Origin: a virus
Reading direction: 5' to 3' (one strand)
IMG/VR virus record: IMGVR_UViG_3300045988_160259
Location: 64,001 to 128,000 of that record
DNA: 64,000 nt
Below the pieces are notes generated by a model. That model was not told the origin of the DNA and did not search any database. It saw nothing but the letters and a program-made list of their open reading frames with translations. Shown one piece after another: positions 1-64,000 of this stretch. The number at the start of each line of letters is the position of its first letter. The stretch's first letter is position 1. The translations under genes and the position numbers were made by a program.

Positions 1-47
1 TTGATTATGAAATCATTGCCCAAAAGAAAGAGTACGCACTCATCAAA

Positions 48-374
48 ATGGAAAGTACAGAAGAGTACAAGATCGTATCCGACATCTGTGCTGATGGAAG
101 CTGGGCTTACACTGTCTGCTCATGGATGTATGGAAAATATGGTAGAGAAGAATATCTTATTTTACAGGATGCTCTTGATGCATTTCGGTATAAAACGGAA
201 AGTGATTACATCCCACGGTCACGGCTGGAAGAGTTAGCAACTCAATGGAAAGACAAAATCATTCAGGATTGCTGGATGACAGAAGAAGAACAGAACGAAT
301 ACTTCATCGGTGAACAAGATATGGATGATGCAGAATTAGAATTTTTCGGATTATTAAAAGGAGATGATGAATAA
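48..374 (+). CDS. hypothetical protein (108 aa, acidic)
   Basis: ORF track; TAATG stop/start overlap with next gene. Confidence 0.55.
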   Translation: MESTEEYKIVSDICADGSWAYTVCSWMYGKYGREEYLILQDALDAFRYKTESDYIPRSRLEELATQWKDKIIQDCWMTEEEQNEYFIGEQDMDDAELEFFGLLKGDDE

Positions 375-643
375 TGTCGAGACGACGAAAGCCAAAGGAA
401 GTTCTGGATTTTGAAAGGGAATATTTATTTCCTAATGGATTCAGAGAAACAAGAGTAAACGGAAGAGATGGTACTGGATCGCATTTGCATTATTTAAACC
501 GTGCAACTCACAAGAGAATTGAAGTAAATACACGACTGAATAGAGAAGTAAAAGCAAGACTGATTAAAGAGAATAACCTTGTGTCGAATAAAAAAGTGAA
601 AGGAGCGAAAAGAATTGAGAACGCAACAATGTGCTGTATTTGA
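374..643 (+). CDS. hypothetical basic protein (89 aa)
   Basis: ORF; SD aaggag upstream of ATG. Confidence 0.55.
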   Translation: MSRRRKPKEVLDFEREYLFPNGFRETRVNGRDGTGSHLHYLNRATHKRIEVNTRLNREVKARLIKENNLVSNKKVKGAKRIENATMCCI

Positions 644-917
644 TCCAGATCATTACAACATAATTGACATAACCAATTATGAAAAATACCGTCAACACAT
701 CGAGCAACAGCGCGAAATGGAAATCCAGAAAGCGAAAGCCAAACGCAAAAGAGAACGGCAGCGAAAAAAACTTATAGCACAAAGAATCTTTTGCGTGATG
801 CTTATGTGCGTTGGGTATCTACTTATTAGATATGCAAGCGATACCTGGCCGTTAGGGGTAACGTTCATTTTATTTGGGCTGCTAGTAATCACAGAAAGGA
901 AAGCGATTTTATGGTGA
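615..917 (+). CDS. hypothetical membrane protein (about 100 aa)
   Basis: TTG start after SD aaggag; Lys/Arg-rich middle; two hydrophobic C-terminal segments; start uncertain. Confidence 0.45.
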   Translation: MRTQQCAVFDPDHYNIIDITNYEKYRQHIEQQREMEIQKAKAKRKRERQRKKLIAQRIFCVMLMCVGYLLIRYASDTWPLGVTFILFGLLVITERKAILW

Positions 918-1105
918 TTTGGATAAAAATCTTTGATCGGTACGAACCCGTACTATATGTACAGAAAGACACTTTGCGGCATATGACCGTCTTGTATGTA
1001 AGAACAAAAAATACAATGGTTGATGTATATATGAGTCTTGACGGTCGATTATTTGCAACAAGAAAATCTGTAAGAGAAGGAGGCAAGGGAATGTGTACAT
1101 TGTAG
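911..1105 (+). CDS. hypothetical protein (64 aa)
   Basis: ORF; ATG overlaps previous stop. Confidence 0.45.
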   Translation: MVIWIKIFDRYEPVLYVQKDTLRHMTVLYVRTKNTMVDVYMSLDGRLFATRKSVREGGKGMCTL

Positions 1106-1275
1106 CAAGTAATGGTGTAGAAACACAAGCCAGAAAATTAAAATCAACTGTTTCTGTTCCGAAAGCGAAAATGCTAGTAAGAAATTTACAGGATACAGAT
1201 TATCTCGGTTTAGAATACTGGTTGGAAGATGATAATGGGAATAAAATTGAAACGGATGTAATAAAACATGGTTGA
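1093..1275 (+). CDS. hypothetical protein (60 aa)
   Basis: GTG start about 9 nt after SD aggagg. Confidence 0.45.
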   Translation: MYIVASNGVETQARKLKSTVSVPKAKMLVRNLQDTDYLGLEYWLEDDNGNKIETDVIKHG

Positions 1276-1339
1276 TGTACAAACAGCAACTATTCATAAA
1301 CCAGAAAAAGTTTTTGGTTGTTTCTATGGATTCATCGGA

Positions 1340-1355
1340 TGAAAGAGAAATTTCA
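1340..1355 (+). repeat. junction hairpin TGAAA-N6-TTTCA
   Basis: TGAAAgagaaaTTTCA, 13 nt upstream of ATG 1369. Confidence 0.7.
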
Positions 1356-1368
1356 GAAAGGGAGAATA

Positions 1369-1596
1369 ATGGTTAAGTTTGATTTTTATGCAATATATGT
1401 TGAAACAAGCGAAAGAAGTGGTGAAGTTGTAGATGTGTTTTCTTCTTTCGAAGAATGCATGGGACATCGGATGGAGCACGCTAATTGGTTCCGTCCGAAG
1501 GGTGACATATGGATTTTACATATCAACAACGGAAAGAACTTTAGACCATCTGAAAAATGGTATGTAAACGCAGATGGCTCAGTTGAAAGCTACTAA
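1369..1596 (+). CDS. hypothetical protein (75 aa)
   Basis: ORF 1318-1596 trimmed to ATG preceded by gggagaata. Confidence 0.6.
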   Translation: MVKFDFYAIYVETSERSGEVVDVFSSFEECMGHRMEHANWFRPKGDIWILHINNGKNFRPSEKWYVNADGSVESY

Positions 1597-1613
1597 GATT
1601 GGAGGACTAAATC

Positions 1614-1838
1614 ATGGCAAAAGAATTTATTTACAGCAAGACAAGAGAAATTGGAACTATTGGTAAAAACACAGTAGAAATCGGACATTACACTGTTGAT
1701 GGCAAAGAAATGCCTGATAAGGTATACATGGTCACGAAGTTTTCACGGAAAGATGGAACTGAAAGCACGAAGGCAACTGCGATCTGTAGTGTGGTAGACG
1801 CAAATGAACTTGGCAAGCTGCTGATGAAGGTAAAGTAA
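1614..1838 (+). CDS. hypothetical protein (74 aa)
   Basis: ORF; SD ttggagga upstream. Confidence 0.65.
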   Translation: MAKEFIYSKTREIGTIGKNTVEIGHYTVDGKEMPDKVYMVTKFSRKDGTESTKATAICSVVDANELGKLLMKVK

Positions 1839-1851
1839 GGGGGAATACATA

Positions 1852-2073
1852 ATGGAAAACTGGATTAAGAAAATGAATGAGATGTTCGAAGCAAATGAGT
1901 ATACGGATGATAAGAGAGTGACCGTAGATTATTGTGAAAACGCAAAATGTATTCTTGTCAATGTTTGCGGAAATACGGTTGTTATCAAAGCTCTTGATAG
2001 ATTCAATGACTTCGGTTTAATGATGAAATGTATTGCAACAGTTCGGAATCTTTATGAACCTTATAATGATTAA
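1852..2073 (+). CDS. hypothetical protein (73 aa)
   Basis: ORF; SD aaggggga upstream. Confidence 0.65.
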   Translation: MENWIKKMNEMFEANEYTDDKRVTVDYCENAKCILVNVCGNTVVIKALDRFNDFGLMMKCIATVRNLYEPYND

Positions 2074-2081
2074 AATACAGT

Positions 2082-2118
2082 AAGGCAGGTAGAGAATAAT
2101 AATCTATCTGCCTTATTT
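2082..2118 (+). terminator. stem-loop, AAGGCAG...CTGCCTT family
   Basis: 12-bp stem 2082-2093 / 2103-2114 (one G-U), loop gaataataa, followed by atttaa. Confidence 0.5.
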
Positions 2119-2134
2119 AATTGGAGAAAAAAAG

Positions 2135-2374
2135 ATGACAAAACGACAGGAAGAAATTATTAAAGATAACTTGCGGTCTTATAAGGCAAACTTCGATTTT
2201 ATTGAAATTGAAGATGCTGATTATGGTAGTGGATTTTATGTTTTTACCAGCGAAGAGAGAGCAAAAAACAGAGATTGGGCGCAGTATTGTTATAACATTG
2301 ATTACTTGAATGGTTGGTTGTACGGATGTGTCCAGGCTGCAAATGGGGTTATGAAGAGAAAACAGGAGATCTAA
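2135..2374 (+). CDS. hypothetical protein (79 aa)
   Basis: ORF; SD tggag upstream. Confidence 0.65.
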   Translation: MTKRQEEIIKDNLRSYKANFDFIEIEDADYGSGFYVFTSEERAKNRDWAQYCYNIDYLNGWLYGCVQAANGVMKRKQEI

Positions 2375-2377
2375 AAA

Positions 2378-2599
2378 ATGGAAAATGTAAGAAGATTTAA
2401 AGGTGAAATGAAAGAAGCATGGGAAGCTGCTGGGTGGCGTGAAAGATTTGCCGTTGATAATGGAAATAAAAACATTGTTTATGTGAATGGTCATAAATGT
2501 TTACGGTTTACATATTCCAGGTACAAAGAATATCAGGATGCAAACGGGGCCATTTATGACACAGTAAAAAACAGTGGATCGGATAGAAAGGCAGGTTGA
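2378..2599 (+). CDS. hypothetical protein (73 aa)
   Basis: ORF; SD aggag upstream. Confidence 0.65.
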   Translation: MENVRRFKGEMKEAWEAAGWRERFAVDNGNKNIVYVNGHKCLRFTYSRYKEYQDANGAIYDTVKNSGSDRKAG

Positions 2600-2606
2600 T
2601 ATATAT

Positions 2607-4307
2607 ATGGGTAATTTGAAAAAATTCGTAGGAGATTATGCATATTCTTATATTAAAAACATTGCAGTAGATCAAGAGAAGCTTCACAAAGCATTAGTAA
2701 CGCCGCAGAATGCAAGGAATGTGTTTTCTGAATTAGACGAGTTCCAAATAAAGTCCATCTGTGCTGAAATAAGTGCAAATGATACATTTGGAACAATAAG
2801 GGAAACTACGCAGGAAGAAATCATTGAAGATTTTAAGAAGGCTGGATATGACACTGTAATTTTTGATGATGAAGAGAAAATAGCAGAATGCAAAAAGTAT
2901 TATGCAGCAAGAGAAGTAATTTGCACTTATAATAATCTTTCTGGTCGTATGAGTCAGTATCATATGTTGGTTGCAATTAAAAAGGATATTGACAAGATAC
3001 AGAGAAGTAAAACGCCACAAAGGGAAGATGAATATGGCGTATCTATTCTTAATATTCAGATAGCAAAAAACGGAAGCCATATGTCTATTAAGAATCGCTA
3101 TAATCACACCGTAAGCGAATGCGATAGTACACTTAATAATAATCTGGATTTGTTAGTTCCTGGATTACAGGCAAAGGTTCTTGGATATTATAACATAGCT
3201 TCTCTTAATAAGAATAAAACCTATTATAGAAACATTGCTAAAATAAACGGAGTTTATCTAAAATATGTCACAGAAGTTGAAAATGTGTATTTTGGCAACT
3301 TTGTTCTTGATAGTAAAAACGGAGTAAGATTTGCAGACAACGGAAGATATTATGTGAATACTGATCGTGATAATCTTTGTGTTCTTGATTTTCATGATAA
3401 AAAGGTAATCAAGCTTTTCGGTGAAAGAAATCAAATTAGTAAGGGATCTTTATTGACAAGAGCAATGAAAGAGAATTTGTTACATAGTGGTAACAAAGAG
3501 CATATAAACGAACTCAATATTGTTTTCTACAATGCTTTGAAAGAATTATTACGGTGTAGAAGAAAAGCATTGCAATTCATTGCTTGTTGTTATGGTTACG
3601 ATTTTCAAAAGCCATTCACAGTAACCGGTCTACTTGGAAAGTTTACAGCAAACAGTATTAAAAAGATAACAGGAAGTAATAGCGGAATATTATTAGTCTG
3701 CAAAGGAACGGAGGTTTGTTGTGTTGAATTAAATACAGGGAAATTTGAAGTAGAAGTACCAAGAGACAAATATAAATATTCAATTGATGATTATTATGCA
3801 AAATATAATTTTGAAGAAGATAGAAAAAGTGGAAAACTTGGAGTGTTTATCATTCAGCAAGATGCAAAATATAAAAGGGGAGTAGAAAGAACTTATAGTT
3901 CTTCTTATTATTATAGCAATAGCAGCTCAGATGAATTTGATAAAAGTGGTTATAATATCACAGAAGCAAGACAAGCGTTAAAATATCGTCTCAATAACTA
4001 TAAGGCAGATAAACGAAAAAGAGAAGTTGATTCAATTAGTTACGAAGCAGATCTGAAAGAGATTCAAGAAATGTTTCAGATATTAAAGAAAAAACTTGTT
4101 CTTAGATTAAGTGAAGCAAAAACCAGTGAAGATTATAAAAATATTCAAAGTGTATTTGGTTATAGTTTTACTTGGATGGTAAGAGATATGGAGGATTTTG
4201 AAACAAAAGTTATGCAAAATAATTTCAGCACTGTAAAAGAGGCAACTAATAGTATTACAGACTTGAAAGAGAAAATTAAAGAGAAAATAAAAATTATAAG
4301 GGAGTAA
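2607..4307 (+). CDS. hypothetical protein (566 aa; 577 aa if GTG 2574 is used)
   Basis: Long uninterrupted ORF; ATG 2607 avoids overlap with previous gene; no motif recognised. Confidence 0.75.
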   Translation: MGNLKKFVGDYAYSYIKNIAVDQEKLHKALVTPQNARNVFSELDEFQIKSICAEISANDTFGTIRETTQEEIIEDFKKAGYDTVIFDDEEKIAECKKYYAAREVICTYNNLSGRMSQYHMLVAIKKDIDKIQRSKTPQREDEYGVSILNIQIAKNGSHMSIKNRYNHTVSECDSTLNNNLDLLVPGLQAKVLGYYNIASLNKNKTYYRNIAKINGVYLKYVTEVENVYFGNFVLDSKNGVRFADNGRYYVNTDRDNLCVLDFHDKKVIKLFGERNQISKGSLLTRAMKENLLHSGNKEHINELNIVFYNALKELLRCRRKALQFIACCYGYDFQKPFTVTGLLGKFTANSIKKITGSNSGILLVCKGTEVCCVELNTGKFEVEVPRDKYKYSIDDYYAKYNFEEDRKSGKLGVFIIQQDAKYKRGVERTYSSSYYYSNSSSDEFDKSGYNITEARQALKYRLNNYKADKRKREVDSISYEADLKEIQEMFQILKKKLVLRLSEAKTSEDYKNIQSVFGYSFTWMVRDMEDFETKVMQNNFSTVKEATNSITDLKEKIKEKIKIIRE

Positions 4308-4312
4308 AAGTT

Positions 4313-4657
4313 ATGCAGATTATTGATAGAACAGTAATGGCAGATGGAACAAAAATACAGCTTGAAGATTGGCATAGTGAAAATTCAGAAAAATATCCAG
4401 ATTTACATGGATATACAATTGGTGCTTATCCGATAGCGAAAAATGCAAGTAGATTTGGTTGGATAAGAAAAGGTAAAAAGTTCAGACTTTCTATTGCCAG
4501 AAATGAATATGCAAATTACACAGATGATATGATACTTGCAGATTATGAAGCGTTGAAAAATGGAACTAAATCGTTTGCTGATTTGCGAGAACATTTTTGG
4601 AACAGAGAAAAGGATGCGTTTTACTTGGGTTTGACAGATAAAGAGTCAGAGTGGTAA
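4313..4657 (+). CDS. hypothetical protein (114 aa)
   Basis: ORF; SD aagggag upstream. Confidence 0.7.
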   Translation: MQIIDRTVMADGTKIQLEDWHSENSEKYPDLHGYTIGAYPIAKNASRFGWIRKGKKFRLSIARNEYANYTDDMILADYEALKNGTKSFADLREHFWNREKDAFYLGLTDKESEW

Positions 4658-4671
4658 AGGAAAGTGATTAT

Positions 4672-4995
4672 ATGGCAAAACAAATATATTACTTGCATAG
4701 TTGTAATGAATGGAAAGAGTATTCCAGTATGAGGCTTTTATTCATTGGCACATCTCAACAGAAGTTAAAGATGAAAATCTCGAAAGAGATTGAAGAAGGC
4801 AATATGGAATATAAACCTGTTACTACAAGATACGATTATGTTGATGGAGAATTTAAGTTAGTTGACAAAGAAAATACTCCAAAAGAGCAAGCAAAACTAT
4901 TCAGACAGGATTGGAAAACAGAAACAAGAGATGCTATTAAGTCTAAATTAAAATATGGAGATTTTGATTATACATATAATAATGAAGAAATGTAA
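4672..4995 (+). CDS. hypothetical protein (107 aa)
   Basis: ORF 4651-4995 trimmed to ATG after SD aaagga. Confidence 0.65.
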   Translation: MAKQIYYLHSCNEWKEYSSMRLLFIGTSQQKLKMKISKEIEEGNMEYKPVTTRYDYVDGEFKLVDKENTPKEQAKLFRQDWKTETRDAIKSKLKYGDFDYTYNNEEM

Positions 4996-5030
4996 TCAAA
5001 GGAAATTGTAATTTAGAAAGGAAAATTATC

Positions 5031-5225
5031 ATGTGGGTATTTGAAGCAACGTATGAAAATATGGATTGCGATAGTTCTATCAAATCGGTAAAACGGAAAA
5101 TCGAATTTGATGGTGATAACTTTTTCAATACTGGAGATGAGTGCTACCGTTATGCGTTAGAACAAGCATTGAAAATGAAACAGAAAAATGAATGTTTGGG
5201 TTGCCTAGAATTTATAGCATGTTAG
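5031..5225 (+). CDS. hypothetical protein (64 aa)
   Basis: ORF; SD agaaagga upstream. Confidence 0.6.
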   Translation: MWVFEATYENMDCDSSIKSVKRKIEFDGDNFFNTGDECYRYALEQALKMKQKNECLGCLEFIAC

Positions 5226-5241
5226 AAGGGAGAGGTGAAAA

Positions 5242-5388
5242 ATGAAGAGAAATAAACCACGGTGGAAAAATCTTGATATGTGGGAACGGTTAGCAAGAAG
5301 ATGTAAGCAGAACGGAGCTTCTGAAGATACTGTCGAACATATCAGAGAGCATGGAAAACAGAGAGAAATCGAAAAAATTAATAAATGA
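5242..5388 (+). CDS. hypothetical small protein (48 aa)
   Basis: Hand-translated MKRNKPRWKNLDMWERLARRCKQNGASEDTVEHIREHGKQREIEKINK; SD gggagaggtg upstream; below ORF-track cutoff. Confidence 0.5.
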   Translation: MKRNKPRWKNLDMWERLARRCKQNGASEDTVEHIREHGKQREIEKINK

Positions 5389-5401
5389 AATATTAGTTTC
5401 A
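5386..5401 (+). repeat. junction hairpin TGAAA-N6-TTTCA
   Basis: TGAAAtattagTTTCA; TGA is the stop of 5242-5388. Confidence 0.7.
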
Positions 5402-5415
5402 TGAGCAGAGAATAA

Positions 5416-5445
5416 TAAGGCAGATGCAGAAATGTATCTGCCTTA
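5416..5445 (+). other. stem-loop, AAGGCAG...CTGCCTT family
   Basis: taaggcagatgca / tgtatctgcctta, 13-bp stem with GAAA tetraloop; no U-run. Confidence 0.45.
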
Positions 5446-5471
5446 ACTACTAAAAAGGAGAGATATAAAAA

Positions 5472-6152
5472 ATGGGAATTATGTATAACGAAAATGTAGA
5501 AGAAAATAAATTATATAAAGCATATGGAATTACAGTTTATGGAAAAGTAAATAAATATTCGTGGTCGATTTATCCAGACAAAGCAGATGAAGATTGTATC
5601 ATCTTCTTACGGCTTGAGAAAAATGGAGAAGAGTTTTTCAGAATTCATCTCGGTAACAATTGTATCATGAAAGAGAACTTTGATCGGACAATTGACAATT
5701 TCCTTTGGCATGTAAATAAAGAAAATCCAGATCGGTTTGATCTTGAAAACGGAATTTTCAACACTTTATGTCAAGCAAATTCTTTATTTAATCATATGAT
5801 TGAGCAGCATAAGAGAAGAGAGCAGAAAGAGGTGGATGATAAACATAAAAGAGAAGAACGCGAAAAGGAAATTAAAAATATGATCAAATACATTTCTGCT
5901 GAATGCGAAAATAAAGATTGGCTGTTTTATACAAGACATTATGGTTCCTATGGTGAATGTATTGTTTTTGCGCCTAAGAATGACAAGGCAAGAGAAGCGA
6001 TTCTTAACGCTCTTGAATCTGATAACAATGAAAAGTTGAAATTTTATGTGGAGTTTAGCGACAATTATCCAGATAATAAAGATCTTGACGTAAAAGCGAA
6101 CGGACAAATTGATGAAGTTTATCAGATGTTTAAAGAAGGGAAGGTAAAATAA
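5472..6152 (+). CDS. hypothetical protein (226 aa)
   Basis: ORF; SD aaaggagag upstream. Confidence 0.75.
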   Translation: MGIMYNENVEENKLYKAYGITVYGKVNKYSWSIYPDKADEDCIIFLRLEKNGEEFFRIHLGNNCIMKENFDRTIDNFLWHVNKENPDRFDLENGIFNTLCQANSLFNHMIEQHKRREQKEVDDKHKREEREKEIKNMIKYISAECENKDWLFYTRHYGSYGECIVFAPKNDKAREAILNALESDNNEKLKFYVEFSDNYPDNKDLDVKANGQIDEVYQMFKEGKVK

Positions 6153-6153
6153 T

Positions 6154-7332
6154 ATGATGAAATTTACAATGAATGCGAAAGAACTGAAAACCATGATGGA
6201 CAAGGCAGTGACAGTAGTAAACAAAAAAGTGCCAGTCCCGAGTCTTAAAAGATTATACTTTTCGGTTGACAACAAGGGAGTTTTAAAAATTCTTAGTACA
6301 GACATTGAGCATTATATTGAAGTAAGAACACAAGATGCGTATCATACGGAACCAGGTATGTTCGGAATCGACATTGAAGATATTAAAATTATTTCAAAAA
6401 TGTCAGGAGAAATTACCATGGAAGATATTACAACCGGTGAAGAAGAGAAAATCAATATCAAGTGTGGAAAGAAAAATGTTTCTATTCCACGATTTGAAAA
6501 CACAGATGTATTTCTTCCGGTATTAGACAATGCAGAAAATATTTTGGATGTAAAAGAGAACTGGTTATCTGAAACGATTTCTAACTTGTCTGTATTCGTG
6601 TCAAATAGAGAAGAAGTCAATCAGATGATGAGTGTATTTAATTTCAACACAAAGGAAAAACGTGTAGAAGCATTATGGAAATATATGATCGGAATGCGGC
6701 AGTTGGAAGATAATACGATCCTTAAAGAAACAGAAAATCCGTTTGAAACAGTAAAACTGCATTGCAGATGCGTTCCAGTATTCAAAAAATTATTAGACAA
6801 AAAATCAGAAATGGAGGTTATCATCTCTCAAAACGATAAGTATGTAAAAGTAGAAAGTGAAAACTTTACATATATTACAAAAAGAATTGATGGTGAATAC
6901 TTCAAAGTAAATCAGATGTTGTCGGATGAATGGGATTATAAATTTACTGCAAATGCAAAAGAGCTATTAGAGGCAATGAAGTACGACGCAGACCTTTTGA
7001 AAGAATCGAAATTGCCAGTTATGTTTCATGCAGAAAATGGAAATTTATATTCATATGCAAGCACAATGAGATATGAAGCCTTTGATGAAATTGAAGTTAA
7101 AGAAAAACCTATAAAAGATTTTTATATTGGTTTTAATCCGAGTTTTCTTGTGGATGTAATGAGTATTGTAGACTCTGAATATCCAGTTTTTTATGGTACA
7201 AAAGAAGTTTGCCCATGGATTATTAAAGGAGACACATATAGTTTCTTGATTTTACCAGTCAGTATTAAAGATGAAAAACTTAAAGCAGAAGAGAAAATTG
7301 CAAAATACATTGAAATAAACAAAACAGCATAA
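6154..7332 (+). CDS. dnaN: DNA polymerase III beta sliding-clamp-like protein
   Basis: 392 aa. N-terminus MKFTMNAKELKTMMDKAVTVVNKK...PSLKRLYF...LKILSTDIEHYIEV and later RIDGEYFKVNQML resemble DnaN (MKF..., TDLE..., IDGKFPDY). Confidence 0.7.
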   Translation: MMKFTMNAKELKTMMDKAVTVVNKKVPVPSLKRLYFSVDNKGVLKILSTDIEHYIEVRTQDAYHTEPGMFGIDIEDIKIISKMSGEITMEDITTGEEEKINIKCGKKNVSIPRFENTDVFLPVLDNAENILDVKENWLSETISNLSVFVSNREEVNQMMSVFNFNTKEKRVEALWKYMIGMRQLEDNTILKETENPFETVKLHCRCVPVFKKLLDKKSEMEVIISQNDKYVKVESENFTYITKRIDGEYFKVNQMLSDEWDYKFTANAKELLEAMKYDADLLKESKLPVMFHAENGNLYSYASTMRYEAFDEIEVKEKPIKDFYIGFNPSFLVDVMSIVDSEYPVFYGTKEVCPWIIKGDTYSFLILPVSIKDEKLKAEEKIAKYIEINKTA

Positions 7333-7345
7333 TGGAGGAATAATT

Positions 7346-7573
7346 ATGATTTGTATGTTAATTAAACAAGTAGGGGCAGGATATGAAGTTGATGGTCAGT
7401 TTATGGGATATGGAAACAGGAACATTATAGAAGCATTTGCGATGGAAGGAATTGACCTTAAAAAAGAAATGAACGATATGAAAATCGGAGAAGTGAAAGT
7501 TTGGAATATTGGCTGGTATCCAAATGATCGGATTCATAGAAGATATTTACCAGGAGAATTAGCAACCTGTTAA
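7346..7573 (+). CDS. hypothetical protein (75 aa)
   Basis: ORF; SD tggagga upstream. Confidence 0.6.
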   Translation: MICMLIKQVGAGYEVDGQFMGYGNRNIIEAFAMEGIDLKKEMNDMKIGEVKVWNIGWYPNDRIHRRYLPGELATC

Positions 7574-7630
7574 AAGAACGATTTCAAGAACGGAAGATGG
7601 AGAAATATATAAATAGAAAGGAATAAAAAT

Positions 7631-7825
7631 ATGGAAGAAAAGGATATGAGAATTTGTCCAGTGTGCGGAAAAGAAGTAGAAAGAAATGATATGAATTTCA
7701 CAAGAGACTGTCATGGGATTACTTTTAGATTGGTGTGCTATAGTTGTTGGGAGAAATTAATGGAAAAAGGATATGATGGTCAATATTATAGTGAAGCAGA
7801 CGAATGTATTGATGAAGACTATTAG
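7631..7825 (+). CDS. hypothetical zinc-ribbon protein (64 aa)
   Basis: CPVCG...CYSC cysteine pairs; SD aaagga upstream. Confidence 0.6.
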   Translation: MEEKDMRICPVCGKEVERNDMNFTRDCHGITFRLVCYSCWEKLMEKGYDGQYYSEADECIDEDY

Positions 7826-7837
7826 AAGGTGAAAAAT

Positions 7838-8170
7838 ATGATTAGTACATTGGAAAGAGAAAATAGCATTGATGGAATGTTGTTTGGAAAAATGAAAGAA
7901 CTTTCAGATTGGTATGGTCTTACAGGTGTAGGATTTATATGGCATGGAGAATGGAACGATCCTGAAATTGAGTATAAAGGAAAGCAAATCAATGCAACAA
8001 TTGTTGAAGACACAATGTGGGAACGTTGGATTCGTGATGATGACGGAAGATTAATTAACGGAAGAGAAAGCGATGATGGCGGATTTAAAAAGTTCATGTT
8101 AGATAACAAGGATGAAGTTTATGAGTTGATTGAGTTAGCAATGGAAAGCGAGGAACAAATCAGAAATTGA
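7838..8170 (+). CDS. hypothetical protein (110 aa)
   Basis: ORF 7829-8170 trimmed to ATG after SD gaaggtg. Confidence 0.65.
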   Translation: MISTLERENSIDGMLFGKMKELSDWYGLTGVGFIWHGEWNDPEIEYKGKQINATIVEDTMWERWIRDDDGRLINGRESDDGGFKKFMLDNKDEVYELIELAMESEEQIRN

Positions 8171-8212
8171 TAGTGGTCTTGGATTATGTCCGAATTTAAA
8201 AAGAGAATAACA

Positions 8213-8245
8213 AAGGGACAAGAGAAATCTTGTTCCTTATTTTTT
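8213..8245 (+). terminator. intrinsic terminator
   Basis: aagggacaag / cttgttcctt stem (one G-U), loop agaaat, then T-run. Confidence 0.7.
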
Positions 8246-8261
8246 ATGAAAAGGAGAACTT

Positions 8262-8468
8262 ATGATGTTACGGTATGGAGAAAAATTAGATTTAGACAAA
8301 AATCTTTGGGACGCAATCGTCACATATATGAATGATGATATTCGAGAAGATGTGCATTTTGATCTTGCGCCATGTAGTGAAGAAGAATTCCTCGCTGCAT
8401 ACGCGAAGAGAGATCCGGAATTTGAAAAACTGCTGCATGAAGAGTTTGGAATAGAAATGGAGGAGTAA
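8262..8468 (+). CDS. hypothetical protein (68 aa)
   Basis: ORF; SD aaaggaga upstream. Confidence 0.6.
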   Translation: MMLRYGEKLDLDKNLWDAIVTYMNDDIREDVHFDLAPCSEEEFLAAYAKRDPEFEKLLHEEFGIEMEE

Positions 8469-8469
8469 G

Positions 8470-8826
8470 ATGAGAGCATACAAGCTTTTAAGAAAATTAT
8501 CAGACGGAAATCTGTATCCACTCTTTATACATAAAACGTATTCTACGCCAATCAATGAATGGATGCAGGCTGAGTGTTATCCTACAAAGGGATTTGCGGT
8601 TAGATGCGGTTGGCATTGTTGCTTTAGACCATTTGCTCCTCATTTATCAATGAAGCTTGCAAACGGAGAGCAGCGTGTATGGGTCGAATGTGAAGTAGAA
8701 GATTGGGCAAGCTATAACAGACCAGAAAGCCAGGGCGGAAGTTGGATTCTTGCACAGAAAATGAAGATAATCAGAGAGCTTACAGTGGAAGAAGTCGGTA
8801 ACATTTTGCTAGATAAGACGGCATAA
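8470..8826 (+). CDS. hypothetical protein (118 aa)
   Basis: ORF; SD tggaggag upstream. Confidence 0.7.
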   Translation: MRAYKLLRKLSDGNLYPLFIHKTYSTPINEWMQAECYPTKGFAVRCGWHCCFRPFAPHLSMKLANGEQRVWVECEVEDWASYNRPESQGGSWILAQKMKIIRELTVEEVGNILLDKTA

Positions 8827-8896
8827 TTATTTAAAATAATATAATGGACGTATAATGTAAAGAAATGCGTGTTTCATTGGAAAGGAAAGGTAAGAT

Positions 8897-9472
8897 ATGA
8901 GTAGAAAGTATGATATTAGAATTTGTAAATGTGGACGGATTCATGCTATCCCAAATGAGAGGATTGAAAAGGCATTAGATGCTGATAAAAACTTCCTTCT
9001 TATTTGTGCAGCATGTGGAAATGCAACTCTGATTGGTGCAGATATTTCGCCTGATTGGGACGATCCATCAAAAGATTGTTATGAAATGTATTCGGCAGAT
9101 TTTTCTTCATACGAAGATAAAGTAATCAATACAGATACATTTAAGGAAAATGAGAAAGAAAAGGCAGTAGAAGAAATTTTTTACAGTCACGGGATCAAAG
9201 TTCCTATGAAAACAGGTCAGTATGCAACAGACTACTTTAACGGCAGATTTTCTGATAGATGGTATCCTGATTTTTATAAAATTCAGAGAACGGATATTAC
9301 AGTAAAGGAAATCATGGACTTTATTGATGAATATATACACGACAGAACTACAGTAAATATGAATAGATTTATCAATGAAACACCCGACGATGTACTTGAC
9401 GAGTTATCCAATTATCTGATTGATGGGTTAGATTGGAAGGGAACTAAATTTGAAAAAGAGTGGCACAAGTAA
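8897..9472 (+). CDS. hypothetical protein with N-terminal CxC/CxxC cluster (191 aa)
   Basis: ORF; SD aaaggaaagg upstream. Confidence 0.7.
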   Translation: MSRKYDIRICKCGRIHAIPNERIEKALDADKNFLLICAACGNATLIGADISPDWDDPSKDCYEMYSADFSSYEDKVINTDTFKENEKEKAVEEIFYSHGIKVPMKTGQYATDYFNGRFSDRWYPDFYKIQRTDITVKEIMDFIDEYIHDRTTVNMNRFINETPDDVLDELSNYLIDGLDWKGTKFEKEWHK

Positions 9473-9511
9473 GAAATTCGCATTTCTTTAGAAGATTAGA
9501 GGAGACGATAT

Positions 9512-9796
9512 ATGTTAGGATATAAAATCTATTTCAATGGAAACGAATTTGTAGCAGATAATACTGCAATGGAAGTTCAGAATATGCCATTTGATTCAAC
9601 TACGATGTGGTTTGCGAACAAGAAATCCGCAAATGATGCCGTAGAAAAGTATAATGCAAATGATTTAAAAGATGTCAAAAAATGTAAGGAATGCGGAGAA
9701 TATTTTTGGCAAACAGATGAAGAAAGAATATGGTTTACTGATAGGAATATGAAAGCTCCTTGCAGATGTTATTCTTGCAGAAAAAAGAAACACTGA
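9512..9796 (+). CDS. hypothetical zinc-ribbon protein (94 aa)
   Basis: C-terminal CKECG...CRCYSCR; SD agaggag upstream. Confidence 0.65.
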   Translation: MLGYKIYFNGNEFVADNTAMEVQNMPFDSTTMWFANKKSANDAVEKYNANDLKDVKKCKECGEYFWQTDEERIWFTDRNMKAPCRCYSCRKKKH

Positions 9797-9808
9797 AATC
9801 GAATTTCA
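9794..9808 (+). repeat. junction hairpin variant TGAAAT-N3-ATTTCA
   Basis: TGAAATcgaATTTCA; TGA is the stop of 9512-9796. Confidence 0.7.
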
Positions 9809-9827
9809 AAGGAAAGGAAAGAAAACG

Positions 9828-9995
9828 ATGGACGAATATATTAAAGAAATTGAACAAATTGCAGCTAAATATACAGAAAGTCAGTCTGATGGATATTCAC
9901 AAATTATGAGAATTTGTGATGCAATGAAAGAAGAACAGAGATATTGTTTAGGGTATATTTCTAAAGAGGGAATTGAATCTCCGCAAATTGATTAA
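9828..9995 (+). CDS. hypothetical small protein (55 aa)
   Basis: Hand-translated MDEYIKEIEQIAAKYTESQSDGYSQIMRICDAMKEEQRYCLGYISKEGIESPQID; SD-rich aaggaaaggaaag upstream. Confidence 0.5.
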   Translation: MDEYIKEIEQIAAKYTESQSDGYSQIMRICDAMKEEQRYCLGYISKEGIESPQID

Positions 9996-10037
9996 CAATG
10001 AAACTAAGATTTCTTAGTATGATTGGAGGTAAATAAG

Positions 10038-10322
10038 ATGTTTAAAGTTGGCGATTTAGTATATGTATCTAATCCAGATACAGAATACGAAAAGGAATAT
10101 GGAGAGAGAACACATAGAAGCTTCTTTGGTACAGTAACAGATGTTACAGAATATACAGATGAAATTTGTGTAGAAGTGAAATTCCCTGCAACACCAAACG
10201 GATGTGCAATGGAATGGAGTTATGATGCAAATGAATTGTCACTTGCAAAGGAACTTAAAGATATGACTATTGAGGAGTTGAGCAATAAATTCAACCTTCA
10301 GATTTTTGCAGAGTATCTGTAA
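10038..10322 (+). CDS. hypothetical protein (94 aa)
   Basis: ORF 10023-10322 trimmed to ATG after SD ttggagg. Confidence 0.65.
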   Translation: MFKVGDLVYVSNPDTEYEKEYGERTHRSFFGTVTDVTEYTDEICVEVKFPATPNGCAMEWSYDANELSLAKELKDMTIEELSNKFNLQIFAEYL

Positions 10323-10356
10323 TGTTTAGCAACTAAACAAAATAATGCAACCGTAA

Positions 10357-10395
10357 AGGCAGTTAGGAGAATAAATACCTAGCTGCCTATTTTAT
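10357..10395 (+). terminator. stem-loop, AAGGCAG...CTGCCTT family
   Basis: 11-bp stem 10357-10367 / 10378-10388, loop agaataaata, followed by attttatt. Confidence 0.5.
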
Positions 10396-10416
10396 TACAG
10401 AGAAGGGAGAATAATT

Positions 10417-10614
10417 ATGAGAGACTTACGGCCAGGAGATAGAATTCATTGTCAGGGCATTATTTGTACAATTAAAGAGATTGCATGGCAGGAGCCGTGG
10501 GAATGGAGAGAGGCATATTACTTAGAGTTTCGTGATACAAACGGAGTTTATAGGTCGTGGAAACAGAATTACGATGGCGGATTTGCGGAGTTGATGGAGA
10601 TAGAAGCAGAATGA
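10417..10614 (+). CDS. hypothetical protein (65 aa)
   Basis: ORF; SD gggagaataatt upstream. Confidence 0.6.
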   Translation: MRDLRPGDRIHCQGIICTIKEIAWQEPWEWREAYYLEFRDTNGVYRSWKQNYDGGFAELMEIEAE

Positions 10615-10637
10615 TTGTGTGAGAGAAGGAAAATAAT

Positions 10638-10982
10638 ATGAGATATCTAACATTTTATTCAGAATATCCGATTTATGAACCAGCAGAAGGTGGTTATTAT
10701 TATGCTGGAAATGAGGTTACTAAGTCAAATCGAATGTCTAAGCGGAAATGTAGAGCTGAATTTGAAAAGATCTGGAAGGAATGCTTGAAAGAAAACAGAG
10801 AAAATGGATTTAAAGATGATCTATCAAATTATAAAGAGATCACGCAATTTTATATTTATCCATGGATTCGTTTAGGAGATACAGAAATTTGCAGAGAAGG
10901 ATATTTAATAGGTGAAGGTGAAAGTATTGTAATTGAACGGAAACTTGGAAGTCAAAGAAAAGGATGGGAGCTTTATTGTTAA
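10638..10982 (+). CDS. hypothetical protein (114 aa)
   Basis: ORF; SD gagaagga upstream. Confidence 0.7.
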   Translation: MRYLTFYSEYPIYEPAEGGYYYAGNEVTKSNRMSKRKCRAEFEKIWKECLKENRENGFKDDLSNYKEITQFYIYPWIRLGDTEICREGYLIGEGESIVIERKLGSQRKGWELYC

Positions 10983-11011
10983 AAAATAGCAATTTCAAAG
11001 GGATGTAATAC

Positions 11012-11215
11012 ATGAAAAAATATTATTCGATAGAAGAAGCAGTCAACAATGTTTCTGAAAAATTTAAGCTTGGCTTAAAAGATGCAAACGAAATGGATGA
11101 TAAGGAATTCGATAATGCGAGTGAATACATATTAAAATATGTGAGGTTCGTAAGCCATCCGGATTATATTCAGTTTGTACCGCAATCACTCGAGACTGGT
11201 GAATACATTTTATGA
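11012..11215 (+). CDS. hypothetical protein (67 aa)
   Basis: ORF; SD aaaggg upstream. Confidence 0.6.
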   Translation: MKKYYSIEEAVNNVSEKFKLGLKDANEMDDKEFDNASEYILKYVRFVSHPDYIQFVPQSLETGEYIL

Positions 11216-11247
11216 CGTAGAACGGAGAATAACATAACGAGATAGAT

Positions 11248-11276
11248 AAAAGCAGAGAACGCCATCTCTGCTTTTT
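11248..11276 (+). terminator. intrinsic terminator
   Basis: aaaagcagaga / tctctgctttt stem, loop acgcca, T-run. Confidence 0.75.
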
Positions 11277-11306
11277 CTATAAATACATACAAGGAGGTGT
11301 GTAGCT

Positions 11307-11399
11307 ATGCCGTACATGAAATACGGAAACTGGTATATCCCAGGATGCAGCATTGCTTTTCCAACTGAACAAGAAGCCTGGGAATATATCAATGAATAA
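11307..11399 (+). CDS. possible micro-protein (30 aa)
   Basis: Strong SD aaggaggtg 8 nt upstream of ATG; MPYMKYGNWYIPGCSIAFPTEQEAWEYINE. Confidence 0.35.
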   Translation: MPYMKYGNWYIPGCSIAFPTEQEAWEYINE

Positions 11400-11477
11400 C
11401 AAATGGGGCAATGGAAATTCCATGTAAGTCCCCAACTCCTTGAGTAATTATTATAACAGAAAGTGAGAGCGATGTAA

Positions 11478-11717
11478 ATGAATAAAACAGAATGTGAAAA
11501 TTGTAAAAGAGTTATGGAAGAAGGAATTCGAAATGCAAATCAGGCGATGAAAGAATTTACAGAAGCAAATGAAACCGATAGCAGAGTGCATTTTGAAATT
11601 TTACGGATGAAAGCTGAAAATCACAGAGGATATGCAGAAGGTATTCTTCAGGCACTTGTATGTATTGGTTTTAAGCATGATCGGATGAGAGAATTAGAAG
11701 ATTTGCTCGGAATTTAG
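11478..11717 (+). CDS. hypothetical protein (79 aa)
   Basis: ORF; weak SD gtgagag. Confidence 0.6.
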   Translation: MNKTECENCKRVMEEGIRNANQAMKEFTEANETDSRVHFEILRMKAENHRGYAEGILQALVCIGFKHDRMRELEDLLGI

Positions 11718-11728
11718 GAGGAACGGAA

Positions 11729-11881
11729 ATGGAACATTGGGAAAATGACCATGAAGACAAAATCTTATCATATCAGGAAAGTAAAACAGATGAATGTGAC
11801 AGCTGTGAGTATAAGCAGAATTGTAGAAGTCAATGTATGGAAATTGCTGCAACATACAATTCTAATTTAAAAGCGAGGTAA
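11729..11881 (+). CDS. hypothetical Cys-rich small protein (50 aa)
   Basis: SD taggagg upstream; MEHWENDHEDKILSYQESKTDECDSCEYKQNCRSQCMEIAATYNSNLKAR. Confidence 0.5.
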   Translation: MEHWENDHEDKILSYQESKTDECDSCEYKQNCRSQCMEIAATYNSNLKAR

Positions 11882-11930
11882 CTGAACGTGGCAAGATTTG
11901 ATATGGTAGAACCCATAAATTAATATTAGA

Positions 11931-11946
11931 TGAAACAAGATTTTCA
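11931..11946 (+). repeat. junction hairpin TGAAA-N6-TTTCA
   Basis: aTGAAAcaagatTTTCAt upstream of ATG 11972. Confidence 0.7.
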
Positions 11947-11971
11947 TTTGAAGATCGGAGGGAAAAACATT

Positions 11972-12289
11972 ATGAGGAAATATGAAGTTATTGAGGATAA
12001 TGGCGGTGGATTAACTTTAGTTGTTTTTAATAAAAATGGTAAAGTCGATTATTTACATAGCGGATATGAATATGGGAAACATGGAAGGTTAATATGTGAT
12101 TTAGAAGCATTAAAAAATGGAGATAATCCAGTTACGGATTGGGATGGTAATGAAGATAATCCACAAGCAGTATATGATAACATAGTATCTTTTGAATATG
12201 GATGGGAAATTGTGGCTGACAATGATGGCATGTACCCTGATAAAATGGGATGTGCTGCTTGTTTTGAATTTGGAATAAAAAAGGAATAG
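11972..12289 (+). CDS. hypothetical protein (105 aa)
   Basis: ORF 11930-12289 trimmed to ATG after SD cggaggg. Confidence 0.65.
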   Translation: MRKYEVIEDNGGGLTLVVFNKNGKVDYLHSGYEYGKHGRLICDLEALKNGDNPVTDWDGNEDNPQAVYDNIVSFEYGWEIVADNDGMYPDKMGCAACFEFGIKKE

Positions 12290-12291
12290 AG

Positions 12292-13149
12292 GTGTTGTAT
12301 GTGGAGAATAAAAAACAAGTAGCAATATACATACGTGTAAGCACACTCGATCAAGCCCGTGAAGGATATTCTTTAGATGCACAAGAAAAAACGCTTAGGA
12401 AATGGTGTGAGGAACGGAAATATAATATTTATGATTTGTATGCAGACAAAGGAATTTCAGGGAAGGATATTGAACATAGACCAGATATAAATAGATTATT
12501 ATATGATGCAAAAAATGGGAAATTTGATTTAGTTTTATTTTGGGCACTTAGTAGATTTACAAGAAGTGTATCGGATTTATATTCGACAATGGAAAAATTC
12601 CAACAATGGAATATATCTATGGTTTCATATACTGAAGCTTTTGATACATCTACTCCAATGGGTAGAGCAATGATTGGCATTGTTGGTGTATTCGCACAGC
12701 TAGAAAGAGAATTAACAAGTGAAAGAGTTAGTGCAGCTATGGCAGAGAGAGCTGCACAAGGAAAACGCACTTGTTCTGAAATATTGGGATATGATTTGGA
12801 TGGAAAGGATTCATTTAAAATCAATAAAAAAGAAGCAGAATATGTACGTTTTTGTTTTTCTGAGTATTTGTTAAGAAAAAATTTATCAGAAGTTGCGAAA
12901 GAAGCAAAAGAAAGAGGATTTAAAGGTAAGAGAGGCAAAATCCCAACAGCTTATAGTGTTCAAAAAATTCTTACACGAACACAATATTGTGGGTACAATA
13001 TTTTTTGTGGAGAAACTTATAAGGGAAATTTTGAGCCAATTATAGATGTTGAAACATATAATAAAACTTTATCGTTACTTAAACGACAAGGGAAAAATAT
13101 TGGTAGGAGAAGAATAAAACCATTAATAAAAATTGAGACAATGAAATGA
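12292..13149 (+). CDS. serine recombinase (resolvase/invertase catalytic domain plus recombinase domain; short form)
   Basis: VAIYIRVSTLDQ...YSLDAQ...ADKGISGKD..RP....L.......DLVLFWALSRFTRS...GVFAQLERELTSERV are the catalytic motifs. Only 285 aa, so the zinc-ribbon/coiled-coil part of large serine recombinases is absent. GTG/TTG start. Confidence 0.85.
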   Translation: MLYVENKKQVAIYIRVSTLDQAREGYSLDAQEKTLRKWCEERKYNIYDLYADKGISGKDIEHRPDINRLLYDAKNGKFDLVLFWALSRFTRSVSDLYSTMEKFQQWNISMVSYTEAFDTSTPMGRAMIGIVGVFAQLERELTSERVSAAMAERAAQGKRTCSEILGYDLDGKDSFKINKKEAEYVRFCFSEYLLRKNLSEVAKEAKERGFKGKRGKIPTAYSVQKILTRTQYCGYNIFCGETYKGNFEPIIDVETYNKTLSLLKRQGKNIGRRRIKPLIKIETMK

Positions 13150-13180
13150 GGATTTACTGTAAAAATTGGAGGAAACTATT

Positions 13181-13486
13181 ATGAAATATGAATGGAAATA
13201 TGGAGAAAATGACAATCAAAAATACTATGATGTAACAGTTGGAAAAGATTATCTTTGCGTATTTGCAAATAAATGGAATCCTAATACTTGGCTTGGTTCA
13301 TACAATAGTATTTGCATCCATAACAAGACGAAAAATGATAGAGTAAGGAAAAAACGAGGTCTTGCAAAAGGTTGTCATCCATCAGAATTAAGAGAAGATT
13401 TTATGTTGTGTAGTGCAAATCCAGAATACATGATGAAAAAGGTTGAATATTGCTATGCACATAATCTTATGGAAGTAAGTCAATAA
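13181..13486 (+). CDS. hypothetical protein (101 aa)
   Basis: ORF 13166-13486 trimmed to ATG after SD ttggagg. Confidence 0.65.
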   Translation: MKYEWKYGENDNQKYYDVTVGKDYLCVFANKWNPNTWLGSYNSICIHNKTKNDRVRKKRGLAKGCHPSELREDFMLCSANPEYMMKKVEYCYAHNLMEVSQ

Positions 13487-13506
13487 AAAGAATTGGAGAA
13501 ATTTAT

Positions 13507-13671
13507 ATGACATTTAATAATGCAAAAGGATTACATAACGAAGATGAAGTGACTATTAAAGAAACAGGTGAAGTTGTAACTGTATTACAAACTTACCAAT
13601 CGGAGAATGGAAAATATATTATTTTAGAATGTGACGATGGTAATAACTATTATAATGAAAAAGTAAAATGA
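13507..13671 (+). CDS. hypothetical small protein (54 aa)
   Basis: SD ttggaga upstream; MTFNNAKGLHNEDEVTIKETGEVVTVLQTYQSENGKYIILECDDGNNYYNEKVK; TGA stop lies in a junction hairpin. Confidence 0.5.
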   Translation: MTFNNAKGLHNEDEVTIKETGEVVTVLQTYQSENGKYIILECDDGNNYYNEKVK

Positions 13672-13684
13672 AACGATGATTTCA
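13669..13684 (+). repeat. junction hairpin TGAAA-N6-TTTCA
   Basis: TGAAAcgatgaTTTCA; TGA is the stop of 13507-13671. Confidence 0.7.
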
Positions 13685-13698
13685 GAAACGGAGTAAAA

Positions 13699-14172
13699 AT
13701 GAAGACAGTAAAAGAAATAGACAAACAGATTCAAAAGGAACATGATTATATTGTTCAGTTATATGCTCAAATTAACTCTTATGAACAGAGTGTGGAACAT
13801 TTAAAAGCAGAACGGCAAGATGCTGAAAAGAAAGAGAATGAAATGTTTATTGATAATTGGCTTAATGAACATTTTGGAATCCAGAACCAGAAAGAAGCAA
13901 GACAGAAATCAATCTTTATTGTTTTTGATAAAAATGCTAATTTTGTAAAAACTGTAACAACTGGATATGGCGAAGACTTTCGTTACGTTAGTCCTGTAGA
14001 AGATGAAGATACAATGGAATACTGGTTGAGAAAAAACAAATTGTACGCTCATAGAGCTTCGTCATTCTGCGATAGAAACAGAAATTGGTACGATTTGTCT
14101 TTTAAAGATCAGCTTGAAAATTTATGTTGGGAATTTGATAAGAATGGAAAATTAAAAAAGACACAATGGTAA
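13699..14172 (+). CDS. hypothetical protein (157 aa)
   Basis: ORF; SD acggag upstream. Confidence 0.7.
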   Translation: MKTVKEIDKQIQKEHDYIVQLYAQINSYEQSVEHLKAERQDAEKKENEMFIDNWLNEHFGIQNQKEARQKSIFIVFDKNANFVKTVTTGYGEDFRYVSPVEDEDTMEYWLRKNKLYAHRASSFCDRNRNWYDLSFKDQLENLCWEFDKNGKLKKTQW

Positions 14173-14209
14173 ACAATGAATCGGATATTTAGAAAGGTGT
14201 GAGATTGAT

Positions 14210-14485
14210 ATGATTAAATTGAACTCAGAGATTTTAGAAGTGTTATGTATGGTTTACCATTATAAACACTATAGAAGTGCAATGGCAAGATTATACCCTG
14301 AACAGAAGATAAACTGGTATGAAGATACAAGAAAATTTTATTTTGGATTAGATTTACCAGAAGGATTCAATAAAAATGAAATGGATTTTGATAGAGTGAT
14401 GCAATTTATTCCAGATTTTAAACCATATAAAGAGTGGATGGAAACAAACGAGGATGAGTTAGATAAATTCGTTTGGAAATGTTGA
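14210..14485 (+). CDS. hypothetical protein (91 aa)
   Basis: ORF; SD aaaggtgtgag upstream. Confidence 0.65.
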   Translation: MIKLNSEILEVLCMVYHYKHYRSAMARLYPEQKINWYEDTRKFYFGLDLPEGFNKNEMDFDRVMQFIPDFKPYKEWMETNEDELDKFVWKC

Positions 14486-14488
14486 TAA

Positions 14489-14504
14489 TGAAACGTAGAT
14501 TTCA
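14489..14504 (+). repeat. junction hairpin TGAAA-N6-TTTCA
   Basis: TGAAAcgtagaTTTCA, 3 nt after stop 14483-14485. Confidence 0.7.
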
Positions 14505-14522
14505 AAATTAGGAGCGATAGAA

Positions 14523-15065
14523 GTGCAATACATAGAAACTGAAAATATGCTCAATGAGATAGATTGGGACGATGGAAGAAAATTCAAATGTCATTCATAT
14601 TGGAATGATGATACTTCTTTTGCATTGGATATTGGTGATGGAGAGCTGATTGACAAAGAAGGTAATTCATATTTTATTCACTGTGAATACAATTGTGATA
14701 ATGGAATGTGGCATTACATTTTTGAAATATGGTTTGAAAATGATAGTTGTAGTATTTATGACATTCCGAAGACTAACAGAAGTAAATATCTTTCGGAAAC
14801 AGAACTTGAAGAGCTGCGAGGAATTATTTATAACTTATGCAAGGATAAAATAAACACGGAGGAAAACTACATGGATATTGAAGAAATGATGATGGATTTT
14901 ATATTACATGATGCAAACGATGAACAGATTGAACAGTTTTTCGGATATGCAGAACATGGGTTTAGCAAAGATGACATTGAAGATAATTTAAGTCAGATGC
15001 CAGATGATGTATTTGACGAACTTGTAAAAGAATTTGGACTTCCTACTGATGGAGTTAAATTATAA
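14523..15065 (+). CDS. hypothetical acidic protein (180 aa)
   Basis: GTG start after SD taggag. Confidence 0.7.
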   Translation: MQYIETENMLNEIDWDDGRKFKCHSYWNDDTSFALDIGDGELIDKEGNSYFIHCEYNCDNGMWHYIFEIWFENDSCSIYDIPKTNRSKYLSETELEELRGIIYNLCKDKINTEENYMDIEEMMMDFILHDANDEQIEQFFGYAEHGFSKDDIEDNLSQMPDDVFDELVKEFGLPTDGVKL

Positions 15066-15101
15066 ATAGAATAATTATTAATTACATGGGAGTGAATCTA
15101 T

Positions 15102-15407
15102 ATGACAAGAGAAAAAGCAACTAAAATTGTAACAGAATTTTTAAAAGACATGAATCCTGATATGTGGAATGGCAACGGAAATAAGCCAGAATCGTTTGAT
15201 GAACATGGTTGGCAGTATTCATTAACAAACGAAGTGAATCTTGAAATTACATTTGTTAATAACGAAGAAGATGGATGGTGTCATTATTGTGATTTAGTAT
15301 ATGTATCTGACAATTCTTCGTTTGATATGTTAAGTGGGTATGGAATTGATTCCGTACAGAATATTATTAATACAGTGCTGGATTTATGTAGAGATTATGA
15401 GTTGTAA
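15102..15407 (+). CDS. hypothetical protein (101 aa)
   Basis: ORF; SD gggag upstream. Confidence 0.65.
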   Translation: MTREKATKIVTEFLKDMNPDMWNGNGNKPESFDEHGWQYSLTNEVNLEITFVNNEEDGWCHYCDLVYVSDNSSFDMLSGYGIDSVQNIINTVLDLCRDYEL

Positions 15408-15435
15408 TGAAACGGAAAGCACCATGAGGAATAAT

Positions 15436-15657
15436 ATGTCAGAAAAGTTGGTAGAACATACATATGGAACTCATATTTACATGAAAATGAGATTAGACAA
15501 TAAAAGAATCGAAGAAATAGATGTGTACTTACGAAGTGATGGAGAGCATTATGTTACAAGTGCAGATCACGGAATGGAATTGTGCAGTGGAGAAAGTTTT
15601 AAACAGAAACAAAAGCTGCGACAGGAAATTATAGATGCTTTTAATGAATTGTATTAG
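15436..15657 (+). CDS. hypothetical protein (73 aa)
   Basis: ORF 15334-15657 trimmed to ATG after SD gaggaataat. Confidence 0.6.
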   Translation: MSEKLVEHTYGTHIYMKMRLDNKRIEEIDVYLRSDGEHYVTSADHGMELCSGESFKQKQKLRQEIIDAFNELY

Positions 15658-15675
15658 ATGGTGGAGGAAAGCAAT

Positions 15676-15855
15676 ATGAAAATAAAAGATTTATTAGAAG
15701 TACTAAATACTGATAGCGTTGTTCTTGCAAGAGAAAATGATATTCTTGTTGATTGTGAAACACCATATATAAATCAGGCACTTAGAGAATATATGGATGA
15801 AGAAATCGAGAGAATAACACCATTAAACAATGCAATAGAAATTATATTGAAATGA
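15676..15855 (+). CDS. hypothetical protein (59 aa)
   Basis: ORF 15658-15855 trimmed to ATG after SD ggtggagg. Confidence 0.55.
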   Translation: MKIKDLLEVLNTDSVVLARENDILVDCETPYINQALREYMDEEIERITPLNNAIEIILK

Positions 15856-15881
15856 CAGTTTAAAAAGGAGAGTAGATAAGA

Positions 15882-16208
15882 ATGGTAGCAATTAATGCAA
15901 TTACAAGAGAAAGTATGGATATGATTGTGGATGAGATTATGAACGTGATGGATTCTGATTATTTGAGTGAAGAATCGAAAGGTGCTGAGATAGAAAGAGT
16001 ATTGGTTAATAATGGATTAGCAATGGTGATTGAAGAAAATGATAATGAATGGATATCTAAAAATGATGAATTACCAAATGCATATGAAGAAGTAAAAGTT
16101 CTTTTAGATGATGGAAATATTACCAAAGATATGATTGTAAGAGGAAAATATGGAAATTTGGAATGGAGAGATCATGCCGATAGATTTGTTAAAGCATGGA
16201 GAAAATAA
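15882..16208 (+). CDS. hypothetical protein (108 aa)
   Basis: ORF; SD aaaggagag upstream. Confidence 0.65.
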   Translation: MVAINAITRESMDMIVDEIMNVMDSDYLSEESKGAEIERVLVNNGLAMVIEENDNEWISKNDELPNAYEEVKVLLDDGNITKDMIVRGKYGNLEWRDHADRFVKAWRK

Positions 16209-16215
16209 AATAGGG

Positions 16216-16398
16216 ATGAAACGGAAAGTATCAGGAGGAAAACATTTGAATAAGGAAGAAAGTTTGGCTTTTTTACAAAATTGTATAGAGAAAGTAAAAA
16301 GAGCAACAGCACAGGATATTCAATTCTATAAAGAAGTTTATGACAGAGAATATGCTTATAAAGAGAAATGTTTTGAGAACAAAGGAGATAAAAAATGA
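16216..16398 (+). CDS. hypothetical protein (60 aa; start uncertain, alternatives 16150 and 16174)
   Basis: ORF 16150-16398; first ATG that does not overlap the previous gene. Confidence 0.5.
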   Translation: MKRKVSGGKHLNKEESLAFLQNCIEKVKRATAQDIQFYKEVYDREYAYKEKCFENKGDKK

Positions 16399-16547
16399 GA
16401 GGAATTACATGTGCATTAATTAGTTTGACATGTTGGTACATGGGAAGTCATATGTCAAGAGTTAACTTGACAATTAAAGTAGCTTTAGCTCTTACATCAT
16501 TTGGTATGTTGCTGTGTGCGATTGTATTTATGGCGTTTGGAATATAA
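16395..16547 (+). CDS. hypothetical small membrane protein (50 aa)
   Basis: ATGA overlap with previous stop; SD aaaggag upstream; hydrophobic MRGITCALISLTCWY...ALALTSFGMLLCAIVFMAFGI. Confidence 0.5.
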   Translation: MRGITCALISLTCWYMGSHMSRVNLTIKVALALTSFGMLLCAIVFMAFGI

Positions 16548-16565
16548 TTGAAACGGAAATTTCAA
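16548..16565 (+). repeat. junction hairpin TTGAAA-N6-TTTCAA
   Basis: TTGAAAcggaaaTTTCAA immediately after stop 16545-16547. Confidence 0.7.
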
Positions 16566-16642
16566 TAGAAGAAAGAGAGAATAAATATTTAACTGAACGT
16601 TTTTCTTTATTGATTGTGGACATGAATTGGAGGTTGACTACT

Positions 16643-16849
16643 ATGAATGAACTTGGTAAATTATTAGTAGAAGTCGATAAAATTGAAGACGATGATAAGT
16701 GGTTAGAAGCAGAGCATGATACAGTCCAACAATATTGTGAAGATAAAAATTATGAAATGACAGAAGACGAAATGGAAACCATTCGATCGAGAGGATTGGA
16801 AGAGTCTTTTGAAAGTTGGATAGAATTTAAAGAAATGATGGAGGAATGA
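16643..16849 (+). CDS. hypothetical acidic protein (68 aa)
   Basis: ORF 16514-16849 trimmed to ATG after SD ttggagg. Confidence 0.6.
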   Translation: MNELGKLLVEVDKIEDDDKWLEAEHDTVQQYCEDKNYEMTEDEMETIRSRGLEESFESWIEFKEMMEE

Positions 16850-17019
16850 TTATAAAGAAGTACAGTGTGACATTTACAACATATAAAGAATATGAAGTAG
16901 AGGCAGAAAATGAAACTGAAGCACTTAGAATAGCGGAAGAAAAATTGGAATCTGATAGATGTATTCCAATAGCAGATACTCATTATGATGAAAGTGATGT
17001 TGAAGAAATTGAGGAGTAA
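16846..17019 (+). CDS. hypothetical small protein (57 aa)
   Basis: ATGA overlap; SD ggagga upstream; MIIKKYSVTFTTYKEYEVEAENETEALRIAEEKLESDRCIPIADTHYDESDVEEIEE. Confidence 0.5.
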   Translation: MIIKKYSVTFTTYKEYEVEAENETEALRIAEEKLESDRCIPIADTHYDESDVEEIEE

Positions 17020-17022
17020 AAT

Positions 17023-17184
17023 ATGGAAGAATATATCTTAGATGAATGCAGAAAACATATTCTAAAATTTCATAATATGTCTGATACAGAGATTTATAAT
17101 TGGATGTGTGATAATTATAAAGGATGTAGAGATTATGAAATGATACGAAGATGCAGTTTCGTAATATTTAACGAAAGCAGGTGA
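17023..17184 (+). CDS. hypothetical small protein (53 aa)
   Basis: SD gaggag upstream; MEEYILDECRKHILKFHNMSDTEIYNWMCDNYKGCRDYEMIRRCSFVIFNESR. Confidence 0.5.
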   Translation: MEEYILDECRKHILKFHNMSDTEIYNWMCDNYKGCRDYEMIRRCSFVIFNESR

Positions 17185-17206
17185 CGAAAAAGTTATCTGC
17201 TTTTTT
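17174..17206 (+). terminator. intrinsic terminator
   Basis: aaagcaggtgac / gttatctgcttt stem (two G-U), loop gaaaaa, T6 run; contains the preceding stop codon. Confidence 0.65.
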
Positions 17207-17275
17207 CGTATAGAAACGGAGAATAATAAGATAGAGTTTGACAAACTAATAAATTAAAAGATTGGAGGAATTGAA

Positions 17276-17461
17276 ATGTTTACAGAAGAATATTTTTCAA
17301 AATGGTTTGATATTATTCCAGAGCATGATGCAAGAACATTATGGAATGACGGAGATAGAAGTTTTCTCGTATTGAATATAGAAGATGGGATAGATAGATA
17401 TGCGGATTGCTTTGAAAGTTTTGAAGAAATAAAGAGAAGTTTTCCTGATGCTTTATTTTGA
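17276..17461 (+). CDS. hypothetical protein (61 aa)
   Basis: ORF; SD ttggagga upstream. Confidence 0.6.
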   Translation: MFTEEYFSKWFDIIPEHDARTLWNDGDRSFLVLNIEDGIDRYADCFESFEEIKRSFPDALF

Positions 17462-17481
17462 CTGGATAAAGCAAAATAGTA

Positions 17482-17985
17482 ATGGAGATTTCATATTTAG
17501 AATCGGAGACTGATTTTATGATTAAATTTATAGAAAAAGAAAGATATTATGATGATAGTCCATATACAGGAAGTTGCTATTATTACCCTACATATATGGT
17601 AAAAGATGGAGAAGAATTCTTTGTATTCAATCGAAGAGAACCTGACGATGAATGGAAGATAAAAGAGGACAAGGCAAGAAAGAATCAGTTGATAGAAAAC
17701 GAAGGGAAATATTTTAAATTTAACGGATTTTATAATAATCCACTAGAAATGTTGAAGGAGATTATTGAAAGAAAACATCATTTTACAACGCCAAAGGACA
17801 TGTACTATGGTAATTTAGATATACATAGATATATAGATTTCCATGGTAATAGAAATGAAGTTAGTGCAGCTTTCCATTATAGAATTTATGATATAGAGTT
17901 AGCATGTACAATTCAAAAAGTTGTCAAGCTAATCAATAGTGAAGATTGGAACATGGCAAAAGCAATATTGAATAAAAGACAATGA
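17482..17985 (+). CDS. hypothetical protein (167 aa)
   Basis: ORF; no clear SD. Confidence 0.65.
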   Translation: MEISYLESETDFMIKFIEKERYYDDSPYTGSCYYYPTYMVKDGEEFFVFNRREPDDEWKIKEDKARKNQLIENEGKYFKFNGFYNNPLEMLKEIIERKHHFTTPKDMYYGNLDIHRYIDFHGNRNEVSAAFHYRIYDIELACTIQKVVKLINSEDWNMAKAILNKRQ

Positions 17986-18013
17986 AAAGCACATTTTATT
18001 AGGAGGTAGAGTT

Positions 18014-18178
18014 ATGAATGAATTATATATAAGCGACAGTAGTATTTATTTTAAAACAAGCGAAAACACATATGATGAAGCAATGGATGAATTTCTAAGT
18101 AAATGCGCTTCTGCTGGAATTGATATTTACATTGAAAACGCAGTACTTAGAGATTCTGACGGAAACGATGGTGAATAA
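18014..18178 (+). CDS. hypothetical small protein (54 aa)
   Basis: SD taggaggt upstream; MNELYISDSSIYFKTSENTYDEAMDEFLSKCASAGIDIYIENAVLRDSDGNDGE. Confidence 0.5.
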   Translation: MNELYISDSSIYFKTSENTYDEAMDEFLSKCASAGIDIYIENAVLRDSDGNDGE

Positions 18179-18201
18179 AGTATTCAGGTTGAGGTGTTAG
18201 T

Positions 18202-18450
18202 GTGAACAAAAAGAAATTACTGCACATTATTATGAGTAGTCTTACTGAGAACTGGTGTTGCTCTGGTGTAGACGGAGATGAAAAAGCTTACGCTTGGACA
18301 GATAGTGAAATTGCAGCTGATGCATTAACAGAAATTCTTTATGATCTTGGGTGTGAAGAATTCCATGAACTGAACTCAAAGAGGCCAGATTATAGAAGAG
18401 ACAATATAGTTATAGATGGATGCTGGAGAGCAGTATTTACAGAAATGTAA
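18202..18450 (+). CDS. hypothetical protein (82 aa), paralog of 23246-23548
   Basis: GTG start after SD gaggtg; shares L..NWC.SG.D....AYA.TDSEIAA..L.E.LY..G with the 23246 product. Confidence 0.65.
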   Translation: MNKKKLLHIIMSSLTENWCCSGVDGDEKAYAWTDSEIAADALTEILYDLGCEEFHELNSKRPDYRRDNIVIDGCWRAVFTEM

Positions 18451-18463
18451 ATGAGGTGATTAA

Positions 18464-18715
18464 GTGAAACAGTATACAATATATGTTTGTGAGACATGCG
18501 GATATGAGAGCAAAGATGCTAAAGAAATTATGCAACATGAAGCAGATCATCTAGGTCTTACAGTTAAAGAAATGGAACAATATAGAGCTTTGAAGTCTTT
18601 TGCAAATTATATGGGTTCTGTTGTATCACATACAAAAAATGAAGCAACAGATAAAGCATTCGATGATGCAATTCAGAATTTATTGGATTTTGAAAAAGAG
18701 CATGGAATTAAATGA
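18464..18715 (+). CDS. hypothetical zinc-finger protein (83 aa)
   Basis: GTG start after SD gaggtg; YVCETCGYESKDAKEIMQHEADH resembles a C2H2 finger. Confidence 0.6.
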   Translation: MKQYTIYVCETCGYESKDAKEIMQHEADHLGLTVKEMEQYRALKSFANYMGSVVSHTKNEATDKAFDDAIQNLLDFEKEHGIK

Positions 18716-18742
18716 AAAATACATTTTTAGGAGATGTATCTT

Positions 18743-19063
18743 ATGGATATTATAAAGAATTGGTTTGAGGATAACGGCTATGAAGTTGATGAATATGAAA
18801 CAACACTACAAGCGAAAACAGATACAATTTTATTCCTGGTTGTAGAACCACATAGTGATACAAATGGAAAATGGTTATTGCGAGCAGCTGCATTAGCATC
18901 TTTTGACAGATGGGCAAATTCGACAGCCGTTGAGGAATTCTTTGATACGGAAATAGGATTGCGTAATTATTTAGAAAATAATCAGCTTTACATCTATAAA
19001 GATGTATTGAGAAGTTTATCAGAAGAATATGAGGAAATGTACAGAGTTAATTATGAAGATTAA
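18743..19063 (+). CDS. hypothetical protein (106 aa)
   Basis: ORF 18734-19063 trimmed to ATG with better SD (taggag) spacing. Confidence 0.6.
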   Translation: MDIIKNWFEDNGYEVDEYETTLQAKTDTILFLVVEPHSDTNGKWLLRAAALASFDRWANSTAVEEFFDTEIGLRNYLENNQLYIYKDVLRSLSEEYEEMYRVNYED

Positions 19064-19084
19064 TTATTTTGGTGAGGTGATAAT

Positions 19085-19246
19085 ATGTTGAAATGTTTAA
19101 TTGATGTTTCTGTTCCAGAAGATAGTAAATGCTCTAAATGTTGCTTTTACTGTGATGAAAAGGATAGTTGTGAATGCAGATGCGTTGGACTTGAAGAATG
19201 GAAAACAGAAGAAGAAATTGAAAATAATTGTATAGAATGTGAATAA
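19085..19246 (+). CDS. hypothetical Cys-rich small protein (53 aa)
   Basis: SD gtgaggtg upstream; MLKCLIDVSVPEDSKCSKCCFYCDEKDSCECRCVGLEEWKTEEEIENNCIECE. Confidence 0.5.
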   Translation: MLKCLIDVSVPEDSKCSKCCFYCDEKDSCECRCVGLEEWKTEEEIENNCIECE

Positions 19247-19273
19247 CAATATATTTGATCGGAGGTTGATGAT

Positions 19274-19657
19274 ATGAACAAATTACAAACCATGAGAGAT
19301 AGAATTATAGAGATTGCAGAAGAGAACGGATGGAAAGTTGATATTGAATCAAATGATGGTGACGATTTTTCTTATGAATTTTCAAAGTACAGTCCGGCAG
19401 ATCAAGATTTTAGTTTTGAAGCGGAAATGAAAGATAACAATGTACATACATTACTAAATGATATTGAAGAATATTATGATAATTATGATTGCAGCTATGA
19501 GGCATATTTGTGGCTAGATAATACGGGACATGGACTTAATGGCGCGCCATATGATATGAAAGATGTTTATGAAGATATGGAAGCGTGTAAAAAGATGGTT
19601 TATGAATTATTGAAATTGTTAAGCGAAGAGGACTGGGAGGAATATTATGAAGATTAA
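19274..19657 (+). CDS. hypothetical acidic protein (127 aa)
   Basis: ORF; SD cggaggt upstream. Confidence 0.7.
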   Translation: MNKLQTMRDRIIEIAEENGWKVDIESNDGDDFSYEFSKYSPADQDFSFEAEMKDNNVHTLLNDIEEYYDNYDCSYEAYLWLDNTGHGLNGAPYDMKDVYEDMEACKKMVYELLKLLSEEDWEEYYED

Positions 19658-19940
19658 ATATTACGAATTAAATTGCGGAGTAAAGGCAACAGAAGAAGAA
19701 ATCAAAAATGGTACAGAAAATGGATGTGAAATTAGTAGAGGTCTTATAGATACGGAGTATAGTATAGCAATCAAAGCAGACCATTATCCAACTTTTGAAG
19801 AGGCAGAAGAGTTTATAAAAGATGATTTGAAAAGATTTGGATATGATGGTGTTTATGGAATTACACCATTATCAGAAGAGGAATTACATTCGTTTTTTGA
19901 TACTGAAAATATTGATAAATGGAAAGTATTAAGTAAATGA
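19647..19940 (+). CDS. hypothetical protein (97 aa)
   Basis: ORF; SD gggagga upstream; overlaps previous gene by 11 nt. Confidence 0.65.
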   Translation: MKIKYYELNCGVKATEEEIKNGTENGCEISRGLIDTEYSIAIKADHYPTFEEAEEFIKDDLKRFGYDGVYGITPLSEEELHSFFDTENIDKWKVLSK

Positions 19941-19953
19941 AAACCGCATTTCA
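19938..19953 (+). repeat. junction hairpin TGAAA-N6-TTTCA
   Basis: TGAAAaccgcaTTTCA; TGA is the stop of 19647-19940; SD aggagg follows directly. Confidence 0.7.
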
Positions 19954-19968
19954 AGGAGGTTCTATTTT

Positions 19969-20055
19969 ATGGTTATGATAAGGCAAAGATGTAACAAATG
20001 TGAAAGACATCTTTATTCTGCAAATAACATGCGATTTTGTATATGGTGTATTTGA
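19969..20055 (+). CDS. possible micro-protein (28 aa, CxxC...CxxC)
   Basis: Strong SD aaggaggt upstream; MVMIRQRCNKCERHLYSANNMRFCIWCI. Confidence 0.35.
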   Translation: MVMIRQRCNKCERHLYSANNMRFCIWCI

Positions 20056-20076
20056 TTCATGGAAAGAGGTTTGATT

Positions 20077-20301
20077 ATGAATAATATTGACAAACAGAAG
20101 GAAAGAGCAAGTAATACAGAAGAATTATTAGATCATTTGATTGAAATCATTGAAAATAATGATAGTAGATTTTCGCTTGAATGGTCAGTAGGTGGCGAAA
20201 CAATTACAATGGAAATTTATGATAAATTAAAAGATATTGGTTATGCAGCGAAGATTTATCCGATTGAATATGATGAGAATGATGAACCAATTAACTTATA
20301 A
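20077..20301 (+). CDS. hypothetical protein (74 aa)
   Basis: ORF 20059-20301 trimmed to ATG after SD aaagagg. Confidence 0.6.
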   Translation: MNNIDKQKERASNTEELLDHLIEIIENNDSRFSLEWSVGGETITMEIYDKLKDIGYAAKIYPIEYDENDEPINL

Positions 20302-20321
20302 AATATTGCCAGAATAAAATA

Positions 20322-20370
20322 TTGACAAACGGATATACTTTGTATATACTATTATTAAAGGTATATCCGT
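20322..20370 (+). promoter_or_regulatory. sigma-70-type promoter with inverted-repeat operator upstream of mazE
   Basis: TTGACA 20322-20327, 17-nt spacer, TATACT 20345-20350. Perfect 10-bp inverted repeat ACGGATATAC 20329-20338 / GTATATCCGT 20361-20370. TGTATATAC occurs twice. Confidence 0.7.
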
Positions 20371-20398
20371 TGTATATACAACGTAGGAGGTCTAAAAA

Positions 20399-20698
20399 AT
20401 GGCAATCGCAAACAGAAAGGAAAGCATATTCATTTCACAAACAGCCATAAGAAGATGGGGCAATAGTCAAGGCATTCGCCTATCAAAAGAAATCATTAGT
20501 AGCGCAGGATTAAAAGAAAACGACAATGTAGAGATTAGTGTAGACAACGGAATTATTACCATTAAAAAGGCAAAACCAAAATATTTAAATTTAAAGGAAA
20601 GGCTTGAAGCATTCTATAATAAACCAATTGATGATATCTATGTAGAGAGCAGTCAAGAGGTTGATGTAGGTACTCATGTAGGTGACGAAGTTTGGTAA
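20399..20698 (+). CDS. mazE: MazE/AbrB-fold antitoxin
   Basis: SpoVT/AbrB-like N-terminus IRRWGNSQGIRLSKEIISSAGLKENDNVEISVDNGIITIKKA; overlaps the downstream MazF gene. Confidence 0.8.
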   Translation: MAIANRKESIFISQTAIRRWGNSQGIRLSKEIISSAGLKENDNVEISVDNGIITIKKAKPKYLNLKERLEAFYNKPIDDIYVESSQEVDVGTHVGDEVW

Positions 20699-21018
20699 CT
20701 TATACTCAAGGTGATATTATTACAATGGATTTCAATCCGCAGCAAGGACATGAACAGTCAGGAAGAAGACCAGCGCTTGTAATAAGCAATGATATTTTAA
20801 ATTATCATAGTTCCATGGCAATGGTGTGTCCAATCACAAATACAAATAAACATCATCCGTTTCATATCGAGCTGGACGACAGAACGCAGACAACGGGCGT
20901 GATATTATGCGACCAGGCAAAAATGCTTGATATTGGAGCACGTAATGGAAAATTCAAAGAAAAATGCCCAGAAGACATATGGAAAGAAGCCAGAGATTTA
21001 GTAACAAGCTTTATGTAA
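20692..21018 (+). CDS. mazF: MazF/PemK-family endoribonuclease toxin
   Basis: GDIITMDFNPQQGHEQSGRRPALVISN...VCPITN...GVILCDQAKMLD matches the MazF core; TTG start overlapping the mazE stop. Confidence 0.85.
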   Translation: MVTYTQGDIITMDFNPQQGHEQSGRRPALVISNDILNYHSSMAMVCPITNTNKHHPFHIELDDRTQTTGVILCDQAKMLDIGARNGKFKEKCPEDIWKEARDLVTSFM

Positions 21019-21042
21019 AAATGTAAATGAATATGCGAAACG

Positions 21043-21078
21043 AAGGAATCATACAGAATAGTGTATGGTTCCTTTTTT
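21043..21078 (+). terminator. intrinsic terminator
   Basis: 12-bp stem aaggaatcatac / gtatggttcctt, loop agaatagt, T6 run. Confidence 0.8.
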
Positions 21079-21100
21079 GTTGGAGAATAATAGAAAAAAA

Positions 21101-21116
21101 TGAAACAAGGATTTCA
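21101..21116 (+). repeat. junction hairpin TGAAA-N6-TTTCA
   Basis: TGAAAcaaggaTTTCA, 17 nt upstream of ATG 21134. Confidence 0.7.
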
Positions 21117-21133
21117 GAAGGGAGAATCAAAAT

Positions 21134-21589
21134 ATGAAAACAAATGAAAGAAAGTACCTGGATATTAGTACAGCACATCTGACACAGGGAACCTTTGGAA
21201 GATTGAATAGTATGCATTTGCCGTATGCTTATAATTATGACGAAGGAGTCTTTGTTACGGTTCCAAGCAAAAATGAAATTGGCGCCATAATCATGCCAGA
21301 CGATTTACAGATTGTACTCCAGTACGCATGGGATAACGATATTGATTTAATTCGTATGGATAGGGATGCGGAAGTTTGTGATAATCTTCCAGTATATGAA
21401 TGGAGTATGGAGAATTTACAGTCAGCAGAAAGAATCTGGTCATGTATCTCTGATAGATATGATGATGAAGAATATAAATTAGACACATTACCAGATATTG
21501 TTGCGGCAATTGAGGGTACTGATGCAGAAACGTTAAAAGATGTATTGAATAAACTTTGTGACCGAATTGAAGATATGGAGGGAGAATAA
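21134..21589 (+). CDS. hypothetical protein (151 aa)
   Basis: ORF; SD agggaga upstream. Confidence 0.7.
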   Translation: MKTNERKYLDISTAHLTQGTFGRLNSMHLPYAYNYDEGVFVTVPSKNEIGAIIMPDDLQIVLQYAWDNDIDLIRMDRDAEVCDNLPVYEWSMENLQSAERIWSCISDRYDDEEYKLDTLPDIVAAIEGTDAETLKDVLNKLCDRIEDMEGE

Positions 21590-21945
21590 TGATAGTTATG
21601 GTTACGTTAAAAGAAGTTTCAAGAACACGAAATTATAGAAATTACGCTCTTGTTTATAACGGTGATACATATAGATTATCTGTATATTTTGGAGAAAAAT
21701 CTCATGATAAATTATGGGAGTGTGACAAAAAAATTCCAGAAGATGTTGTATCTTTTGTGAAGAATATTATTACAAAAGAATTGACAGAATTTCAGGCAAG
21801 AGTTGAAGAAATTGTAGATGTGTTTGAAGATTGGATTATGGAAGCAAGACGAAAAGGAACTTTTCCTCCAGACTATGAATTTACAGAAAATGATATTATG
21901 GAAATTAAAAAACATGTAATTGATATGATTTATAATTACAAATAG
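21589..21945 (+). CDS. hypothetical protein (118 aa)
   Basis: ORF; TAATG overlap; SD ggaggga upstream. Confidence 0.7.
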   Translation: MIVMVTLKEVSRTRNYRNYALVYNGDTYRLSVYFGEKSHDKLWECDKKIPEDVVSFVKNIITKELTEFQARVEEIVDVFEDWIMEARRKGTFPPDYEFTENDIMEIKKHVIDMIYNYK

Positions 21946-21991
21946 AAACTATTGGAAGATAAAACAAAAAATTCAAAAGGATGGTGATTGC

Positions 21992-22243
21992 ATGGAAAAA
22001 TTATTAAAAGAGGTAGAAGAACTTAATGCTAATGTACCGGATGGTATTTTAAAAGATGCGGATACAATTCTTGTAGATATGGTTCAAGAAAATGACTTCG
22101 AGATCACAGGGATTGCGCAGGATATTTTTAATATTTGGAGAAACAGTTCGGACAAGAAAGCAGTTGAGCAGATGTTCTTTGAGTTTACAGATATGGAATT
22201 TAAAGATTTTCTTGAAAAATGCAAAAAAGAAATAACACGATGA
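21992..22243 (+). CDS. hypothetical protein (83 aa)
   Basis: ORF; SD aaagga upstream. Confidence 0.65.
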   Translation: MEKLLKEVEELNANVPDGILKDADTILVDMVQENDFEITGIAQDIFNIWRNSSDKKAVEQMFFEFTDMEFKDFLEKCKKEITR

Positions 22244-22269
22244 AAGCACATTTTGTTAGGAGGTAAATT

Positions 22270-22473
22270 ATGGCAGACTTAATACATTTATTTAAGGTAA
22301 AACAAAAAGTTAAGTATCATGATCCAGACACAGGTAAATGGCATAATGGAGAAATAAAAGAAACACACTCAGATCATGTAATTGTAGATATTCCGGATAT
22401 TTCAGATCATTGCTGGTTCGAGGAAGATTTAAATTTGGAATATCTTTATCCAGAATATAATTTTGATATGTAG
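22270..22473 (+). CDS. hypothetical protein (67 aa)
   Basis: ORF; SD taggaggt upstream. Confidence 0.65.
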   Translation: MADLIHLFKVKQKVKYHDPDTGKWHNGEIKETHSDHVIVDIPDISDHCWFEEDLNLEYLYPEYNFDM

Positions 22474-22500
22474 CAGATGACAATATGTTGTCTGTTTTTT
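22474..22500 (+). terminator. intrinsic terminator
   Basis: cagatgaca / tgttgtctg stem (two G-U) followed by a T6 run. Confidence 0.65.
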
Positions 22501-22524
22501 AATTGCAGAAAAGGAGAATAGATT

Positions 22525-22743
22525 ATGAGACAGTCAGATTATACAAAACATAGAGCGTTATTACGACATGAAAGTTATGTAAAACAAAAAGCAAAGTGGA
22601 GAGATAAAGCAATTGAATGGCAAGCAGATATGTACAATCAGAATTATTCGATCGAAGAATTATCTAATTGGAACGATTTTTTTGAAAAGAAAGGACGGAT
22701 GTATGGGTTACTTGTAGAATTTAGAGAAAACGGAATTTGTTAA
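22525..22743 (+). CDS. hypothetical protein (72 aa)
   Basis: ORF; SD aaaggaga upstream. Confidence 0.65.
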   Translation: MRQSDYTKHRALLRHESYVKQKAKWRDKAIEWQADMYNQNYSIEELSNWNDFFEKKGRMYGLLVEFRENGIC

Positions 22744-22789
22744 ACATAAATTATATTCTTATCAAAGAACGTGAAAGGATGAAGATAAA

Positions 22790-23218
22790 ATGACATTTGA
22801 AGAAGCAAAACAGAGAAATGATTACAAATACATATTGAACGGAATTGAAAATTGTATTGAAAATATAAGAAATAATTGGATGGATAATATGTATGAAAAT
22901 GGAGATCCACAGAGAGGTATTGCCGTACTGATAATTGGATATGTTGATGTTGAAGTGAATTTATTCACAGAGGAACAGATTTCCCGTTACGATGATCAAA
23001 TAGGAAATAAGACACCAGTTATTGATTATTTCGTTTGTATAAAATACGGAGAGAACGATGATGAATGGGAATCGGATAATTACTTAGACTATCAATTACA
23101 AGTAAACTGGAATGCAGATAATTGGGCAGAACAACTTGAAAAAGATATGTTTACTGCGCTTGATGAGTATGTAAACAAAAAGGGATATAGTTATGATCGC
23201 GTAAATGTGATCAAATAA
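22790..23218 (+). CDS. hypothetical protein (142 aa)
   Basis: ORF; SD gaaagga upstream. Confidence 0.7.
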   Translation: MTFEEAKQRNDYKYILNGIENCIENIRNNWMDNMYENGDPQRGIAVLIIGYVDVEVNLFTEEQISRYDDQIGNKTPVIDYFVCIKYGENDDEWESDNYLDYQLQVNWNADNWAEQLEKDMFTALDEYVNKKGYSYDRVNVIK

Positions 23219-23245
23219 AAGTCGAATTTGATTGGAGGATTATAA

Positions 23246-23548
23246 ATGAATGAAAAGCAAAGAATGTTAAAATACATTTTAACACATTTAGGTGATAATT
23301 TTTGCGGATCTGGTATTGATTCTTATGGACGAGCATATGCATTCACAGATAGTGAAATTGCAGCCAATAGTTTAGAAGAAACTTTATATAATATGGGGTA
23401 TGAAGCCAGCAAATCATCAAAAGAAAATTTAAAATCTGATTATGTAATCCAAGAAGGCATTCAAAATGGAGGATGGTATAAAAGGTTTGTCCAACGATGT
23501 GCCGAAAAATATTCATCAAATGGAGGTAAAGAATATGAGAACAGATAA
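23246..23548 (+). CDS. hypothetical protein (100 aa), paralog of 18202-18450
   Basis: ORF; SD ttggagga upstream; shared N-terminal motif block with the 18202 product. Confidence 0.65.
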   Translation: MNEKQRMLKYILTHLGDNFCGSGIDSYGRAYAFTDSEIAANSLEETLYNMGYEASKSSKENLKSDYVIQEGIQNGGWYKRFVQRCAEKYSSNGGKEYENR

Positions 23549-24014
23549 AAAGTACATGATGATTGTAACAGAAGAAGATGACAGATACGATGCAGAAGAT
23601 GGTTATGATTGTGATTTTTATGCAGATCATCCATGGGAAGGGAATTTAATTGATATTGTATATGGCAACAACATTGATGAGTTACGGGGTAATGGCGAAA
23701 ATGAAGGAATGTTTTATATGTTATATTTAGCTGAAAACGGAGAGAGAATTGGTTATGGGTGTGTTGATTTTGACACTATCGAAGAAACGATTTCGAGATA
23801 TGAACTAGAAAAATGTAAAGATATGAACACTACATGGACAAAAGATGATATTATAAATGCATTGGTCGAAGATGGTATAGAACCAACCAATGCAAATATT
23901 GTAAAAGTTATTACAGCGGAGTTTGTTCAAAATTTCAAGGATAGAATTATTGAGCTTGGAAATGAGATGATTTCGTGGCAGGTCAGTGATGTTTTTAAAA
24001 AGAAGGGAGAATAA
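23535..24014 (+). CDS. hypothetical acidic protein (159 aa)
   Basis: ORF 23466-24014 trimmed to ATG after SD tggaggt. Confidence 0.65.
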   Translation: MRTDKKYMMIVTEEDDRYDAEDGYDCDFYADHPWEGNLIDIVYGNNIDELRGNGENEGMFYMLYLAENGERIGYGCVDFDTIEETISRYELEKCKDMNTTWTKDDIINALVEDGIEPTNANIVKVITAEFVQNFKDRIIELGNEMISWQVSDVFKKKGE

Positions 24015-24016
24015 TT

Positions 24017-24280
24017 ATGGTAAACAAATATGATAACATACAGGACACAACAGATAAAATCTATGAATTTTGCAAAGACTACATTTTTGAGCATGGTTAT
24101 GCTCCGTCTTATGACGAGATTGGAAAAGGTGTTGGAATTAAAAGCAAAGGCACTATCCATTGTAATATGCATAAATTATTGAAAGAAGGTAGAATTGCAA
24201 CAGATTTAAAAGAACTTGCGTCCAGAGGGTTCCGTATTTCTGGTTATATTATTATGCCGATAGGAGTGGATAAAAGATGA
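24017..24280 (+). CDS. LexA-type winged-helix DNA-binding protein (no peptidase domain)
   Basis: 87 aa; IYEFCKDYIFEHGYAPSYDEIGKGVGIKSKGTIHCNMHKLLKEGRI resembles the LexA N-terminal domain (..G.PP...EI......S.......L..L..KG.I). Confidence 0.5.
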   Translation: MVNKYDNIQDTTDKIYEFCKDYIFEHGYAPSYDEIGKGVGIKSKGTIHCNMHKLLKEGRIATDLKELASRGFRISGYIIMPIGVDKR

Positions 24281-24462
24281 GTAAGACAAGAGAAACACCA
24301 TGTTTATACTATATTTGCGCAGGACAATGTAGTAAGGGGAGAGAAGCAGATCACAATCATTATTGTCAACATTGTGATAAGTATAAACCACGAGCAAAAG
24401 TACGACACATCAATCAAAAGAAAGAAAAATTGAACAAAATCAGAAAAGAGGAACGTTATTAA
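24277..24462 (+). CDS. hypothetical basic Cys/His-rich protein (61 aa)
   Basis: ORF; ATGA overlap; SD aggag upstream. Confidence 0.55.
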   Translation: MSKTRETPCLYYICAGQCSKGREADHNHYCQHCDKYKPRAKVRHINQKKEKLNKIRKEERY

Positions 24463-24488
24463 CCGGTACAGAAATGTGCCGGTTTTTT
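24462..24488 (+). terminator. intrinsic terminator
   Basis: accggtac / gtgccggt stem (one G-U), loop agaaat, T6 run. Confidence 0.75.
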
Positions 24489-24570
24489 ATTTATTGTATG
24501 AAATTATATAAAAGAATAATTGATGAAGTAGTTATTGCGTGATATTATAAAACAAAAAAGGAGAAATTAT

Positions 24571-25161
24571 ATGTTTGGTTTTATTTATTGGATTGCGTAT
24601 TTTATATCTTGGTTCAAAGATCATCAGATGGTTGAAAGAAGCAAAGAAAAAAATAAAAGAGAAATGTTGAAACATGGACGCAGAGATTATTGGGATTGTC
24701 ATGGACAAGAATATTTCGAAGACGAACCATGTTTTAGATCAAATAGAAATGGACATGATGTTTTAGTATCAGCAAAAACATTAAAAACAATATATGATTA
24801 TACAGAAATGGAGGAGAAGAAAAAAGAAGAAAAGATCAAAAAGCAAATTGAAGAAAATAAAGAAAAAGGTATTCCATTTTGGACTGATCCATCCAATTGG
24901 GTAAAATTCGAGATTGCTACGAAAAGACCATATGAAGTTGTAGCAAGAGGGCAGAAATATTATAAACATTATTTAAAACCATGTGGTCAAAACAAATACG
25001 TTTATATACCAGGACAATGTGAAGAAAAAGAAATTTCTTATAGAGATTTCTTTTATTGGTGTTCTGATATGTCAGAATATAATGAATCTGAAAGGTTCAA
25101 AGCAGAAATCAGAGAAAAGGCAAAAAAACTAGAGGAGGAACGGCAGAATGCAAATAAATGA
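24571..25161 (+). CDS. hypothetical protein with N-terminal transmembrane segment (196 aa)
   Basis: ORF 24535-25161 trimmed to ATG after SD aaaggaga; N-terminus MFGFIYWIAYFISWF. Confidence 0.65.
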   Translation: MFGFIYWIAYFISWFKDHQMVERSKEKNKREMLKHGRRDYWDCHGQEYFEDEPCFRSNRNGHDVLVSAKTLKTIYDYTEMEEKKKEEKIKKQIEENKEKGIPFWTDPSNWVKFEIATKRPYEVVARGQKYYKHYLKPCGQNKYVYIPGQCEEKEISYRDFFYWCSDMSEYNESERFKAEIREKAKKLEEERQNANK

Positions 25162-25612
25162 ATATAGATTAGTGCAAAATAAATATAATCATCCGAGTTT
25201 GGATCTTTTGAGTGTACATTCATGTAGGATAAATAATTTAAGATCATACGATAATATTTTTCGATTTTTTAAATTATGTTTAAAGATGGATAAATTGTCA
25301 GAAGAGTATTTATATGTGATATCGTATGACGCTATATTAAATCCGTTGGGCGTTTATCAAATATCACATGGTTCATCTACTCATGCAGAAATGTATGAGA
25401 AAAATTTGTTTGAGTTTTTATTATTAACAGGGGCAGATCAATTTGTTTTAATCCATAATCATGTTAATGGAACTTTAGAAATAAGTAATAATGATATAAA
25501 AACGACAATTGACATATTGGCGCTTGCGTCAAAATTAAAAATTGAATTTATAGAACACATGATTATTAGTAAAAATGGATACAAATTGATAAGGGAAACA
25601 GAAAATTATTAA
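25148..25612 (+). CDS. radC: RadC-like JAB/MPN-domain protein
   Basis: LIHNHVNGTLEISNNDIKTTIDILALASKLKIEFIEHMII matches the RadC core HNHPSG.p.pS..D...T..l......l.i...DH.ii. Confidence 0.7.
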   Translation: MQINEYRLVQNKYNHPSLDLLSVHSCRINNLRSYDNIFRFFKLCLKMDKLSEEYLYVISYDAILNPLGVYQISHGSSTHAEMYEKNLFEFLLLTGADQFVLIHNHVNGTLEISNNDIKTTIDILALASKLKIEFIEHMIISKNGYKLIRETENY

Positions 25613-25627
25613 GGATGGTGAATAATA

Positions 25628-26653
25628 ATGAATGGCAGACTTGAGAACAAATTAAAAATTGAAAGAAGAATACAAATTATGCTTTCTGGAATGCCTTATG
25701 AAGTTACAGAGTTTTATTATAACATCTCAACTCATACCGAGGCTACAACATGTTTGGAATATATAAAAAAAATCAAAAGGTTTTTATTATATTTATACGC
25801 AGAAACTGGACAAATAGATTTTTCATCTGTTACAGATACAACAATAACAAAATTTTTAAAAACAATAGAAATAAAAGAAGAAAATGGGAAGGTACGTAGT
25901 ACATCTTTTTCAACGTGGAAACAATTTCGCGCAGCATTAAATACTTTTTTTCAATATTTATATGAAAAAAATAAAATTAGCAATAATCCAGTAGTATTGG
26001 TGAAACCACCAAAACAGAAGGATAATGTCAAAAGAAAATTTCTTTCAGAAAAAGATTTATATCTTACATTAAGAGCGGTTGAATGGGGCGCTGGAAATGA
26101 GCTGTGTGTTAATAGACAAAACGAATGGAAAGATAGAGATAGAGCCATTTTATTAATGTTTATAACAACCGGTATGCGTGAAAGTGCCTTATGCGATATG
26201 AATGTTTCGGATTTAGACTTTCAAAATAATGAATTAGTAGTAATTGATAAAGGATATAAAAAGAATACTTATACTATGACGCCTGAATTAAAAAAGGCGC
26301 TTTTTTTATGGTTAAAAAAACGAAATGATTTGTTGGGAGATCAAAAAGATATTGATGCGTTATTTATCTCAAACAGAAGAACACGAATGACAACTCGTGC
26401 AGTAAGTTATTTAGTAAATAAATATACAAAAGAAGGAATAGGGCAAGAAGTATCTCCTCATCGTTTGAGAGCAGCATATGGTAATATTCTATTACAGAAA
26501 ACAAATGGAGACCTTCATTTCGTTAAAAACGCAATGAAGCATGAAAACATTGCTACAACAGAAATATACATGGAGAATAAAGAAAAAGAAACAAACGATA
26601 GAGCTGCAAAACTTATTTCTATGTCAGTAACAAAGCTAGATTCATGGGAATAA
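25628..26653 (+). CDS. tyrosine recombinase / phage integrase family
   Basis: 341 aa; C-terminal HRLRAAYGNILL...GDLHFVKNAMKHENIATTEIY (H-x-x-R ... H ... Y catalytic pattern); earlier TGMRESAL box (Arg I). Confidence 0.85.
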   Translation: MNGRLENKLKIERRIQIMLSGMPYEVTEFYYNISTHTEATTCLEYIKKIKRFLLYLYAETGQIDFSSVTDTTITKFLKTIEIKEENGKVRSTSFSTWKQFRAALNTFFQYLYEKNKISNNPVVLVKPPKQKDNVKRKFLSEKDLYLTLRAVEWGAGNELCVNRQNEWKDRDRAILLMFITTGMRESALCDMNVSDLDFQNNELVVIDKGYKKNTYTMTPELKKALFLWLKKRNDLLGDQKDIDALFISNRRTRMTTRAVSYLVNKYTKEGIGQEVSPHRLRAAYGNILLQKTNGDLHFVKNAMKHENIATTEIYMENKEKETNDRAAKLISMSVTKLDSWE

Positions 26654-26725
26654 AACATATAATTTAATAATTTTGCAATACGGTAAATAGAGAATATATT
26701 AATAAATAAAAGAGAGGTGTTGTCT

Positions 26726-26821
26726 ATGACATTAGAATATGCAGTAGGATATTTTGGAGTTTGGATTTTTGTTGCAGTGATTATTATTGCAATAGTTTCT
26801 TCTTGGATTGACAAAAAATAA
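26726..26821 (+). CDS. possible small membrane protein (31 aa)
   Basis: SD agagaggtg upstream; MTLEYAVGYFGVWIFVAVIIIAIVSSWIDKK. Confidence 0.35.
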   Translation: MTLEYAVGYFGVWIFVAVIIIAIVSSWIDKK

Positions 26822-26904
26822 TTTATAAAAAATATTATTAAAAAATGAATGAGGTGGGGCGGTATACTTCCTGTTTGCCGTCTCATATAAGAAAGGAAAT
26901 TATT

Positions 26905-27870
26905 ATGGTACAAATTTTAGAATTATTTGGTGGAATCGGAAGCCCACGGTGCGCATTACGGAATATTGGTATTCCTGTTAAATCAATTGATTATGTTGAA
27001 ATTGACGAAGCAGCAGTCAGATCATATAATGCAATGTTCGCAAAAGATCTTCCGTATAAAACGCAAACAGTGGTCGGATACAATCTTCGTCCAGATATTC
27101 TGATACATGGTTCTCCCTGCCAGGACATGTCTGTTGCTGGACATCAAGGCACAGCCACCGGAAATGGAAGGACAAATCATGGAGCTGGCGCAGAAGAAGG
27201 GTCTGGGACAAGATCGAGTCTTATGTGGGAAACAATTAATATTATTAAACAGATGGGAGAATGGAAACCCAAATATGTGATTTGGGAAAATGTTAAAAAT
27301 GTCAGAAGTAAATATATGGTACATAATCACGACAGATATATGGAAGAATTAAGTAAACTTGGATATACAAGTACATATGAACTATTAGACGCAAGAGAGT
27401 TTGGTATTCCGCAAGCAAGAGAACGCTATTTCACTGTAAGCTGTTTAAAAGGAAAGAAATTTGATTTTTCTGATCTGATTAGAACGCCAATGAAAAACAT
27501 TCATGAGTTTTTGGAACAAAAAGTTGATCCAGTATATGAGGTAACACAACCGAGCATTCTGGAATGTATTGGCGCATCCGGAATTAGAAGAGCAACTGTA
27601 ATTGACCAATATGCTTATACAATCACGACTCGCCAGGATCGGACACCTGCACAGGTAATCGACTTACATAATGGAAAGTATAGATATCTTACGGAACGGG
27701 AATGTTGGAGACTTATGGGTTATACGGATCAGGATTATGAAGCAGCCGCATCTGTACAACAGAAACGAGGAAGATATAGAATGGCATTATATAAACAGGC
27801 TGGCAATAGTATTTGTGTTCCAATTTTTGAAAGCCTGTTCAGAAAAATTTTGTTGGGCGAAACTGCATAG
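26905..27870 (+). CDS. dcm: DNA (cytosine-5)-methyltransferase
   Basis: Motif I LELFGGIGS, motif IV HGSPCQDMS, motif VI WENVKNV, motif VIII QARERYF, motif X GNSICVP. Start moved to ATG after SD aaagga. No adjacent restriction gene recognised. Confidence 0.9.
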   Translation: MVQILELFGGIGSPRCALRNIGIPVKSIDYVEIDEAAVRSYNAMFAKDLPYKTQTVVGYNLRPDILIHGSPCQDMSVAGHQGTATGNGRTNHGAGAEEGSGTRSSLMWETINIIKQMGEWKPKYVIWENVKNVRSKYMVHNHDRYMEELSKLGYTSTYELLDAREFGIPQARERYFTVSCLKGKKFDFSDLIRTPMKNIHEFLEQKVDPVYEVTQPSILECIGASGIRRATVIDQYAYTITTRQDRTPAQVIDLHNGKYRYLTERECWRLMGYTDQDYEAAASVQQKRGRYRMALYKQAGNSICVPIFESLFRKILLGETA

Positions 27871-27939
27871 AAAAACTATGTTATTGCTGAGGAATATGAT
27901 ATAATATAAATAATTATATAAAAGTTGGAGGAAAATAGA

Positions 27940-28248
27940 ATGGGAGAATATTATAATACAATTATTTTACGACATGCTGAAGGATCTTATACGAAAAAGC
28001 AATTCAAAAATTACTCTGAAGGAGATTGTATTTATGGACCAAATACTGATCCAGAAGAATTAAAACGATGGGCATACGATCAGCTCAATGAAGCAAAAGC
28101 AGAATTGGCAAAATATAAATGTACATATGACGAGCATTCTGATTGCGTTGATGTAGAAGAATATGCACTTGAATATTGTGACACAAATACAGATGGAGAA
28201 TTTGTGAATGGTTCAGATTACGATTTAGCGGAAAGAGAGGAAGTGTAA
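27940..28248 (+). CDS. hypothetical protein (102 aa)
   Basis: ORF 27925-28248 trimmed to ATG after SD ttggagga. Confidence 0.65.
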   Translation: MGEYYNTIILRHAEGSYTKKQFKNYSEGDCIYGPNTDPEELKRWAYDQLNEAKAELAKYKCTYDEHSDCVDVEEYALEYCDTNTDGEFVNGSDYDLAEREEV

Positions 28249-28296
28249 TATGTCAAAACCTATGAGTTATTGTTCTGAATTGTGGAGGTGATTAAA

Positions 28297-28887
28297 ATGG
28301 ACATAAAAGAAATAGTAGAGTTCATAAAACTGATTCCATCAGTCGTAAAAATGATTAAAAAGGGTAGAGAATATAATTACAACATGTATATACAAAAAGT
28401 ATATAACGAGACAAGAGATATCGTAAATAATTATTTTAAAATATTAAATGATACAAAACATTTCTTGGAAGATCGTCAGAAAACTTTAGACGAAATAATA
28501 ATATTCTTAGAAAACAAAAGAGTTGATTTTCGGACAATTAGATGCGAAGTTAGAACAATTGTTAGTATGGATAATTTTTATTTAAAGAATGAAGATTATT
28601 CTAATTTTATGAGAGGAGTATTAGGAGTACTACAGGGTGGTTTAGAAAGTAATATATTAACAGATAGAGGAGTTGAGAATGTATACCATAATCATACTAT
28701 AAATGATATTATTGAAGAATGTAAAAGAAAAAAAGAATACGAAAATGATTCAAATTTGATTAAATTAAATTTGGAATTAAATGATGCCATAGAGGAACAA
28801 GAAATAGAACTTCAAAAATCTTGGAATTTGGTATGCGAAAGTTATATCAAAATTAGTCGAAAATTACCAAATAGATTAAATAATTAA
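28297..28887 (+). CDS. hypothetical protein (196 aa)
   Basis: ORF 28282-28887 trimmed to ATG after SD tggaggtg. Confidence 0.7.
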   Translation: MDIKEIVEFIKLIPSVVKMIKKGREYNYNMYIQKVYNETRDIVNNYFKILNDTKHFLEDRQKTLDEIIIFLENKRVDFRTIRCEVRTIVSMDNFYLKNEDYSNFMRGVLGVLQGGLESNILTDRGVENVYHNHTINDIIEECKRKKEYENDSNLIKLNLELNDAIEEQEIELQKSWNLVCESYIKISRKLPNRLNN

Positions 28888-28903
28888 AAGTTAAGAGAAT
28901 TTA

Positions 28904-28950
28904 ATATGTAGAAACTAATACAATAATGTGTACAGTTTCTACATATTTTT
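28904..28950 (+). terminator. intrinsic terminator
   Basis: Perfect 13-bp stem ATATGTAGAAACT 28904-28916 / AGTTTCTACATAT 28934-28946 followed by TTTT. Confidence 0.8.
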
Positions 28951-28966
28951 GATTAGAGGTGATACA

Positions 28967-29572
28967 ATGTTAGATGCAATAGAGTTTAAAGCCGATAGGT
29001 TTAAAAAAAGAAGATAATTATAATCTGATTGAATTTACCGAAAACACAGTTATTTTGTGTAGTGATTACAAACTTATGGATACACTAACGAAAGAAATAA
29101 TCAATACAGTGAATGGTAAAGCAGAATATAACGATTATTACTGTGATGATGAAGACGAGGGGGAAAGCAAAATTAGATTTATGTTTTGGTTTACAGCGAA
29201 TAATTGATATAAATGGACAGAAGATTACAATTGGTCTGGAGCCAGCAATCATTTACAAAGCAAATAAACCAGAAGACATATGGCTTTTTTACTTAGCAAG
29301 GATGTGATGAGATTGAATCATTTCCTAAATATGAAGAATATATTTACCCTATGTTGATATTTAAAGGTAGTAAAAGTACATGGAACGATGGCAAGGATGC
29401 TGTATACCAAACTATATGTAATGGAAGATATGGTTGTTATAATGGAAAATGGATTGATTTTGCCGAAAAATTATTTTACGAAGAAACAGCGAAAAGATTT
29501 TTCGATCAGATGAATATAAATTCTAATGAAACCAAGTTTTCATGTGGAGTGGAAAGGAGAATATATAAATGA
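28967..29572 (+). pseudogene. gene interrupted by successive +1 frame changes (intact-looking 3' part is ORF 29351-29572)
   Basis: ATG 28967 with SD agaggtg stops at 29015 just after an A7 run (29003-29009). Protein-like sequence continues in the +1 frame to 29207, again +1 to 29307, and again +1 into ORF 29351-29572, which has no SD of its own. Confidence 0.35.
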
Positions 29573-29775
29573 GAATTATTAATGCATATGGATACGATGT
29601 GACAGGCTCAGAAGATATTTTAAATGAAATAGAGACTGATTTAAAAAATAAACAAGTGACGATTAATTGGAGCAATTTTAAGAATGGAGATGTTCTTTGG
29701 AATCATAATGGAAATACAAAATTCTTTGTTGCAATAGATCATGAAAACAAAATGGTTGTATTGGATGAGAAGTAG
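29569..29775 (+). CDS. hypothetical protein (68 aa)
   Basis: ORF; ATGA overlap; SD aaaggaga upstream. Confidence 0.6.
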   Translation: MRIINAYGYDVTGSEDILNEIETDLKNKQVTINWSNFKNGDVLWNHNGNTKFFVAIDHENKMVVLDEK

Positions 29776-29817
29776 AATAAGAAATCTAAGTTTCAAGACA
29801 AGAAAGGAAATTATGAG

Positions 29818-30006
29818 ATGAGTACAGCAACATGTATTAAGGACTATGATGGTGTTGGATTTTTAAAAGAAAATAAAGACGGACACGAAGAAATTCATAT
29901 CAAAAAAGGTGATATAATTGAATGGGATAATCAAGGATATCTTTGGTTTGATAACGTATGTTTCGGACATATGGATGCTTATCCTGGTCAATATTTTAAA
30001 TTTTAA
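29818..30006 (+). CDS. hypothetical protein (62 aa)
   Basis: ORF; SD gaaagga upstream. Confidence 0.6.
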   Translation: MSTATCIKDYDGVGFLKENKDGHEEIHIKKGDIIEWDNQGYLWFDNVCFGHMDAYPGQYFKF

Positions 30007-30041
30007 AAACTAAGTAAATTTAACTTTCAAATGGTGATAAT

Positions 30042-30275
30042 ATGGAAAAATTGAAATTGTACAAAGTGACAAAGGCAAGTTCAGATGGTACATTTAATAT
30101 TGGTGATATAATTTGGCTTTCTAATAATGAAGATTTAAATAGTTGCAAAGGCCTCGGATTTCTTTCGAAAAGTGAGTGGGATAATCCTGGAAGTAATGAT
30201 TTTGAAGTTGAAGAATGTACCGATTATTATTTAGACGTGACCGATCGGAGTGAAAAAGTAAGGAGAAAAGTTTAG
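30042..30275 (+). CDS. hypothetical protein (77 aa)
   Basis: ORF; weak SD tggtga. Confidence 0.6.
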   Translation: MEKLKLYKVTKASSDGTFNIGDIIWLSNNEDLNSCKGLGFLSKSEWDNPGSNDFEVEECTDYYLDVTDRSEKVRRKV

Positions 30276-30491
30276 ATGATATATCTGATTGCATACAAGA
30301 AAAAAGATGGAAACGATTTTATGGGTCAGCCTTATATTCTAGGAGATTTTAATAATCTTGATGAATGTAAAGCGAACGCACAGCAGCTTATTGGAGATGG
30401 GTATTGCTATGTTACGGTATTCGAATGCGAAGAGAATGCGCCAGAAGAAATCTCGTGGGATTATGTAAAAAGAAACAAAATGGAATTTTGA
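30276..30491 (+). CDS. hypothetical protein (71 aa)
   Basis: ORF abutting previous stop; SD aaggaga upstream. Confidence 0.6.
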   Translation: MIYLIAYKKKDGNDFMGQPYILGDFNNLDECKANAQQLIGDGYCYVTVFECEENAPEEISWDYVKRNKMEF

Positions 30492-30534
30492 ATATGAAGT
30501 ATAAAATGACAATTTATTTGAATTGGAGGAAATT

Positions 30535-30711
30535 ATGAAATTTAAAGCAGGAGATAGAGTATTTCATAAAAATTTAAGATTATTTGGTACATTTGTTGGA
30601 TATGCATGGGAATCGGATAAAGAAGCAGATGTGGATTTTGAAATGGAAGATGGATATATAGAACAGAGACATGTTTCCATTAATCAATTAGAAAAAATTA
30701 ATAATGATTAA
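30535..30711 (+). CDS. hypothetical protein (58 aa)
   Basis: ORF 30523-30711 trimmed to ATG after SD ttggagga. Confidence 0.55.
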   Translation: MKFKAGDRVFHKNLRLFGTFVGYAWESDKEADVDFEMEDGYIEQRHVSINQLEKINND

Positions 30712-30733
30712 ATAAATGAAAGATGTGATATAA

Positions 30734-30925
30734 GTGAGAAAAGCTATTATCTATATGGAAGTTGCTTGTGGTCACTGCGGAGGTATTATAAATCGAAATT
30801 ATAAGAATAGTACAAGTGTAAAATGGTTAAAAAATGCCACGAGTGATTGGAGATATACAAAAGAGTATGGAAATGTTTGCCCAGATTGCTTAAGAGAACT
30901 AAATCTAGAAAAAGCGCATGAATAA
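30734..30925 (+). CDS. hypothetical zinc-ribbon protein (63 aa)
   Basis: CGHCGG...CPDC; GTG start, alternative ATG 30755. Confidence 0.55.
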   Translation: MRKAIIYMEVACGHCGGIINRNYKNSTSVKWLKNATSDWRYTKEYGNVCPDCLRELNLEKAHE

Positions 30926-30969
30926 AAACAGAATAATTATATGTTATGATGTGGAGGAGTGTAAAGTAA

Positions 30970-31248
30970 ATGACTGTAAAAGATATATTAACAATAACAA
31001 GTGGAAATACTAAATTCTACATTCAGGGAACAACTGAAAGCGACGAAATCGTACAATTGGCACATGGAAAAGTAAATGATATTAAATTTCCATTAGTCCC
31101 ATATGGAAAATATAAAGTGAAACATATTTCTGTAGATGAAAATTATTTATATATTGTATTAGATAGTAATTTAAATTTTGCTAAGATCAATTTAAGTTTT
31201 ACAGATATTACATGTTCTGGATTTTCAGGATATATAGAAAATGATTGA
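30970..31248 (+). CDS. hypothetical protein (92 aa)
   Basis: ORF; SD gtggaggag upstream. Confidence 0.65.
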   Translation: MTVKDILTITSGNTKFYIQGTTESDEIVQLAHGKVNDIKFPLVPYGKYKVKHISVDENYLYIVLDSNLNFAKINLSFTDITCSGFSGYIEND

Positions 31249-31258
31249 GGTGATATAA

Positions 31259-31476
31259 ATGGAAATTCCTAAATACATACAAAACAAAATAAAACAACAG
31301 ATTGATGCTTGTGATAAAGCAAGAAAATTAGAAAAAGAAACAGATAATTGGTGTTGCCTTTCTGGATTTGATCCTTATAGCAAAGATTATAAGGAAACAA
31401 AAGGAAGCTCGCAGATGCAGTAGCACCTTTAAACGCAGATAAAATTAGAGAAATAGCAGACAAGATAAAATTATGA
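31259..31476 (+). pseudogene. small gene with a -1 frame break at an A4 run (54-aa ORF 31259-31423 plus continuation to 31476)
   Basis: SD tgaggtg upstream. One extra A at 31399-31402 would read ...DYKETKRKLADAVAPLNADKIREIADKIKL-stop. Confidence 0.4.
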
Positions 31477-31528
31477 TTTCTTCCTACTTTAAACGGAGAA
31501 TAATCTAATAGAAAGTGAGGCAACATAT

Positions 31529-32221
31529 ATGGAAAACGAATATAAAGTAGAAGAAACAAAATTTGGAACAAAAACAAGTCATCCGGCATATGGAACGATC
31601 ATGTTTAATAGAGTTAACGGTTATAAAAGAAGTTTGTTTGGAAGTAGTATTGAACATAGTAACGTGATTACAATGGAAGTAAAACATGCTGATATAGAAC
31701 GTGGATTAAATAGAGATTGGGTTTATGGTAAAAGTCCTATTGTAGAAATAGAGATGAGTTATTCACAGTTTGCAGAAGCAATTACATCTTTTGGTCAAGG
31801 GAATGGAATACCTTGTACTATTAGATATACAGAAAAAGATGGCAAAATTCCTGAATGTGATTTTATCAGCAAAAGGAAACAGTTCGCTGATGAATTCAAA
31901 AGTAAAACAGAAGATACAATGAATGAATCACAGCAGTTAATCCAAGATGTAACCGATTTATTTTCTCAGAAAAAAGCACTAACAAAGGCAGATAAAGAAT
32001 CTATAATATCTAAGCTTAGAAAATTAAGCATGGATATTGGATGTAATATGGATTTTATAGCTGATTCGTTTAATGAACAGATGGATAAAACTGTAATGGA
32101 AGCAAAAGGAGAAATCGAATCATTCTGTCAGAACAAGATTAATGCTATTACAAGTGCAGCGTTGGTAGAACACAGGGATGAGATTTTGAAACTTGAAAAT
32201 CCTGTAGATTTTAAAGAATAG
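31529..32221 (+). CDS. hypothetical protein (230 aa)
   Basis: ORF; SD gtgagg upstream. Confidence 0.75.
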   Translation: MENEYKVEETKFGTKTSHPAYGTIMFNRVNGYKRSLFGSSIEHSNVITMEVKHADIERGLNRDWVYGKSPIVEIEMSYSQFAEAITSFGQGNGIPCTIRYTEKDGKIPECDFISKRKQFADEFKSKTEDTMNESQQLIQDVTDLFSQKKALTKADKESIISKLRKLSMDIGCNMDFIADSFNEQMDKTVMEAKGEIESFCQNKINAITSAALVEHRDEILKLENPVDFKE

Positions 32222-32269
32222 AATGAGGTAAATGAAAAATTGCTTTCATGGGAAAAGAAGGATGAAAAT

Positions 32270-32524
32270 ATGAATAAAATTGAAACACCAACGCTGGATA
32301 TAATGATTGAAATTCAGGAACAATCACAGCTTTGTGGAGAATTTCTTGATTGGCTCTTAAGAAAATATACCATGTTTGACAGAAAACAAAAGAGAGAAAG
32401 TCCATTTGCCAATGTTATGGGTAACGGAGACTATATCAATAAAGAAAAGTTACTTGCTGAATTTTTTGATATTGATTTAGTAGAAGCTGAAAAAGAACGA
32501 CAAGCTATTCTGGATGCTATGTAA
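32270..32524 (+). CDS. hypothetical protein (84 aa)
   Basis: ORF 32240-32524 trimmed to ATG after SD gaagga. Confidence 0.6.
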   Translation: MNKIETPTLDIMIEIQEQSQLCGEFLDWLLRKYTMFDRKQKRESPFANVMGNGDYINKEKLLAEFFDIDLVEAEKERQAILDAM

Positions 32525-32527
32525 CGA

Positions 32528-32543
32528 TGAAAGATTGTTTTCA
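32528..32543 (+). repeat. junction hairpin TGAAA-N6-TTTCA
   Basis: TGAAAgattgtTTTCA, 3 nt after stop 32522-32524. Confidence 0.7.
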
Positions 32544-32561
32544 GAAGGCAGGTGAAATGTT

Positions 32562-32813
32562 GTGACTGAAGCAGATATTAACAAATATGTTGTCGAAGAA
32601 ATGGGATATGCAGAAGAACAAGAAGATCAAATTGCCATTAGGCTTTATTTATCAAATGGAGAACTTGTAGAAATCTGGTTTGACGAATATAATGATTGTT
32701 ATACCTGGAGCAATGCCTCCTATGGATACGAAGATACTTATGCAGTAGTACAAGATATTTGCGAATGGTTAAAAAATGATTCACTGAAAATAATAGGTGT
32801 AGAAACAATATAA
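32562..32813 (+). CDS. hypothetical protein (83 aa)
   Basis: GTG start after SD aggtga. Confidence 0.6.
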   Translation: MTEADINKYVVEEMGYAEEQEDQIAIRLYLSNGELVEIWFDEYNDCYTWSNASYGYEDTYAVVQDICEWLKNDSLKIIGVETI

Positions 32814-32846
32814 TTATTACACCAAACAAAGAAAATAAGGTTTGCA

Positions 32847-33020
32847 ATGAAGAAAATTTTATTGAATAAAATTTGCTGCAAGAAATGCGGCGACATTATA
32901 GAAAACAAAACACGGCATAGTTTTGTAGTATGTAAATGCGGAGCTGTGGCTGTAGATGGCGGACATGATTATTTGAAGCGAGTTGGTAATCGAGAAGATT
33001 TGAGTGAGTTTAGTGAATAA
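32847..33020 (+). CDS. hypothetical zinc-ribbon small protein (57 aa)
   Basis: MKKILLNKICCKKCGDIIENKTRHSFVVCKCGAVAVDGGHDYLKRVGNREDLSEFSE; CxxC...CxC pattern; below ORF-track cutoff. Confidence 0.5.
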   Translation: MKKILLNKICCKKCGDIIENKTRHSFVVCKCGAVAVDGGHDYLKRVGNREDLSEFSE

Positions 33021-33035
33021 AGTGGAGGATTGTAG

Positions 33036-33371
33036 ATGATAAAAGTATACGGAGAGAAGGAAAAATCGTGTATTGCGAATGCAATTCATCAATATAATGG
33101 AGCTTTAATCTATTCATATGAAGAGCGTTATTCTGGTATTCCAGAATGTTATAGTGTAAATAGTAATGTGTGCAGTGTCAAAGATTTTTGTCAATTCGTT
33201 TATGATGATCTTGAAAGGAAAGTGTTGGAAAATGAAAATTTTCCGATACATAAAATGTGTGTTATTTACACAAATTTAGAAAAGAAAAATGAAATTGAAA
33301 TGCTGGAAAATTATGCAAGAGAAATAGAAAAAATGGGATATGTTGGTAACGTGATTATTATGTTTAAATAA
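33036..33371 (+). CDS. hypothetical protein (111 aa)
   Basis: ORF; SD gtggagga upstream. Confidence 0.7.
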   Translation: MIKVYGEKEKSCIANAIHQYNGALIYSYEERYSGIPECYSVNSNVCSVKDFCQFVYDDLERKVLENENFPIHKMCVIYTNLEKKNEIEMLENYAREIEKMGYVGNVIIMFK

Positions 33372-33405
33372 AAATTTACTTTTATATAGAAACGAGATGT
33401 ATTAG

Positions 33406-33765
33406 ATGAACAGAAACTACAAATGGCAAGATCTTCCTTATAAATACGATAGTTTTGGATTTGTTTTTGGATATGATTATCATATTCATAAGTGGGTTTA
33501 TGATGTCAAATATTATCTAAACGGTGATGATTGGTGCCTTGATCCAGAAGGAATAACGATTCTTCGAAAGATAAATGAACTGGAACTAGGATGGATAGAA
33601 AAATATAAAGATCTTATTGAAGAGCGTGAAAGAGAAAATGTTGCGTGGATCAATCAAAAACAGTGTAGGAGAAGAAGCTGCGTTTGCAAGAGATGTGAAA
33701 AATATTGTCATTGTTATGAATGTGTAGAGAGAATTAGTGAATGTGATAATAAAACAGAAGAATGA
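33406..33765 (+). CDS. hypothetical protein with Cys-rich C-terminus (119 aa)
   Basis: ORF; CRRRSCVCKRCEKYCHCYECVERISEC. Confidence 0.65.
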   Translation: MNRNYKWQDLPYKYDSFGFVFGYDYHIHKWVYDVKYYLNGDDWCLDPEGITILRKINELELGWIEKYKDLIEERERENVAWINQKQCRRRSCVCKRCEKYCHCYECVERISECDNKTEE

Positions 33766-33802
33766 AAATAATTGTCAAATGGAAGATTGGAGAAAATATA
33801 AA

Positions 33803-33997
33803 ATGGAAAAGAATAATTGTGAGTTGTGTGGTGGAAGTTATGATTTTAGAATGGTACAAATTAACGAGTGTGTGAATATAGTTGGTATTGCATTATCAGG
33901 AAGTCTAAAGCAAGTAAATAATGGTAATCGTTTCAAATATTGCCCTAAATGCGGAAGAAAATTAACGAAAGAGAATTTTGGTGGTATTAGCTTTTAA
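33803..33997 (+). CDS. hypothetical zinc-ribbon protein (64 aa; alternative starts 33737 and 33779)
   Basis: CELCGG...CPKCG; ATG after SD ttggaga. Confidence 0.55.
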   Translation: MEKNNCELCGGSYDFRMVQINECVNIVGIALSGSLKQVNNGNRFKYCPKCGRKLTKENFGGISF

Positions 33998-34051
33998 AAT
34001 AAATTAAACGTATAATAGATGAAAGATTGTTTTATAGGAGAGAATAGAAAT

Positions 34052-34306
34052 ATGAACGAAACAGTTTATATGCTTGGGGTCTCATTATTTACATATGATG
34101 GTTATGCAGACGTAATGGATGATGGAACACAATACCAAGCGCTTGAATGGAAACTGATAGACATGGAAAAATATAACGGGAAATATGTCGTAATCGGTTT
34201 TGATGGATCGTTGAGAATTTATGAAACTGAAGGTGAAAAGTTATTTGACGGTTCGTTGCTTGATTCAAAAGATTTTTGTTGGCATCTACAGAATAAGATT
34301 AAATAA
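34052..34306 (+). CDS. hypothetical protein (84 aa)
   Basis: ORF 34019-34306 trimmed to ATG after SD taggagag. Confidence 0.6.
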
Positions 34307-34320
34307 AAGGAAGTATAAGC

Positions 34321-34863
34321 ATGAACTTAGAAAATATTAGTAAATACATTTGTTTGATTCTCAGGCATAAACCAGAAACAATTGGCATTACTTTGGATGA
34401 ACATGGATGGGCTAATGTCGATGAGCTGGTTAGCGGAATCGAAAAAGACAATCCTGGATTCGATCTGGATCATCTGTACGAGATCGTAGAAACAGATTCG
34501 AAGGGAAGATACTCTTTTAATGAAGATAAAACACTGATTAGATGCAACCAAGGACATTCGATTCCTGTAGACGTAGAGTTAGAAGAGAAACAACCACCAG
34601 AATTTTTATATCATGGAACTGGTGAAAAATACGTAGCGTCAATTGATGATATTGGATTAATTCCAAAAAGCCGGTTATATGTTCATCTTTCAAGTGACGT
34701 TGATACTGCAGAACAGGTTGGTAAAAGACACGGAAAAGAAGTTGTGTATCAGGTAGCATCTGGCCAGATGCATAGAGATGGATATAAATTCTATTTGTCT
34801 GTGAATAATGTTTGGTTAACTAAAGAAGTACCAATAAAATATTTAGAAAGGAAAAGTGATTGA
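34321..34863 (+). CDS. kptA: RNA 2'-phosphotransferase Tpt1/KptA family
   Basis: 180 aa; [32 protein letters not shown]...[12 protein letters not shown]...LYHGT...VHLS...GKRHG...[13 protein letters not shown] matches KptA along the full length. Confidence 0.85.
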
Positions 34864-34864
34864 T

Positions 34865-35107
34865 ATGAAAAATGTAAAAGCAATTACAATGAGCTTTGGA
34901 GAATTTAAAGACTATGTTGGAATGGTTTCAAATGGTGAAGCTGATGTAGAATTTGAATCTGAAGAGTGGTTCTATATATCCACAGAACAATACAACGCAG
35001 ATAATATCGAAAAAGATTTGTCAGATTATTTGCATGTTAATGTAAAATATGTACTTATTGATATGAGCGCTTATGATAAAGATAATGTCGTTTTAATCTT
35101 GGACTAG
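34865..35107 (+). CDS. hypothetical protein (80 aa)
   Basis: ORF 34856-35107 trimmed to ATG after SD aaagga. Confidence 0.6.
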   Translation: MKNVKAITMSFGEFKDYVGMVSNGEADVEFESEEWFYISTEQYNADNIEKDLSDYLHVNVKYVLIDMSAYDKDNVVLILD

Positions 35108-35138
35108 ATAAAACAGACATTTCAGAAAGGAAATAAGA

Positions 35139-35303
35139 ATGGAAAACTATATGAATGCGCCAGTCCAGTTAGAATGGACTGACAAAGACATTTTAGAAGA
35201 TTTCGAGAAATACAAAGATAAGAAAGCAGTATCCAGAAGGTTTTGTATCCCTGTATCTCAGGTTACAGAAATTTTAAAACGAAACAACGTAAAAGAGAAA
35301 TAA
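35139..35303 (+). CDS. hypothetical small protein (54 aa)
   Basis: SD gaaagga upstream; MENYMNAPVQLEWTDKDILEDFEKYKDKKAVSRRFCIPVSQVTEILKRNNVKEK (C-terminus looks HTH-like). Confidence 0.5.
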   Translation: MENYMNAPVQLEWTDKDILEDFEKYKDKKAVSRRFCIPVSQVTEILKRNNVKEK

Positions 35304-35329
35304 AATGAAAATTAAATATAAACAGTAAG

Positions 35330-35362
35330 AAAGCGATGGCTGATTTAGTCATCGCTTTTCTT
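35330..35362. terminator. bidirectional stem-loop between convergent genes
   Basis: aaagcgatggct / agtcatcgcttt stem (one G-U); overlaps the 3' end of the minus-strand HTH gene. Confidence 0.6.
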
Positions 35363-35674
35363 ATGACATACTGCAGTTCTATAACGGAAATTTGCATCCT
35401 GAATTTCTTGCGAGATATGCTCCATTCGATCGATATATTCTGTAACATGTGATGGAATTTTTATATCCCATTCATTTTTATCAGAAGTGAGTAGATCATT
35501 TGGGGTACATTCTAACGCTTCACAAATTTTTTCAAGAGTTTCAAAGCGAATGCTTGCCATATTGCCAGAACAAATTTTTGATACAGATGGTAAAGATAGA
35601 TCGGTAGCTTCTGCAAATGCAGCTTGACTTTTGTATTTAGTCAATATTAAATGTTGAATATCCAATTTAATCAT
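35345..35674 (-). CDS. XRE-family helix-turn-helix transcriptional regulator
   Basis: The only convincing minus-strand gene. N-terminal HTH LILTKYKSQAAFAEATDLSLPSVSKICSGNMASIRFETLEKICEALECTPNDLL; SD GGAGGTG (reverse complement at 35679-35685). Confidence 0.8.
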   Translation of the reverse strand: MIKLDIQHLILTKYKSQAAFAEATDLSLPSVSKICSGNMASIRFETLEKICEALECTPNDLLTSDKNEWDIKIPSHVTEYIDRMEHISQEIQDANFRYRTAVCHKKSDD

Positions 35675-35695
35675 ATTGCACCTCCGTGTGAAATG

Positions 35696-35829
35696 ATTAT
35701 ACCATAATCAAACAAGAAAAGCCATAAATATAAGTTTATGAAAATAAAGACATAATACAAAATAACACGAAAAATAATAAAGATATGTTTATAAAAAGTG
35801 TTGACATAATAAAGATATGTTGATATAAT
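35696..35829. promoter_or_regulatory. divergent promoter region (XRE regulator leftward, MazF-like toxin rightward)
   Basis: Rightward: consensus TTGACA 35801-35806, 17 nt, TATAAT 35824-35829. A 16-nt direct repeat ATAATAAAGATATGTT at 35774-35789 and 35806-35821 overlaps it. Leftward: extended -10 TGGTATAAT (reverse complement of 35696-35704). Confidence 0.7.
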
Positions 35830-35871
35830 GAGTTCAACGTAAGAAAACAAGAGAGAAAGGAGGAACCGGGT

Positions 35872-36243
35872 ATGGATGTACATTGTGGCGAAGTTAAACG
35901 TGGTGAAATCTATTGGGTAGATTTCGGAAAAACAAAAGGATCTGAACAAGGGGGAAAACGACCAGCTCTTGTCGTCCAAAATAATATTGGAAATAAACAT
36001 TCTCCAACAACCATAGTCGTGACAATCACATCAAAAAGGAAGCCCAATCTTCCTACTCATGTCATTTTAGAAAAAGATGCGTTGAATGGATTAAGTTCCG
36101 ATTCGTTAGTAACATGTGAACAAATTAAAACAATAGATAAAGCTAGATTGTTGGATAAGATCGGAGAGATTAGTCCCAAAAAGCAAAAAGAAGTGAACAG
36201 AGCAATGCAGATTAGTTTGCAGACATTATTAATGGAGGGATGA
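35872..36243 (+). CDS. mazF: MazF/PemK/EndoA-family endoribonuclease toxin (second copy)
   Basis: GEIYWVDFGKTKGSEQGGKRPALVVQNNIGNKHSPTTIVVTITS...LPTHV...SLVTCEQIKTIDKARL...AMQISL is close to Bacillus EndoA/NdoA. Confidence 0.85.
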   Translation: MDVHCGEVKRGEIYWVDFGKTKGSEQGGKRPALVVQNNIGNKHSPTTIVVTITSKRKPNLPTHVILEKDALNGLSSDSLVTCEQIKTIDKARLLDKIGEISPKKQKEVNRAMQISLQTLLMEG

Positions 36244-36247
36244 CAAG

Positions 36248-36550
36248 ATGATAGAAGCATATGAATACTCTGATTACAACCAAGCGATGCAGAAAATGAA
36301 AGAACTTGAAAAAAAGAACAAGAAGTACAAAATTCTTATTTATACAATTGATTATGATCAAAATGAAGAAAGTAAAAAAATAACTACACCTGCAGAAGGG
36401 TGTAAATTAATTAAAAAAGCAAAAACTATTTTCCTTAACAGAGATGAAATAATCGAACATATGCAATTATATTCTACGATACAAGATATCGAACACATCA
36501 ATCGAGAAGGTATTATGCATGACATTATTTTACCACATTTAAAGGAATAA
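36248..36550 (+). CDS. hypothetical protein (100 aa), candidate cognate partner of the upstream MazF
   Basis: Starts 4 nt after the MazF stop; SD ggaggga upstream; no AbrB/RHH motif recognised. Confidence 0.6.
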   Translation: MIEAYEYSDYNQAMQKMKELEKKNKKYKILIYTIDYDQNEESKKITTPAEGCKLIKKAKTIFLNRDEIIEHMQLYSTIQDIEHINREGIMHDIILPHLKE

Positions 36551-36652
36551 AATGGAAATATTTACCTCTAGAATATACATGTCAAGAGGTATAAAATGGA
36601 AATATAAGGAAAAACAAAATTATAGTAGTACAAACAAATGTTCGAAAACATA

Positions 36653-36681
36653 TTGACAAGAACATTAGTTCGATGTATTAT
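36653..36681 (+). promoter_or_regulatory. sigma-70-type promoter in a non-coding gap
   Basis: TTGACA 36653-36658, 17-nt spacer, TATTAT 36676-36681. Confidence 0.5.
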
Positions 36682-36703
36682 AATTTTGTCGAACAAAATA
36701 AAA

Positions 36704-36750
36704 GAAGGGAATCATACCTGCGTTGGAGCGCATACGGTATGAATCCCTTC
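36704..36750 (+). ncRNA. long imperfect hairpin downstream of the 36653 promoter (candidate small RNA or leader element)
   Basis: gaagggaatcatacctgcg - ttggag - cgca(tac)ggtatgaatcccttc; about 18 paired positions with one bulge and one mismatch. Confidence 0.35.
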
Positions 36751-37028
36751 CTGTACATAACAAGCAAAACAAGCAATATTCATATATGTTTAAGGTGTTG
36801 GAGCAGCTTAAACGAATAATGGCAATGTCCTGCTTAAGTATCATTATACATATTAATTTGCAATTCTGCAAGTCTATCTTGAGCAGTTCGCTATTATTTC
36901 ACAATTTCATTAAAAGAGAATAGGAGAATAACAAATACGAAAAGGTACTTATTATTTCAAATGAAAATAAGAACCTGTATTAAAGTTACCTATTTTTGAA
37001 AACTAAATAAAAAAGGAGTGATTGGAAA

Positions 37029-37712
37029 ATGCAGTACACTATCACAAACGGAAAATGCTGGGTAATCGAAAATCCAATGCGTCCAGGGGAGTATATGGCA
37101 TCAACTATGTCATCTAGAGCAAAATACTTCACGTTCAAACAGGCCAAAAGCTTACTAAACTCACGGAACAAAAAGATGAGTTGGATTCGTCATGGATACT
37201 CAATGGTTGGAGAAGATGGTAAGGCGCCATCTGTTTCTCCGAAAGCAAAAGGTAACGGTGGTGCTTTTCTAGCAGAGAATGATGTATTCGTTGATTTTAC
37301 ATTACTCGATCAGATTGAGGATGAAACAGAAAAATACTTAAGCCTAGCCGGTTGGGATGAATCCGAACTGAGTAATATGTCAGAATCGCTTAATACATAC
37401 TTGTCAAAACTTGACTCTGAAGAGAGCGATATTAAACATGCTTTGGTTATTTACGCACATAATCACAATGGGAAAATGCCACAGGCTCACAAAATTGCAA
37501 AAGTTGGTTATATGTTTTTACATATTTTAATTGATCGAGCGCATGTCAAGGCATGTATGAGAAAAGTAACTATTATGAAGAATGCTCTTACATGCTCATA
37601 CTCCATTGGAAAATTACAGCATGAATTAAGCAAAAGTGAGAATGGAGAATATAGCGAATATAAACCAAGAACTGCGAAATTCGAAGAAACGATGAAAATA
37701 TTAGAAGGGTAA
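37029..37712 (+). CDS. hypothetical protein (227 aa)
   Basis: ORF; SD aaaggag upstream. Confidence 0.75.
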   Translation: MQYTITNGKCWVIENPMRPGEYMASTMSSRAKYFTFKQAKSLLNSRNKKMSWIRHGYSMVGEDGKAPSVSPKAKGNGGAFLAENDVFVDFTLLDQIEDETEKYLSLAGWDESELSNMSESLNTYLSKLDSEESDIKHALVIYAHNHNGKMPQAHKIAKVGYMFLHILIDRAHVKACMRKVTIMKNALTCSYSIGKLQHELSKSENGEYSEYKPRTAKFEETMKILEG

Positions 37713-37722
37713 GGTGGAAATT

Positions 37723-38433
37723 ATGAGATACAAGTATTTAACAGAGACTCAAATAGAGAAATTAGAATCTCTTACGCCAGAAGAAGCAGAAAAAATTCAG
37801 CAAACGTATTTAGATGATGATATGCGTGAGCTTAAAAAAATCTGCAAAACTTTGATTTACAAAAAGAAAAAATCATCGCAGGATTTACCGACACTTCATG
37901 ATGCAGAACTTGAAAGCCTAGCAGTAGAAGTTTTTCTGTCAAGTTTACTCAAATATAATTCGGATGTCAAATGCACTTTTAAAACGTATTTATATGGAAA
38001 TATTTGGAGAAAATATTGGACATATACAAGAGATATCGAACGTAAAAAACGCTGTGTTTTTGTTCCAGATATTGATGAAGAAACTGGCAAGCAAAAAGTT
38101 GACAAAGAAGGAAATCCTAAAGAGAAGCCTGTATTTGATATCTCCATATATTCTCAAATCGATGAAAATGGAATGCAACTCTGGGAAACATTTGTATCTG
38201 GAAAAACCGTGGAAGATGTCGTCTTTCAAAATGATCAAGAAATGTCATCTGCGATGAGAGAATATACTAATAAGTTATCAAGAGTACAGAGTGTAATTTT
38301 ACATATGCTTGCAGATGGATTTAATGAAGAAGAAATTCTTCAGAATTTACATATTTCTAAGTCACTCTATAACGATAGCTTAAAAGCTATCCGGAACAAC
38401 TCAAATACAAGAATACTTAGGAGGGATTATTAA
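37723..38433 (+). CDS. sigma-70-family (ECF-like) RNA polymerase sigma factor
   Basis: Region-2-like LESLAVEVFLSSLLKYNSDVKCTFKTYLYGNIWRKYWTYTRD and region-4 HTH LSRVQSVILHMLADGFNEEEILQNLHISKSLYNDSLKAIRNN. Start moved from GTG 37714 to ATG after SD aaggtgg. Confidence 0.6.
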   Translation: MRYKYLTETQIEKLESLTPEEAEKIQQTYLDDDMRELKKICKTLIYKKKKSSQDLPTLHDAELESLAVEVFLSSLLKYNSDVKCTFKTYLYGNIWRKYWTYTRDIERKKRCVFVPDIDEETGKQKVDKEGNPKEKPVFDISIYSQIDENGMQLWETFVSGKTVEDVVFQNDQEMSSAMREYTNKLSRVQSVILHMLADGFNEEEILQNLHISKSLYNDSLKAIRNNSNTRILRRDY

Positions 38434-39935
38434 TGTTAGATGAATACAGAATCGAACAGATGGGCGTAGGAGCTTATGTTGATAGTATTGATGAGGAAGT
38501 TATTACTGTTGATCAGGCAGTCCAGAGAGCGTTTTGTTGGTCAAATGAAATGATCAATAATTTGATTTATAGTACTGTATCTCCAAAACGGATTTACATT
38601 CCAAACATTATTCTTGCAGAAGAAAAAAGAGAAGATGGGCTTACTACTACATACGTAGTGGACGGTGGTCAGAGAACCGAAGCGCTCAGACGTTTTGTAT
38701 TTGATGGGCATAAGATCTCTAAATCAATCCGGAATAGATATGTGACTTATCAAGGAAATAAACTGGATAAAAATGGAAAACCTATGAGAGATGAAAATGG
38801 AAAACTGATCAAAGAAATCAAAACATTTGATCTGGTTAATAAAACTTATAATGATTTTCCACCAGAACTGAAAAAGAGAATGAGATCATGTCAGTTGTCT
38901 GCTGCAATTTATCAGGAATGTACTCCAGAAGATACCTGCGATCTTGTCATGTTATATAACTCTACTATTCCAATGAATGTAAGCCAGAAGGCGTTTACTT
39001 ACATTGGTACATTTGCGGATAAAATTAAACGGATTAAAGATAATAATCGTTTTCTTAAAGATTGTACGATGCTGAATGAGTTAGACAAGAAAAAAGGCAT
39101 CTGGGAAAGAGTGATCATCGAATGCGTTATGGCGATGTTTCATTTAGAAGAATGGAAAAAGGCGCCAAGGGATATCTGCAAGTATCTTAATGAGAACGGA
39201 ACAGAAGAAGAATTTGATACACTGAACAAATACTTTAATATGTTAATTCCTTACGCAGATAAACTCGATCATACAGAAGTAGCTGAATTATTTGTGTCAA
39301 AAGATTTTATGGTATGGATGACTCTTATGAAAAGAGCCTTAGATGAAGGAGTTTCACCAGAAAATTTTGGAAAATTCCTGATTGCATTTAATGACATGAA
39401 AGAAATCAAAGTCAATGATACTGATTGGATTGAAATAGAACAGGATAAACACACAAAGGACAAGAAAGTAATTCAGCAGAAAATTGATTATTTACATACT
39501 TTATTAGTGGATTTTTTACATATTAAAGAGAATAAACATAATGAAGATGCAGAGAGCGAAAGTATCAAAGACTCATCAGAAAATTCAGAGGGTGAAGAAT
39601 CTGCAATCATTGGTGTTGATGATCGTATTGATCAGAATGATATTGATTTTGTACATACTCATGTAAATGAGAAAGTAGATCCAGACGACATCGAATTTTA
39701 CAACGAGTGTCTGCAGGATACAAAAGTGTCTGCAAATGTTTATCAGCAGTGTAAAACAGCGTTAATTGCATTGATGGTTTATGCAGCGCAGAATAATCAG
39801 GATCAGGAATTTGAACAGTGGATTGGAGAATATCAGAATGCAGATGATGAATATAGTTCCAATCAGGGTATTAATTTCAGATTCATGAAACGAGATTTTG
39901 AGAATTATCTTGTTAAAAATGGAAATGCAGCGTAA
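38433..39935 (+). CDS. DUF262 / DGQHR-like (ParB-superfamily) domain protein
   Basis: 500 aa; N-terminal VDQAVQRAFCWSNEMINNLI...YVVDGGQRTEALRRF resembles the DUF262 QR..W...DGQQR motifs. No C-terminal His-Me finger recognised; acidic C-terminal third. Confidence 0.55.
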   Translation: MLDEYRIEQMGVGAYVDSIDEEVITVDQAVQRAFCWSNEMINNLIYSTVSPKRIYIPNIILAEEKREDGLTTTYVVDGGQRTEALRRFVFDGHKISKSIRNRYVTYQGNKLDKNGKPMRDENGKLIKEIKTFDLVNKTYNDFPPELKKRMRSCQLSAAIYQECTPEDTCDLVMLYNSTIPMNVSQKAFTYIGTFADKIKRIKDNNRFLKDCTMLNELDKKKGIWERVIIECVMAMFHLEEWKKAPRDICKYLNENGTEEEFDTLNKYFNMLIPYADKLDHTEVAELFVSKDFMVWMTLMKRALDEGVSPENFGKFLIAFNDMKEIKVNDTDWIEIEQDKHTKDKKVIQQKIDYLHTLLVDFLHIKENKHNEDAESESIKDSSENSEGEESAIIGVDDRIDQNDIDFVHTHVNEKVDPDDIEFYNECLQDTKVSANVYQQCKTALIALMVYAAQNNQDQEFEQWIGEYQNADDEYSSNQGINFRFMKRDFENYLVKNGNAA

Positions 39936-39953
39936 AGAAAGGAAAATAATATT

Positions 39954-40436
39954 ATGCAGATGAACATTGAAGATATCAAAATTTCAGATCAGTTTCTTGC
40001 TTCTCATCCATCTTCAGAAAAGATGGAAAGATTCGAGAAATATTGGTTGCTGACGAATCATCAAGATAAGCCAATTGTTCTGGATAAGAATGGTTATCTT
40101 GTAGATGGATATATCCGTTATCTTATCATGAAAAGAAATGGTGCTAAGACAGTTCATACTGTGTATAAAGGCCAGCCTGTTGCACTGATTAATGGAGTAC
40201 ATATTCACGCTAATGGTACAACAAGCCAGGAATATACTTGGGAGATTCGTAGAAATAAGAACTGGAAATCTTTCCTTGGAAATCTCAAAGTTGGCGATTT
40301 AGTAATGTGTGCAACCAAATATGGATATAGTCCAGTGAAAGTTACAAGGATTCAAACAGAGAATATTGAAGGGGAAGTAAAACATAAAAAAGTACTTCTG
40401 AACAAAAGAGTGAATATCAAAACAGAAACCAAATAA
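39954..40436 (+). CDS. ParB-N/sulfiredoxin-like domain protein
   Basis: 160 aa; IKISDQF...KPIVLDKNGYLVDGYIRYLIMKRNG follows the ParB-N pattern (PI.v...g..l.DGhhR..a....G). Confidence 0.45.
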   Translation: MQMNIEDIKISDQFLASHPSSEKMERFEKYWLLTNHQDKPIVLDKNGYLVDGYIRYLIMKRNGAKTVHTVYKGQPVALINGVHIHANGTTSQEYTWEIRRNKNWKSFLGNLKVGDLVMCATKYGYSPVKVTRIQTENIEGEVKHKKVLLNKRVNIKTETK

Positions 40437-40452
40437 GAAAGAGGTGAGACGA

Positions 40453-40644
40453 ATGAAAAGGTTAGGAAAATATTCTGGAAAGGTTTACGAAGAACATGAG
40501 ATCCAGAATATGGATGAATGTGGAACAGTAATTACAGACGAACAGGCTGCAGATAAGGACTTTATTAAAAAACATCACATGTGTGATTTGGTACGGTGTG
40601 TATCATGCTTTGGTGTCCGACATCGAAGAGTTTCTTCTGAATGA
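40453..40644 (+). CDS. hypothetical protein (63 aa)
   Basis: ORF 40444-40644 trimmed to ATG after SD agaggtg. Confidence 0.55.
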   Translation: MKRLGKYSGKVYEEHEIQNMDECGTVITDEQAADKDFIKKHHMCDLVRCVSCFGVRHRRVSSE

Positions 40645-40657
40645 AAGACTGATTTCA
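40642..40657 (+). repeat. junction hairpin TGAAA-N6-TTTCA
   Basis: aTGAAAgactgaTTTCAt; TGA is the stop of 40453-40644, the last gene before the CRISPR locus. Confidence 0.7.
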
Positions 40658-40668
40658 TAGGAAAATAA

Positions 40669-40716
40669 ATACTATATATAGTGGTCGAGCAAAAATAAAA
40701 CCACTATATATAGTAT
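40669..40716. repeat. perfect 17-bp inverted repeat (hairpin/palindrome) upstream of the CRISPR array
   Basis: AATACTATATATAGTGG 40669-40685 pairs with CCACTATATATAGTATT 40700-40716; 14-nt loop tcgagcaaaaataa; no U-run after it. Confidence 0.8.
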
Positions 40717-40790
40717 ACATGGAAGAGCATTATGAGAAAGTTTGGCGACCAGATCATGATGATCTTCAAAAAGAGAAATTAATAGGTTGA

Positions 40791-40958
40791 GTTTTAGAGG
40801 AATGTAATTTTATATGGTTGCAAATCGATACTTTTCGCATTCTGTCCGTTGATGTCGTTTTAGAGGAATGTAATTTTATAGGGTTGCAAAACCGAAAAGA
40901 AAAGCAGAGGAGCAGTAGACTAGTTTTAGAGGAATGTAATTTTATAGGGTTGCAAAAC
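40791..40958 (+). CRISPR. mini CRISPR array, type-II-like repeats (3 repeats, 2 spacers)
   Basis: 36-nt repeat GTTTTAGAGGAATGTAATTTTATAGGGTTGCAAAAC at 40857-40892 and 40923-40958. The copy at 40791-40826 has 2 mismatches (positions 25 and 35). 30-nt spacers: GATACTTTTCGCATTCTGTCCGTTGATGTC (40827-40856) and CGAAAAGAAAAGCAGAGGAGCAGTAGACTA (40893-40922). Confidence 0.9.
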
Positions 40959-41201
40959 CTCAAAATAAAATAACTCTATAAAATTAAGACGTTAAATAAA
41001 AATAGACTTAGATTTAATCTACGTTATTACAAGAAAATATATTGATATATAACTCTAGTATCAAATTATATCGTTTAAATTTAAACATGCGTTACGTCTA
41101 ACTTTCTTGTCGCAAGTGATTTAAACATTGTGAACTTGTAATAACATTGTCAAAGAGTATTACCGACTATAAGTCGAGTTATTAATTAAAAGGAGAAAAT
41201 T
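40959..41201 (+). ncRNA. candidate tracrRNA / omega-RNA scaffold (anti-repeat plus structured region) between the array and iscB
   Basis: TAACTCTATAAAATTA (40971-40986) is complementary to repeat positions 15-30 (14 Watson-Crick + 2 G-U). The 243-nt non-coding stretch contains many short hairpins/palindromes, e.g. TAGATttaATCTA 41009-41021, GTTTAAATTTAAAC 41073-41086 and CGACTataAGTCG 41164-41176. Exact ends unknown. Confidence 0.6.
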
Positions 41202-42749
41202 ATGAAATATTTAGATTTTACTTTAATGGTAGATAAAAATAATAAACCATGTGTACCGATTTTAAACGGTAGAGCTGGTTATTTGCTTAGAAATAATAAA
41301 GCAAAAATTATTAATCATGATCCATTAGTAATAAAACGAATAGACGATTATAAGAGTGATTTTGAAAATAGGGATATTTTCGAGTTAAAAATTGATAGTG
41401 GATATTTGAACATAGGATTTTCTGTCAGTGATAATTATCATGAGTATTTAGCTGGACAAGTCGAATTATTAAAAGGAATGTCGGATAGATTAACAAATCG
41501 AAATGGATATCGAAGAACACGAAGATCCAGAATTAGGTACAGGAAAAATAAAAATGTTGATTACAAAACCATACATAATCAAACATATAAAAATGGAAAT
41601 GAAGAAGGATGGTTTGCTCCATCAATACAACATAAAATTGATTCACATATTCGTTTAATAGATAAAATTGCGTCATGGGTTCCAGTAGATAAGGTAATTG
41701 TAGAAGTTGCTAAATTTGATATCCAGATGATAAAAGCTTTAGCTGACGGGAAAGAAATATCAGGAAAAGATTATCAAAATGGAGAAATGAAAGGATATGA
41801 AAATGCAGCAGCTTATGTTAGAGATAGAGATAAACATACATGTCGGTTGTGTGGCGCAAATAAAAATGTTGTGATTGAAGTTCATCATATCCAACCGCGT
41901 TCAAAGGGAGGAACCGATAAACCAAGTAATCTAATATCTTTATGTCATAGTTGTCATCGGAAGGTGCATTCCAATAATAACGACAATAAATATTTTGAGA
42001 AAGTCAAGAGTATGAAGTTATCGGATACATACAAAGACAGTACTTATATGAATATGGTTCGTTGGGAACTTTTTGAAAGGCTTTCTGGCAAATATGACGT
42101 CAAAGTTGGGTATGGATATCAAACAAAAATTAATAGAAGGAATGCCGGTTTAAGAAAATTTCATTATACGGATGCTGTTTGTATTAATGATTACAAGGAT
42201 GTGACACTGACGGAGAATATCTATATTGTAGATCAAAAACGATGCAATGACAGGAGTATGGAGACATTTAGTGATGCAAAATACATAGATGTACGTGATG
42301 GAAAAGAAAAAAGTGGTAATACATTATATAAAGAAAGGCTTCCAAATGCTCCGTCTAAACGAGTCACACAAAAAGAATATATAAACAATATGAGACAATT
42401 TCGTGGTAAGAAAATTAAACCTGGTAAACGCACTTTTGTTTGTAATTCATATTGTTTGAAATGTGGAGATTTAATTTACATAAGTAGTGGAACGCATAAA
42501 GGAAATATCGCAGAAGTAGAATCCATGCAAAAACTACCTAATGGCAATTTCAAAATACGATTTACATATAAAGCACAAACAGTCAAATACCCTTCTATAA
42601 GTATAAAACCAGAAGAATATGAATTATTAAAGAGCAATTTATTAGACAAAGTAAAAATTGTAAGAACAAGGCGCGGAATGATTTGGAGAAAATATAATCG
42701 TCTAGAGTACGAAGCGACCCATACGGATCAAGAAGGAATGGCTGTATAA
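41202..42749 (+). CDS. iscB: IscB-like RNA-guided RuvC/HNH nuclease (CRISPR-associated, Cas9-ancestor architecture)
   Basis: 515 aa. PLMP-type N-terminus VDKNNKPCVPILNGRAGYLLRNNKAKII; RuvC-I LKIDSGYLNIGFSV (D65); Arg-rich bridge helix RNGYRRTRRSRIRYRKNK; GWFAPSIQHKIDSHIRLI...KVIVEVAKFD (RuvC-II E168); HNH CRLCG..EVHHIQPRSKGGTDKPSNLISLCHSCHRKVH; RuvC-III RKFHYTDAVC. Only about 45 aa separate the bridge helix from RuvC-II, so there is no REC lobe. SD aaaggaga upstream. Confidence 0.85.
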   Translation: MKYLDFTLMVDKNNKPCVPILNGRAGYLLRNNKAKIINHDPLVIKRIDDYKSDFENRDIFELKIDSGYLNIGFSVSDNYHEYLAGQVELLKGMSDRLTNRNGYRRTRRSRIRYRKNKNVDYKTIHNQTYKNGNEEGWFAPSIQHKIDSHIRLIDKIASWVPVDKVIVEVAKFDIQMIKALADGKEISGKDYQNGEMKGYENAAAYVRDRDKHTCRLCGANKNVVIEVHHIQPRSKGGTDKPSNLISLCHSCHRKVHSNNNDNKYFEKVKSMKLSDTYKDSTYMNMVRWELFERLSGKYDVKVGYGYQTKINRRNAGLRKFHYTDAVCINDYKDVTLTENIYIVDQKRCNDRSMETFSDAKYIDVRDGKEKSGNTLYKERLPNAPSKRVTQKEYINNMRQFRGKKIKPGKRTFVCNSYCLKCGDLIYISSGTHKGNIAEVESMQKLPNGNFKIRFTYKAQTVKYPSISIKPEEYELLKSNLLDKVKIVRTRRGMIWRKYNRLEYEATHTDQEGMAV

Positions 42750-42769
42750 ATAAGAAAAGAGGTGAAAAT

Positions 42770-42925
42770 ATGCTACTTACAATTTTAAGAATCATTCTAA
42801 TTATCTTCGCCTGGTTAAATCTAATTGAAGAGAAGCCAGAACGAAAAAGTGAAAAGGCTTTATGGATCACTATTATTGTAACTACTGTGGTTGAGCTAGT
42901 GTATAGCTTTTTCGGAATATACTAA
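42770..42925 (+). CDS. hypothetical small membrane protein (51 aa)
   Basis: SD aaagaggtg upstream; MLLTILRIILIIFAWLNLIEEKPERKSEKALWITIIVTTVVELVYSFFGIY (two hydrophobic helices). Confidence 0.5.
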   Translation: MLLTILRIILIIFAWLNLIEEKPERKSEKALWITIIVTTVVELVYSFFGIY

Positions 42926-42938
42926 CGGAGAATAGTAG

Positions 42939-43059
42939 GTCATGCGATTTAACATGCTTAAAAATGAGGTCGGAAATGGTTCCCGACGCACTCTGCAAAG
43001 AGTACCTGAGATGATGGATACGCCGCCCATCCATTTTTAGGCATTTCAAATCGCATGAC
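42939..43059 (+). ncRNA. structured non-coding element (multi-stem RNA or attenuator) downstream of the iscB locus
   Basis: Closing 12-bp helix GTCATGCGATTT 42939-42950 / AAATCGCATGAC 43048-43059. Inner hairpins: GTCGG..CCGAC, ACTCT-GCAA-AGAGT (GNRA loop), and ATGGAT-acgccgccc-ATCCAT followed by TTTTT. An alternative pairing of TAAAAATG 42959-42966 with CATTTTTA 43032-43039 competes with the terminator-like hairpin. Confidence 0.45.
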
Positions 43060-43127
43060 TGAAATATAAAACGCGATGAAAGGCACATTTCTTTAGAGAA
43101 TATATAAACAGAAAGAAGGAGTAAAAC

Positions 43128-43580
43128 ATGGCAAAAGAATTAACAGGCTATATAGCCGTAGCAGGAATTAATCTTATGGGGAAGGAAGAATATTTTGCAA
43201 TTTATAACGATGGCTATAAATACGAAAAAGGAGATAAAGTATTAGTTACTGGCCATCGTAGAGGTCAAATTTTAACAATTCAAAATATTCTTACGTTGGA
43301 TGATATGACGCATGTTCATGAAAATGAAAAAATCACACAGGAAATTGTTTGTAAAATCAACCCAAGCGCCATTGATATGACGGCCTACGAAGATCGAGAG
43401 AAAAGACGAAAAGAATTAGCAAAAATACAATATAAAAAACATCAGTTAAGACAAATGATGGATAATATTATTCAGTCAACAAAAGATGATAAAAAAGATG
43501 AGATTTTTGCAGAAACGAATCCAAGATTTGCAAAGCTTCTGGAAGAGTATAAAGAATTATCAAAAGAAGTGGAGGAGTGA
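43128..43580 (+). CDS. hypothetical protein (150 aa)
   Basis: ORF; SD gaaggag upstream. Confidence 0.7.
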   Translation: MAKELTGYIAVAGINLMGKEEYFAIYNDGYKYEKGDKVLVTGHRRGQILTIQNILTLDDMTHVHENEKITQEIVCKINPSAIDMTAYEDREKRRKELAKIQYKKHQLRQMMDNIIQSTKDDKKDEIFAETNPRFAKLLEEYKELSKEVEE

Positions 43581-43586
43581 TGAAAT

Positions 43587-44627
43587 ATGAGTTTCAAAGT
43601 AGGAGATATTGTAAGAGTTAAGGATTATAAAGACATTGATTGTTCTACTTTTGTGCCAAGTATGAAATGTTACTGTGGGCATAAATATATCATAACTGAA
43701 ATAACATTGTATTTTGATGGTAGTGCATATAAGTTAAATTGCGGTGCGGATTTTATATTTGAAGAAAAGTGTCTTGAAAAAGTTGTTGCAAACTTTGACT
43801 CAGGAAATAAAAATGATACATTTACATTCAACGCTAAAAAGGAGAACAAAGAAATGAGAAAACAGGAAGTAGGATTAACACAGAGGGAACGTATTGAAAA
43901 CAAAATGGAAGAGTATATCTATAAGTCTGGTGTATGCTCTGTCAATATCATCGTACCAAATCGAGTGGTGGAAGTGAATTTCGATGGTGATTTTTGGAAG
44001 AAAGTAAAAACAGTATGCGACAAAAATGATATCTTCTCTCTTGAAAGAGCATTATACATCGCATACGCAAAACGACAATATAATGACGTGTATACGACAG
44101 AAGGTATTGAGAAGCAAGCTGATGAGTTTAAATATAGAAAAATTTATGTATCTAAAGTCAAGAACGCTCTGAAAGTATATGAATGTCAGCAGAAGCTCGC
44201 TGCATTAGATAAAGAAGAGGAAGAAATTAAACTTCGTCAGAAACAGAAACGTCATGAGAGAAATGAACGACGTCGTGCAAGAAGAGCAGAAGAAGCAACT
44301 AAAAAAGAAGAAGAGAGAAGAAATGAACAGATTGCAATTCAGAAAGAAGCATATCTTCAGGCAATGATGGCGTTTGAAGAAGGAAAAAAGAAACTCGAAT
44401 CTAAAAAAGAAGAGGAAGAAAAACAGACCAAATCAACAAAAGAAATCGTAAAAAAGGTTGAAAAACTGATTTCTGATGCAGAGAATACTACAGAAGATAC
44501 AAAGGAAAATAAAGAACCAGAAAAAGCAGATGTAGTTGGTGAAAATAATAAAGAAGAAAGTTCGGAGAATAATGTAAAAGAAGAAACAACCAATAAGATG
44601 AAGAAAACAGAGAGCAAAGTAGAGTAA
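43587..44627 (+). CDS. hypothetical protein with Lys/Glu-rich C-terminal half (346 aa)
   Basis: ORF; SD gtggaggag upstream; the C-terminal 150 aa are low-complexity, charged and coiled-coil-like. Confidence 0.75.
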   Translation: MSFKVGDIVRVKDYKDIDCSTFVPSMKCYCGHKYIITEITLYFDGSAYKLNCGADFIFEEKCLEKVVANFDSGNKNDTFTFNAKKENKEMRKQEVGLTQRERIENKMEEYIYKSGVCSVNIIVPNRVVEVNFDGDFWKKVKTVCDKNDIFSLERALYIAYAKRQYNDVYTTEGIEKQADEFKYRKIYVSKVKNALKVYECQQKLAALDKEEEEIKLRQKQKRHERNERRRARRAEEATKKEEERRNEQIAIQKEAYLQAMMAFEEGKKKLESKKEEEEKQTKSTKEIVKKVEKLISDAENTTEDTKENKEPEKADVVGENNKEESSENNVKEETTNKMKKTESKVE

Positions 44628-44671
44628 AAGATAACAAAATAGAAGAAAAACATAAAGAAGGAGAAAATATC

Positions 44672-46735
44672 ATGTTAGATCAGTTCGTAATTTTTAAGGA
44701 GAAGCTTCAGAAACATTTCAATAAAATGTCCGCAAATGCAGATAAGTTATTCGAAGTGGACGTAGACAAGGAGCTGCTGTGGGATACATATCTCGATAGC
44801 TTTGCGCCAGGAACGAACAATATTTTTAGAGAGAGAAGAGAACATGACTGTACCTGCTGCCGCCAGTTCATTCGTACAATCGGCGCTGTGGTTGTAATCA
44901 AGGATAATAAAATGGAGAGCATCTGGGATGTTGATATGTCTGGAACAATCTATGATCCAGTAGTTAGAGCACTTTCAACACTCATTCACGAATCGAAAGT
45001 TGTTGATGTATTTGTAAGCTATTTCAAGAATATTGGCACAGATAAGAACTTTGAAATGATCAACGGAAAATCGCATCAGTGGGATCATTTCTATATGGAA
45101 CTTCCTACGAAATTTGTTTTTGATTCTTATAGATCTGTTGGAGAGATTCAAGGTGAATATAGGGATATCCGGAATGTGTTCAAACGTTCTCTTGACGAGA
45201 TTACTATTGATTCTGTAGAGACAGTTTTAGAGTTGATCAATTCTAATACCCTGTATCGTGGAACAGAATGGAAAGTTCCACTTGTAGAATTCAAGAAGTA
45301 TAAAACAGAATATGATAAACTTCCAGAAGAAGAAAAAGATTTGTATGTTTGGGAGAAATCTCTGAAAGCAGGAGCTGTTATTGGCAAAATCAGAAACCAT
45401 TCTATTGGAACACTACTTGTAAATGTAAGTGAAGGAATGGATCTTGATACTGCAGTTAAAAAATATGAGCAGATCGTAGCACCCAGCAACTATAAAAGAA
45501 GTAAACCAATTTATACTCAGAGAATGCTGGACGATGCAAAGAAAACTCTGACAGAACTTGGGTATATGGATTCTCTGAAGCGTCGCTTTGCAAATCTGGA
45601 TGATATCACAGTAAATAATATTCTATTTTCTAATAAAGATGCAGCGAAGAGAATTTCTGGTGGAGAAGACATTTTTACAGAGATGTCAAAATCTGTAGCA
45701 GTTAATCCAAAGAAATTCTCTAGAGTAGAAGAAGTGACTGCACAGGATTTCGTAGAAAAGGTTCTTCCGACTGCGAAAGAGGTTGAAGTATTTGTAGAGA
45801 ATAAACATGAAAAGAATTTTGTTTCTTTAATTGCGCCAGAAGATCCTGGTTCTAAGACGATGTTTAAATGGAGCAATGGTCTAAGCTGGGCTTATACAGG
45901 TAATATTACTGATTCTGACATTAGACAGAATGTAAAGAACGCTGGTGGAAATGTAGATGGAGTGCTTAGATTCTCTATTATGTGGAACGAGGAACAGAAT
46001 GACAACAGTGATCTTGACGCTCACTGTATTGAACCAAATGGTCATGAAATCTATTTTGGTAGTGATAGAAAACCATCTATGTCGAAACTTGGTGGTCAGC
46101 TTGATATTGATGTGATTCAGCCATATAGAGATATGCCAGGGAAGCCAGCAGTGGAAAATATTACATGGCAGGACAAATCGAGAATGATTCCTGGCGCATA
46201 CAGATTCTTTGTAAATCAGTATACCAACCGAGGAAGTAAAGGATTTAAAGCAGAAATTGAATTCGATGGCGAGATCTATTCGTTTGAATACAATAACCCA
46301 GTGCGTGGAGACGTAGACGTCGCAGAAGTAATTATGGATAAGAACGGAAACTTTACCATCAAAGAAAAACTTTTTGGTCACTCGGCTACTTCTAGTAGAG
46401 AAGTATGGGGAGTACAGACAAATCAGTTTACACCTGTATCTGTAATCAGTTACAGCCCGAACTATTTTGATGAGCAGAATGGAATCGGGAATAAACATCT
46501 TTTCTTCTTCCTGAATGGATGCGTAAATTCAGAACAGCCGAATGGTTTCTTTGTGGAATATCTTAAGAATGAATTAATTCCACATCGTAAAGTATTTGAG
46601 GCACTTGGCGCAAAGTGTAGTGTAACAGACGTCGATGATCAGCTCTCTGGAGTTGGATTCAGTCTAACGCAGCGTAATGAGCTTATCGTTAAAGTAAAAG
46701 GTGCAACAGAAAGAATCATTAAAATTAAATTTTAA
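44672..46735 (+). CDS. hypothetical protein (687 aa), largest ORF in the window
   Basis: ORF; SD gaaggaga upstream; no family recognised with confidence. Confidence 0.8.
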   Translation: MLDQFVIFKEKLQKHFNKMSANADKLFEVDVDKELLWDTYLDSFAPGTNNIFRERREHDCTCCRQFIRTIGAVVVIKDNKMESIWDVDMSGTIYDPVVRALSTLIHESKVVDVFVSYFKNIGTDKNFEMINGKSHQWDHFYMELPTKFVFDSYRSVGEIQGEYRDIRNVFKRSLDEITIDSVETVLELINSNTLYRGTEWKVPLVEFKKYKTEYDKLPEEEKDLYVWEKSLKAGAVIGKIRNHSIGTLLVNVSEGMDLDTAVKKYEQIVAPSNYKRSKPIYTQRMLDDAKKTLTELGYMDSLKRRFANLDDITVNNILFSNKDAAKRISGGEDIFTEMSKSVAVNPKKFSRVEEVTAQDFVEKVLPTAKEVEVFVENKHEKNFVSLIAPEDPGSKTMFKWSNGLSWAYTGNITDSDIRQNVKNAGGNVDGVLRFSIMWNEEQNDNSDLDAHCIEPNGHEIYFGSDRKPSMSKLGGQLDIDVIQPYRDMPGKPAVENITWQDKSRMIPGAYRFFVNQYTNRGSKGFKAEIEFDGEIYSFEYNNPVRGDVDVAEVIMDKNGNFTIKEKLFGHSATSSREVWGVQTNQFTPVSVISYSPNYFDEQNGIGNKHLFFFLNGCVNSEQPNGFFVEYLKNELIPHRKVFEALGAKCSVTDVDDQLSGVGFSLTQRNELIVKVKGATERIIKIKF

Positions 46736-46752
46736 TAAAGGAGAATAAAATT

Positions 46753-47133
46753 ATGAGTGACATGTTTGAAAAAGCAGTAAAAGGTAAATATCGTTTCCCG
46801 TATAAAGGACAGATTACAGTAGAAGACTTGTATGATCTTCCGCTGGGATCGCTGGATACAGTGTTTAAGACGCTGAATGCAGAAGTAAAGAAGACGGATG
46901 AAGAAAGTCTGCTTCAGACCAAATCCGCGGAAGATGATATTCTTGCGACAAAGATTGAGATTGTAAAATATATCTTTAATGAGAAACTCGAAGAAAAGAA
47001 AAATCAGCAGGAAGCTGCAGAACGTAAAGAGAAGAAACAGAAGATTATGCAGATTATTGCTACAAAACAGGATGAAGCACTTCGAAACGCTTCCGTAGAA
47101 GATCTGCAGAAAATGCTTGATGAATTAGATTAA
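46753..47133 (+). CDS. hypothetical coiled-coil protein (126 aa)
   Basis: ORF; SD aaaggaga upstream. Confidence 0.7.
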   Translation: MSDMFEKAVKGKYRFPYKGQITVEDLYDLPLGSLDTVFKTLNAEVKKTDEESLLQTKSAEDDILATKIEIVKYIFNEKLEEKKNQQEAAERKEKKQKIMQIIATKQDEALRNASVEDLQKMLDELD

Positions 47134-47186
47134 AAAAATGGCTGGCTGGTATAAAACTGGTCAGCCAAACTTATAAGGTGATTATT

Positions 47187-47423
47187 ATGACGCAAGAAGA
47201 ACACGATCGAAAAATTCTTATTGAACGAGCAGCTGTAGAAGAACTTTTACTAAAAGAACATATTAGTGTTCCTACAGCGTATGAACGGGCCAGAGAATTG
47301 GAATACGAGAGAAAGAAATCTCTCTATTGGATGTGTCGATGCGATGGCACAGTAGCAGACGATGTATCGTTTGATGATTGGATAAAGAAATTTGATCAAG
47401 TAAGAGAGGAGAATAAACTGTGA
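47187..47423 (+). CDS. hypothetical protein (78 aa)
   Basis: ORF 47178-47423 trimmed to ATG after SD aaggtg. Confidence 0.6.
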   Translation: MTQEEHDRKILIERAAVEELLLKEHISVPTAYERARELEYERKKSLYWMCRCDGTVADDVSFDDWIKKFDQVREENKL

Positions 47424-47932
47424 AAACATTAATTGTTGTAGATGTACAGAATGATTTCGTAAATGGGAGCCTTGGATCGGAAGAAGCACAGGCGATCATT
47501 CCGAATGTAAAAAAGAAAATTGAGGAGTATTACAATCGTGGAGATCAAATTATCTTTACAAGAGATACGCATTATGACGATTACTTAAATACTCCGGAGG
47601 GAAGAAAACTTCCAGTAAAACATTGTATTTTTGGAACAAATGGATGGAAGGTTGTGAGCGACCTTGTGGTTCCTAACTGCAGATATGTAAACAAAAGTAC
47701 TTTTGGAATTTTGCAGTGGAGAAATATGACATGGATTGGAGATGGTGGTATCGATCTGGTCGGTTTGTGTACGGATATATGTGTAATTTCAAATGCATTA
47801 GTACTTAAAGCTATGTTTCCAAATACGGAAATTACAGTAGACGCAGGCTGTTGCGCGGGATCTACACCAGAGAGACATAAGGCAGCACTCGAAGTTATGA
47901 AAAGTTGCCAGATTAATGTGATTGGAGAATAG
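47420..47932 (+). CDS. pncA: isochorismatase-family hydrolase, probable nicotinamidase (PncA-like)
   Basis: KTLIVVDVQNDFVNGSLG (catalytic Asp), NKSTFG (Lys), VGLCTDICV (Cys); GTG start overlapping the previous stop. Confidence 0.7.
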   Translation: MKTLIVVDVQNDFVNGSLGSEEAQAIIPNVKKKIEEYYNRGDQIIFTRDTHYDDYLNTPEGRKLPVKHCIFGTNGWKVVSDLVVPNCRYVNKSTFGILQWRNMTWIGDGGIDLVGLCTDICVISNALVLKAMFPNTEITVDAGCCAGSTPERHKAALEVMKSCQINVIGE

Positions 47933-47936
47933 AGAT

Positions 47937-48752
47937 ATGATTACTTTAAATAGTAAAGAAGTAAAAGTAGAACACTTTCCAGATGGAACACAGAGAATCG
48001 TACTAGATGATTGTTTTTATCAGAAATATAACAACATTACATGGAAGTATGAAAAAGAAGAAGAACTTTCAACGCTGATTTATATTACAAAACATTTAAA
48101 AAATTTTCCATATATTAAATCAATTGATCTTACAATGTTTTATCTTCCGAATGCCAGAATGGACAGAATCTATGATCATGGCGAGGTTTTTACATTAAAA
48201 GGGTTCGCTGATGTTATTAATTGGCTCGAATTTGATAGAGTAGAGGTACTTGATGTTCATAGTAATGTTGGAGCAGCGCTTTTGAATAGAGTATATGTCT
48301 TTAATCCAAGAGAATATATTGATGAAGTAATTGAGCAGATTAGTAAAGAAAATCTTATTCTTTATTTTCCGGATGCCGGTAGTTCGAAAAGATATTCTGG
48401 ATTGTTTTCTGACATTCCGTATTGCTATGGTGAGAAAAATCGAGATTGGAATACAGGAAAAATTCTTGGACTCAAAATCAGAGATAACGGTATTGATCTT
48501 AAGGGTAAAAAAGTTTTGATGATTGATGACATCATTTCATATGGCGGTTCTTTATATTATAGTGCAAAAGCGTTGAAAGAACGTGGCATAGATAGAATTT
48601 ATGCTTATGCATCACATACCGAAAATTCAGTTCTTGATAGAGAAAAAGGAACATTAATCAAATCACTTGATGATGGAACAGTTGAAAGATTATTTACGAC
48701 AAATAGTCTTTTTACAGGAAAACATGAAAAGATCACAGTTATGGAGGTCTAA
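47937..48752 (+). CDS. ribose-phosphate pyrophosphokinase (Prs)-like protein; candidate ADPR-pyrophosphate synthetase (Adps) of NARP1
   Basis: N-terminal FPDGT..I and C-terminal GKKVLMIDDIISYGGSLYYSAKALKERGIDRIYAYASHT (PRTase/Prs nucleotide-binding loop). Start moved to ATG after SD ggagaata. Confidence 0.65.
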   Translation: MITLNSKEVKVEHFPDGTQRIVLDDCFYQKYNNITWKYEKEEELSTLIYITKHLKNFPYIKSIDLTMFYLPNARMDRIYDHGEVFTLKGFADVINWLEFDRVEVLDVHSNVGAALLNRVYVFNPREYIDEVIEQISKENLILYFPDAGSSKRYSGLFSDIPYCYGEKNRDWNTGKILGLKIRDNGIDLKGKKVLMIDDIISYGGSLYYSAKALKERGIDRIYAYASHTENSVLDREKGTLIKSLDDGTVERLFTTNSLFTGKHEKITVMEV

Positions 48753-48753
48753 T

Positions 48754-50226
48754 ATGAGAAACATTTCTTTTATGCTGATGGCAGACACATATAAAAATAC
48801 AAATCCAGATGCTCTTCCGGCAGGTCTTACAAAATTAACTTCCTATATTACTCCAAGAAAGTCAATGTTTAAAAATCTGAATGAAGTAGTGTTCTTTGGA
48901 TTACAGGGCTTTATTAAGGAATATATGATTGAATTAGCAAACGAAACGTTCTTCAAAAGACCAAAAGAAGAGGTTGTTGCTGAGTACAAAAAATACTTAG
49001 ATAATCAGATCGGTTCCCAGAGCTATGATCTTGGACGTATCGAAAAATTATGGGATCTGCAGTATTTACCTGTAGAGATCAAAGCTCTTCCAGAAGGATC
49101 TGTTGTAACAATGGGAGTCCCGTGTATCGAGATGAGTAACGCACATCCGGATTTCGCATGGACGGTACAATGGCTGGAATGCATTATGCAGTCTTTTATT
49201 TTTGGGACATGCAACTGGGCAACTGTAGGTCATAAATATAAAACACTTGCAAATGAATTTTACGAGAAAACTACAGATGGTGCTAATCCTGCAATGGCTA
49301 TGGCGGATTTTGGATTCAGAGGACTCGGCATTGAGAACGGAGTTCATGCAAGTTCTTCATGGCTGCTATCTTTCAATAAAACTTCTACAATTCCTGCAAC
49401 TCAGTATATTGATAAAATGTACGATGCGGATTGTGTTAAGAACCATATTGGTATTGGAGCAGTTAGCCTGGAACATGCAACCGTATGCAGTAATCTGGCT
49501 GTATGCGAGACAGAAGAAAATCTGTTAAGAAGATTACTGATTGATACATATAAGAATACATCTTTCAGTTATGTCTCTGATACATTTGATTACTGGAACC
49601 TTATTGACGAAACACTTCCAAAACTGAGAAAAGAAATTGAAGAGCATAATGGTAAATTCCTTGTACGTCCTGATAGCGGCGATATCGTTGAGATTTCAGT
49701 AAAAACTGTTCAGAAATTATATCAGCTTTTTGGTGGAACTGTAAACTCAAAAGGTTATAAGGAGTTAAATCCAAAAATTGGAATCATTTACGGAGATGGT
49801 TGTCAGTACAGTAAGATCAAAGAGATTTGGACACAGCTTGAAGGATTAGGATTTGCAGCAGATACGATTCTTTTTGGAGTAGGTGCGTTTTCTTTCTCTG
49901 CAATGTGTACGCCAGAAGATGGAATGGTTTGCTTAACAAGAGATACTTTTGGATTTGCAATGAAGAGCACCTATTGTGTAATTGATGGCAAAGAATATAC
50001 CATTCAGAAGAATCCAAAAACAGATAAAAATAATTTAAAGAAATCACATAAAGGTCTTTGCCGTGTTGTGAAAGAAGGTAATAATTTTGTATGCCATGAT
50101 GGATATACAGAAGATACGATTCCAGAAGAAAATGAATTAAAACTTATCTTTAAAAATGGAGAATTAGTAAAAGAGCAGACATTTGGAGAAATCAGAGAAA
50201 GACTGAATGGAGAAAGCTATGATTGA
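48754..50226 (+). CDS. nicotinamide phosphoribosyltransferase (NAMPT/NadV)-family protein; candidate Namat of NARP1
   Basis: LMADTYK, MADFGFRG, LVRPDSGD, IIYGDG and LFGVG are NAMPT-family motifs. Start moved to ATG after SD tggaggt (ORF track 48667). Confidence 0.75.
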   Translation: MRNISFMLMADTYKNTNPDALPAGLTKLTSYITPRKSMFKNLNEVVFFGLQGFIKEYMIELANETFFKRPKEEVVAEYKKYLDNQIGSQSYDLGRIEKLWDLQYLPVEIKALPEGSVVTMGVPCIEMSNAHPDFAWTVQWLECIMQSFIFGTCNWATVGHKYKTLANEFYEKTTDGANPAMAMADFGFRGLGIENGVHASSSWLLSFNKTSTIPATQYIDKMYDADCVKNHIGIGAVSLEHATVCSNLAVCETEENLLRRLLIDTYKNTSFSYVSDTFDYWNLIDETLPKLRKEIEEHNGKFLVRPDSGDIVEISVKTVQKLYQLFGGTVNSKGYKELNPKIGIIYGDGCQYSKIKEIWTQLEGLGFAADTILFGVGAFSFSAMCTPEDGMVCLTRDTFGFAMKSTYCVIDGKEYTIQKNPKTDKNNLKKSHKGLCRVVKEGNNFVCHDGYTEDTIPEENELKLIFKNGELVKEQTFGEIRERLNGESYD

Positions 50227-50725
50227 GATTATTGAAGGAAATTTATTTGATACAGATGCAAAATTTATTTGTCATCAGGTAAATTGTATGGGAAAGATGG
50301 GATCTGGCGTGGCTTTGCAGGTCAGACAGCGATTTCCACATGTATACGAAGAATATAAAAAGGTAGCATCATCGGATATGCTAGGGAAAGTACAAATTGT
50401 ACCAGTCAAGCCAAAATATATTGGATACGACTGTGGATCGATTGCGATTCCAAGTAATGAACAGTGGATTTGTAATTTCTTTGCACAAGATAACTATGGA
50501 TATGACGGAAAACAATATACTTCTCTGGAAGCATTAGAAAAGTGTTTTAGAACTATGTGTTGGAAAGCACATGAAAAGAACAATAATTTTAGTGCAACAA
50601 TTGCTATGCCATATAAGATCGGCTGTGATCGTGGTGGAGCAGATTGGGACGAAGTATATTCAATGATGCAGAAGATTTTTAATGAACTTGATACTCATGT
50701 TGAACTGTGGAAATTAAATCAGTAG
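50219..50725 (+). CDS. macro-domain (ADP-ribose binding/processing) protein
   Basis: IEIIEGNLFDTDAKFICHQVNCMGKMGSGVALQVRQRFP follows the macro-domain N-terminal pattern (G.l......ai.h..N..g.mG.GvA); alternative start 50207. Confidence 0.65.
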   Translation: MIEIIEGNLFDTDAKFICHQVNCMGKMGSGVALQVRQRFPHVYEEYKKVASSDMLGKVQIVPVKPKYIGYDCGSIAIPSNEQWICNFFAQDNYGYDGKQYTSLEALEKCFRTMCWKAHEKNNNFSATIAMPYKIGCDRGGADWDEVYSMMQKIFNELDTHVELWKLNQ

Positions 50726-50742
50726 AGGAGAGGAGAATAGAT

Positions 50743-51501
50743 ATGTATACTTTTGATGCAAAAGAAACAAAAAATAAGATTGTCGAGTGGATTAAAATGT
50801 TCTTTGAGCAGAATGGGAAAGATTGTATTGCCACAGTAGGTCTTTCAGGGGGTAAAGATTCAAGCATTGTTGCGGCTCTCTGTGTGGAAGCTCTTGGAAA
50901 GAATAGAGTTTTAGGTGTGCTCATGCCAGACGGAGAACAGACAGATATTGAAGATGCCTATGAAGTTGCTAAACATTTAGGTATTGAATACTGTACTGTA
51001 GATATTCATCCAGCAATTCTTGCGCTAAAGCACGAAATCAGACCACAAATTGGTGATCATTGGTCAAAACAGACATCAATTAATCTGCCTCCTCGAATCA
51101 GAATGGCAACACTTTATGCAATTTCACAGAGTATGAATGGACGAGTCGCTAATACATGCAATCTTTCGGAAACACTCTTATCTTGGGAAACTCGCTGGGG
51201 CGATGCAGTAGGAGACTTTGCACCATTAAAGGATTTCACAGTACAGGAAGTAAAAGCTATTGGATATGAGACGATTCTACTGAAAAAGATGGTTGACAAA
51301 ACGCCGTCAGACGGATTATGTGGATCTTCTGATGAAAGCGCTCTTGGATTTAAATATTCTGTATTCGATCGGTATGCAAGAACAGGTGAAATTGATGATT
51401 CTGCAGTAAAAGCTATTATCGATGCAAGGGTTGAAAAATACAGATTCAAGAGAAGACCAATTCCATATTTTGAAAGTGGTCTGAAATCATATTTAGACTG
51501 A
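50743..51501 (+). CDS. nadE: NH3-dependent NAD+ synthetase
   Basis: PP-loop VGLSGGKDSSIVAAL, RIRMATLYAISQ, NLSE...WGD..GDFAPL, and C-terminal KYRFKRRPIPYF as in NadE. Start moved to ATG after SD gaggagagga. Confidence 0.8.
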   Translation: MYTFDAKETKNKIVEWIKMFFEQNGKDCIATVGLSGGKDSSIVAALCVEALGKNRVLGVLMPDGEQTDIEDAYEVAKHLGIEYCTVDIHPAILALKHEIRPQIGDHWSKQTSINLPPRIRMATLYAISQSMNGRVANTCNLSETLLSWETRWGDAVGDFAPLKDFTVQEVKAIGYETILLKKMVDKTPSDGLCGSSDESALGFKYSVFDRYARTGEIDDSAVKAIIDARVEKYRFKRRPIPYFESGLKSYLD

Positions 51502-51539
51502 TTTGCATTCTAAAATAACCACAACAATTCACCATCATG

Positions 51540-51595
51540 AGCGTTCTACAATCAATTCTAACCTATTAAGAATATAAATTGTAGAACGCTTTTTA
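51540..51595 (+). terminator. intrinsic terminator after the NAD island
   Basis: 13-bp stem AGCGTTCTACAAT 51540-51552 / ATTGTAGAACGCT 51578-51590, inner ATTCT/AGAAT pairing, T5 run. Confidence 0.8.
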
Positions 51596-51666
51596 TAAAC
51601 GGATCATAGGAGAATAATCTTACATAGAAACATATAACTATTTACATAAAGAGAGGACAAAAACCA

Positions 51667-51945
51667 ATGCCGATTAAAGATGTATTAGATGATATCGACT
51701 GCATGATCAACACACTTTGCCTTGCAAAACGGGAACTAGGCTATGCAGTAGTATATGAAAGTGAAAGAAACATTCTAAACGAAGATCAGTGGATCGGATT
51801 TATCAAAGATCATCAGCAGCCAAGCGGAACAATTATCAGAGAGGGATTAAAGCAGGTTAGTCGTATTTCTCGAAAACTGGCCGATGAAGTTGTGTACGGT
51901 AAAGAAAATGCTAATAAAATTTGTAGAGGAGATATGGATGAATAA
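51667..51945 (+). CDS. hypothetical protein (92 aa)
   Basis: ORF; SD agagagga upstream. Confidence 0.65.
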   Translation: MPIKDVLDDIDCMINTLCLAKRELGYAVVYESERNILNEDQWIGFIKDHQQPSGTIIREGLKQVSRISRKLADEVVYGKENANKICRGDMDE

Positions 51946-52195
51946 GATTATCGAGGAAGATTTCGAATGTCTTGATGGACATATAACAAAAGCGTTGACA
52001 TTCGATAAAGACAATGTATATAAAATTTCGGACTTTATCGAACTACTACAGAAAGCGATGGAGAAATATGGTGATAAAGAAATTGCTATACATGATATGA
52101 ATTTTGACGTTATTTCAGGGATTTCATGGCCCTATATTTATTTTGATGAGACTTCAGGTGTCGATAATAATGGTATGATTTGTATTTTTGAATAG
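51938..52195 (+). CDS. hypothetical protein (85 aa)
   Basis: ORF 51884-52195 trimmed to ATG after SD gaggag. Confidence 0.6.
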   Translation: MNKIIEEDFECLDGHITKALTFDKDNVYKISDFIELLQKAMEKYGDKEIAIHDMNFDVISGISWPYIYFDETSGVDNNGMICIFE

Positions 52196-52208
52196 GAGAA
52201 AAGAAAAT

Positions 52209-52934
52209 ATGAAAACTCAAATTAGAATGGGTGTGTTTGAATCAAATTCATCAAGTATGCATTCGCTTTGCGTGATAAAAAATGAAGGTAAATATACTCC
52301 ACAAGAAATTACTCATGATATGTGGTTATGGGATGATTCAAAAACAGGAGAGAAAAATTGTATTTGGATACCATATGAGGAAGATTTATATTTTGGAAGA
52401 TCTCCATTTAGGGCATTAGCAAGTTTTTCTGATAAATGGCTATATGCTTGTGCTTCGTTGGTTGAAGAATATAATGATGATACATATAAAGAATTATTAC
52501 GAATTGTTAAGAAATATGTGCCGACATTAAAGAAAATTGAACTTCCAAAAAAATGTAAATATATTCCGAATAAAGATAACGAAGAATATAATGCAGACAA
52601 TTATTACCAGGAAGGAATGACGGAAGAAGAGTTAAACAAGTTTCTTTCTGACAAAGAAGAACAATATGGAATTGAAATTAATTATTGGACTGATTCAGAA
52701 AATGAATCCTGGAGATTCAATATTCCAGATACTGGTTCTGTGGATGAAGATATCCTTAGTGGATTTTTAAAAAAAGAGAATATCACATTAGAAGAGTTTA
52801 TTTCTAACAAAAAATATGTAGTAATTCAGGATGGAGATGAAACATGCTATTTTTCTGGAATGAAAGAAGCAGGTTTAATCAATATGAATGCAATTGATCA
52901 TGAATATCCAGAAGGGGAATGGTGGGAAAGATGA
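52209..52934 (+). CDS. hypothetical protein (241 aa), paralog A with MKTQIR.G.FE.NSSS.HSL N-terminus
   Basis: ORF 52188-52934 trimmed to ATG after SD taggaga; N-terminus MKTQIRMGVFESNSSSMHSLCV. Confidence 0.7.
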   Translation: MKTQIRMGVFESNSSSMHSLCVIKNEGKYTPQEITHDMWLWDDSKTGEKNCIWIPYEEDLYFGRSPFRALASFSDKWLYACASLVEEYNDDTYKELLRIVKKYVPTLKKIELPKKCKYIPNKDNEEYNADNYYQEGMTEEELNKFLSDKEEQYGIEINYWTDSENESWRFNIPDTGSVDEDILSGFLKKENITLEEFISNKKYVVIQDGDETCYFSGMKEAGLINMNAIDHEYPEGEWWER

Positions 52935-53329
52935 AAACACAAATTAGAAAAGGAACATTTGAAACAAATAGTAGCTCGGTTCACTCGCTCGTGATGTGTA
53001 ATAAAAGCGATTATGATAAATGGGAACAAGGAAAAGTATTTCTATTTAGAGGAAGTGGCTATGCTTATCCAGATGGCAACAAACCTCAAGTAAATCATTT
53101 TTATACAAAAGAAGAAGCAATCACCTTTGAAAAATCTAGCAAGTATCATCCAAATTTTACATACGACACAGAAGGAGATCTTTTGGATTTTCTTCATGAA
53201 AATGAATGGTATGATTATGATTATTTTTGGAATGAATGGTGCGAAGATTGGGAAACTTTTGAAGAATCGTTCACAACAGAGAATGGGGACACTGTTATCG
53301 CGTTCGGTTATGACGGTTATGATGGCTGA
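52931..53329 (+). CDS. hypothetical protein (132 aa), paralog B with MKTQIR.G.FE.NSSS.HSL N-terminus
   Basis: ORF 52919-53329 trimmed to ATG (ATGA overlap); N-terminus MKTQIRKGTFETNSSSVHSLVM. Confidence 0.7.
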   Translation: MKTQIRKGTFETNSSSVHSLVMCNKSDYDKWEQGKVFLFRGSGYAYPDGNKPQVNHFYTKEEAITFEKSSKYHPNFTYDTEGDLLDFLHENEWYDYDYFWNEWCEDWETFEESFTTENGDTVIAFGYDGYDG

Positions 53330-53353
53330 TAAAATTTAGGAGGAATTGTGAGA

Positions 53354-54250
53354 ATGGAATTATTAGGAGCATATAGAAATGGAAATTATCGTACTCTTAT
53401 AATGGATGACGGAACAAAAATCAGAAGGACAAACGATGACGATTTTATTCCTGATTTTGCGGAAAATATTGATATCAAAATAACTAATAAATGTAACATG
53501 AATTGTCCTATGTGCCATGAAGGAAGTACGGAAAATGGCAGACATGGAGATATTATGAATGAAAAATTTATCGATACTCTACATCCATATCAAGAAGTCG
53601 CAATCGGCGGAGGTGATATTACCACGCATCCTGATTTAATTCCATTCCTACAAAAACTTAAAGAACGAAAAGTAATTGCGAATATTACTGTAAATCAGAT
53701 TCATTTTGAACAAAAACAGGATCTGATCAAAAGATTAGTTGATGGAAAACTGATCTATGGTCTTGGTATATCTCTTGTAAATCCAACAGAAAAATTCATC
53801 TCCTTGGTAAAGCAGTATCCAAATGCAGTAATCCATGTTATTAATGGAATTTTAAAACCATCTGATATTGAAGCATTAGGGAATAATAATCTGAAGATGC
53901 TGATCTTGGGCTATAAGCAGCTTCGTAGAGGGACTGATTGGTATACAGAAGATCATGAAAATATTGTAGTAAGACAGATGTGGTCGAAAGAGAACATCTG
54001 TAACATTTACGACAAATTCAAAGTTGTGTCCTTTGACAATCTAGCCATCGAACAGCTTAATATGCGATGTTTCTTTACGGACAAAGAATGGGAAGAATTT
54101 TACATGGGCGATGATGGAAATTTTACTTACTATATTGACATGGTAGAAAGAAAATTTGCAAAAAGTTCAACAGCGCCAATGGATAAAAGATATGATCTGA
54201 TAGATTCTACAGATGAGATGTTTAGGCGAATTGTGACAGAGAATAAATGA
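53354..54250 (+). CDS. radical SAM enzyme
   Basis: CNMNCPMC (CxxxCxxC 4Fe-4S motif) in KITNKCNMNCPMCHEG near the N-terminus; alternative GTG start 53348 after SD taggagg. Confidence 0.7.
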   Translation: MELLGAYRNGNYRTLIMDDGTKIRRTNDDDFIPDFAENIDIKITNKCNMNCPMCHEGSTENGRHGDIMNEKFIDTLHPYQEVAIGGGDITTHPDLIPFLQKLKERKVIANITVNQIHFEQKQDLIKRLVDGKLIYGLGISLVNPTEKFISLVKQYPNAVIHVINGILKPSDIEALGNNNLKMLILGYKQLRRGTDWYTEDHENIVVRQMWSKENICNIYDKFKVVSFDNLAIEQLNMRCFFTDKEWEEFYMGDDGNFTYYIDMVERKFAKSSTAPMDKRYDLIDSTDEMFRRIVTENK

Positions 54251-54263
54251 AATCGAAATTTCA
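54248..54263 (+). repeat. junction hairpin TGAAA-N6-TTTCA
   Basis: aTGAAAtcgaaaTTTCAt; TGA is the stop of the radical SAM gene. Confidence 0.7.
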
Positions 54264-54277
54264 TCTGGTGAAAAATT

Positions 54278-54448
54278 ATGGAAAAAGTTATAAATGGTTA
54301 CAAAATCGAAGAAATTGCCTTAAATCCAACATATTTAACAGATGATGATCTAAAAAGCCTTAAAAATCAAGGATTTAGAGTACGCTGGATGAGAGAAAAC
54401 GAAGATGGCGATAAAAATATATTTATGATAACGGTTGACAAAAACTAA
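54278..54448 (+). CDS. hypothetical small protein (56 aa)
   Basis: MEKVINGYKIEEIALNPTYLTDDDLKSLKNQGFRVRWMRENEDGDKNIFMITVDKN; SD ggtga upstream; below ORF-track cutoff. Confidence 0.5.
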   Translation: MEKVINGYKIEEIALNPTYLTDDDLKSLKNQGFRVRWMRENEDGDKNIFMITVDKN

Positions 54449-54464
54449 TGAAATGTTGTTTTCA
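54449..54464 (+). repeat. junction hairpin TGAAA-N6-TTTCA
   Basis: aTGAAAtgttgtTTTCAt directly after stop 54446-54448. Confidence 0.7.
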
Positions 54465-54512
54465 TCGACAGAGAATAATATAAAAAGAACAAAATTTTAG
54501 GAGGGAAGAAAT

Positions 54513-55124
54513 ATGATGAACAATTTTTTAAATGGAATGTTTGGTAAGGTAGGAAACGGAATGTGCAGATTATCTATGAATGGTGATATTGCTGTTAAGA
54601 CAAGCACTGGATACAAAACCTATAACGTAAAGACAGGAAAACTTACAAATTGTAACAACTTTGTATTCGACATCGGAGAAGAGTTTTTCTTTGTTATTCC
54701 AACTAACAAAGTTGAAAAAGGGGATATCATTCTTGTTAATGGTAAACCAAAGTGTGTCATCGAAGCGGATAAAAATAAAATTACAGTCGTTAATTATGAA
54801 GATTCTGCGGTAGATATGATTCTTCCAGAACGTCATGTATTTATGGGTAATACATATTTTTATGGAAAAATTGTTTCCATGTTTGGAAACGATATGTTTA
54901 AGAGTAAAAAAGGAACAAATAACATTTTTAAATATATGATGCTTTCTCAGATGATGAATGGTAACGATGGGACAAATGGTTCTATGGCATTTGGTAATAT
55001 GAGCGCAATGCTTCCTTTTATGATGATGGGTGGCGGAAACGGCATGTCTGAAATGTTTGATGGAATGTTTGATTTTGATATGAGTGACGAAGATGATACA
55101 GATGAAGCAGAGGAGGAAGAATAA
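54513..55124 (+). CDS. hypothetical protein with Met/Gly-rich and acidic C-terminus (203 aa)
   Basis: ORF; SD taggaggg upstream. Confidence 0.7.
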   Translation: MMNNFLNGMFGKVGNGMCRLSMNGDIAVKTSTGYKTYNVKTGKLTNCNNFVFDIGEEFFFVIPTNKVEKGDIILVNGKPKCVIEADKNKITVVNYEDSAVDMILPERHVFMGNTYFYGKIVSMFGNDMFKSKKGTNNIFKYMMLSQMMNGNDGTNGSMAFGNMSAMLPFMMMGGGNGMSEMFDGMFDFDMSDEDDTDEAEEEE

Positions 55125-55126
55125 TT

Positions 55127-56008
55127 ATGGGATGCGGAAGTTGGAAGTCAGATGATTTTGTAAGTTATTCAGCAACGAAAGGTCTTGATGTATCAGACGA
55201 TGGTAAAATTAAAGGTTTATATTCTAACCAGGATATGTTTAAGGCAGTAACGCTTGATCATGCTTTAGATCCTAAGAATGTAATTAGAGAGTGCTGTGAT
55301 TCTGAAGAACACCCAAATACTTTACCTGTTATCTTGGCGCTAGACGTTACGGGTAGTATGGGCGACGCAGCAGTTGAAGTATCTAAAACGTTAAATGAAG
55401 TAATGACAAAGCTGTATGAGAAAATTGCAGATGTTGAGTTTATGATTATGGGTATTGGAGATTTAGCTTATGATAGATATCCGATCCAGGCATCTCAATT
55501 TGAGTCTGACATTAGAATTGCAGAGCAGCTTGATAAACTGTATTTTGAATTTGGCGGTGGCGGAAATAGATTTGAATCCTATACTGCTGCATGGTATTTT
55601 GGATCACGTCATACCAAGCTTGATTGTCTGAAACGTGGTAGAAAAGGAATTATCATTACCATGGGAGATGAAATGCTTAATCCATATCTTCCTTTAGAAG
55701 GCCTTAGATGCAGTATGAAAAGTATTACAGGGGATAGTTTACAGGCAGATGTAGAGACAAGAGATTTGCATAAAGAAACATCGGAAAAATTCAATCTCTA
55801 TCATCTTAATGTTGAACATGGCGGATATAATTATCGGCAGGAGTCAATTGAAAATTCGTTCAAAGAATATATGGATGATAAACATTTTAGAAATGTAAAT
55901 ATGAATAATATCGCAGATGCTATTGTTGATATTATTGTTGGTGAAGTAGAAAATAATGAGACAAATACGAATGTAATGACTTCTACTTCTGGAGAAATCG
56001 TTTGGTAG
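55127..56008 (+). CDS. von Willebrand factor type A (vWA) domain protein
   Basis: LPVILALDVTGSMGD (MIDAS D-x-T-x-S) followed by an alternating beta/alpha pattern; SD gaggagga upstream. Confidence 0.6.
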   Translation: MGCGSWKSDDFVSYSATKGLDVSDDGKIKGLYSNQDMFKAVTLDHALDPKNVIRECCDSEEHPNTLPVILALDVTGSMGDAAVEVSKTLNEVMTKLYEKIADVEFMIMGIGDLAYDRYPIQASQFESDIRIAEQLDKLYFEFGGGGNRFESYTAAWYFGSRHTKLDCLKRGRKGIIITMGDEMLNPYLPLEGLRCSMKSITGDSLQADVETRDLHKETSEKFNLYHLNVEHGGYNYRQESIENSFKEYMDDKHFRNVNMNNIADAIVDIIVGEVENNETNTNVMTSTSGEIVW

Positions 56009-56021
56009 AATAGGAGACAAA

Positions 56022-57122
56022 ATGATGAAAGACATTAAGATTGTGATTGGTGGATCGTTTGGCGACGAGGGAAAAGGGTTGATAACAAATTATTTTTCTC
56101 AAAAGAAAAATAATATTGTTATATGTTCTAATGGTGGAGCGCAACGAGGGCATACGGTTACGTCACCAGATGGCATTCGACATGTCTTTCATCATTTTGG
56201 ATCTGGCACGTTTAATGGGGCAGCTACATATCTGCCAGAAGATTTTATTTTAAATCCTATTATTTTCAAACAGGAATATGATGAGTTGACCAATCTAGGA
56301 TATCGACCAGAAGTTTATATCAACAAAAACTGTATGATTACGACACCTTGGGATATGATGGCGAATCAGATCATTGAAGAAAGCCGTGGAAAGGACAAGC
56401 ATGGTAGCTGTGGGCTTGGAATTTTTGAGACGATAAAAAGATATAAAGCTGGTGTAATAAATGTTAATTTTTCTATCAGAGACTATTATATAAAGCAGTT
56501 TGAAAAAGAGAAGATATCATTGTCTTATAAGTGGGAAAAGTTATTTCTTGACGATGGAATTTTTCATCATTTTTTGAACGACTTGGATTTTATGAACATT
56601 CATAGTGTTGAAATGGAAACAAATGATTTTTTAAATGTTTTCGATAATATTATCTTTGAAGCAGCACAAGGGCTTCTTTTGGATCAGAATAATACAGATT
56701 ATTTTCCACATCTTACACCATCAAATACTGGTATCAAAAATCCAAAGAAAATTATTGAAAATACTAACTGGGCTGATGATATCAATATTGAAACCTGTTA
56801 TGTATCCCGTACATATTTAACAAGACATGGAGCAGGAAAATTTCCTAGCGAATGCGACAAATATTTAATCAATCCGTACATGTTTGATAAAACAAATATT
56901 CCAAATCCGCATCAGGATACATTAAGATATGGAATGTTAGACTTAAAAGAATTATACGATAGATGTGAAAAAGATGTTGGAACATTCGGAGATAAGAAAT
57001 CAATTGCTATCACACACGGTAATGAATATTCGGTTGATATGAAATTGTTAGAAGAATTATTTGACGAATGGAATATTTATTATTCTGACGGTGAAACAAG
57101 AAATGATATTTATGAATTATAA
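56022..57122 (+). CDS. adenylosuccinate synthetase (PurA)-family enzyme, short PurZ-like form
   Basis: 366 aa; IVIGGSFGDEGKG (P-loop, PurA GxQWGDEGKG), NGGAQRGHTV (PurA GGHNAGHT), FEAAQGLLLDQNNTDYFPHLTPSNT (PurA FEGAQG.LLDiDhGTYP.VTSSN), LTRHGAGKFPSE (PurA TRVG.GPFPTE). Confidence 0.7.
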   Translation: MMKDIKIVIGGSFGDEGKGLITNYFSQKKNNIVICSNGGAQRGHTVTSPDGIRHVFHHFGSGTFNGAATYLPEDFILNPIIFKQEYDELTNLGYRPEVYINKNCMITTPWDMMANQIIEESRGKDKHGSCGLGIFETIKRYKAGVINVNFSIRDYYIKQFEKEKISLSYKWEKLFLDDGIFHHFLNDLDFMNIHSVEMETNDFLNVFDNIIFEAAQGLLLDQNNTDYFPHLTPSNTGIKNPKKIIENTNWADDINIETCYVSRTYLTRHGAGKFPSECDKYLINPYMFDKTNIPNPHQDTLRYGMLDLKELYDRCEKDVGTFGDKKSIAITHGNEYSVDMKLLEELFDEWNIYYSDGETRNDIYEL

Positions 57123-57135
57123 TTGGAGAAAATAT

Positions 57136-57642
57136 ATGAGAGTAGCATTAACAGGACATAGACCTGAAAGACTTGGACTTCCAGAAAACGAAGCGGATGA
57201 TGCTTGGGAAAAGATTGAAGAATGGATTGTAAAACAGCTCTTTAAAATGTATGAAGTTTGTTATTTGGAGAGAGAGAATTTAGATACCTATTGTGGTATG
57301 GCTTCAGGAAGCGATTTTGCATTTGGAACAGTAGCTATGTTAGTGAAGGTGTACGAAATCATTCCGTTGCGATTGCATTGTGTTCTACCATGTAAAGATT
57401 ATAATTCGTCACATGCATTATATGATGACATGAAAAAATATGCAGACGAATGGATTGAATTATCTGATGAATTTTACAAAGGCTGCGACAATGTAAGAGA
57501 TCAATATATGGTCGACCACTGTGATGTATTGTTGGCAATTTGGGATGGTAAAAAATCTGGTGGTGTATGGTCTACGATTCGCAAAGCGCAAAAGGCTGGT
57601 AAACAGATTGTGTATTGTCCTAAAGAAGTATTAGAGGGTTAA
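57136..57642 (+). CDS. DUF1273 / YpsA-like SLOG-family protein
   Basis: MRVALTGHRPERL...CGMASGSDFAFG...DVLLAIWDGKKSGGVWSTIRKAQKAGKQIV (Rossmann-like SLOG pattern). Start moved to ATG after SD ttggaga. Confidence 0.55.
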   Translation: MRVALTGHRPERLGLPENEADDAWEKIEEWIVKQLFKMYEVCYLERENLDTYCGMASGSDFAFGTVAMLVKVYEIIPLRLHCVLPCKDYNSSHALYDDMKKYADEWIELSDEFYKGCDNVRDQYMVDHCDVLLAIWDGKKSGGVWSTIRKAQKAGKQIVYCPKEVLEG

Positions 57643-57646
57643 TTAT

Positions 57647-57949
57647 ATGTTAAAAACGGTCGCAAATAAAGAAGAATTAGAAAATTTGATAATTAAAGAT
57701 ATAGATAAAATTGTATTATACACAACTATAAAAGACGTTAAAACAGGTGAAGAAAGTGAAATACAAATTGATATTACAAATTGTCATGATGCAGCAATTA
57801 CTATAGATAAATGGGAAGAATTGAATATCAAAAAAATGAGGAATGAAATGAAAAAGAAAATATCTATTGAATGTTTAAATTATAATATGGAATTTAAAAA
57901 AGATGATAATAAGAATAATTTTCTTACATATATGTGGGAAAATAAGTAA
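57647..57949 (+). CDS. hypothetical protein (100 aa)
   Basis: ORF; SD agaggg upstream. Confidence 0.65.
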   Translation: MLKTVANKEELENLIIKDIDKIVLYTTIKDVKTGEESEIQIDITNCHDAAITIDKWEELNIKKMRNEMKKKISIECLNYNMEFKKDDNKNNFLTYMWENK

Positions 57950-57961
57950 ATAGGTATAAAG

Positions 57962-58333
57962 ATGTCAGTAGGATTTAATTGGTTCAAATCGTACAAAATA
58001 CATATCCATAAAGGAACCACGATGTTTGACTATGATGATTCAGACATCGAATATATTGGCGGAGGCAGCACATCACATTCTGGATATAATATTGGCTTGG
58101 TACAAGATTTGATCGAAAAATATAGTGGAAAGAGAATACCTGCTATACAAGGAGAATGGCTTGAATCAGAAGATCAGGACTTACATTTGATTGATCCAAA
58201 AGAAATGACTGAGATTTGCCAGAGAATTTTAGATGGAAGCGAGATAGATAAGGTCGATATGAGATCTCGCATTGAATGGTTTAAAAAGCTATCTGATCAA
58301 GGATATTATTTATCTTATGAATGTGTATATTAA
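57962..58333 (+). CDS. hypothetical protein (123 aa; alternative start 58022)
   Basis: ORF; weak SD at 57962, better aaagga before ATG 58022. Confidence 0.6.
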   Translation: MSVGFNWFKSYKIHIHKGTTMFDYDDSDIEYIGGGSTSHSGYNIGLVQDLIEKYSGKRIPAIQGEWLESEDQDLHLIDPKEMTEICQRILDGSEIDKVDMRSRIEWFKKLSDQGYYLSYECVY

Positions 58334-58353
58334 ATTGAAAGAATTAATGCAGC

Positions 58354-58629
58354 GTGGAAATTAAAGAAGAAAAAGTTACTCAAACAATCAAGACTTATAC
58401 TTTTACAGAAGACGAATATCACGAACTAATTTATAACCAGAGAAAATATGGGTACGACAAAGCATTAGAATATATTGGATTCTGCGTAGGAAACTATAAA
58501 TACAAGGTTAGTACTCTTGGAGGAATAACACAATTCATTAAAGATTTATTGGATTATCTTAAAAATGGATACAGGATGAATAATATGTATGATTTAAGCT
58601 TTAACGAATGGATTAAAAAGAATAGATAA
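58354..58629 (+). CDS. hypothetical protein (91 aa)
   Basis: GTG start, weak SD. Confidence 0.55.
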   Translation: MEIKEEKVTQTIKTYTFTEDEYHELIYNQRKYGYDKALEYIGFCVGNYKYKVSTLGGITQFIKDLLDYLKNGYRMNNMYDLSFNEWIKKNR

Positions 58630-58646
58630 TATTTTCAGGAGAGAAT

Positions 58647-58844
58647 ATATTTTTAGAACGAAAGCTCAATAATTATATCTACAATCATGTAGAATATGAT
58701 GATGCTACGATTTCAGAAATGCGTGAGTACGCAGAAAAGAAAAATACAAGATTAAAAGAAAAATATGAGGATGACGTATCTAAGGGTTATCATCCTGAAG
58801 AACCGGTATATATCGATATGACTGTGTTCGGAGCAGTCGGATGA
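58647..58844 (+). CDS. hypothetical protein with no canonical start codon (frame open 58626-58844)
   Basis: SD AGGAGAG 58637-58643, but no in-frame ATG/GTG/TTG follows until 58734. Translation ...LERKLNNYIYNHVEYDDATISEMREYAEKKNTRLKEKYEDDVSKGYHPEEPVYIDMTVFGAVG is protein-like. Confidence 0.35.
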   Translation: MFLERKLNNYIYNHVEYDDATISEMREYAEKKNTRLKEKYEDDVSKGYHPEEPVYIDMTVFGAVG

Positions 58845-58860
58845 AGAGGAGGAAATGATT

Positions 58861-59460
58861 ATGCCTATAGTAGGAGAAGGAAAAGATGTTCATGTAGAAT
58901 ATTACATGCCAGAAAACATTAAGAAGCTTGTCACAGATGAATTTTTAAAAGAATTCCGTAATCAGCTCTTTAGAATTCATGAATACTATAAACTTGATAC
59001 ATTTGCAGACTATAGTGTTCCAATGAATACAGGAACATGTGGTTATTCAGCAGCATTCTTTAAGGCTTGTATGCTAACAGGATCTGAGGAACTTTATAAT
59101 TATAGGAGAACATTACCATGGTATGATGTAGATTTATTTGACGGTGAAATCACAGATATGCTTATTGAAAAGCATTTTATTTTAGGGTATTTTGCTGACA
59201 TCATCGAACAACAACTTGGTATTAAGTATGAAGATATTGTTACGTGCTGTGATTGCAATAGATTATGCACAAAAGATATGGTAGTAGAGTTGTATGATGC
59301 AGGAGATCTTGAAGAACATGAACGTTACAGATGTTTGTATTGTAATGATTTGAAAAACAGTAAAGATCAAAGTTTAAAATCGACGGATTACTATAGAGAA
59401 TGTTTAAAGAAGCAGGATGAATATAATAAGGCGCATCTTGTTGTTACAAACATAGAATAA
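58861..59460 (+). CDS. hypothetical protein (199 aa)
   Basis: ORF 58855-59460; second ATG has better spacing to SD gaggagg. Confidence 0.7.
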   Translation: MPIVGEGKDVHVEYYMPENIKKLVTDEFLKEFRNQLFRIHEYYKLDTFADYSVPMNTGTCGYSAAFFKACMLTGSEELYNYRRTLPWYDVDLFDGEITDMLIEKHFILGYFADIIEQQLGIKYEDIVTCCDCNRLCTKDMVVELYDAGDLEEHERYRCLYCNDLKNSKDQSLKSTDYYRECLKKQDEYNKAHLVVTNIE

Positions 59461-59489
59461 AATGCGTCTTTCATGATGGAGGTAATCTA

Positions 59490-59768
59490 ATGACAGAAAC
59501 AATAAATTATAAAGACTCGTTTGTTAATGTGTATCATTTTAAAAAGTTACCAATGTATTTAAATTCACGAAAATGCTATTGTTGTAATAAAAATATAGGA
59601 TTTGACGAAAAAGTTATTTTGATGATTAATAATCATAAATATATTCCAAAGATGCTTCTACATGAGGCCTGTTATAAGTCATTTAATAACAAAGAAAACT
59701 TTATAGGAAATATTGAAAAAGACTATAGAGAATATAAAGATAAGAATGAAATTTTTGGAAACATCTAA
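59490..59768 (+). CDS. hypothetical protein (92 aa)
   Basis: ORF; SD tggaggt upstream. Confidence 0.65.
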   Translation: MTETINYKDSFVNVYHFKKLPMYLNSRKCYCCNKNIGFDEKVILMINNHKYIPKMLLHEACYKSFNNKENFIGNIEKDYREYKDKNEIFGNI

Positions 59769-59785
59769 GATGAGGAGGTCGTAAT

Positions 59786-59965
59786 TTGAATCCAATTTTG
59801 ATTTTTGGAGCAGTATTAGTTACAGTAATTTTATGGTTTCTGTTGACTTTTCTGTTCCAGCCATTAGGAAAATTCCTACTTCGTATCATAGACGATACGA
59901 TAGAAGCAATGGAAGACGATGAAAAACATAAAGAAAAGGAGAAGAAGAAAAATGAAAAACGGTAA
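59786..59965 (+). CDS. small membrane protein (59 aa), possible partner of the SPFH protein
   Basis: TTG start 7 nt after strong SD gaggagg; LNPILIFGAVLVTVILWFLLTFLFQPLGKFLL... hydrophobic N-terminus and charged tail; overlaps the SPFH start. Confidence 0.45.
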   Translation: MNPILIFGAVLVTVILWFLLTFLFQPLGKFLLRIIDDTIEAMEDDEKHKEKEKKKNEKR

Positions 59966-60878
59966 ATTAGGCGGAATGGTTTTAGGAGTAGTATTGGCTG
60001 CAGGACTAATCGTAGGCATCAAATGTATGGAGAGAGTGCCAGCAGGATACGTAGGAGTTGTGTATAATTTCTCTAATGGTATTTCTGATCAGGTTCTGAC
60101 ACAGGGATGGCATTTTGTATCTCCTACGAAAAAAGTAACTACATATTCTATTGGAATTGAGCAGTCTTATCTTACTTCTGAAGATAAGGGTGATTCTCCA
60201 AAAGATGAGAGCTTTTCTACACCAACATCTGATGGTAAATCTCTTACTGTAAATTTGGAATTTTCTTACAAATTCGATCCAGACAGAATCACAAAGACAT
60301 TCACAATGTTTAAAGGCCAGTCTGGTGAGACAGTAAAGAATACATTTATCAAACCCAAAATGAGAGCCTGGACGCAGGAAGTTACAGCTAAATTCCCTGT
60401 AACAGATGTATTTGGCGATAAACGTCAGGAACTCAATGAAGCACTTGATATTTATTTAAAAGAAAAATTTGAGCCATACGGTATCATTATTGACACAGCA
60501 AATTTTACCAATATTGTAACCGATTCTGAAACATCAGCAGCGATTCAGAGAAAAGTAACTGCACAGCAGGAACTTGAACTTGCTAACATTGAAGCGAAGA
60601 CTGCAAAAGTACAGGCTGATAAGGATAAGGAAGTAGCGCTTATTGCAGCAGAACAGGAAAAAGAAAAAGCCACAATTGAAGCCGAACAGAAGAAGATCCA
60701 GGCTGAAGGTGAAGCAGAAGCAACAAGGATTAAAGCAGAGGCGGAAGCCGAAGCGAATAAAAAGATTGCAGAGTCTCTTACACCAGAGCTTATCGAAAAG
60801 CAGAAGATTGAAAAGTGGAGCGGCGAGGTTCCGCAGGTACAGGGAAGTAATACTCCTATCGTAAGTATTGGAGAATAA
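59952..60878 (+). CDS. SPFH/Band-7 (prohibitin/HflK-C-like) domain membrane protein
   Basis: N-terminal TM (GGMVLGVVLAAGLIVGI), GYVGVVYNFSNGISDQVLTQGWHFVSP SPFH core, C-terminal Ala/Glu/Lys coiled coil. Start moved to ATG 59952. Confidence 0.75.
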   Translation: MKNGKLGGMVLGVVLAAGLIVGIKCMERVPAGYVGVVYNFSNGISDQVLTQGWHFVSPTKKVTTYSIGIEQSYLTSEDKGDSPKDESFSTPTSDGKSLTVNLEFSYKFDPDRITKTFTMFKGQSGETVKNTFIKPKMRAWTQEVTAKFPVTDVFGDKRQELNEALDIYLKEKFEPYGIIIDTANFTNIVTDSETSAAIQRKVTAQQELELANIEAKTAKVQADKDKEVALIAAEQEKEKATIEAEQKKIQAEGEAEATRIKAEAEAEANKKIAESLTPELIEKQKIEKWSGEVPQVQGSNTPIVSIGE

Positions 60879-60944
60879 TATTTTGTTATCCGTGGTGTCA
60901 TAGCTACGGATGACATTTATAAAAATATAAAGGAGAAAATACAT

Positions 60945-61277
60945 ATGAAGAAAAAATTAGTGGCAGGAATTCTAATGGCGGCACTTGCGGTATCATGTCT
61001 TACTGGATGTGAAGGGTTGAATAGCGAAGTAAACGATCTAAATGGGTCTATTACGGGTAATACATATAATGCTTCATTTTATACGAATGAGGGTGAAAAA
61101 TTTATGGATATGAGTGGGCAGAAAATTGACTTGGACTCAAATATCGTAGAAGAAGAAACGTATTCGGACGGTAACTGGGGTTATACGAAAAAATTATCCA
61201 GCGTAGTTACGGTCACAATTGATGGCAAGGAAGTGGAGAACTGCGGTACTACAATGATCTTTGCGGAAAAGGACTAA
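60945..61277 (+). CDS. lipoprotein (110 aa)
   Basis: Signal peptide MKKKLVAGILMAALAVSCLTGC with lipobox L-T-G-C; SD aaaggaga upstream. Confidence 0.7.
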   Translation: MKKKLVAGILMAALAVSCLTGCEGLNSEVNDLNGSITGNTYNASFYTNEGEKFMDMSGQKIDLDSNIVEEETYSDGNWGYTKKLSSVVTVTIDGKEVENCGTTMIFAEKD

Positions 61278-61285
61278 ATCCGGAT

Positions 61286-61573
61286 GTGGATTTTCAAAGT
61301 CTAGAAGTAATTAATAGTAAAACTGATGGTAGTCTTGGAGAGAATGTTATTATTGCAAGCGTTGTCAATAGATTTAGGAATTATTTTGGAAAGGCTCGTG
61401 TAGTCGTCATCCAATCTCAGCTTGGTGATCCGATTTGTGCTTATTCTGGCGATAGCGTGTATTATGAGGTATGTGAAGATCTGCCGAAAACGACAAAATT
61501 AATGGTCGACGGAAAAGCATTATATATTCACAGAGCTAATTTCCAGATTATTGACAAAGAATTATTGAATTGA
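61286..61573 (+). CDS. hypothetical protein (95 aa), possibly the displaced C-terminal part of the lipoprotein gene
   Basis: GTG start, weak SD. The frame is open back to 61223 and would fuse to the lipoprotein ORF if the A4 run 61267-61270 were A5. Confidence 0.5.
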   Translation: MDFQSLEVINSKTDGSLGENVIIASVVNRFRNYFGKARVVVIQSQLGDPICAYSGDSVYYEVCEDLPKTTKLMVDGKALYIHRANFQIIDKELLN

Positions 61574-61586
61574 GGGAGAACATAAT

Positions 61587-61886
61587 ATGGATAAATCAGT
61601 ATTAGTCATGGATACACCTAAAACATGTTTAGACTGTATGTTTTGTTTCGAATTCGAATTAGATGAAGGAATTGAAGCTTTCTGTTCTGTGACAGCAGAC
61701 GAGGAAGATAAAAGTTTATGTAAAGACATTATCTGTGAAAATGGTTATTGTAACAATAAACCAGATTGGTGTCCATTAAAGGAGCTACCAAAAGAAGAAA
61801 ACGGAGATGAAGATCTATGTAGTTTCGATCGTGGTTGGACAGCAGGTTTTAATACATGTTTGCAAAGAATTAATGGAGAACAGTAA
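61587..61886 (+). CDS. hypothetical Cys-rich protein (99 aa)
   Basis: ORF; SD gagggaga upstream. Confidence 0.65.
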   Translation: MDKSVLVMDTPKTCLDCMFCFEFELDEGIEAFCSVTADEEDKSLCKDIICENGYCNNKPDWCPLKELPKEENGDEDLCSFDRGWTAGFNTCLQRINGEQ

Positions 61887-61888
61887 AC

Positions 61889-62315
61889 ATGATCAGTGCA
61901 AAGAAAATGAAGAAATATTTTGACGAAAATACTGCAAAAATGATTATTGGCAAAATGAAAGATCATATTAAATATGGAGGCATCGATCCATCGTTCGTAG
62001 GAAGGGTGGTACAAGGGACTTTCTGATGGAACGATTAAAATTATTATGAATAAAGGATATGTAATAAGAAAAAGTGCGGAACATTGTGACGAAGTAGCTG
62101 TTCTTTTTCAAGATACGAATGTTGGATTACCATATGAAAGCGATATTTCAATGGAAGAATAACAATGGTATGGAAGAATTGTTCCGCTGGATGGAGATAG
62201 CTATAGTCTCGAAGAAGAGGTTATAGAATCTTATGAGTGGAATGATCCAGAACAAGAAATTGAAAATGGATTTCTGGTAGTAGTTAGTGTAGACGTGATA
62301 GAGGATGAAGTATAA
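61889..62315 (+). pseudogene. disrupted gene (frameshift near 62000 and in-frame TAA at 62160-62162)
   Basis: 45-aa ORF 61889-62026; +1 frame open from 62001 reads EGWYKGLSDGTIKIIMNKGYVIRKSAEHCDEVAVLFQDTNVGLPYESDISMEE-TAA-QWYGRIVPLDGDSYSLEEEVIESYEWNDPEQEIENGFLVVVSVDVIEDEV-stop (62313-62315). Confidence 0.4.
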
Positions 62316-62327
62316 GAGGTGAAGAAA

Positions 62328-62744
62328 ATGCTAAATAAAGAAAAATATAAAGATAAGATTTTTGAGATCGCTGTTAATCATGATACATGTGGAGTCAAAA
62401 ATGGAGAAGTGCGTTCATGTGGAGAATTAAATTGTTATGAATGTGATTTTTATAGTTCAGATCATTGCGATATGGATTTTCAAAAATGGGCAAATTCTGG
62501 ATATAAGGAACCAGAAATTGACTGGAGCATGGTACCTGTAGATACGCCCGTGTTGGTAAGAAATGACAAAAATGATCTATGGATTCGAAGATATTTTTGT
62601 AAATATTGTAATTTAGCTAATGATTATAAATTCGAAGTTTTTTCTGAAGGTAGAACATCTTGGTCTTCTAAAGGAGACAGTTATTGTTATTCATATTGTA
62701 AATTTGCGAGAGAAGAAGACATTGAAAAATACAGAAAGGTATAA
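62328..62744 (+). CDS. hypothetical Cys-rich protein (138 aa)
   Basis: ORF 62319-62744 trimmed to ATG after SD aagaggtg. Confidence 0.65.
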   Translation: MLNKEKYKDKIFEIAVNHDTCGVKNGEVRSCGELNCYECDFYSSDHCDMDFQKWANSGYKEPEIDWSMVPVDTPVLVRNDKNDLWIRRYFCKYCNLANDYKFEVFSEGRTSWSSKGDSYCYSYCKFAREEDIEKYRKV

Positions 62745-62804
62745 ATATGAATCAAAAAAATATGAATACGTTATAGTGTTTAATAATTGATAGGAGTGAT
62801 AAAC

Positions 62805-63026
62805 ATGATTAATATCAAAGAAAAAGAATTAAAACCATGCCCGTTCTGCGGGTGGACTAAATTAAGAATTGGTCAAAAGACAAGATCTTCGAAAGTTGCA
62901 TATTTTGTGATTTGCAATAAGTGTCATGCTAGAGGCGGAACGTGTAGTGTAGATACTTATAGAAAAGAAGAGGAACACGATAAAACAAAATGCGAAGCAA
63001 TTCGAAAATGGAATGGGAGAATATAA
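62805..63026 (+). CDS. lar: Lar-family restriction alleviation protein
   Basis: LKPCPFCGWTKLRI......YFVICNKCHARGG.......EAIRKWNGR matches the Lar pattern (LKPCPFCG...C..C.a.g....eAi.aWN.R). Start moved to ATG after SD taggag. Confidence 0.7.
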   Translation: MINIKEKELKPCPFCGWTKLRIGQKTRSSKVAYFVICNKCHARGGTCSVDTYRKEEEHDKTKCEAIRKWNGRI

Positions 63027-63028
63027 TT

Positions 63029-63472
63029 ATGAATCAATTGGAAGAGGCATTGAGAGAGCAAATTGATTATTGTGTAAAGATGGAACATTTCCATAGTGCA
63101 GTTTTCTGTTCTACACGGGAGAAAAAAATAATTGTAGAAAAATTATTAGATAAGATTTTAGAAAACATTCCAAAAGAATCACATTTACTTCTTTCTCGGC
63201 GTGATAACACATCTGTTTTATTCTTTTCAAATTCAAATGTCTTGAGAGTTTTCAATTTGTCGGATTTAAAAACTAATCGAGGTTATAAGTGCAATGGATG
63301 CATCATCGATAAAGAAATGCCACAGGAATTAAAAGAAGTTTTGGTGTATGCTAAAATAATTCCTAGGACATTTACTATGAACGGAGAATATGACTACGAG
63401 ACATGGGACGCTGTTAAAGAGAGGGTTGAAGAAGTATGGTGGCCAGATACGATAGATGAATTAAGTTGTTAG
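63029..63472 (+). CDS. hypothetical protein (147 aa)
   Basis: ORF 62990-63472 trimmed to the first ATG after the Lar stop. Confidence 0.6.
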   Translation: MNQLEEALREQIDYCVKMEHFHSAVFCSTREKKIIVEKLLDKILENIPKESHLLLSRRDNTSVLFFSNSNVLRVFNLSDLKTNRGYKCNGCIIDKEMPQELKEVLVYAKIIPRTFTMNGEYDYETWDAVKERVEEVWWPDTIDELSC

Positions 63473-63882
63473 AAGAAAACGGATATGTTATTTTGTCGTA
63501 TATCCAAATAAATGGTGTAGATATGGAATTTGAAAGACATTATCATAAGAGTGAGAAATTTTATATTGAATATTTAAATGTATATGGAACCGTGCATTTT
63601 GATTGTAATGAGTGTTTCTGTGGTAGACCATGGGTTCTTCTGACGGCAAGTAAAGGCGATGATTGGCATAAGCCATATACCATTGCTGTGACTATTTGTG
63701 ATCAGGATGACTATGATATTGGACAAATTTATTATTGTAGTGAAGAAAATTTTATACAGGTTCTAAGGAAATTGATCAACTGGATGAATGATTTGGAACA
63801 CGGAATGTGTTTTTACGATGAATTAATTGTAGATGTAGAAAACTTCTTTCCAGATTGTGGTTGTAGAAAAGAGTGGAGGTAA
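63466..63882 (+). CDS. hypothetical protein (138 aa; TTG start, alternative ATG 63523)
   Basis: ORF track; no clear SD. Confidence 0.5.
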   Translation: MLEENGYVILSYIQINGVDMEFERHYHKSEKFYIEYLNVYGTVHFDCNECFCGRPWVLLTASKGDDWHKPYTIAVTICDQDDYDIGQIYYCSEENFIQVLRKLINWMNDLEHGMCFYDELIVDVENFFPDCGCRKEWR

Positions 63883-63884
63883 TT

Positions 63885-64000
63885 ATGGAACATATAGTTC
63901 AGTTTGGGATCAGTATTGATGATGATCAAATTAAGAAAACGATAGAGAACAATGTTAGATCTCAAGTTGTAGCGGAAATTAAAAAAGATTGTATGGAACA
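63885..64000 (+). CDS. hypothetical protein, 5' fragment running off the window
   Basis: ATG 63885 after SD gtggaggt; open to the end of the window. Confidence 0.5.
   Translation, partial: MEHIVQFGISIDDDQIKKTIENNVRSQVVAEIKKDCME

Follow-up and report, generated by a model that had tools for sequence, protein, structure and literature searches.

What does a short palindrome do that recurs at one gene junction after another in this virus: does it fold in the messenger RNA, bind a protein as DNA, start transcription or mark the places where genes are exchanged? The window, by which we mean the whole 64-kb stretch of DNA analysed, contains 16 perfect copies of TGAAA-N6-TTTCA (16 nt, a 5-N6-5 palindrome), while 100 dinucleotide-preserving shuffles gave a mean of 0.60 and a maximum of 3. 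A preliminary description had listed 12 perfect copies, judged them to be more than chance and proposed such a shuffled control, and the judgement is borne out by the count. All 12 lie where they were placed, but the list lacked the copies at 29527, 32233, 43581 and 62135. The window as a whole has a match in a metagenomic contig of 208 kb.

Abundance and placement at gene junctions

The perfect copies are the following (window coordinates; no strand is assigned to any copy here or in the second list):

1340..1355, 13 nt 5' of ATG 1369
5386..5401, gene 5242-5388 ends on its TGA; CAGAGAATAAT and a hairpin come next
11931..11946, 5' of an SD and ATG 11972; the cassette includes a serine recombinase gene
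13669..13684, gene 13507-13671 ends on its TGA; ATG 13699 14 nt on
14489..14504, adjoins the preceding TAA stop; GTG 14523 18 nt on
16549..16564, loop CGGAAA
19938..19953, gene 19647-19940 ends on its TGA; 3' arm adjoins the SD AGGAGG
21101..21116, 3' of terminator 21042-21075; ATG 21134 17 nt on
29527..29542, TAA precedes; ATG 29569 26 nt on
32233..32248, stop 32221 12 nt upstream
32528..32543, GTG 32562 18 nt on
40642..40657, gene 40453-40644 ends on its TGA; long non-coding stretch 3', no SD
43581..43596, atypical, SD upstream
54248..54263, gene 53348-54250 ends on its TGA; ATG 54278 14 nt on
54449..54464, adjoins the preceding TAA stop; followed by CAGAGAATAAT, an SD and ATG 54513
62135..62150, no gene called in the surrounding gap

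With start codons picked by the Shine-Dalgarno (SD) sequence, 15 of the 16 are intergenic in a window that is about 89% coding. The exception is 43581, one of the copies absent from the earlier list, which has the ATG of gene 43587 inside its loop and is possibly a chance or decayed copy. About 20 degenerate copies occupy further junctions. The degenerate relatives reported before at 7571, 9471/9472, 9999, 17983, 18713, 22241, 29780/29781 and 34020 were all found, as was the N5 variant at 9794:

7571..7586, one mismatch, TAAAA..TTTCA, junction; TAA is the stop
8861..8876, one mismatch, AGAAA..TTTCA, junction; ATG 8897 20 nt on
9472..9487, symmetric double variant, AGAAA..TTTCT, the consensus form of one sub-clade of relatives
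9794..9809, N5 variant, TGAAA-TCGAA-TTTCA, among very few off-spacing copies
9999..10014, one mismatch, TGAAA..TTTCT, junction
15848..15863, one mismatch, TGAAA..TTTAA, junction
17983..17998, one mismatch, TGAAA..TTTTA, junction; TGA is the stop
18713..18728, two mismatches, TGAAA..TTTTT, junction; TGA is the stop
22241..22256, two mismatches, TGAAA..TTTGT, junction; TGA is the stop
29780..29795, one mismatch, AGAAA..TTTCA, junction
34020..34035, two mismatches, TGAAA..TTTAT, junction
35109..35124, one mismatch, TAAAA..TTTCA, junction
43077..43092, one mismatch, TGAAA..TTTCT, directly 3' of a skipping-rope RNA and 5' of gene 43128
59458..59473, one mismatch, TAAAA..TTTCA, junction; TAA is the stop

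The TGA of the motif ends the upstream gene in five perfect copies (5386, 13669, 19938, 40642, 54248) and three variants (17983, 18713, 22241), in agreement with the earlier figure of at least six, and a TAA does so in variants 7571 and 59458. Over the window and its relatives, the motif TGA is the stop in 25 of 96 distinct sites (26%), and the upstream gene ends 3-8 nt before the motif in 33 further ones. This frequency is expected because a motif containing TGA sits in a very short intergenic gap. On the other side, the 3' arm lies 12-26 nt from the start codon and 0-12 nt from an SD-like tetramer (107 of 121 distinct sites). In outline this is the placement described before (13-25 nt before the start, directly 5' of the SD), with a spacing to the SD that varies broadly.

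Heading cassettes 12-26 nt 5' of start codons, the motif could be the promoter of a phage-specific transcription system, a start signal for each cassette from which transcription begins just 5' of the SD, and the promoter-early stem-loops (PeSLs) of T4 offer an analogy (PMC2839356). A subset of sites also carries GAGAATAAT, likewise conserved, at a constant distance of 22 nt downstream. However, neither a -10-like nor a -35-like element accompanies the motif, its flanks are otherwise unconserved, the palindrome is directionless, and in 27 of 107 sites the SD begins 0-1 nt past the motif, which would leave almost no leader. Among about 70 window proteins scanned, none was a sigma factor or RNA polymerase. 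We regard a promoter as very improbable.

Geometry, tolerated substitutions and the nature of the element

The spacing is strict. Copies with N6 numbered 159, against 3, 5, 8 and 20 with N4, N5, N7 and N8, and distinct N6 sites numbered 174, against about 5 for each other spacing (1.63 Mb). The spacers comprised 44 different sequences, and positions 6 and 11 show no tendency to pair (15 paired vs 17.2 expected). In a single-substitution scan, no change at positions 3-5 and 12-14, A>G included, gave any N6-specific excess, so that the inner AAA/TTT is invariant. Changes are tolerated only at the four outer positions, and there with mirror symmetry (T1>A 46 vs A16>T 43; G2>A 21 vs C15>T 33).

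Among 5-Nx-5 palindromes, TGAAA-N6-TTTCA also ranks first in related phages (more than 90 loci), in the 89-98% clade as well as in the 55-57% one; conservation in relatives was among the checks suggested earlier. Across a family of large gut phages it stands just 5' of the SD at dozens of junctions. In one sub-clade the consensus is AGAAA-N6-TTTCT, again symmetric. The Clostridioides phage pCD1602_4 carries an analogue made wholly of A and T, TAAAA-N6-TTTTA, with n=17 (other spacings 0-5; 12 vs 2.7 in shuffles), and 10 of the 17 precede an SD.

It has been suggested that the element acts as RNA, either as a hairpin coupling termination to re-initiation or as a processing signal. A UGAAA-N6-UUUCA hairpin in the polycistronic mRNA could insulate or couple translation, or serve processing or stability, and several observations are consistent with this. 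The motif always lies in a transcribed gap directly 5' of an SD, with the upstream stop inside it in the above 26%. The arms stay complementary in lineage-level changes (AGAAA/TTTCT; TAAAA/TTTTA of pCD1602_4), C15>T, which leaves a G.U pair, somewhat outnumbers G2>A, and the 5' flank is asymmetric (position 0 is A in 81% of sites, position 17 is T in only 34%), which would tie the element to the gene strand. The last point and the retained complementarity count against a DNA site, since a purely symmetric one would not need the asymmetry and an RNA hairpin predicts the same complementarity; the 3' flank, however, may be under constraint from the SD.

Against the RNA reading, the 5-bp core stem is marginal (-1.1 to -2.4 kcal/mol), is never extended beyond the arms, and in pCD1602_4 has a positive energy (+0.7 to +1.8 kcal/mol), so that the analogue is unable to fold. 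Wobble-type A>G changes are absent at the three inner pairs, while G2>A, an A.C mismatch in the middle of the stem, is tolerated. The loop is fixed in length and free in sequence, the opposite of RNA hairpins recognised by proteins, and the SD lies at no set distance (0-12 nt). Motif-less junctions showed no excess of other inverted repeats and no substitute hairpins, and Rfam gave no match at motif sites. We find an RNA role unlikely, and the earlier proposal is disfavoured by the marginal stems, the missing wobble changes and the fixed loop length.

Because of the strict N6, the invariant AAA/TTT, the mirror-symmetric tolerance, the free spacer, the marginal RNA stem and the non-folding analogue, the comparison favours a double-stranded DNA site over an RNA hairpin. 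With slightly less than even confidence, we propose that the element is the recognition site of a symmetric dimeric protein acting on transcription through the array, and a crossover site as well. The binder, probably encoded by the phage, would contact two half-sites in inverted orientation, wGAAA(y), centred 11 bp or one helical turn apart across a spacer of free sequence. The site would mark the 5' edge of accessory cassettes of 1-4 genes each, in the short gap from the previous stop to the next SD within long same-strand, promoter-poor gene arrays. The bound protein could affect transcription crossing the array, possibly as a roadblock or silencer of cassette expression with stoperator-like logic on a symmetric site, and our best guess for the binder is a roadblock-type or operator-type regulator. 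Findings on two candidate binders count against the proposal: the Xre-type protein 35345-35674 has repeats of its own that differ from the palindrome, and the conserved LexA-DBD-like protein 24017-24280 has homologues that differ in residues of the presumed recognition helix, yet their genomes use TGAAA-N6-TTTCA.

Cassette boundaries and mosaic joints

The copies match the mosaic joints between relatives exactly. Identical 16-mers, spacer included, occur in combination with as many as 10 contexts on the upstream side and 10 on the downstream side; the 16-mer of 16549..16564 has 10 x 10, and site 5386..5401 has 5 upstream by 2-3 downstream. One site gave six four-gamete quartets (two upstream and two downstream contexts in all four combinations). 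In most pairs only 0-3 nt separate the motif edge from the end of homology, and 73-81% of motif-junction comparisons are broken, against 47% for other junctions. Since the 16-mers stand in combinatorial contexts and homology is lost at their edges, the palindrome marks the borders of cassettes and the points of crossover, a role absent from the preliminary description. Relatives swap cassettes there because the palindrome is the only sequence common to otherwise unrelated junctions. Motif-less junctions also break, and the motif is therefore dispensable for shuffling.

These joints could alternatively reflect a dedicated recombination site, with arms bound by a phage recombinase and the 6-bp spacer as crossover region and junction "address", so that co-infecting phages exchange cassettes at sites with matching spacers. 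In nature this would parallel the exchange of cassettes at heterospecific lox sites or, more loosely, integron cassettes. Homology does stop at the motif edges on either side, the spacer is identical in more than 90% of junction pairs sharing only one flank, and spacers are nearly unique within a genome (1 repeat in 513 sites). Genes for recombinases of both the tyrosine and the serine type lie in the window, and the tyrosine recombinase is syntenic across relatives. But the serine recombinase belongs to the variable cassettes (11 of 25 close loci have it), a conserved arm of 5-6 bp is short beside known recombinase core sites, breakpoints are common at motif-less junctions, and some exchanges joined unlike spacers. 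Shared and slot-specific spacers equally fit common descent with rare homologous or microhomology-mediated crossovers in 16 identical bases. A dedicated site thus seems distinctly unlikely to us.

Comparison with known systems

Dimeric helix-turn-helix proteins use operators of 4/5-N6-4/5 form, such as TGTGA-N6-TCACA of CRP and ACAA-N6-TTGT of phage 434. The palindrome shares with these the inverted half-sites one helical turn apart, the conserved half-sites with a free centre and the mirror-symmetric tolerance. The half-site sequence differs, and whereas CRP and 434 operators have set places in a single promoter or a small number of them, the palindrome occupies about 30 promoter-less junctions. 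A CRP/FNR-type site is rejected: the half-site is not TGTGA, and neither a CRP/FNR protein nor a partner promoter was found. The earlier idea of a dimeric-regulator site fits the strict N6, the free spacer, the invariant cores and the mirror symmetry, but the palindrome belongs to neither the CRP/FNR nor the stoperator family.

Integron attC sites (57-141 bp) function as folded single strands and move with the upstream ORF, and heterospecific lox sites, which differ in the spacer only, serve cassette exchange. As in attC and lox/FRT exchange, small promoter-less co-directional cassettes are here parted by palindromes whose ends are conserved and whose centres vary, and these cassettes turn up in new contexts. 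Unlike attC, the palindrome has 16 bp, stays with whichever flank is shared and has no recombinase linked to it.

The stoperators of cluster A mycobacteriophages (L5 gp71 and relatives) resemble the palindrome in that dozens of copies of one short sequence are scattered over the genome, in short intergenic gaps of long co-directional gene arrays, with a consensus that differs among lineages. Stoperators are 13-bp, asymmetric and orientation-dependent, their binder is a monomer that has two DNA-binding domains, and one copy doubles as operator at the early promoter (PMC9283540, PMC6550527). Membership in this family is rejected, as the palindrome is a symmetric 5-N6-5 site (PMC9283540). No copy lies on a recognisable promoter or overlaps a strong sigma-A-type promoter in the window and 10 kb upstream, and therefore the operator-plus-stoperator layout of phage L5 is not reproduced; the hosts here, in contrast, are low-GC Firmicutes.

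PeSLs of T4-type phages combine a strong sigma-70 promoter with an effective terminator stem-loop over tens of bp (PMC2839356, PMC4122927), whereas the palindrome has 16 bp, a variable centre and no promoter hexamers, stable stem or T-run. As in PeSL cassettes, though, short conserved intergenic motifs stand in hyperplastic regions rich in small accessory genes and mark where related phages exchanged, gained or lost genes.

Occurrence of the palindrome in the phage family

A recurrent palindrome, TGAAA-N6-TTTCA, is indeed present in the window, as had been observed, and it recurs across a large phage family. A pattern search of the window found all 12 perfect copies of the preliminary description at their correct coordinates and added four that had been overlooked (29527, 32233, 43581 and 62135). 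The count against shuffled controls that had been proposed as a check was run on the window and gave 16 perfect copies, against 0.60 on average and never more than 3 in dinucleotide-preserving shuffles. Together with the spacing controls, the shuffles uphold the earlier claim that the copies are not due to chance, and rule out chance or base composition as their cause.

With gene starts picked by their Shine-Dalgarno (SD) sequence, 15 of the 16 perfect copies are intergenic, though about 89% of the window is coding. The statement that all copies are intergenic thus fails only for 43581, whose loop holds the ATG of gene 43587. One-mismatch copies number 13 in the window, nine of them at gene junctions, further junctions carry two-mismatch copies, and there are about 20 degenerate copies in the 64 kb overall. 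Close relatives have 3-9 copies per 21 kb; in the 9.6 kb upstream of the window no cluster of copies was found. The 3' arm ends 0-12 nt ahead of an SD-like tetramer and 12-26 nt ahead of the start codon. Such a wide range of SD distances suggests that the very short gap holds two elements, motif and SD, that are independent of each other. The TGA of the motif is the stop codon of the upstream gene, as previously proposed, in 25 of 96 distinct sites, and in 33 more the upstream stop lies 3-8 nt ahead of it.

Both ends of the window match ENA contig ERZ27250497 k119_106364 (208,682 bp), and among the many relatives in IMG/VR, roughly 100-216 kb in size, the sliding clamp is 89-98% identical in one clade (close relatives) and 55-57% identical in another (distant relatives). 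In either clade TGAAA-N6-TTTCA ranks first among 5-Nx-5 palindromes, which confirms the conservation that had been put forward as a further check. No cultured phage close to the window at the DNA level was found; at the protein level, Clostridioides phage pCD1602_4 ranks first in the phage collection (60% identity), with Bacillus phages next. Cellular clamp relatives in the genome collection are only 25-29% identical, occur in Lachnospiraceae MAGs and are without the motif.

With a GC content of about 32% and almost every gene on the + strand, the window is a hyperplastic region made up of small accessory genes, many of which are found in only part of the close relatives. It carries two MazF-type modules, AcrIC5-like, Tpt1, GmrSD-like and NAD-salvage genes, and genes for a tyrosine recombinase, a serine recombinase and a C5 methylase. 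The first five features below are likely counter-defence or nucleic-acid-metabolism genes.

Accessory features of the window
8262-8468, AcrIC5-like gene
34321-34863, Tpt1/KptA RNA 2'-phosphotransferase
38433-39935, GmrSD_N-domain protein
56022-57122, adenylosuccinate synthetase, PurA/PurZ-like
62805-63026, Lar restriction alleviation gene
20322-21018, MazE-MazF module behind TTGACA-17-TATACT
35345-36243, divergent Xre gene and PemK-like gene around a perfect TTGACA-17-TATAAT
47420-51501, NAD cluster: isochorismatase-family (nicotinamidase-like), phosphoribosyltransferase/PRPP-synthetase-like, nicotinamide phosphoribosyltransferase, macro domain, NAD synthase
19969-20055, mini-ORF of 28 aa with two CxxC pairs (MVMIRQRCNKCERHLYSANNMRFCIWCI) and a strong SD, directly 3' of palindrome 19938
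42959-43039, + strand, skipping-rope RNA RF02924 (Rfam, 74.9 bits, E 2.7e-16)

The modules at 20322-21018 and 35345-36243 are both of the MazF/PemK type. A 2-aminoadenine pathway in the phage is possible, given the PurA/PurZ-like gene. The NAD salvage/synthesis cluster has tight junctions without the palindrome, and the mini-ORF falls below the cut-offs of 35-50 aa used in ORF listing and gene calling. The skipping-rope RNA sits in a 200-nt non-coding gap with a one-mismatch palindrome (43077) just downstream. A perfect hairpin with a 16-bp stem (ATACTATATATAGTGG ... CCACTATATATAGTAT, 40669-40716) lies inside a stretch of about 560 nt without a convincing gene, upstream of an HNH endonuclease gene (515 aa, 41202).

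Duplex DNA site or RNA hairpin

The consensus of the motif reads r-A-TGAAA-y-N4-r-TTTCA. Counted by spacing in the window and 65 loci, there are 3 copies with N4, 5 with N5, 159 with N6, 8 with N7 and 20 with N8, and 174 distinct N6 sites stand against about 5 per other spacing in 1.63 Mb. The spacer is free: 44 different spacers occur among perfect copies, and complementarity between positions 6 and 11 was seen in 15 versus 17.2 expected, showing no pairing beyond chance. In a single-substitution scan, with other spacings serving as background, the inner three bases of each arm tolerated no change, and the tolerated changes were confined to positions 1, 2, 15 and 16, where they are mirror images (T1>A 46 versus A16>T 43; G2>A 21 versus C15>T 33). 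Within the phage family of the window the double change TAAAA/TTTTA is not in excess, and a symmetric form, AGAAA-N6-TTTCT, is in use in one sub-clade of the distant relatives. A reservation about a symmetric site is the asymmetry of the 5' flank, position 0 being A in 81% of sites and the mirror position 17 being T in only 34%, and this may come from the SD pressing on the 3' side.

Fixed spacing, free spacer, invariant half-site cores and mirror-symmetric tolerance are together the features that mark a site recognised in duplex DNA by a symmetric dimer, one of the two readings offered in the preliminary description. We tentatively favour such a site, bound by a symmetric dimeric protein at the boundaries of accessory cassettes (blocks of one to four genes with the palindrome at their 5' edge), probably acting on transcription of the array and serving also as a crossover point in cassette exchange. 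The dimer would read half-sites whose centres stand 11 bp apart, and transcription through the gene array would be the probable target of the bound protein. The other reading, in which UGAAA-N6-UUUCA acts as an RNA hairpin, seems unlikely. Complementarity of the arms is kept only at the level of the lineage consensus; among copies the inner pairs are invariant and the excess of A>G at inner positions, G.U-compatible in RNA, is about zero, leaving the palindrome without compensatory or wobble changes. In addition, the tolerated G2>A would place an A.C mismatch in the midst of the 5-bp stem, whose folding energy is just -1.1 to -2.4 kcal/mol (near -1.1 under DNA parameters). Protein-recognised RNA hairpins have conserved loops and covarying stems, the opposite of the pattern seen here. 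Rfam gave no match at the palindrome sites. At motif-less junctions other inverted repeats are not above chance, which rules out a hairpin before every SD as a general rule.

That the palindrome is a phage-specific promoter is highly improbable; no conserved promoter element stands at a fixed distance from it, and its flanks hold no promoter hexamers. A sigma-70-type promoter with ATGAAA as -35 was rejected, as it would begin transcripts at the start codon or past it and lacks a conserved -10. A cre/CcpA-type site was rejected as well, since the cre consensus spacing is N4, yet only three copies have it. In a scan of the window and the 10 kb upstream of it, based on consensus only, strong sigma-A-like promoters were placed at 20322, 26808/27002, 35801 and 36653, and at position 7139 of L109, none of them overlapping a palindrome. 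An inverted repeat, AACGGATATAC (20328) and GTATATCCGTT (20361), flanks the MazE-MazF promoter, and direct repeats ATAATAAAGATATGTT lie at 35774 and 35806 in the Xre/PemK-like module.

A binding protein for the palindrome was not found among the candidates checked in the window. Neither a sigma factor nor a CRP/FNR-type domain occurs among the roughly 70 window proteins scanned, a subset of the genes, and the conserved small proteins near the clamp gene have no Pfam or PDB match suggesting DNA binding. Two other proteins were considered, one of them in the following gene group.

The LexA-DBD-like gene and its neighbours
24017-24280, LexA-DNA-binding-domain-only protein, 87 aa, 97-100% conserved in the close clade, above the clamp
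25628-26653, tyrosine recombinase (integrase), downstream of the LexA-DBD-like gene
26905-27870, C5 DNA methylase, downstream of the LexA-DBD-like gene

The LexA-DBD-like protein is not supported as the binder, for the same motif stands alongside homologues (74-79% identity) whose presumed recognition helix has other residues. Downstream of its gene there are always two or three small ORFs along with the genes of a tyrosine recombinase and a C5 DNA methylase; one relative has an insertion immediately 3' of the LexA-DBD-like gene, an IS605-type OrfB/TnpB (Cas12f-like) gene (locus L102, 9784-10902). The Xre-type protein (35345-35674) is an unlikely binder, as its own control region has different direct repeats; its gene adjoins these repeats, which lie over the perfect sigma-A-type promoter.

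Phage pCD1602_4 (CP069348.1), from a species that can be cultured, shares only three proteins with the window, and TGAAA-N6-TTTCA is absent from it. Its top palindrome is TAAAA-N6-TTTTA, mostly as TAAAAT-N4-nTTTTA, with 17 copies in the 60-kb + strand block (60-120 kb) versus 0-5 at other spacings, and 12 versus 2.7 in shuffles of one 50-kb segment; in the - strand half it is at background level. Ten of the 17 copies stand directly ahead of an SD and ATG. RNA folding is not credible at these copies, with forced-hairpin energies of +0.7 to +1.8 kcal/mol. The motif has the same geometry and position as that of the window, with a symmetric change at positions 2 and 15, and can be regarded as an independent analogue of it.

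Cassette joints and a second motif

The same 16-mer, spacer included, is found between different genes in different relatives. The copy TGAAATATTAGTTTCA (5386) stands in ten combinations of flanks, drawn from five upstream and two to three downstream contexts, and six quartets pass the four-gamete test, each having two upstream and two downstream contexts in every possible combination; TGAAACGGAAATTTCA (16549) has ten contexts on either side. Among pairs of junctions sharing the upstream flank only, 162 of 176 have an identical 16-mer, as do 178 of 193 sharing the downstream flank only, and homology ends 0-3 nt from the motif edge in 46 of 59 pairs (upstream flank shared) and 76 of 82 (downstream flank shared). 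Co-inherited gene blocks are bounded by motif copies. Comparisons with relatives show a break in 73-81% of cases at junctions with the motif and in 47% at those without it, these counts being phylogenetically non-independent. Breakpoints are frequent at motif-less junctions too, so shuffling does not depend on the motif.

The palindromes might be heterospecific recombination sites, with a phage recombinase binding the conserved arms and strand exchange taking place in the 6-bp spacer, an explanation that we hold to be decidedly unlikely. The unique spacer of each junction would then be an address for slot-by-slot cassette swaps between co-infecting phages with gene order kept; recombinase-mediated cassette exchange would in that case exist in nature, borne by phages. 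A spacer is repeated within one genome at 1 in 513 sites, although this near-absence of repeats would also be expected from shared synteny. The exact coincidence of the sites with mosaic joints offers a testable handle on the old question of how phages exchange cassettes where genes meet, be it by homology of conserved linkers, protein-induced breaks or true site-specific recombination.

A second recurrent motif stands alone rather than as an SD plus spacer.

Positions of the second motif
2092, 5408, 8203, 10367, 11225, 16577, 17219, 21083, 31496, 42928, 51610, 54471 and 60871, (A)ACGGAGAATAAT / CAGAGAATAAT

At 2092 and 10367 it lies within the loops of terminator-like hairpins, and it starts exactly 22 nt downstream of the palindrome start at 1340, 5386 and 54449. 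Possible identities are a phage-specific promoter element and a relic of a ribosome-binding site.

Significance and comparison with known systems

If a dimeric protein binds the palindromes, as in the duplex DNA reading that we favour, they would form a genome-wide control system in uncultured gut phages of roughly 100-216 kb. A single protein could then switch tens of accessory cassettes at once, including toxin-antitoxin pairs, the anti-CRISPR-like gene, NAD-salvage genes and other counter-defence genes, and phages other than actinobacteriophages would have a symmetric counterpart of stoperators. In practice the motif can also serve as a marker, to delimit cassettes and to help recognise members of the phage family in metagenomes.

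No paper came up in a full-text search of the literature for the motif string. A mycobacteriophage stoperator system has more than 20 copies of one repressor-binding sequence across the genome, at which the bound immunity repressor stops elongation. Stoperators are asymmetric 13-bp sites that follow the direction of transcription and are bound by a monomer (PMC9283540). The likeness to them seen in the preliminary description holds for the one-per-junction scatter of many copies, 16 perfect and about 20 degenerate in 64 kb, in short intergenic gaps. However, the palindrome is symmetric (5-N6-5) with mirror-symmetric tolerance, and is therefore not a member of the stoperator family; moreover, in the stoperator system the same sequence is also the operator over the early lytic promoter, whereas no palindrome copy overlaps a strong sigma-A-like promoter. 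The suggested resemblance to CRP/FNR-type sites stands for the 5-bp inverted half-sites with a strict 6-bp gap but not for the half-site, which is TGAAA with an invariant AAA rather than TGTGA (CRP) or TTGAT (FNR). Sites of this type are centred near -41.5 or -61.5 of a partner promoter; at the palindrome no promoter element is conserved at a fixed distance. CRP-type and phage-434-type operators have the same geometry and differ in half-site and genomic deployment.

The formal likeness to integron attC sites (conserved ends, variable centre, co-directional promoter-less cassettes) is not specific to integrons. An attC site is 57-141 bp long, is acted on by an IntI-type integrase and travels with the upstream ORF, whereas the palindrome is 16 bp and is kept with either shared flank, so that the likeness fails on size and on the flank with which the site travels. 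The PeSL of phage T4 combines a sigma-70 early promoter with a terminator stem-loop (PMC2839356, PMC4122927). Like it, the palindrome is an intergenic repeat marking points of exchange between relatives in a hyperplastic region, although without promoter hexamers, with a stem of -1 to -2.4 kcal/mol and no T-run. The palindrome is akin both to scattered operator/stoperator arrays and to PeSL-like shuffling linkers.

Follow-up and report, generated by a model that had tools for sequence, protein, structure and literature searches.

A phage-borne CRISPR-IscB locus: mini-array, guide-RNA scaffold and compact nuclease of the Cas9-ancestor type

What is a small ancestor-type relative of Cas9 doing in a phage genome beside a CRISPR mini-array, and against which DNA would its guides be directed? 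These questions are raised by a locus in a 64-kb stretch of viral DNA (hereafter the window), in which an array (40791-40958), an anti-repeat, a scaffold and an iscB gene (41202-42749) follow one another on the plus strand. Our analysis confirms that this is a phage-borne CRISPR-IscB locus, in which a mini-array and the scaffold of a guide RNA accompany a compact nuclease of the Cas9-ancestor type. Most likely it represents a form of the CRISPR-associated IscB systems (CasIscBs) that is carried by phages and has not been described before, the set reported in 2021 having been compared through later descriptions. On the evidence set out below, we regard it as probable that the system takes its guides from the array and cuts closely related jumbo phages.

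The nuclease and its phage setting

The 515-aa ORF at 41202-42749 (plus strand) is real and encodes, in order, a PLMP-like N-terminus, RuvC-I, a bridge helix, RuvC-II, HNH, RuvC-III and a long C-terminal region. An earlier note, made by reading the window by eye, had called it IscB, and profile, sequence-to-PDB and fold comparisons agree on that identity. The NCBIfam IscB equivalog model (guided_IscB) covers residues 9-328 with 277.9 bits (cutoff 175), Pfam finds the RRXRR and HNH domains, and solved IscB structures in PDB are matched at E=1e-29 to 1e-24. The alignment to OgeuIscB-type chains begins at residue 8 and spans KPCVP/KPLMP, and P19 is nearly invariant in the relatives. Comparison with the OgeuIscB structure, which had been suggested as a check, was carried out by Foldseek with an AlphaFold model (pLDDT 81), which matched 8csz at E=1e-23. 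All top matches of the model are IscB, IsrB or Cas9, the Cas9 proteins being distant (E=1e-9 or weaker, TM about 0.3 or less).

The residues D65 in RuvC-I, E168 in RuvC-II, H228/H229, N243 and H252 in HNH, and H321 and D324 in RuvC-III are invariant in 66 aligned relatives; the loss of catalytic residues, against which the first reading had warned, is thus not seen. The RuvC and HNH active sites are intact, and array-guided, motif-dependent cleavage of double-stranded DNA is predicted. A non-guided HNH homing endonuclease was considered and rejected, as the RuvC-I, -II and -III motifs are invariant and the top folds are IscB, IsrB or Cas9. The PHROGs family label of the protein, "HNH endonuclease" (phrog_119), under-describes it. 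In the AlphaFold model, the bridge helix (93-110) is followed by a disordered loop, a helix (140-159) and RuvC-II (164-170); one loop and one helix are all that lies between residues 110 and 160, and the REC lobe is absent, as had been proposed. The unusual length of the C-terminal region is confirmed, as about 190 aa follow RuvC-III, compared with about 140 in ordinary relatives. A conserved zinc cluster is not supported: of the cysteines in CNSYCLKC, previously described as CxxxCxxC-like, only the middle one is retained in the clade.

The clade to which this IscB belongs comprises proteins of 513-579 aa with 42-98% identity, encoded on phage contigs of about 80-220 kb. The phage setting is borne out by relatives in IMG/VR, whose contigs reach 222 kb and carry tape-measure and tail genes, and the position of the locus among phage genes is conserved. 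The carrier is a large phage from gut or rumen with a whole genome of about 200 kb. Nearby counter-defence genes, also claimed at first reading, are present (AcrIC5-like, NAMPT, NAD synthase, macro/DarG-like and Tpt1). Pfam hits for the 134 ORFs of the window include no Cas1, Cas2, Csn2 or Cas4, in line with the reported absence of adaptation genes, and no Y1 transposase (IS200/IS605) domain is found among the 24 Pfam families that these ORFs match. TnpA is missing beside many IscBs (PMC9755519), and residence in IS200/IS605 elements therefore does not strictly define IscB. A megablast search of GenBank phages with the locus gave no match, and PLSDB plasmids yielded ordinary IscBs only, at <40% identity. 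The nearest cultured IscB relatives are found in large Clostridia phages. Clostridium phage c-st and C. difficile pCD1602_4 were rejected as cultured models of the array-bearing clade, both being without arrays.

Array, anti-repeat and scaffold

Within 40791-40958 lie three 36-nt repeats with an exact 66-nt period and two 30-nt spacers between them, so that the counts and coordinates given earlier hold, as does the gap of 243 nt between the last repeat and the ATG at 41202. Repeats 2 (40857-40892) and 3 (40923-40958) are identical (GTTTTAGAGGAATGTAATTTTATAGGGTTGCAAAAC). Repeat 1 (40791-40826), at the scaffold-distal, old end of the array, is degenerate and differs at two positions, a detail absent from the earlier note; such degeneracy at the distal end is general across the clade. 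Spacer 1 (GATACTTTTCGCATTCTGTCCGTTGATGTC, 40827-40856) is common to a sibling phage (L022), and spacer 2 (CGAAAAGAAAAGCAGAGGAGCAGTAGACTA, 40893-40922) is scaffold-proximal and unique to the window phage; all of these elements are on the plus strand. The description of the array as type II in style is supported by its 36-nt repeats with GTTTTAGAG...AAAAC ends, its 30-nt spacers, and repeat identities of 26/36 to Streptococcus pyogenes and 30-31/36 to gut type II-A systems. Between the upstream gene and the array there is a perfect 17-bp inverted repeat (40669-40716, 100% complementary), possibly part of a promoter region or else an operator or terminator. It is overlapped by a promoter-like site (40654-40682), although such sites are no commoner here than in shuffled sequence.

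The 243-nt gap is filled by an anti-repeat and an omega-RNA-like scaffold, neither of which the earlier note had described. The tracrRNA-like anti-repeat (about 40971-41001, plus strand) pairs with the repeat over roughly positions 2-30, interrupted by internal loops, at -17.9 kcal/mol compared with -7.7 +/- 2.1 for shuffled repeats, and the minimum-energy fold pairs repeat with anti-repeat. Moreover, the anti-repeat co-varies with the repeat across lineages (the window's own, WIN, and L008, L014, L016, L017, L026, L028, L030 and L031). The scaffold itself (41003-41163, plus strand) matches positions 53-211 of the HEARO model (Rfam RF02033) with 47.8 bits and E=9e-9, which is under the Rfam gathering threshold of 83 bits, model positions 1-52 being missing. 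It ends in a small terminal hairpin (41164-41176, plus strand) just 5' of the ribosome-binding site, whose pairs at alignment columns 305-317 co-vary. Over the whole stretch from the last repeat to the ATG, scaffold included, compensatory changes occur at 29 of the 45 predicted pairs in 11 lineages.

The last repeat is predicted to fold back on the anti-repeat in cis, and spacer 2, repeat 3, the anti-repeat and the scaffold would thereby constitute a natural single-guide RNA, with spacer 2 in the guide position. In the mechanism that we propose, a single plus-strand transcript would contain the mini-array, the anti-repeat and the omega-RNA-derived scaffold, directly upstream of iscB, and would be processed so that its 3' part acts as this single guide; for spacers further upstream, pairing in trans with another scaffold molecule would be required.

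Spacers differ even between near-identical phages. Among phages whose IscB loci are 98-99.7% identical, sharing is confined to the distal spacer and the degenerate repeat at that end, and the window and L022 have spacer 1 alone in common; old spacers and degenerate repeats lie at the scaffold-distal end. These comparisons show a dynamic array, with the scaffold-proximal end as the entry of new spacers. At this end, the motif CTCAAA (40959-40964) adjoins the last repeat, exact in nine of 11 lineages and with one mismatch in the other two. Read on the minus strand, it places TTTGAG directly before the repeat, which resembles the leader-anchoring sequence of type II systems, where a GAG motif is involved (PMC7999890), and it marks the end at which new spacers enter. 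That CTCAAA is kept for pairing with the 5' GAG of the repeat was considered and rejected, since L016 and L017 are without that GAG yet keep CTCAA.

The same layout of 1-8 repeats, anti-repeat and scaffold upstream of iscB was found at every clade locus examined, the array of L001 being reduced to a single repeat, and the clade repeat was never seen apart from IscB. In the five nearest ordinary (outgroup) IscBs that were examined, the HEARO RNA is complete (86-147 bits) and an array is lacking. An identical layout at all examined loci, in relatives down to 42% protein identity, confirms that the association is, to judge from locus comparison, more than chance.

Protospacers in a sibling phage

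Protospacers could be located for two of about 50 curated spacers, both in a sibling jumbo phage, L025. Spacer 1 of the window matches 30/30 at L025:1242-1271, and another spacer, from L002-L007, matches 30/30 at L025:2210-2239. Both protospacers, neither of them flanked by repeats, lie within a 2,740-aa ORF that matches tape-measure protein families, in the variable N-terminal part of the gene. Beyond tape-measure residue ~917, in the downstream direction, the L025 contig shows 93-97% identity to IscB-carrying phages; its upstream part, which contains the protospacers, is unrelated to them. In addition, phage contig IMGVR_UViG_3300045988_152759 (contig 152759) carries the L002-L007-type spacer, and the protospacer is missing from its own tape-measure locus. 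The 3' flanks of the two protospacers (TACGTCT and CGCATCT) agree at four positions, which is not significant.

The full 30-mer and the 3' 20-mer of spacer 2 gave no match in IMG/VR, a blastn search of GenBank phages with 31 concatenated spacers gave none either, and the sole match for the 3' 20-mers of two L005 spacers was that phage's own array. The 3' 20-mer of L022 spacer 2 has one partial match in L170 (20/29 nt, with a different flank), possibly by chance, and L012 spacer 1 matches L010 at 27/30 positions.

Inter-phage warfare, which the earlier note had put forward, thus gains two perfect protospacers in the tape-measure gene of a sibling phage. The anti-host role that the note also suggested gains no support from the spacer searches, which covered GenBank phages and IMG/VR and gave no bacterial target. 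The RNA-loaded IscB would cut spacer-matching double-stranded DNA beside a target-adjacent motif, and its natural targets would be closely related jumbo phages, at a mosaic tape-measure segment that the carrier lacks. As the spacers match a variable segment absent from the carrier, the system would exclude or out-compete sibling phages, in co-infection or in superinfection of a lysogen.

A related reading is that of programmable marker exclusion or homing, in which IscB cuts the non-self allele and recombinational repair copies the carrier allele and flanking genes into the sibling, much as with stand-alone phage homing endonucleases, except that RNA would set the targets. The protospacers do lie in a mosaic segment adjoining a region of 93-97% identity that could serve as repair template, with the recombination breakpoint of the tape-measure gene near residue 917; the ancestral role of IscB within IS200/IS605 resembles homing, and marker exclusion is an effect of phage homing endonucleases (reviewed in PMC13565253). 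However, in contig 152759 iscB and the tape-measure gene are separated by at least about 90 kb, too far for iscB to be converted along with the target. We consider this reading unlikely as the main function, and it would refine the exclusion of siblings by cleavage rather than truly compete with it.

Relation to host type II-A systems and to known nucleases

The closest host repeats are those of gut and rumen type II-A (cas9-cas1-cas2-csn2) systems, with identities to the phage repeat of 30/36 (L067) and 31/36 (L032, a Ruminococcus MAG). Among 1,190 host type II-A spacers, none matched the compared phage loci over at least 24 nt, which leaves the host unconfirmed by spacer matches; host and phage arrays have no spacers in common, and the host loci examined are without IscB. 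The host assignment, probably to Ruminococcus or some other member of the Clostridia, is accordingly provisional and derives from repeat similarity.

This similarity raises the alternative that the mini-array serves a host Cas9 and that IscB is a neighbouring OMEGA element with a fixed guide of its own. Other mini-arrays carried by viruses are documented to use the Cas proteins of the host against viral relatives (PMC11656645), and the anti-repeat of the host tracrRNA partly pairs with the window phage repeat (-17.0 kcal/mol compared with -9.6 +/- 2.9 for shuffled repeats). However, the host tracrRNA favours its own repeat (-30.8 kcal/mol) and pairs with the repeats of other phage lineages at only -8 to -12, whereas the phage anti-repeat, fused to the IscB scaffold, co-varies with the repeat in every lineage. 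Service to a host Cas9 would also sit poorly with a clade repeat that never occurs apart from IscB and with a scaffold that is without the 5' module of stand-alone omega-RNAs, and we find it quite improbable.

The converse pairing is nearly as strong as the native one: the phage anti-repeat binds the host repeat at -17.0 kcal/mol and its own at -17.9, and the phage scaffold may load host crRNAs. The locus could on this ground be an anti-CRISPR decoy, whose scaffold and IscB sequester or compete for host type II-A crRNAs and so blunt immunity. There is a precedent in a phage-encoded Cas9 whose RuvC domain is dead, together with a tracrRNA of phage origin (PMC11656645), and counter-defence genes abound nearby, that for the AcrIC5-like protein among them. 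Unlike the decoy Cas9, however, the present nuclease has all its catalytic residues intact and invariant, and a pure decoy would have no need of its own turning-over array with anti-sibling spacers; we judge this role very improbable. Finally, a decayed relic, that is, an ordinary transposon-type IscB beside an inert captured fragment of a CRISPR array, might be suspected from the short array with its degenerate first repeat, the single repeat of L001 and the sub-threshold HEARO score, but is largely refuted and hardly tenable given the comparative data: the layout retained in relatives with as little as 42% protein identity, the compensatory changes in the RNA, spacer turnover between loci 98-99.7% identical, perfect protospacer matches and a window Pfam list without an IS200/IS605 transposase domain.

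The host type II-A leader ends in AAATTTGAG directly before the repeat. It is possible, and we propose it tentatively, that the Cas1-Cas2-Csn2 proteins of host type II-A systems fill the phage arrays in trans via the inverted GAG between the last repeat and the anti-repeat, in which case new spacers would land in the single-guide position.

The locus shares 36-nt repeats, 30-nt spacers, GTTTTAGAG...AAAAC ends, an anti-repeat-containing RNA, a nuclease with HNH inserted in RuvC and a GAG beside the repeat at the spacer-entry end with type II-A CRISPR-Cas9 systems. It differs from them in its 515-aa effector without a REC lobe, the absence of adaptation genes from the window, and the anti-repeat fused in cis; furthermore, the phage GAG lies on the opposite strand and at the 3' array end of the transcript, so that polarity is inverted relative to the host array. 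Canonical OMEGA IscBs (OgeuIscB, and the phage-plasmid IscBs of Clostridium phage c-st and C. difficile pCD1602_4) have the same fold and catalytic residues, and the present scaffold is probably homologous to HEARO positions 53-211, given its sub-threshold match. In canonical loci, in contrast, the HEARO RNA is complete over its 211 positions (86-147 bits), the guide is single and fixed, and an array is lacking; here an array-fed repeat:anti-repeat duplex replaces the 5' module.

Closest are the CasIscBs, of which Altae-Tran et al. 2021 reported "a few" array-associated systems, according to PMC12660989 and PMC11610941. In CasIscBs such as DelIscB, the array, the anti-repeat, the omega-RNA-like scaffold and iscB likewise share one strand and lack neighbouring cas1, cas2 and csn2 (here, within the 64-kb window); the protein is likewise small, with RuvC, HNH and a PLMP-like N-terminus, and a repeat:anti-repeat hairpin yields a natural single guide. 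DelIscB has 457 aa and comes from an aquatic metagenome, whereas the present IscB has 515 aa, with about 50 extra C-terminal residues, and comes from a large phage. The present system also differs in belonging to a large-phage clade with type II-A-class repeats near those of a gut/rumen system, in its natural protospacers in sibling phages and in the scaffold-proximal turnover of its array. In the later literature surveyed, natural targets or biology are described for no CasIscB, DelIscB included.

Virus-borne mini-arrays and adaptation-less CRISPR-Cas systems of huge phages, as reviewed in PMC11656645, resemble the present locus in their short viral arrays, targets in related viruses, missing adaptation genes and host-like repeats. 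The repeats of those mini-arrays are identical to those of the host, whose effectors they use, whereas the closest host repeat here is 30-31/36; the huge-phage systems encode Cas effectors such as Cas12j, and here the phage carries IscB with its own scaffold. IscB is not mentioned in that 2024 review.

CasIscBs have hitherto been handled as rare curiosities and editing tools. The present locus provides them with a proposed function, inter-phage exclusion, with a setting in a clade of gut and rumen phages, and potentially with dozens of natural pairs of guide and target. The clade may also be a source of compact nucleases (513-579 aa) with CRISPR-style guides of about 30 nt. An OMEGA nuclease is linked here to a co-resident Cas9 system by repeats of the type II-A class, by a GAG where spacers are inserted and by an omega-RNA whose 5' module has given way to a repeat:anti-repeat duplex, and this link bears on the assembly of Cas9 systems, on trans-adaptation and on crRNA cross-talk. 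If trans-filling by host enzymes were true, the clade would be a living case in which an IscB, together with its omega-RNA, took over a type II array already in existence instead of evolving one de novo, and would offer a testable route by which effector, tracrRNA-like scaffold and array could have been coupled in the lineage from IscB to Cas9.

The array-associated IscB and its phage relatives

The mini-array at 40791-40958 (plus strand) comprises three 36-nt direct repeats with an exact 66-nt period and two 30-nt spacers, and the same strand carries a 515-aa ORF (41202-42749, plus strand) whose ATG is 243 nt past the last repeat. These repeats, spacers and gap had been described in an earlier note made from the sequence alone, to which a degenerate first repeat should be added: repeats 2 and 3 have the same sequence (GTTTTAGAGGAATGTAATTTTATAGGGTTGCAAAAC), and repeat 1 differs from them at 2 positions. 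Neither spacer has a self-match within the window. A perfect 17-bp palindrome (40669-40716; ATACTATATATAGTGGT / ACCACTATATATAGTAT) was also observed between an upstream small gene and the array, and may be an operator or terminator for array transcription.

The proposed identity of the ORF as IscB is supported by profile, sequence and structure comparisons. It passes the NCBI IscB equivalog model (277.9 bits against a cutoff of 175, residues 9-328), contains the Pfam domains RRXRR and HNH, and matches the sequences of solved IscBs (HfmIscB at 1e-29, also TbaIscB and OgeuIscB). An AlphaFold2 model built from 66 relatives (mean pLDDT 81, pTM 0.72) has IscB-omega-RNA-DNA complexes as its top fold matches (8csz, E=1e-23), followed by IsrB, type II-D Cas9 and SaCas9, and lacks a REC lobe, as had been proposed. 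Loss of catalytic residues, which the note had regarded as evidence against this assignment, was not seen; the key RuvC/HNH residues D65, E168, H228/H229, N243, H252, H321 and D324 are invariant in all aligned sequences (66/66). The C-terminal region is indeed long, with ~190 residues after RuvC-III versus ~140 in ordinary relatives, and the extra length stems from an insertion within the region and from a tail that is conserved. The suggested cysteine cluster (CNSYCLKC) is not conserved, its middle Cys alone being kept.

A protein search detected ~40 clusters of 513-579 aa with full-length alignment and 42-98% identity to the window IscB, and a clear score gap sets this array-bearing clade apart from ordinary ~440-aa IscBs. 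Among them, 21 relatives are on IMG/VR viral contigs, most of 80-222 kb, and others are on metagenomic contigs that also carry genes of phages (DNA polymerase III alpha, RNA ligases, thymidylate synthase and PARP). The layout is the same in all loci examined, with 1-8 repeats, a 65-67-nt period and an array end 231-288 nt before the ATG. The largest array of the clade (L026:5219-5712, 8 repeats) contains near-duplicate spacer pairs, such as GATGTACCCGGCAGATGAAGTCCAGATGTT and GATGTACCCAGCAGATGAAGCAGAAATGTT; this pattern suggests that spacers were acquired from two alleles of one target site.

The predicted guide-RNA scaffold and its proposed origin

A 15-nt stretch of the 243-nt gap (40972-40986) is complementary to repeat positions 15-29, and in the minimum-free-energy fold of 40893-41201, positions ~2-30 of the last repeat pair with 40971-41001, with internal loops between. 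The predicted energy of this repeat:anti-repeat duplex is -17.9 kcal/mol, compared to -7.7 +/- 2.1 kcal/mol with shuffled repeats. Directly after the anti-repeat, 41003-41163 (plus strand) matches the Rfam family HEARO, the omega-RNA of IscB (E=9e-9); this match covers model positions 53-211 only, and its 47.8 bits are below the gathering threshold of 83. A small hairpin (41164-41176, plus strand), a ribosome-binding site and the ATG follow. Taken together, the anti-repeat, the HEARO-like stretch and the hairpin indicate a predicted locus order of array, anti-repeat, truncated omega-RNA scaffold and iscB, the same layout as published for CRISPR-associated IscBs (CasIscBs) such as DelIscB (PMC12660989, PMC11610941).

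The anti-repeat changes along with the repeat as the latter diverges among lineages. When the region from the last repeat to the ATG was folded by RNAalifold for 11 lineages, 45 pairs were predicted, 29 of which keep pairing via changes on both sides. Five outgroup IscBs with 36-40% identity (Clostridium phage c-st, C. difficile phage pCD1602_4 and the loci L173, L174 and L175) were also analyzed: an array was found at none of them (0/5), and each encodes a complete HEARO RNA that spans model positions 1-211 (86-147 bits). The simplest reading of these sequences is a single origin, in which an array-fed repeat:anti-repeat duplex would have replaced the omega-RNA 5' module in one phage IscB lineage. 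In c-st, a RAGATH-18 RNA motif (L171:1197-1257, 64.3 bits) was additionally detected ~1 kb upstream of the ordinary IscB/HEARO locus, beside a PemK toxin gene. In one sibling phage (L001:~9720-9760), the array has collapsed to a single repeat: all spacers are lost, the lone repeat is joined to the anti-repeat, and the guide position is occupied by the fixed upstream flank, which mirrors the single-guide state of ordinary omega-RNA.

Spacer targets and spacer turnover

A single site in IMG/VR matches window spacer 1 at 30/30 positions: L025:1242-1271 (minus strand, no flanking repeats), on the contig of a sibling jumbo phage. A different spacer, carried by the relatives L002-L007, perfectly matches positions 2210-2239 (plus strand) of the same contig. 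Both protospacers are inside an ORF of 2,740 aa with matches to tape-measure protein families, located at L025:1020-9242 (= L146:10001-18103); a tape measure of this size implies a very long tail. No target of spacer 2 was found in the IMG/VR search. Two protospacers, with the 3' flanks TACGTCT and CGCATCT, are not enough for a target-adjacent motif to be derived.

Relatives of this tape measure occur on ~200 kb contigs, IscB-carrying contigs among them; IMGVR_UViG_3300045988_152759 yields both L004 and L163, and IMGVR_UViG_3300045988_147192 both L001 and L167. The targeted contig and the IscB-carrying phages have 93-97% nucleotide identity in a region that starts near tape-measure residue 917 and extends across the tail genes downstream, whereas they show no similarity upstream of it, in the region of both protospacers. 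At the protein level, the first ~900 residues are unalignable to the siblings' proteins and the remainder is ~90% or more identical; the tape-measure gene is mosaic, with the recombination breakpoint inside it. In the phage 152759, which carries the second of these spacers, the protospacer is absent from its own tape-measure locus. On the basis of the perfect protospacers, the common downstream region and the unlike upstream segment, the targets are sibling jumbo phages, matched in a segment that distinguishes them from self, in line with the inter-phage targeting that had been suggested.

Spacers differ among phages whose IscB loci are 97-99.7% identical. The window and its sibling L022 have spacer 1 in common and different second spacers; L002-L007 have one other spacer and L005 four others. 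The clearest case is a quartet (L015, L016, L020 and L021) with IscB loci 98.4-99.7% identical. A strongly degenerate first repeat (8-9 mismatches) is common to all four; L015 and L016 have the same first spacer, L020 and L021 have another, already diverged at 4 positions, and every spacer nearer the scaffold is private to its phage. The scaffold-distal end is the sole place of degenerate repeats. With degenerate and common elements distal and private ones proximal, new spacers enter at the scaffold-proximal end, so that the newest spacer sits in the natural single-guide position.

Type II-A arrays of a putative host, and genomic setting

The earlier note saw no adaptation genes in the window, which is borne out for Cas1, Cas2 and Csn2: neither these nor Cas4 are among the Pfam families hit at E<=1e-5 by its 134 ORFs. 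A degenerate version of the phage repeat, searched against bacterial genomes (one for each species), gave a single match: a Ruminococcus MAG from sheep rectum has a canonical array whose repeat (GTTTGAGAGTAGTGTAATTTTATAGGGTAGTAAAAC) is identical to the phage repeat at 31/36 positions. A metagenome scan with this repeat type identified 113 loci, most of them from gut or rumen samples, and their arrays have as many as 58 repeats. The core TGTAATTTTATAGGGT is identical between the phage repeat and the repeat of this widespread gut/rumen type II-A system (L067:1-6761, L032:1-290). One of these loci, L067, is a complete type II-A locus with cas9 (1,390 aa), cas1, cas2 and csn2, a tracrRNA anti-repeat upstream of cas9, and a leader ending in ...AAATTTGAG that abuts the first repeat.

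The leader-anchoring sequence of type II systems ends with a conserved GAG (PMC7999890). Of 11 phage lineages, 9 have CTCAA immediately after the last repeat and the other two have it with a single mismatch; therefore, on the opposite strand, ...TTGAG abuts the repeat at the spacer-entry end. Pairing with the repeat 5' end does not account for the retention of CTCAA, as lineages without the repeat GAG retain it. Host Cas1-Cas2-Csn2 might load the phage array in trans, a tentative idea that we consider somewhat improbable; spacers would then be inserted flipped relative to the host PAM. The host tracrRNA far prefers its own repeat (-30.8 kcal/mol versus -17.0 kcal/mol with the phage repeat), which favours a phage array adapted to the phage scaffold over one adapted to host Cas9. 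The phage anti-repeat pairs nearly equally with the host repeat and its own (-17.0 and -17.9 kcal/mol), and capture of host crRNAs by the phage scaffold is a possibility.

All window genes are on one strand, with a GC content of ~33%. Just upstream of the array, a 500-aa GmrSD_N (DUF262) protein (38433-39935, plus strand) may have a nuclease-related role in defence or counter-defence; its position is kept in the sibling L022 and is taken in L023 by a 554-aa protein without a domain match. At 210 nt downstream of the IscB stop, a skipping-rope RNA (RF02924; 42959-43039, plus strand; 74.9 bits, gathering score 36.7) is flanked by a 28-nt inverted repeat (42939-42966 / 43032-43059). A counter-defence/lifestyle gene set is at 47420-50226 (plus strand), with further members elsewhere in the window. 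The window encodes NAD salvage (NAMPT, NAD synthase, isochorismatase and phosphoribosyltransferase), other counter-defence candidates (Tpt1/KptA, a macro/DarG-like protein and an AcrIC5-like anti-CRISPR), two PemK toxins and MazE, as well as a sliding clamp, serine and tyrosine recombinases, a C5 methyltransferase and a LexA-like DNA-binding protein. An adenylosuccinate-synthetase homologue (56022-57122, plus strand) has its best PHROG match in the family of PurZ-type 2-aminoadenine synthetases, and the relative L031 has such a gene near its IscB (L031:1024-2169). Such genes hint at the use of the Z base (2-aminoadenine) in the genome, which, if true, could alter nuclease sensitivity.

CasIscBs are known, with cleavage shown in vitro and DelIscB engineered (PMC12660989, PMC11610941), and viruses or prophages account for ~16% of HEARO/IscB loci (PMC9755519). 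Huge phages with CRISPR systems lacking adaptation genes, and viral mini-arrays aimed at relatives, are covered by a 2024 review of CRISPR in mobile elements, in which IscB is not mentioned (PMC11656645). We found no description in the literature of a phage clade with array-fed IscB, although some loci may already be in the Altae-Tran 2021 set; that study apart, the literature found gives no natural target for any CasIscB, and neither type II-A repeat kinship nor inverted polarity of CasIscB.

The interpretation in the earlier note is largely right, and the finding is real. The most interesting question that the system raises is the source of its spacers. As the favoured mechanism, the phage-borne CRISPR-IscB probably cleaves sibling phages in an RNA-guided manner. 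The nearest cultured relatives are Clostridia phage-plasmids, and the sequence data suggest a phage-plasmid or temperate lifestyle; it is plausible that, in a temperate or plasmid-prophage state, the system would guard the lysogen from related phages.
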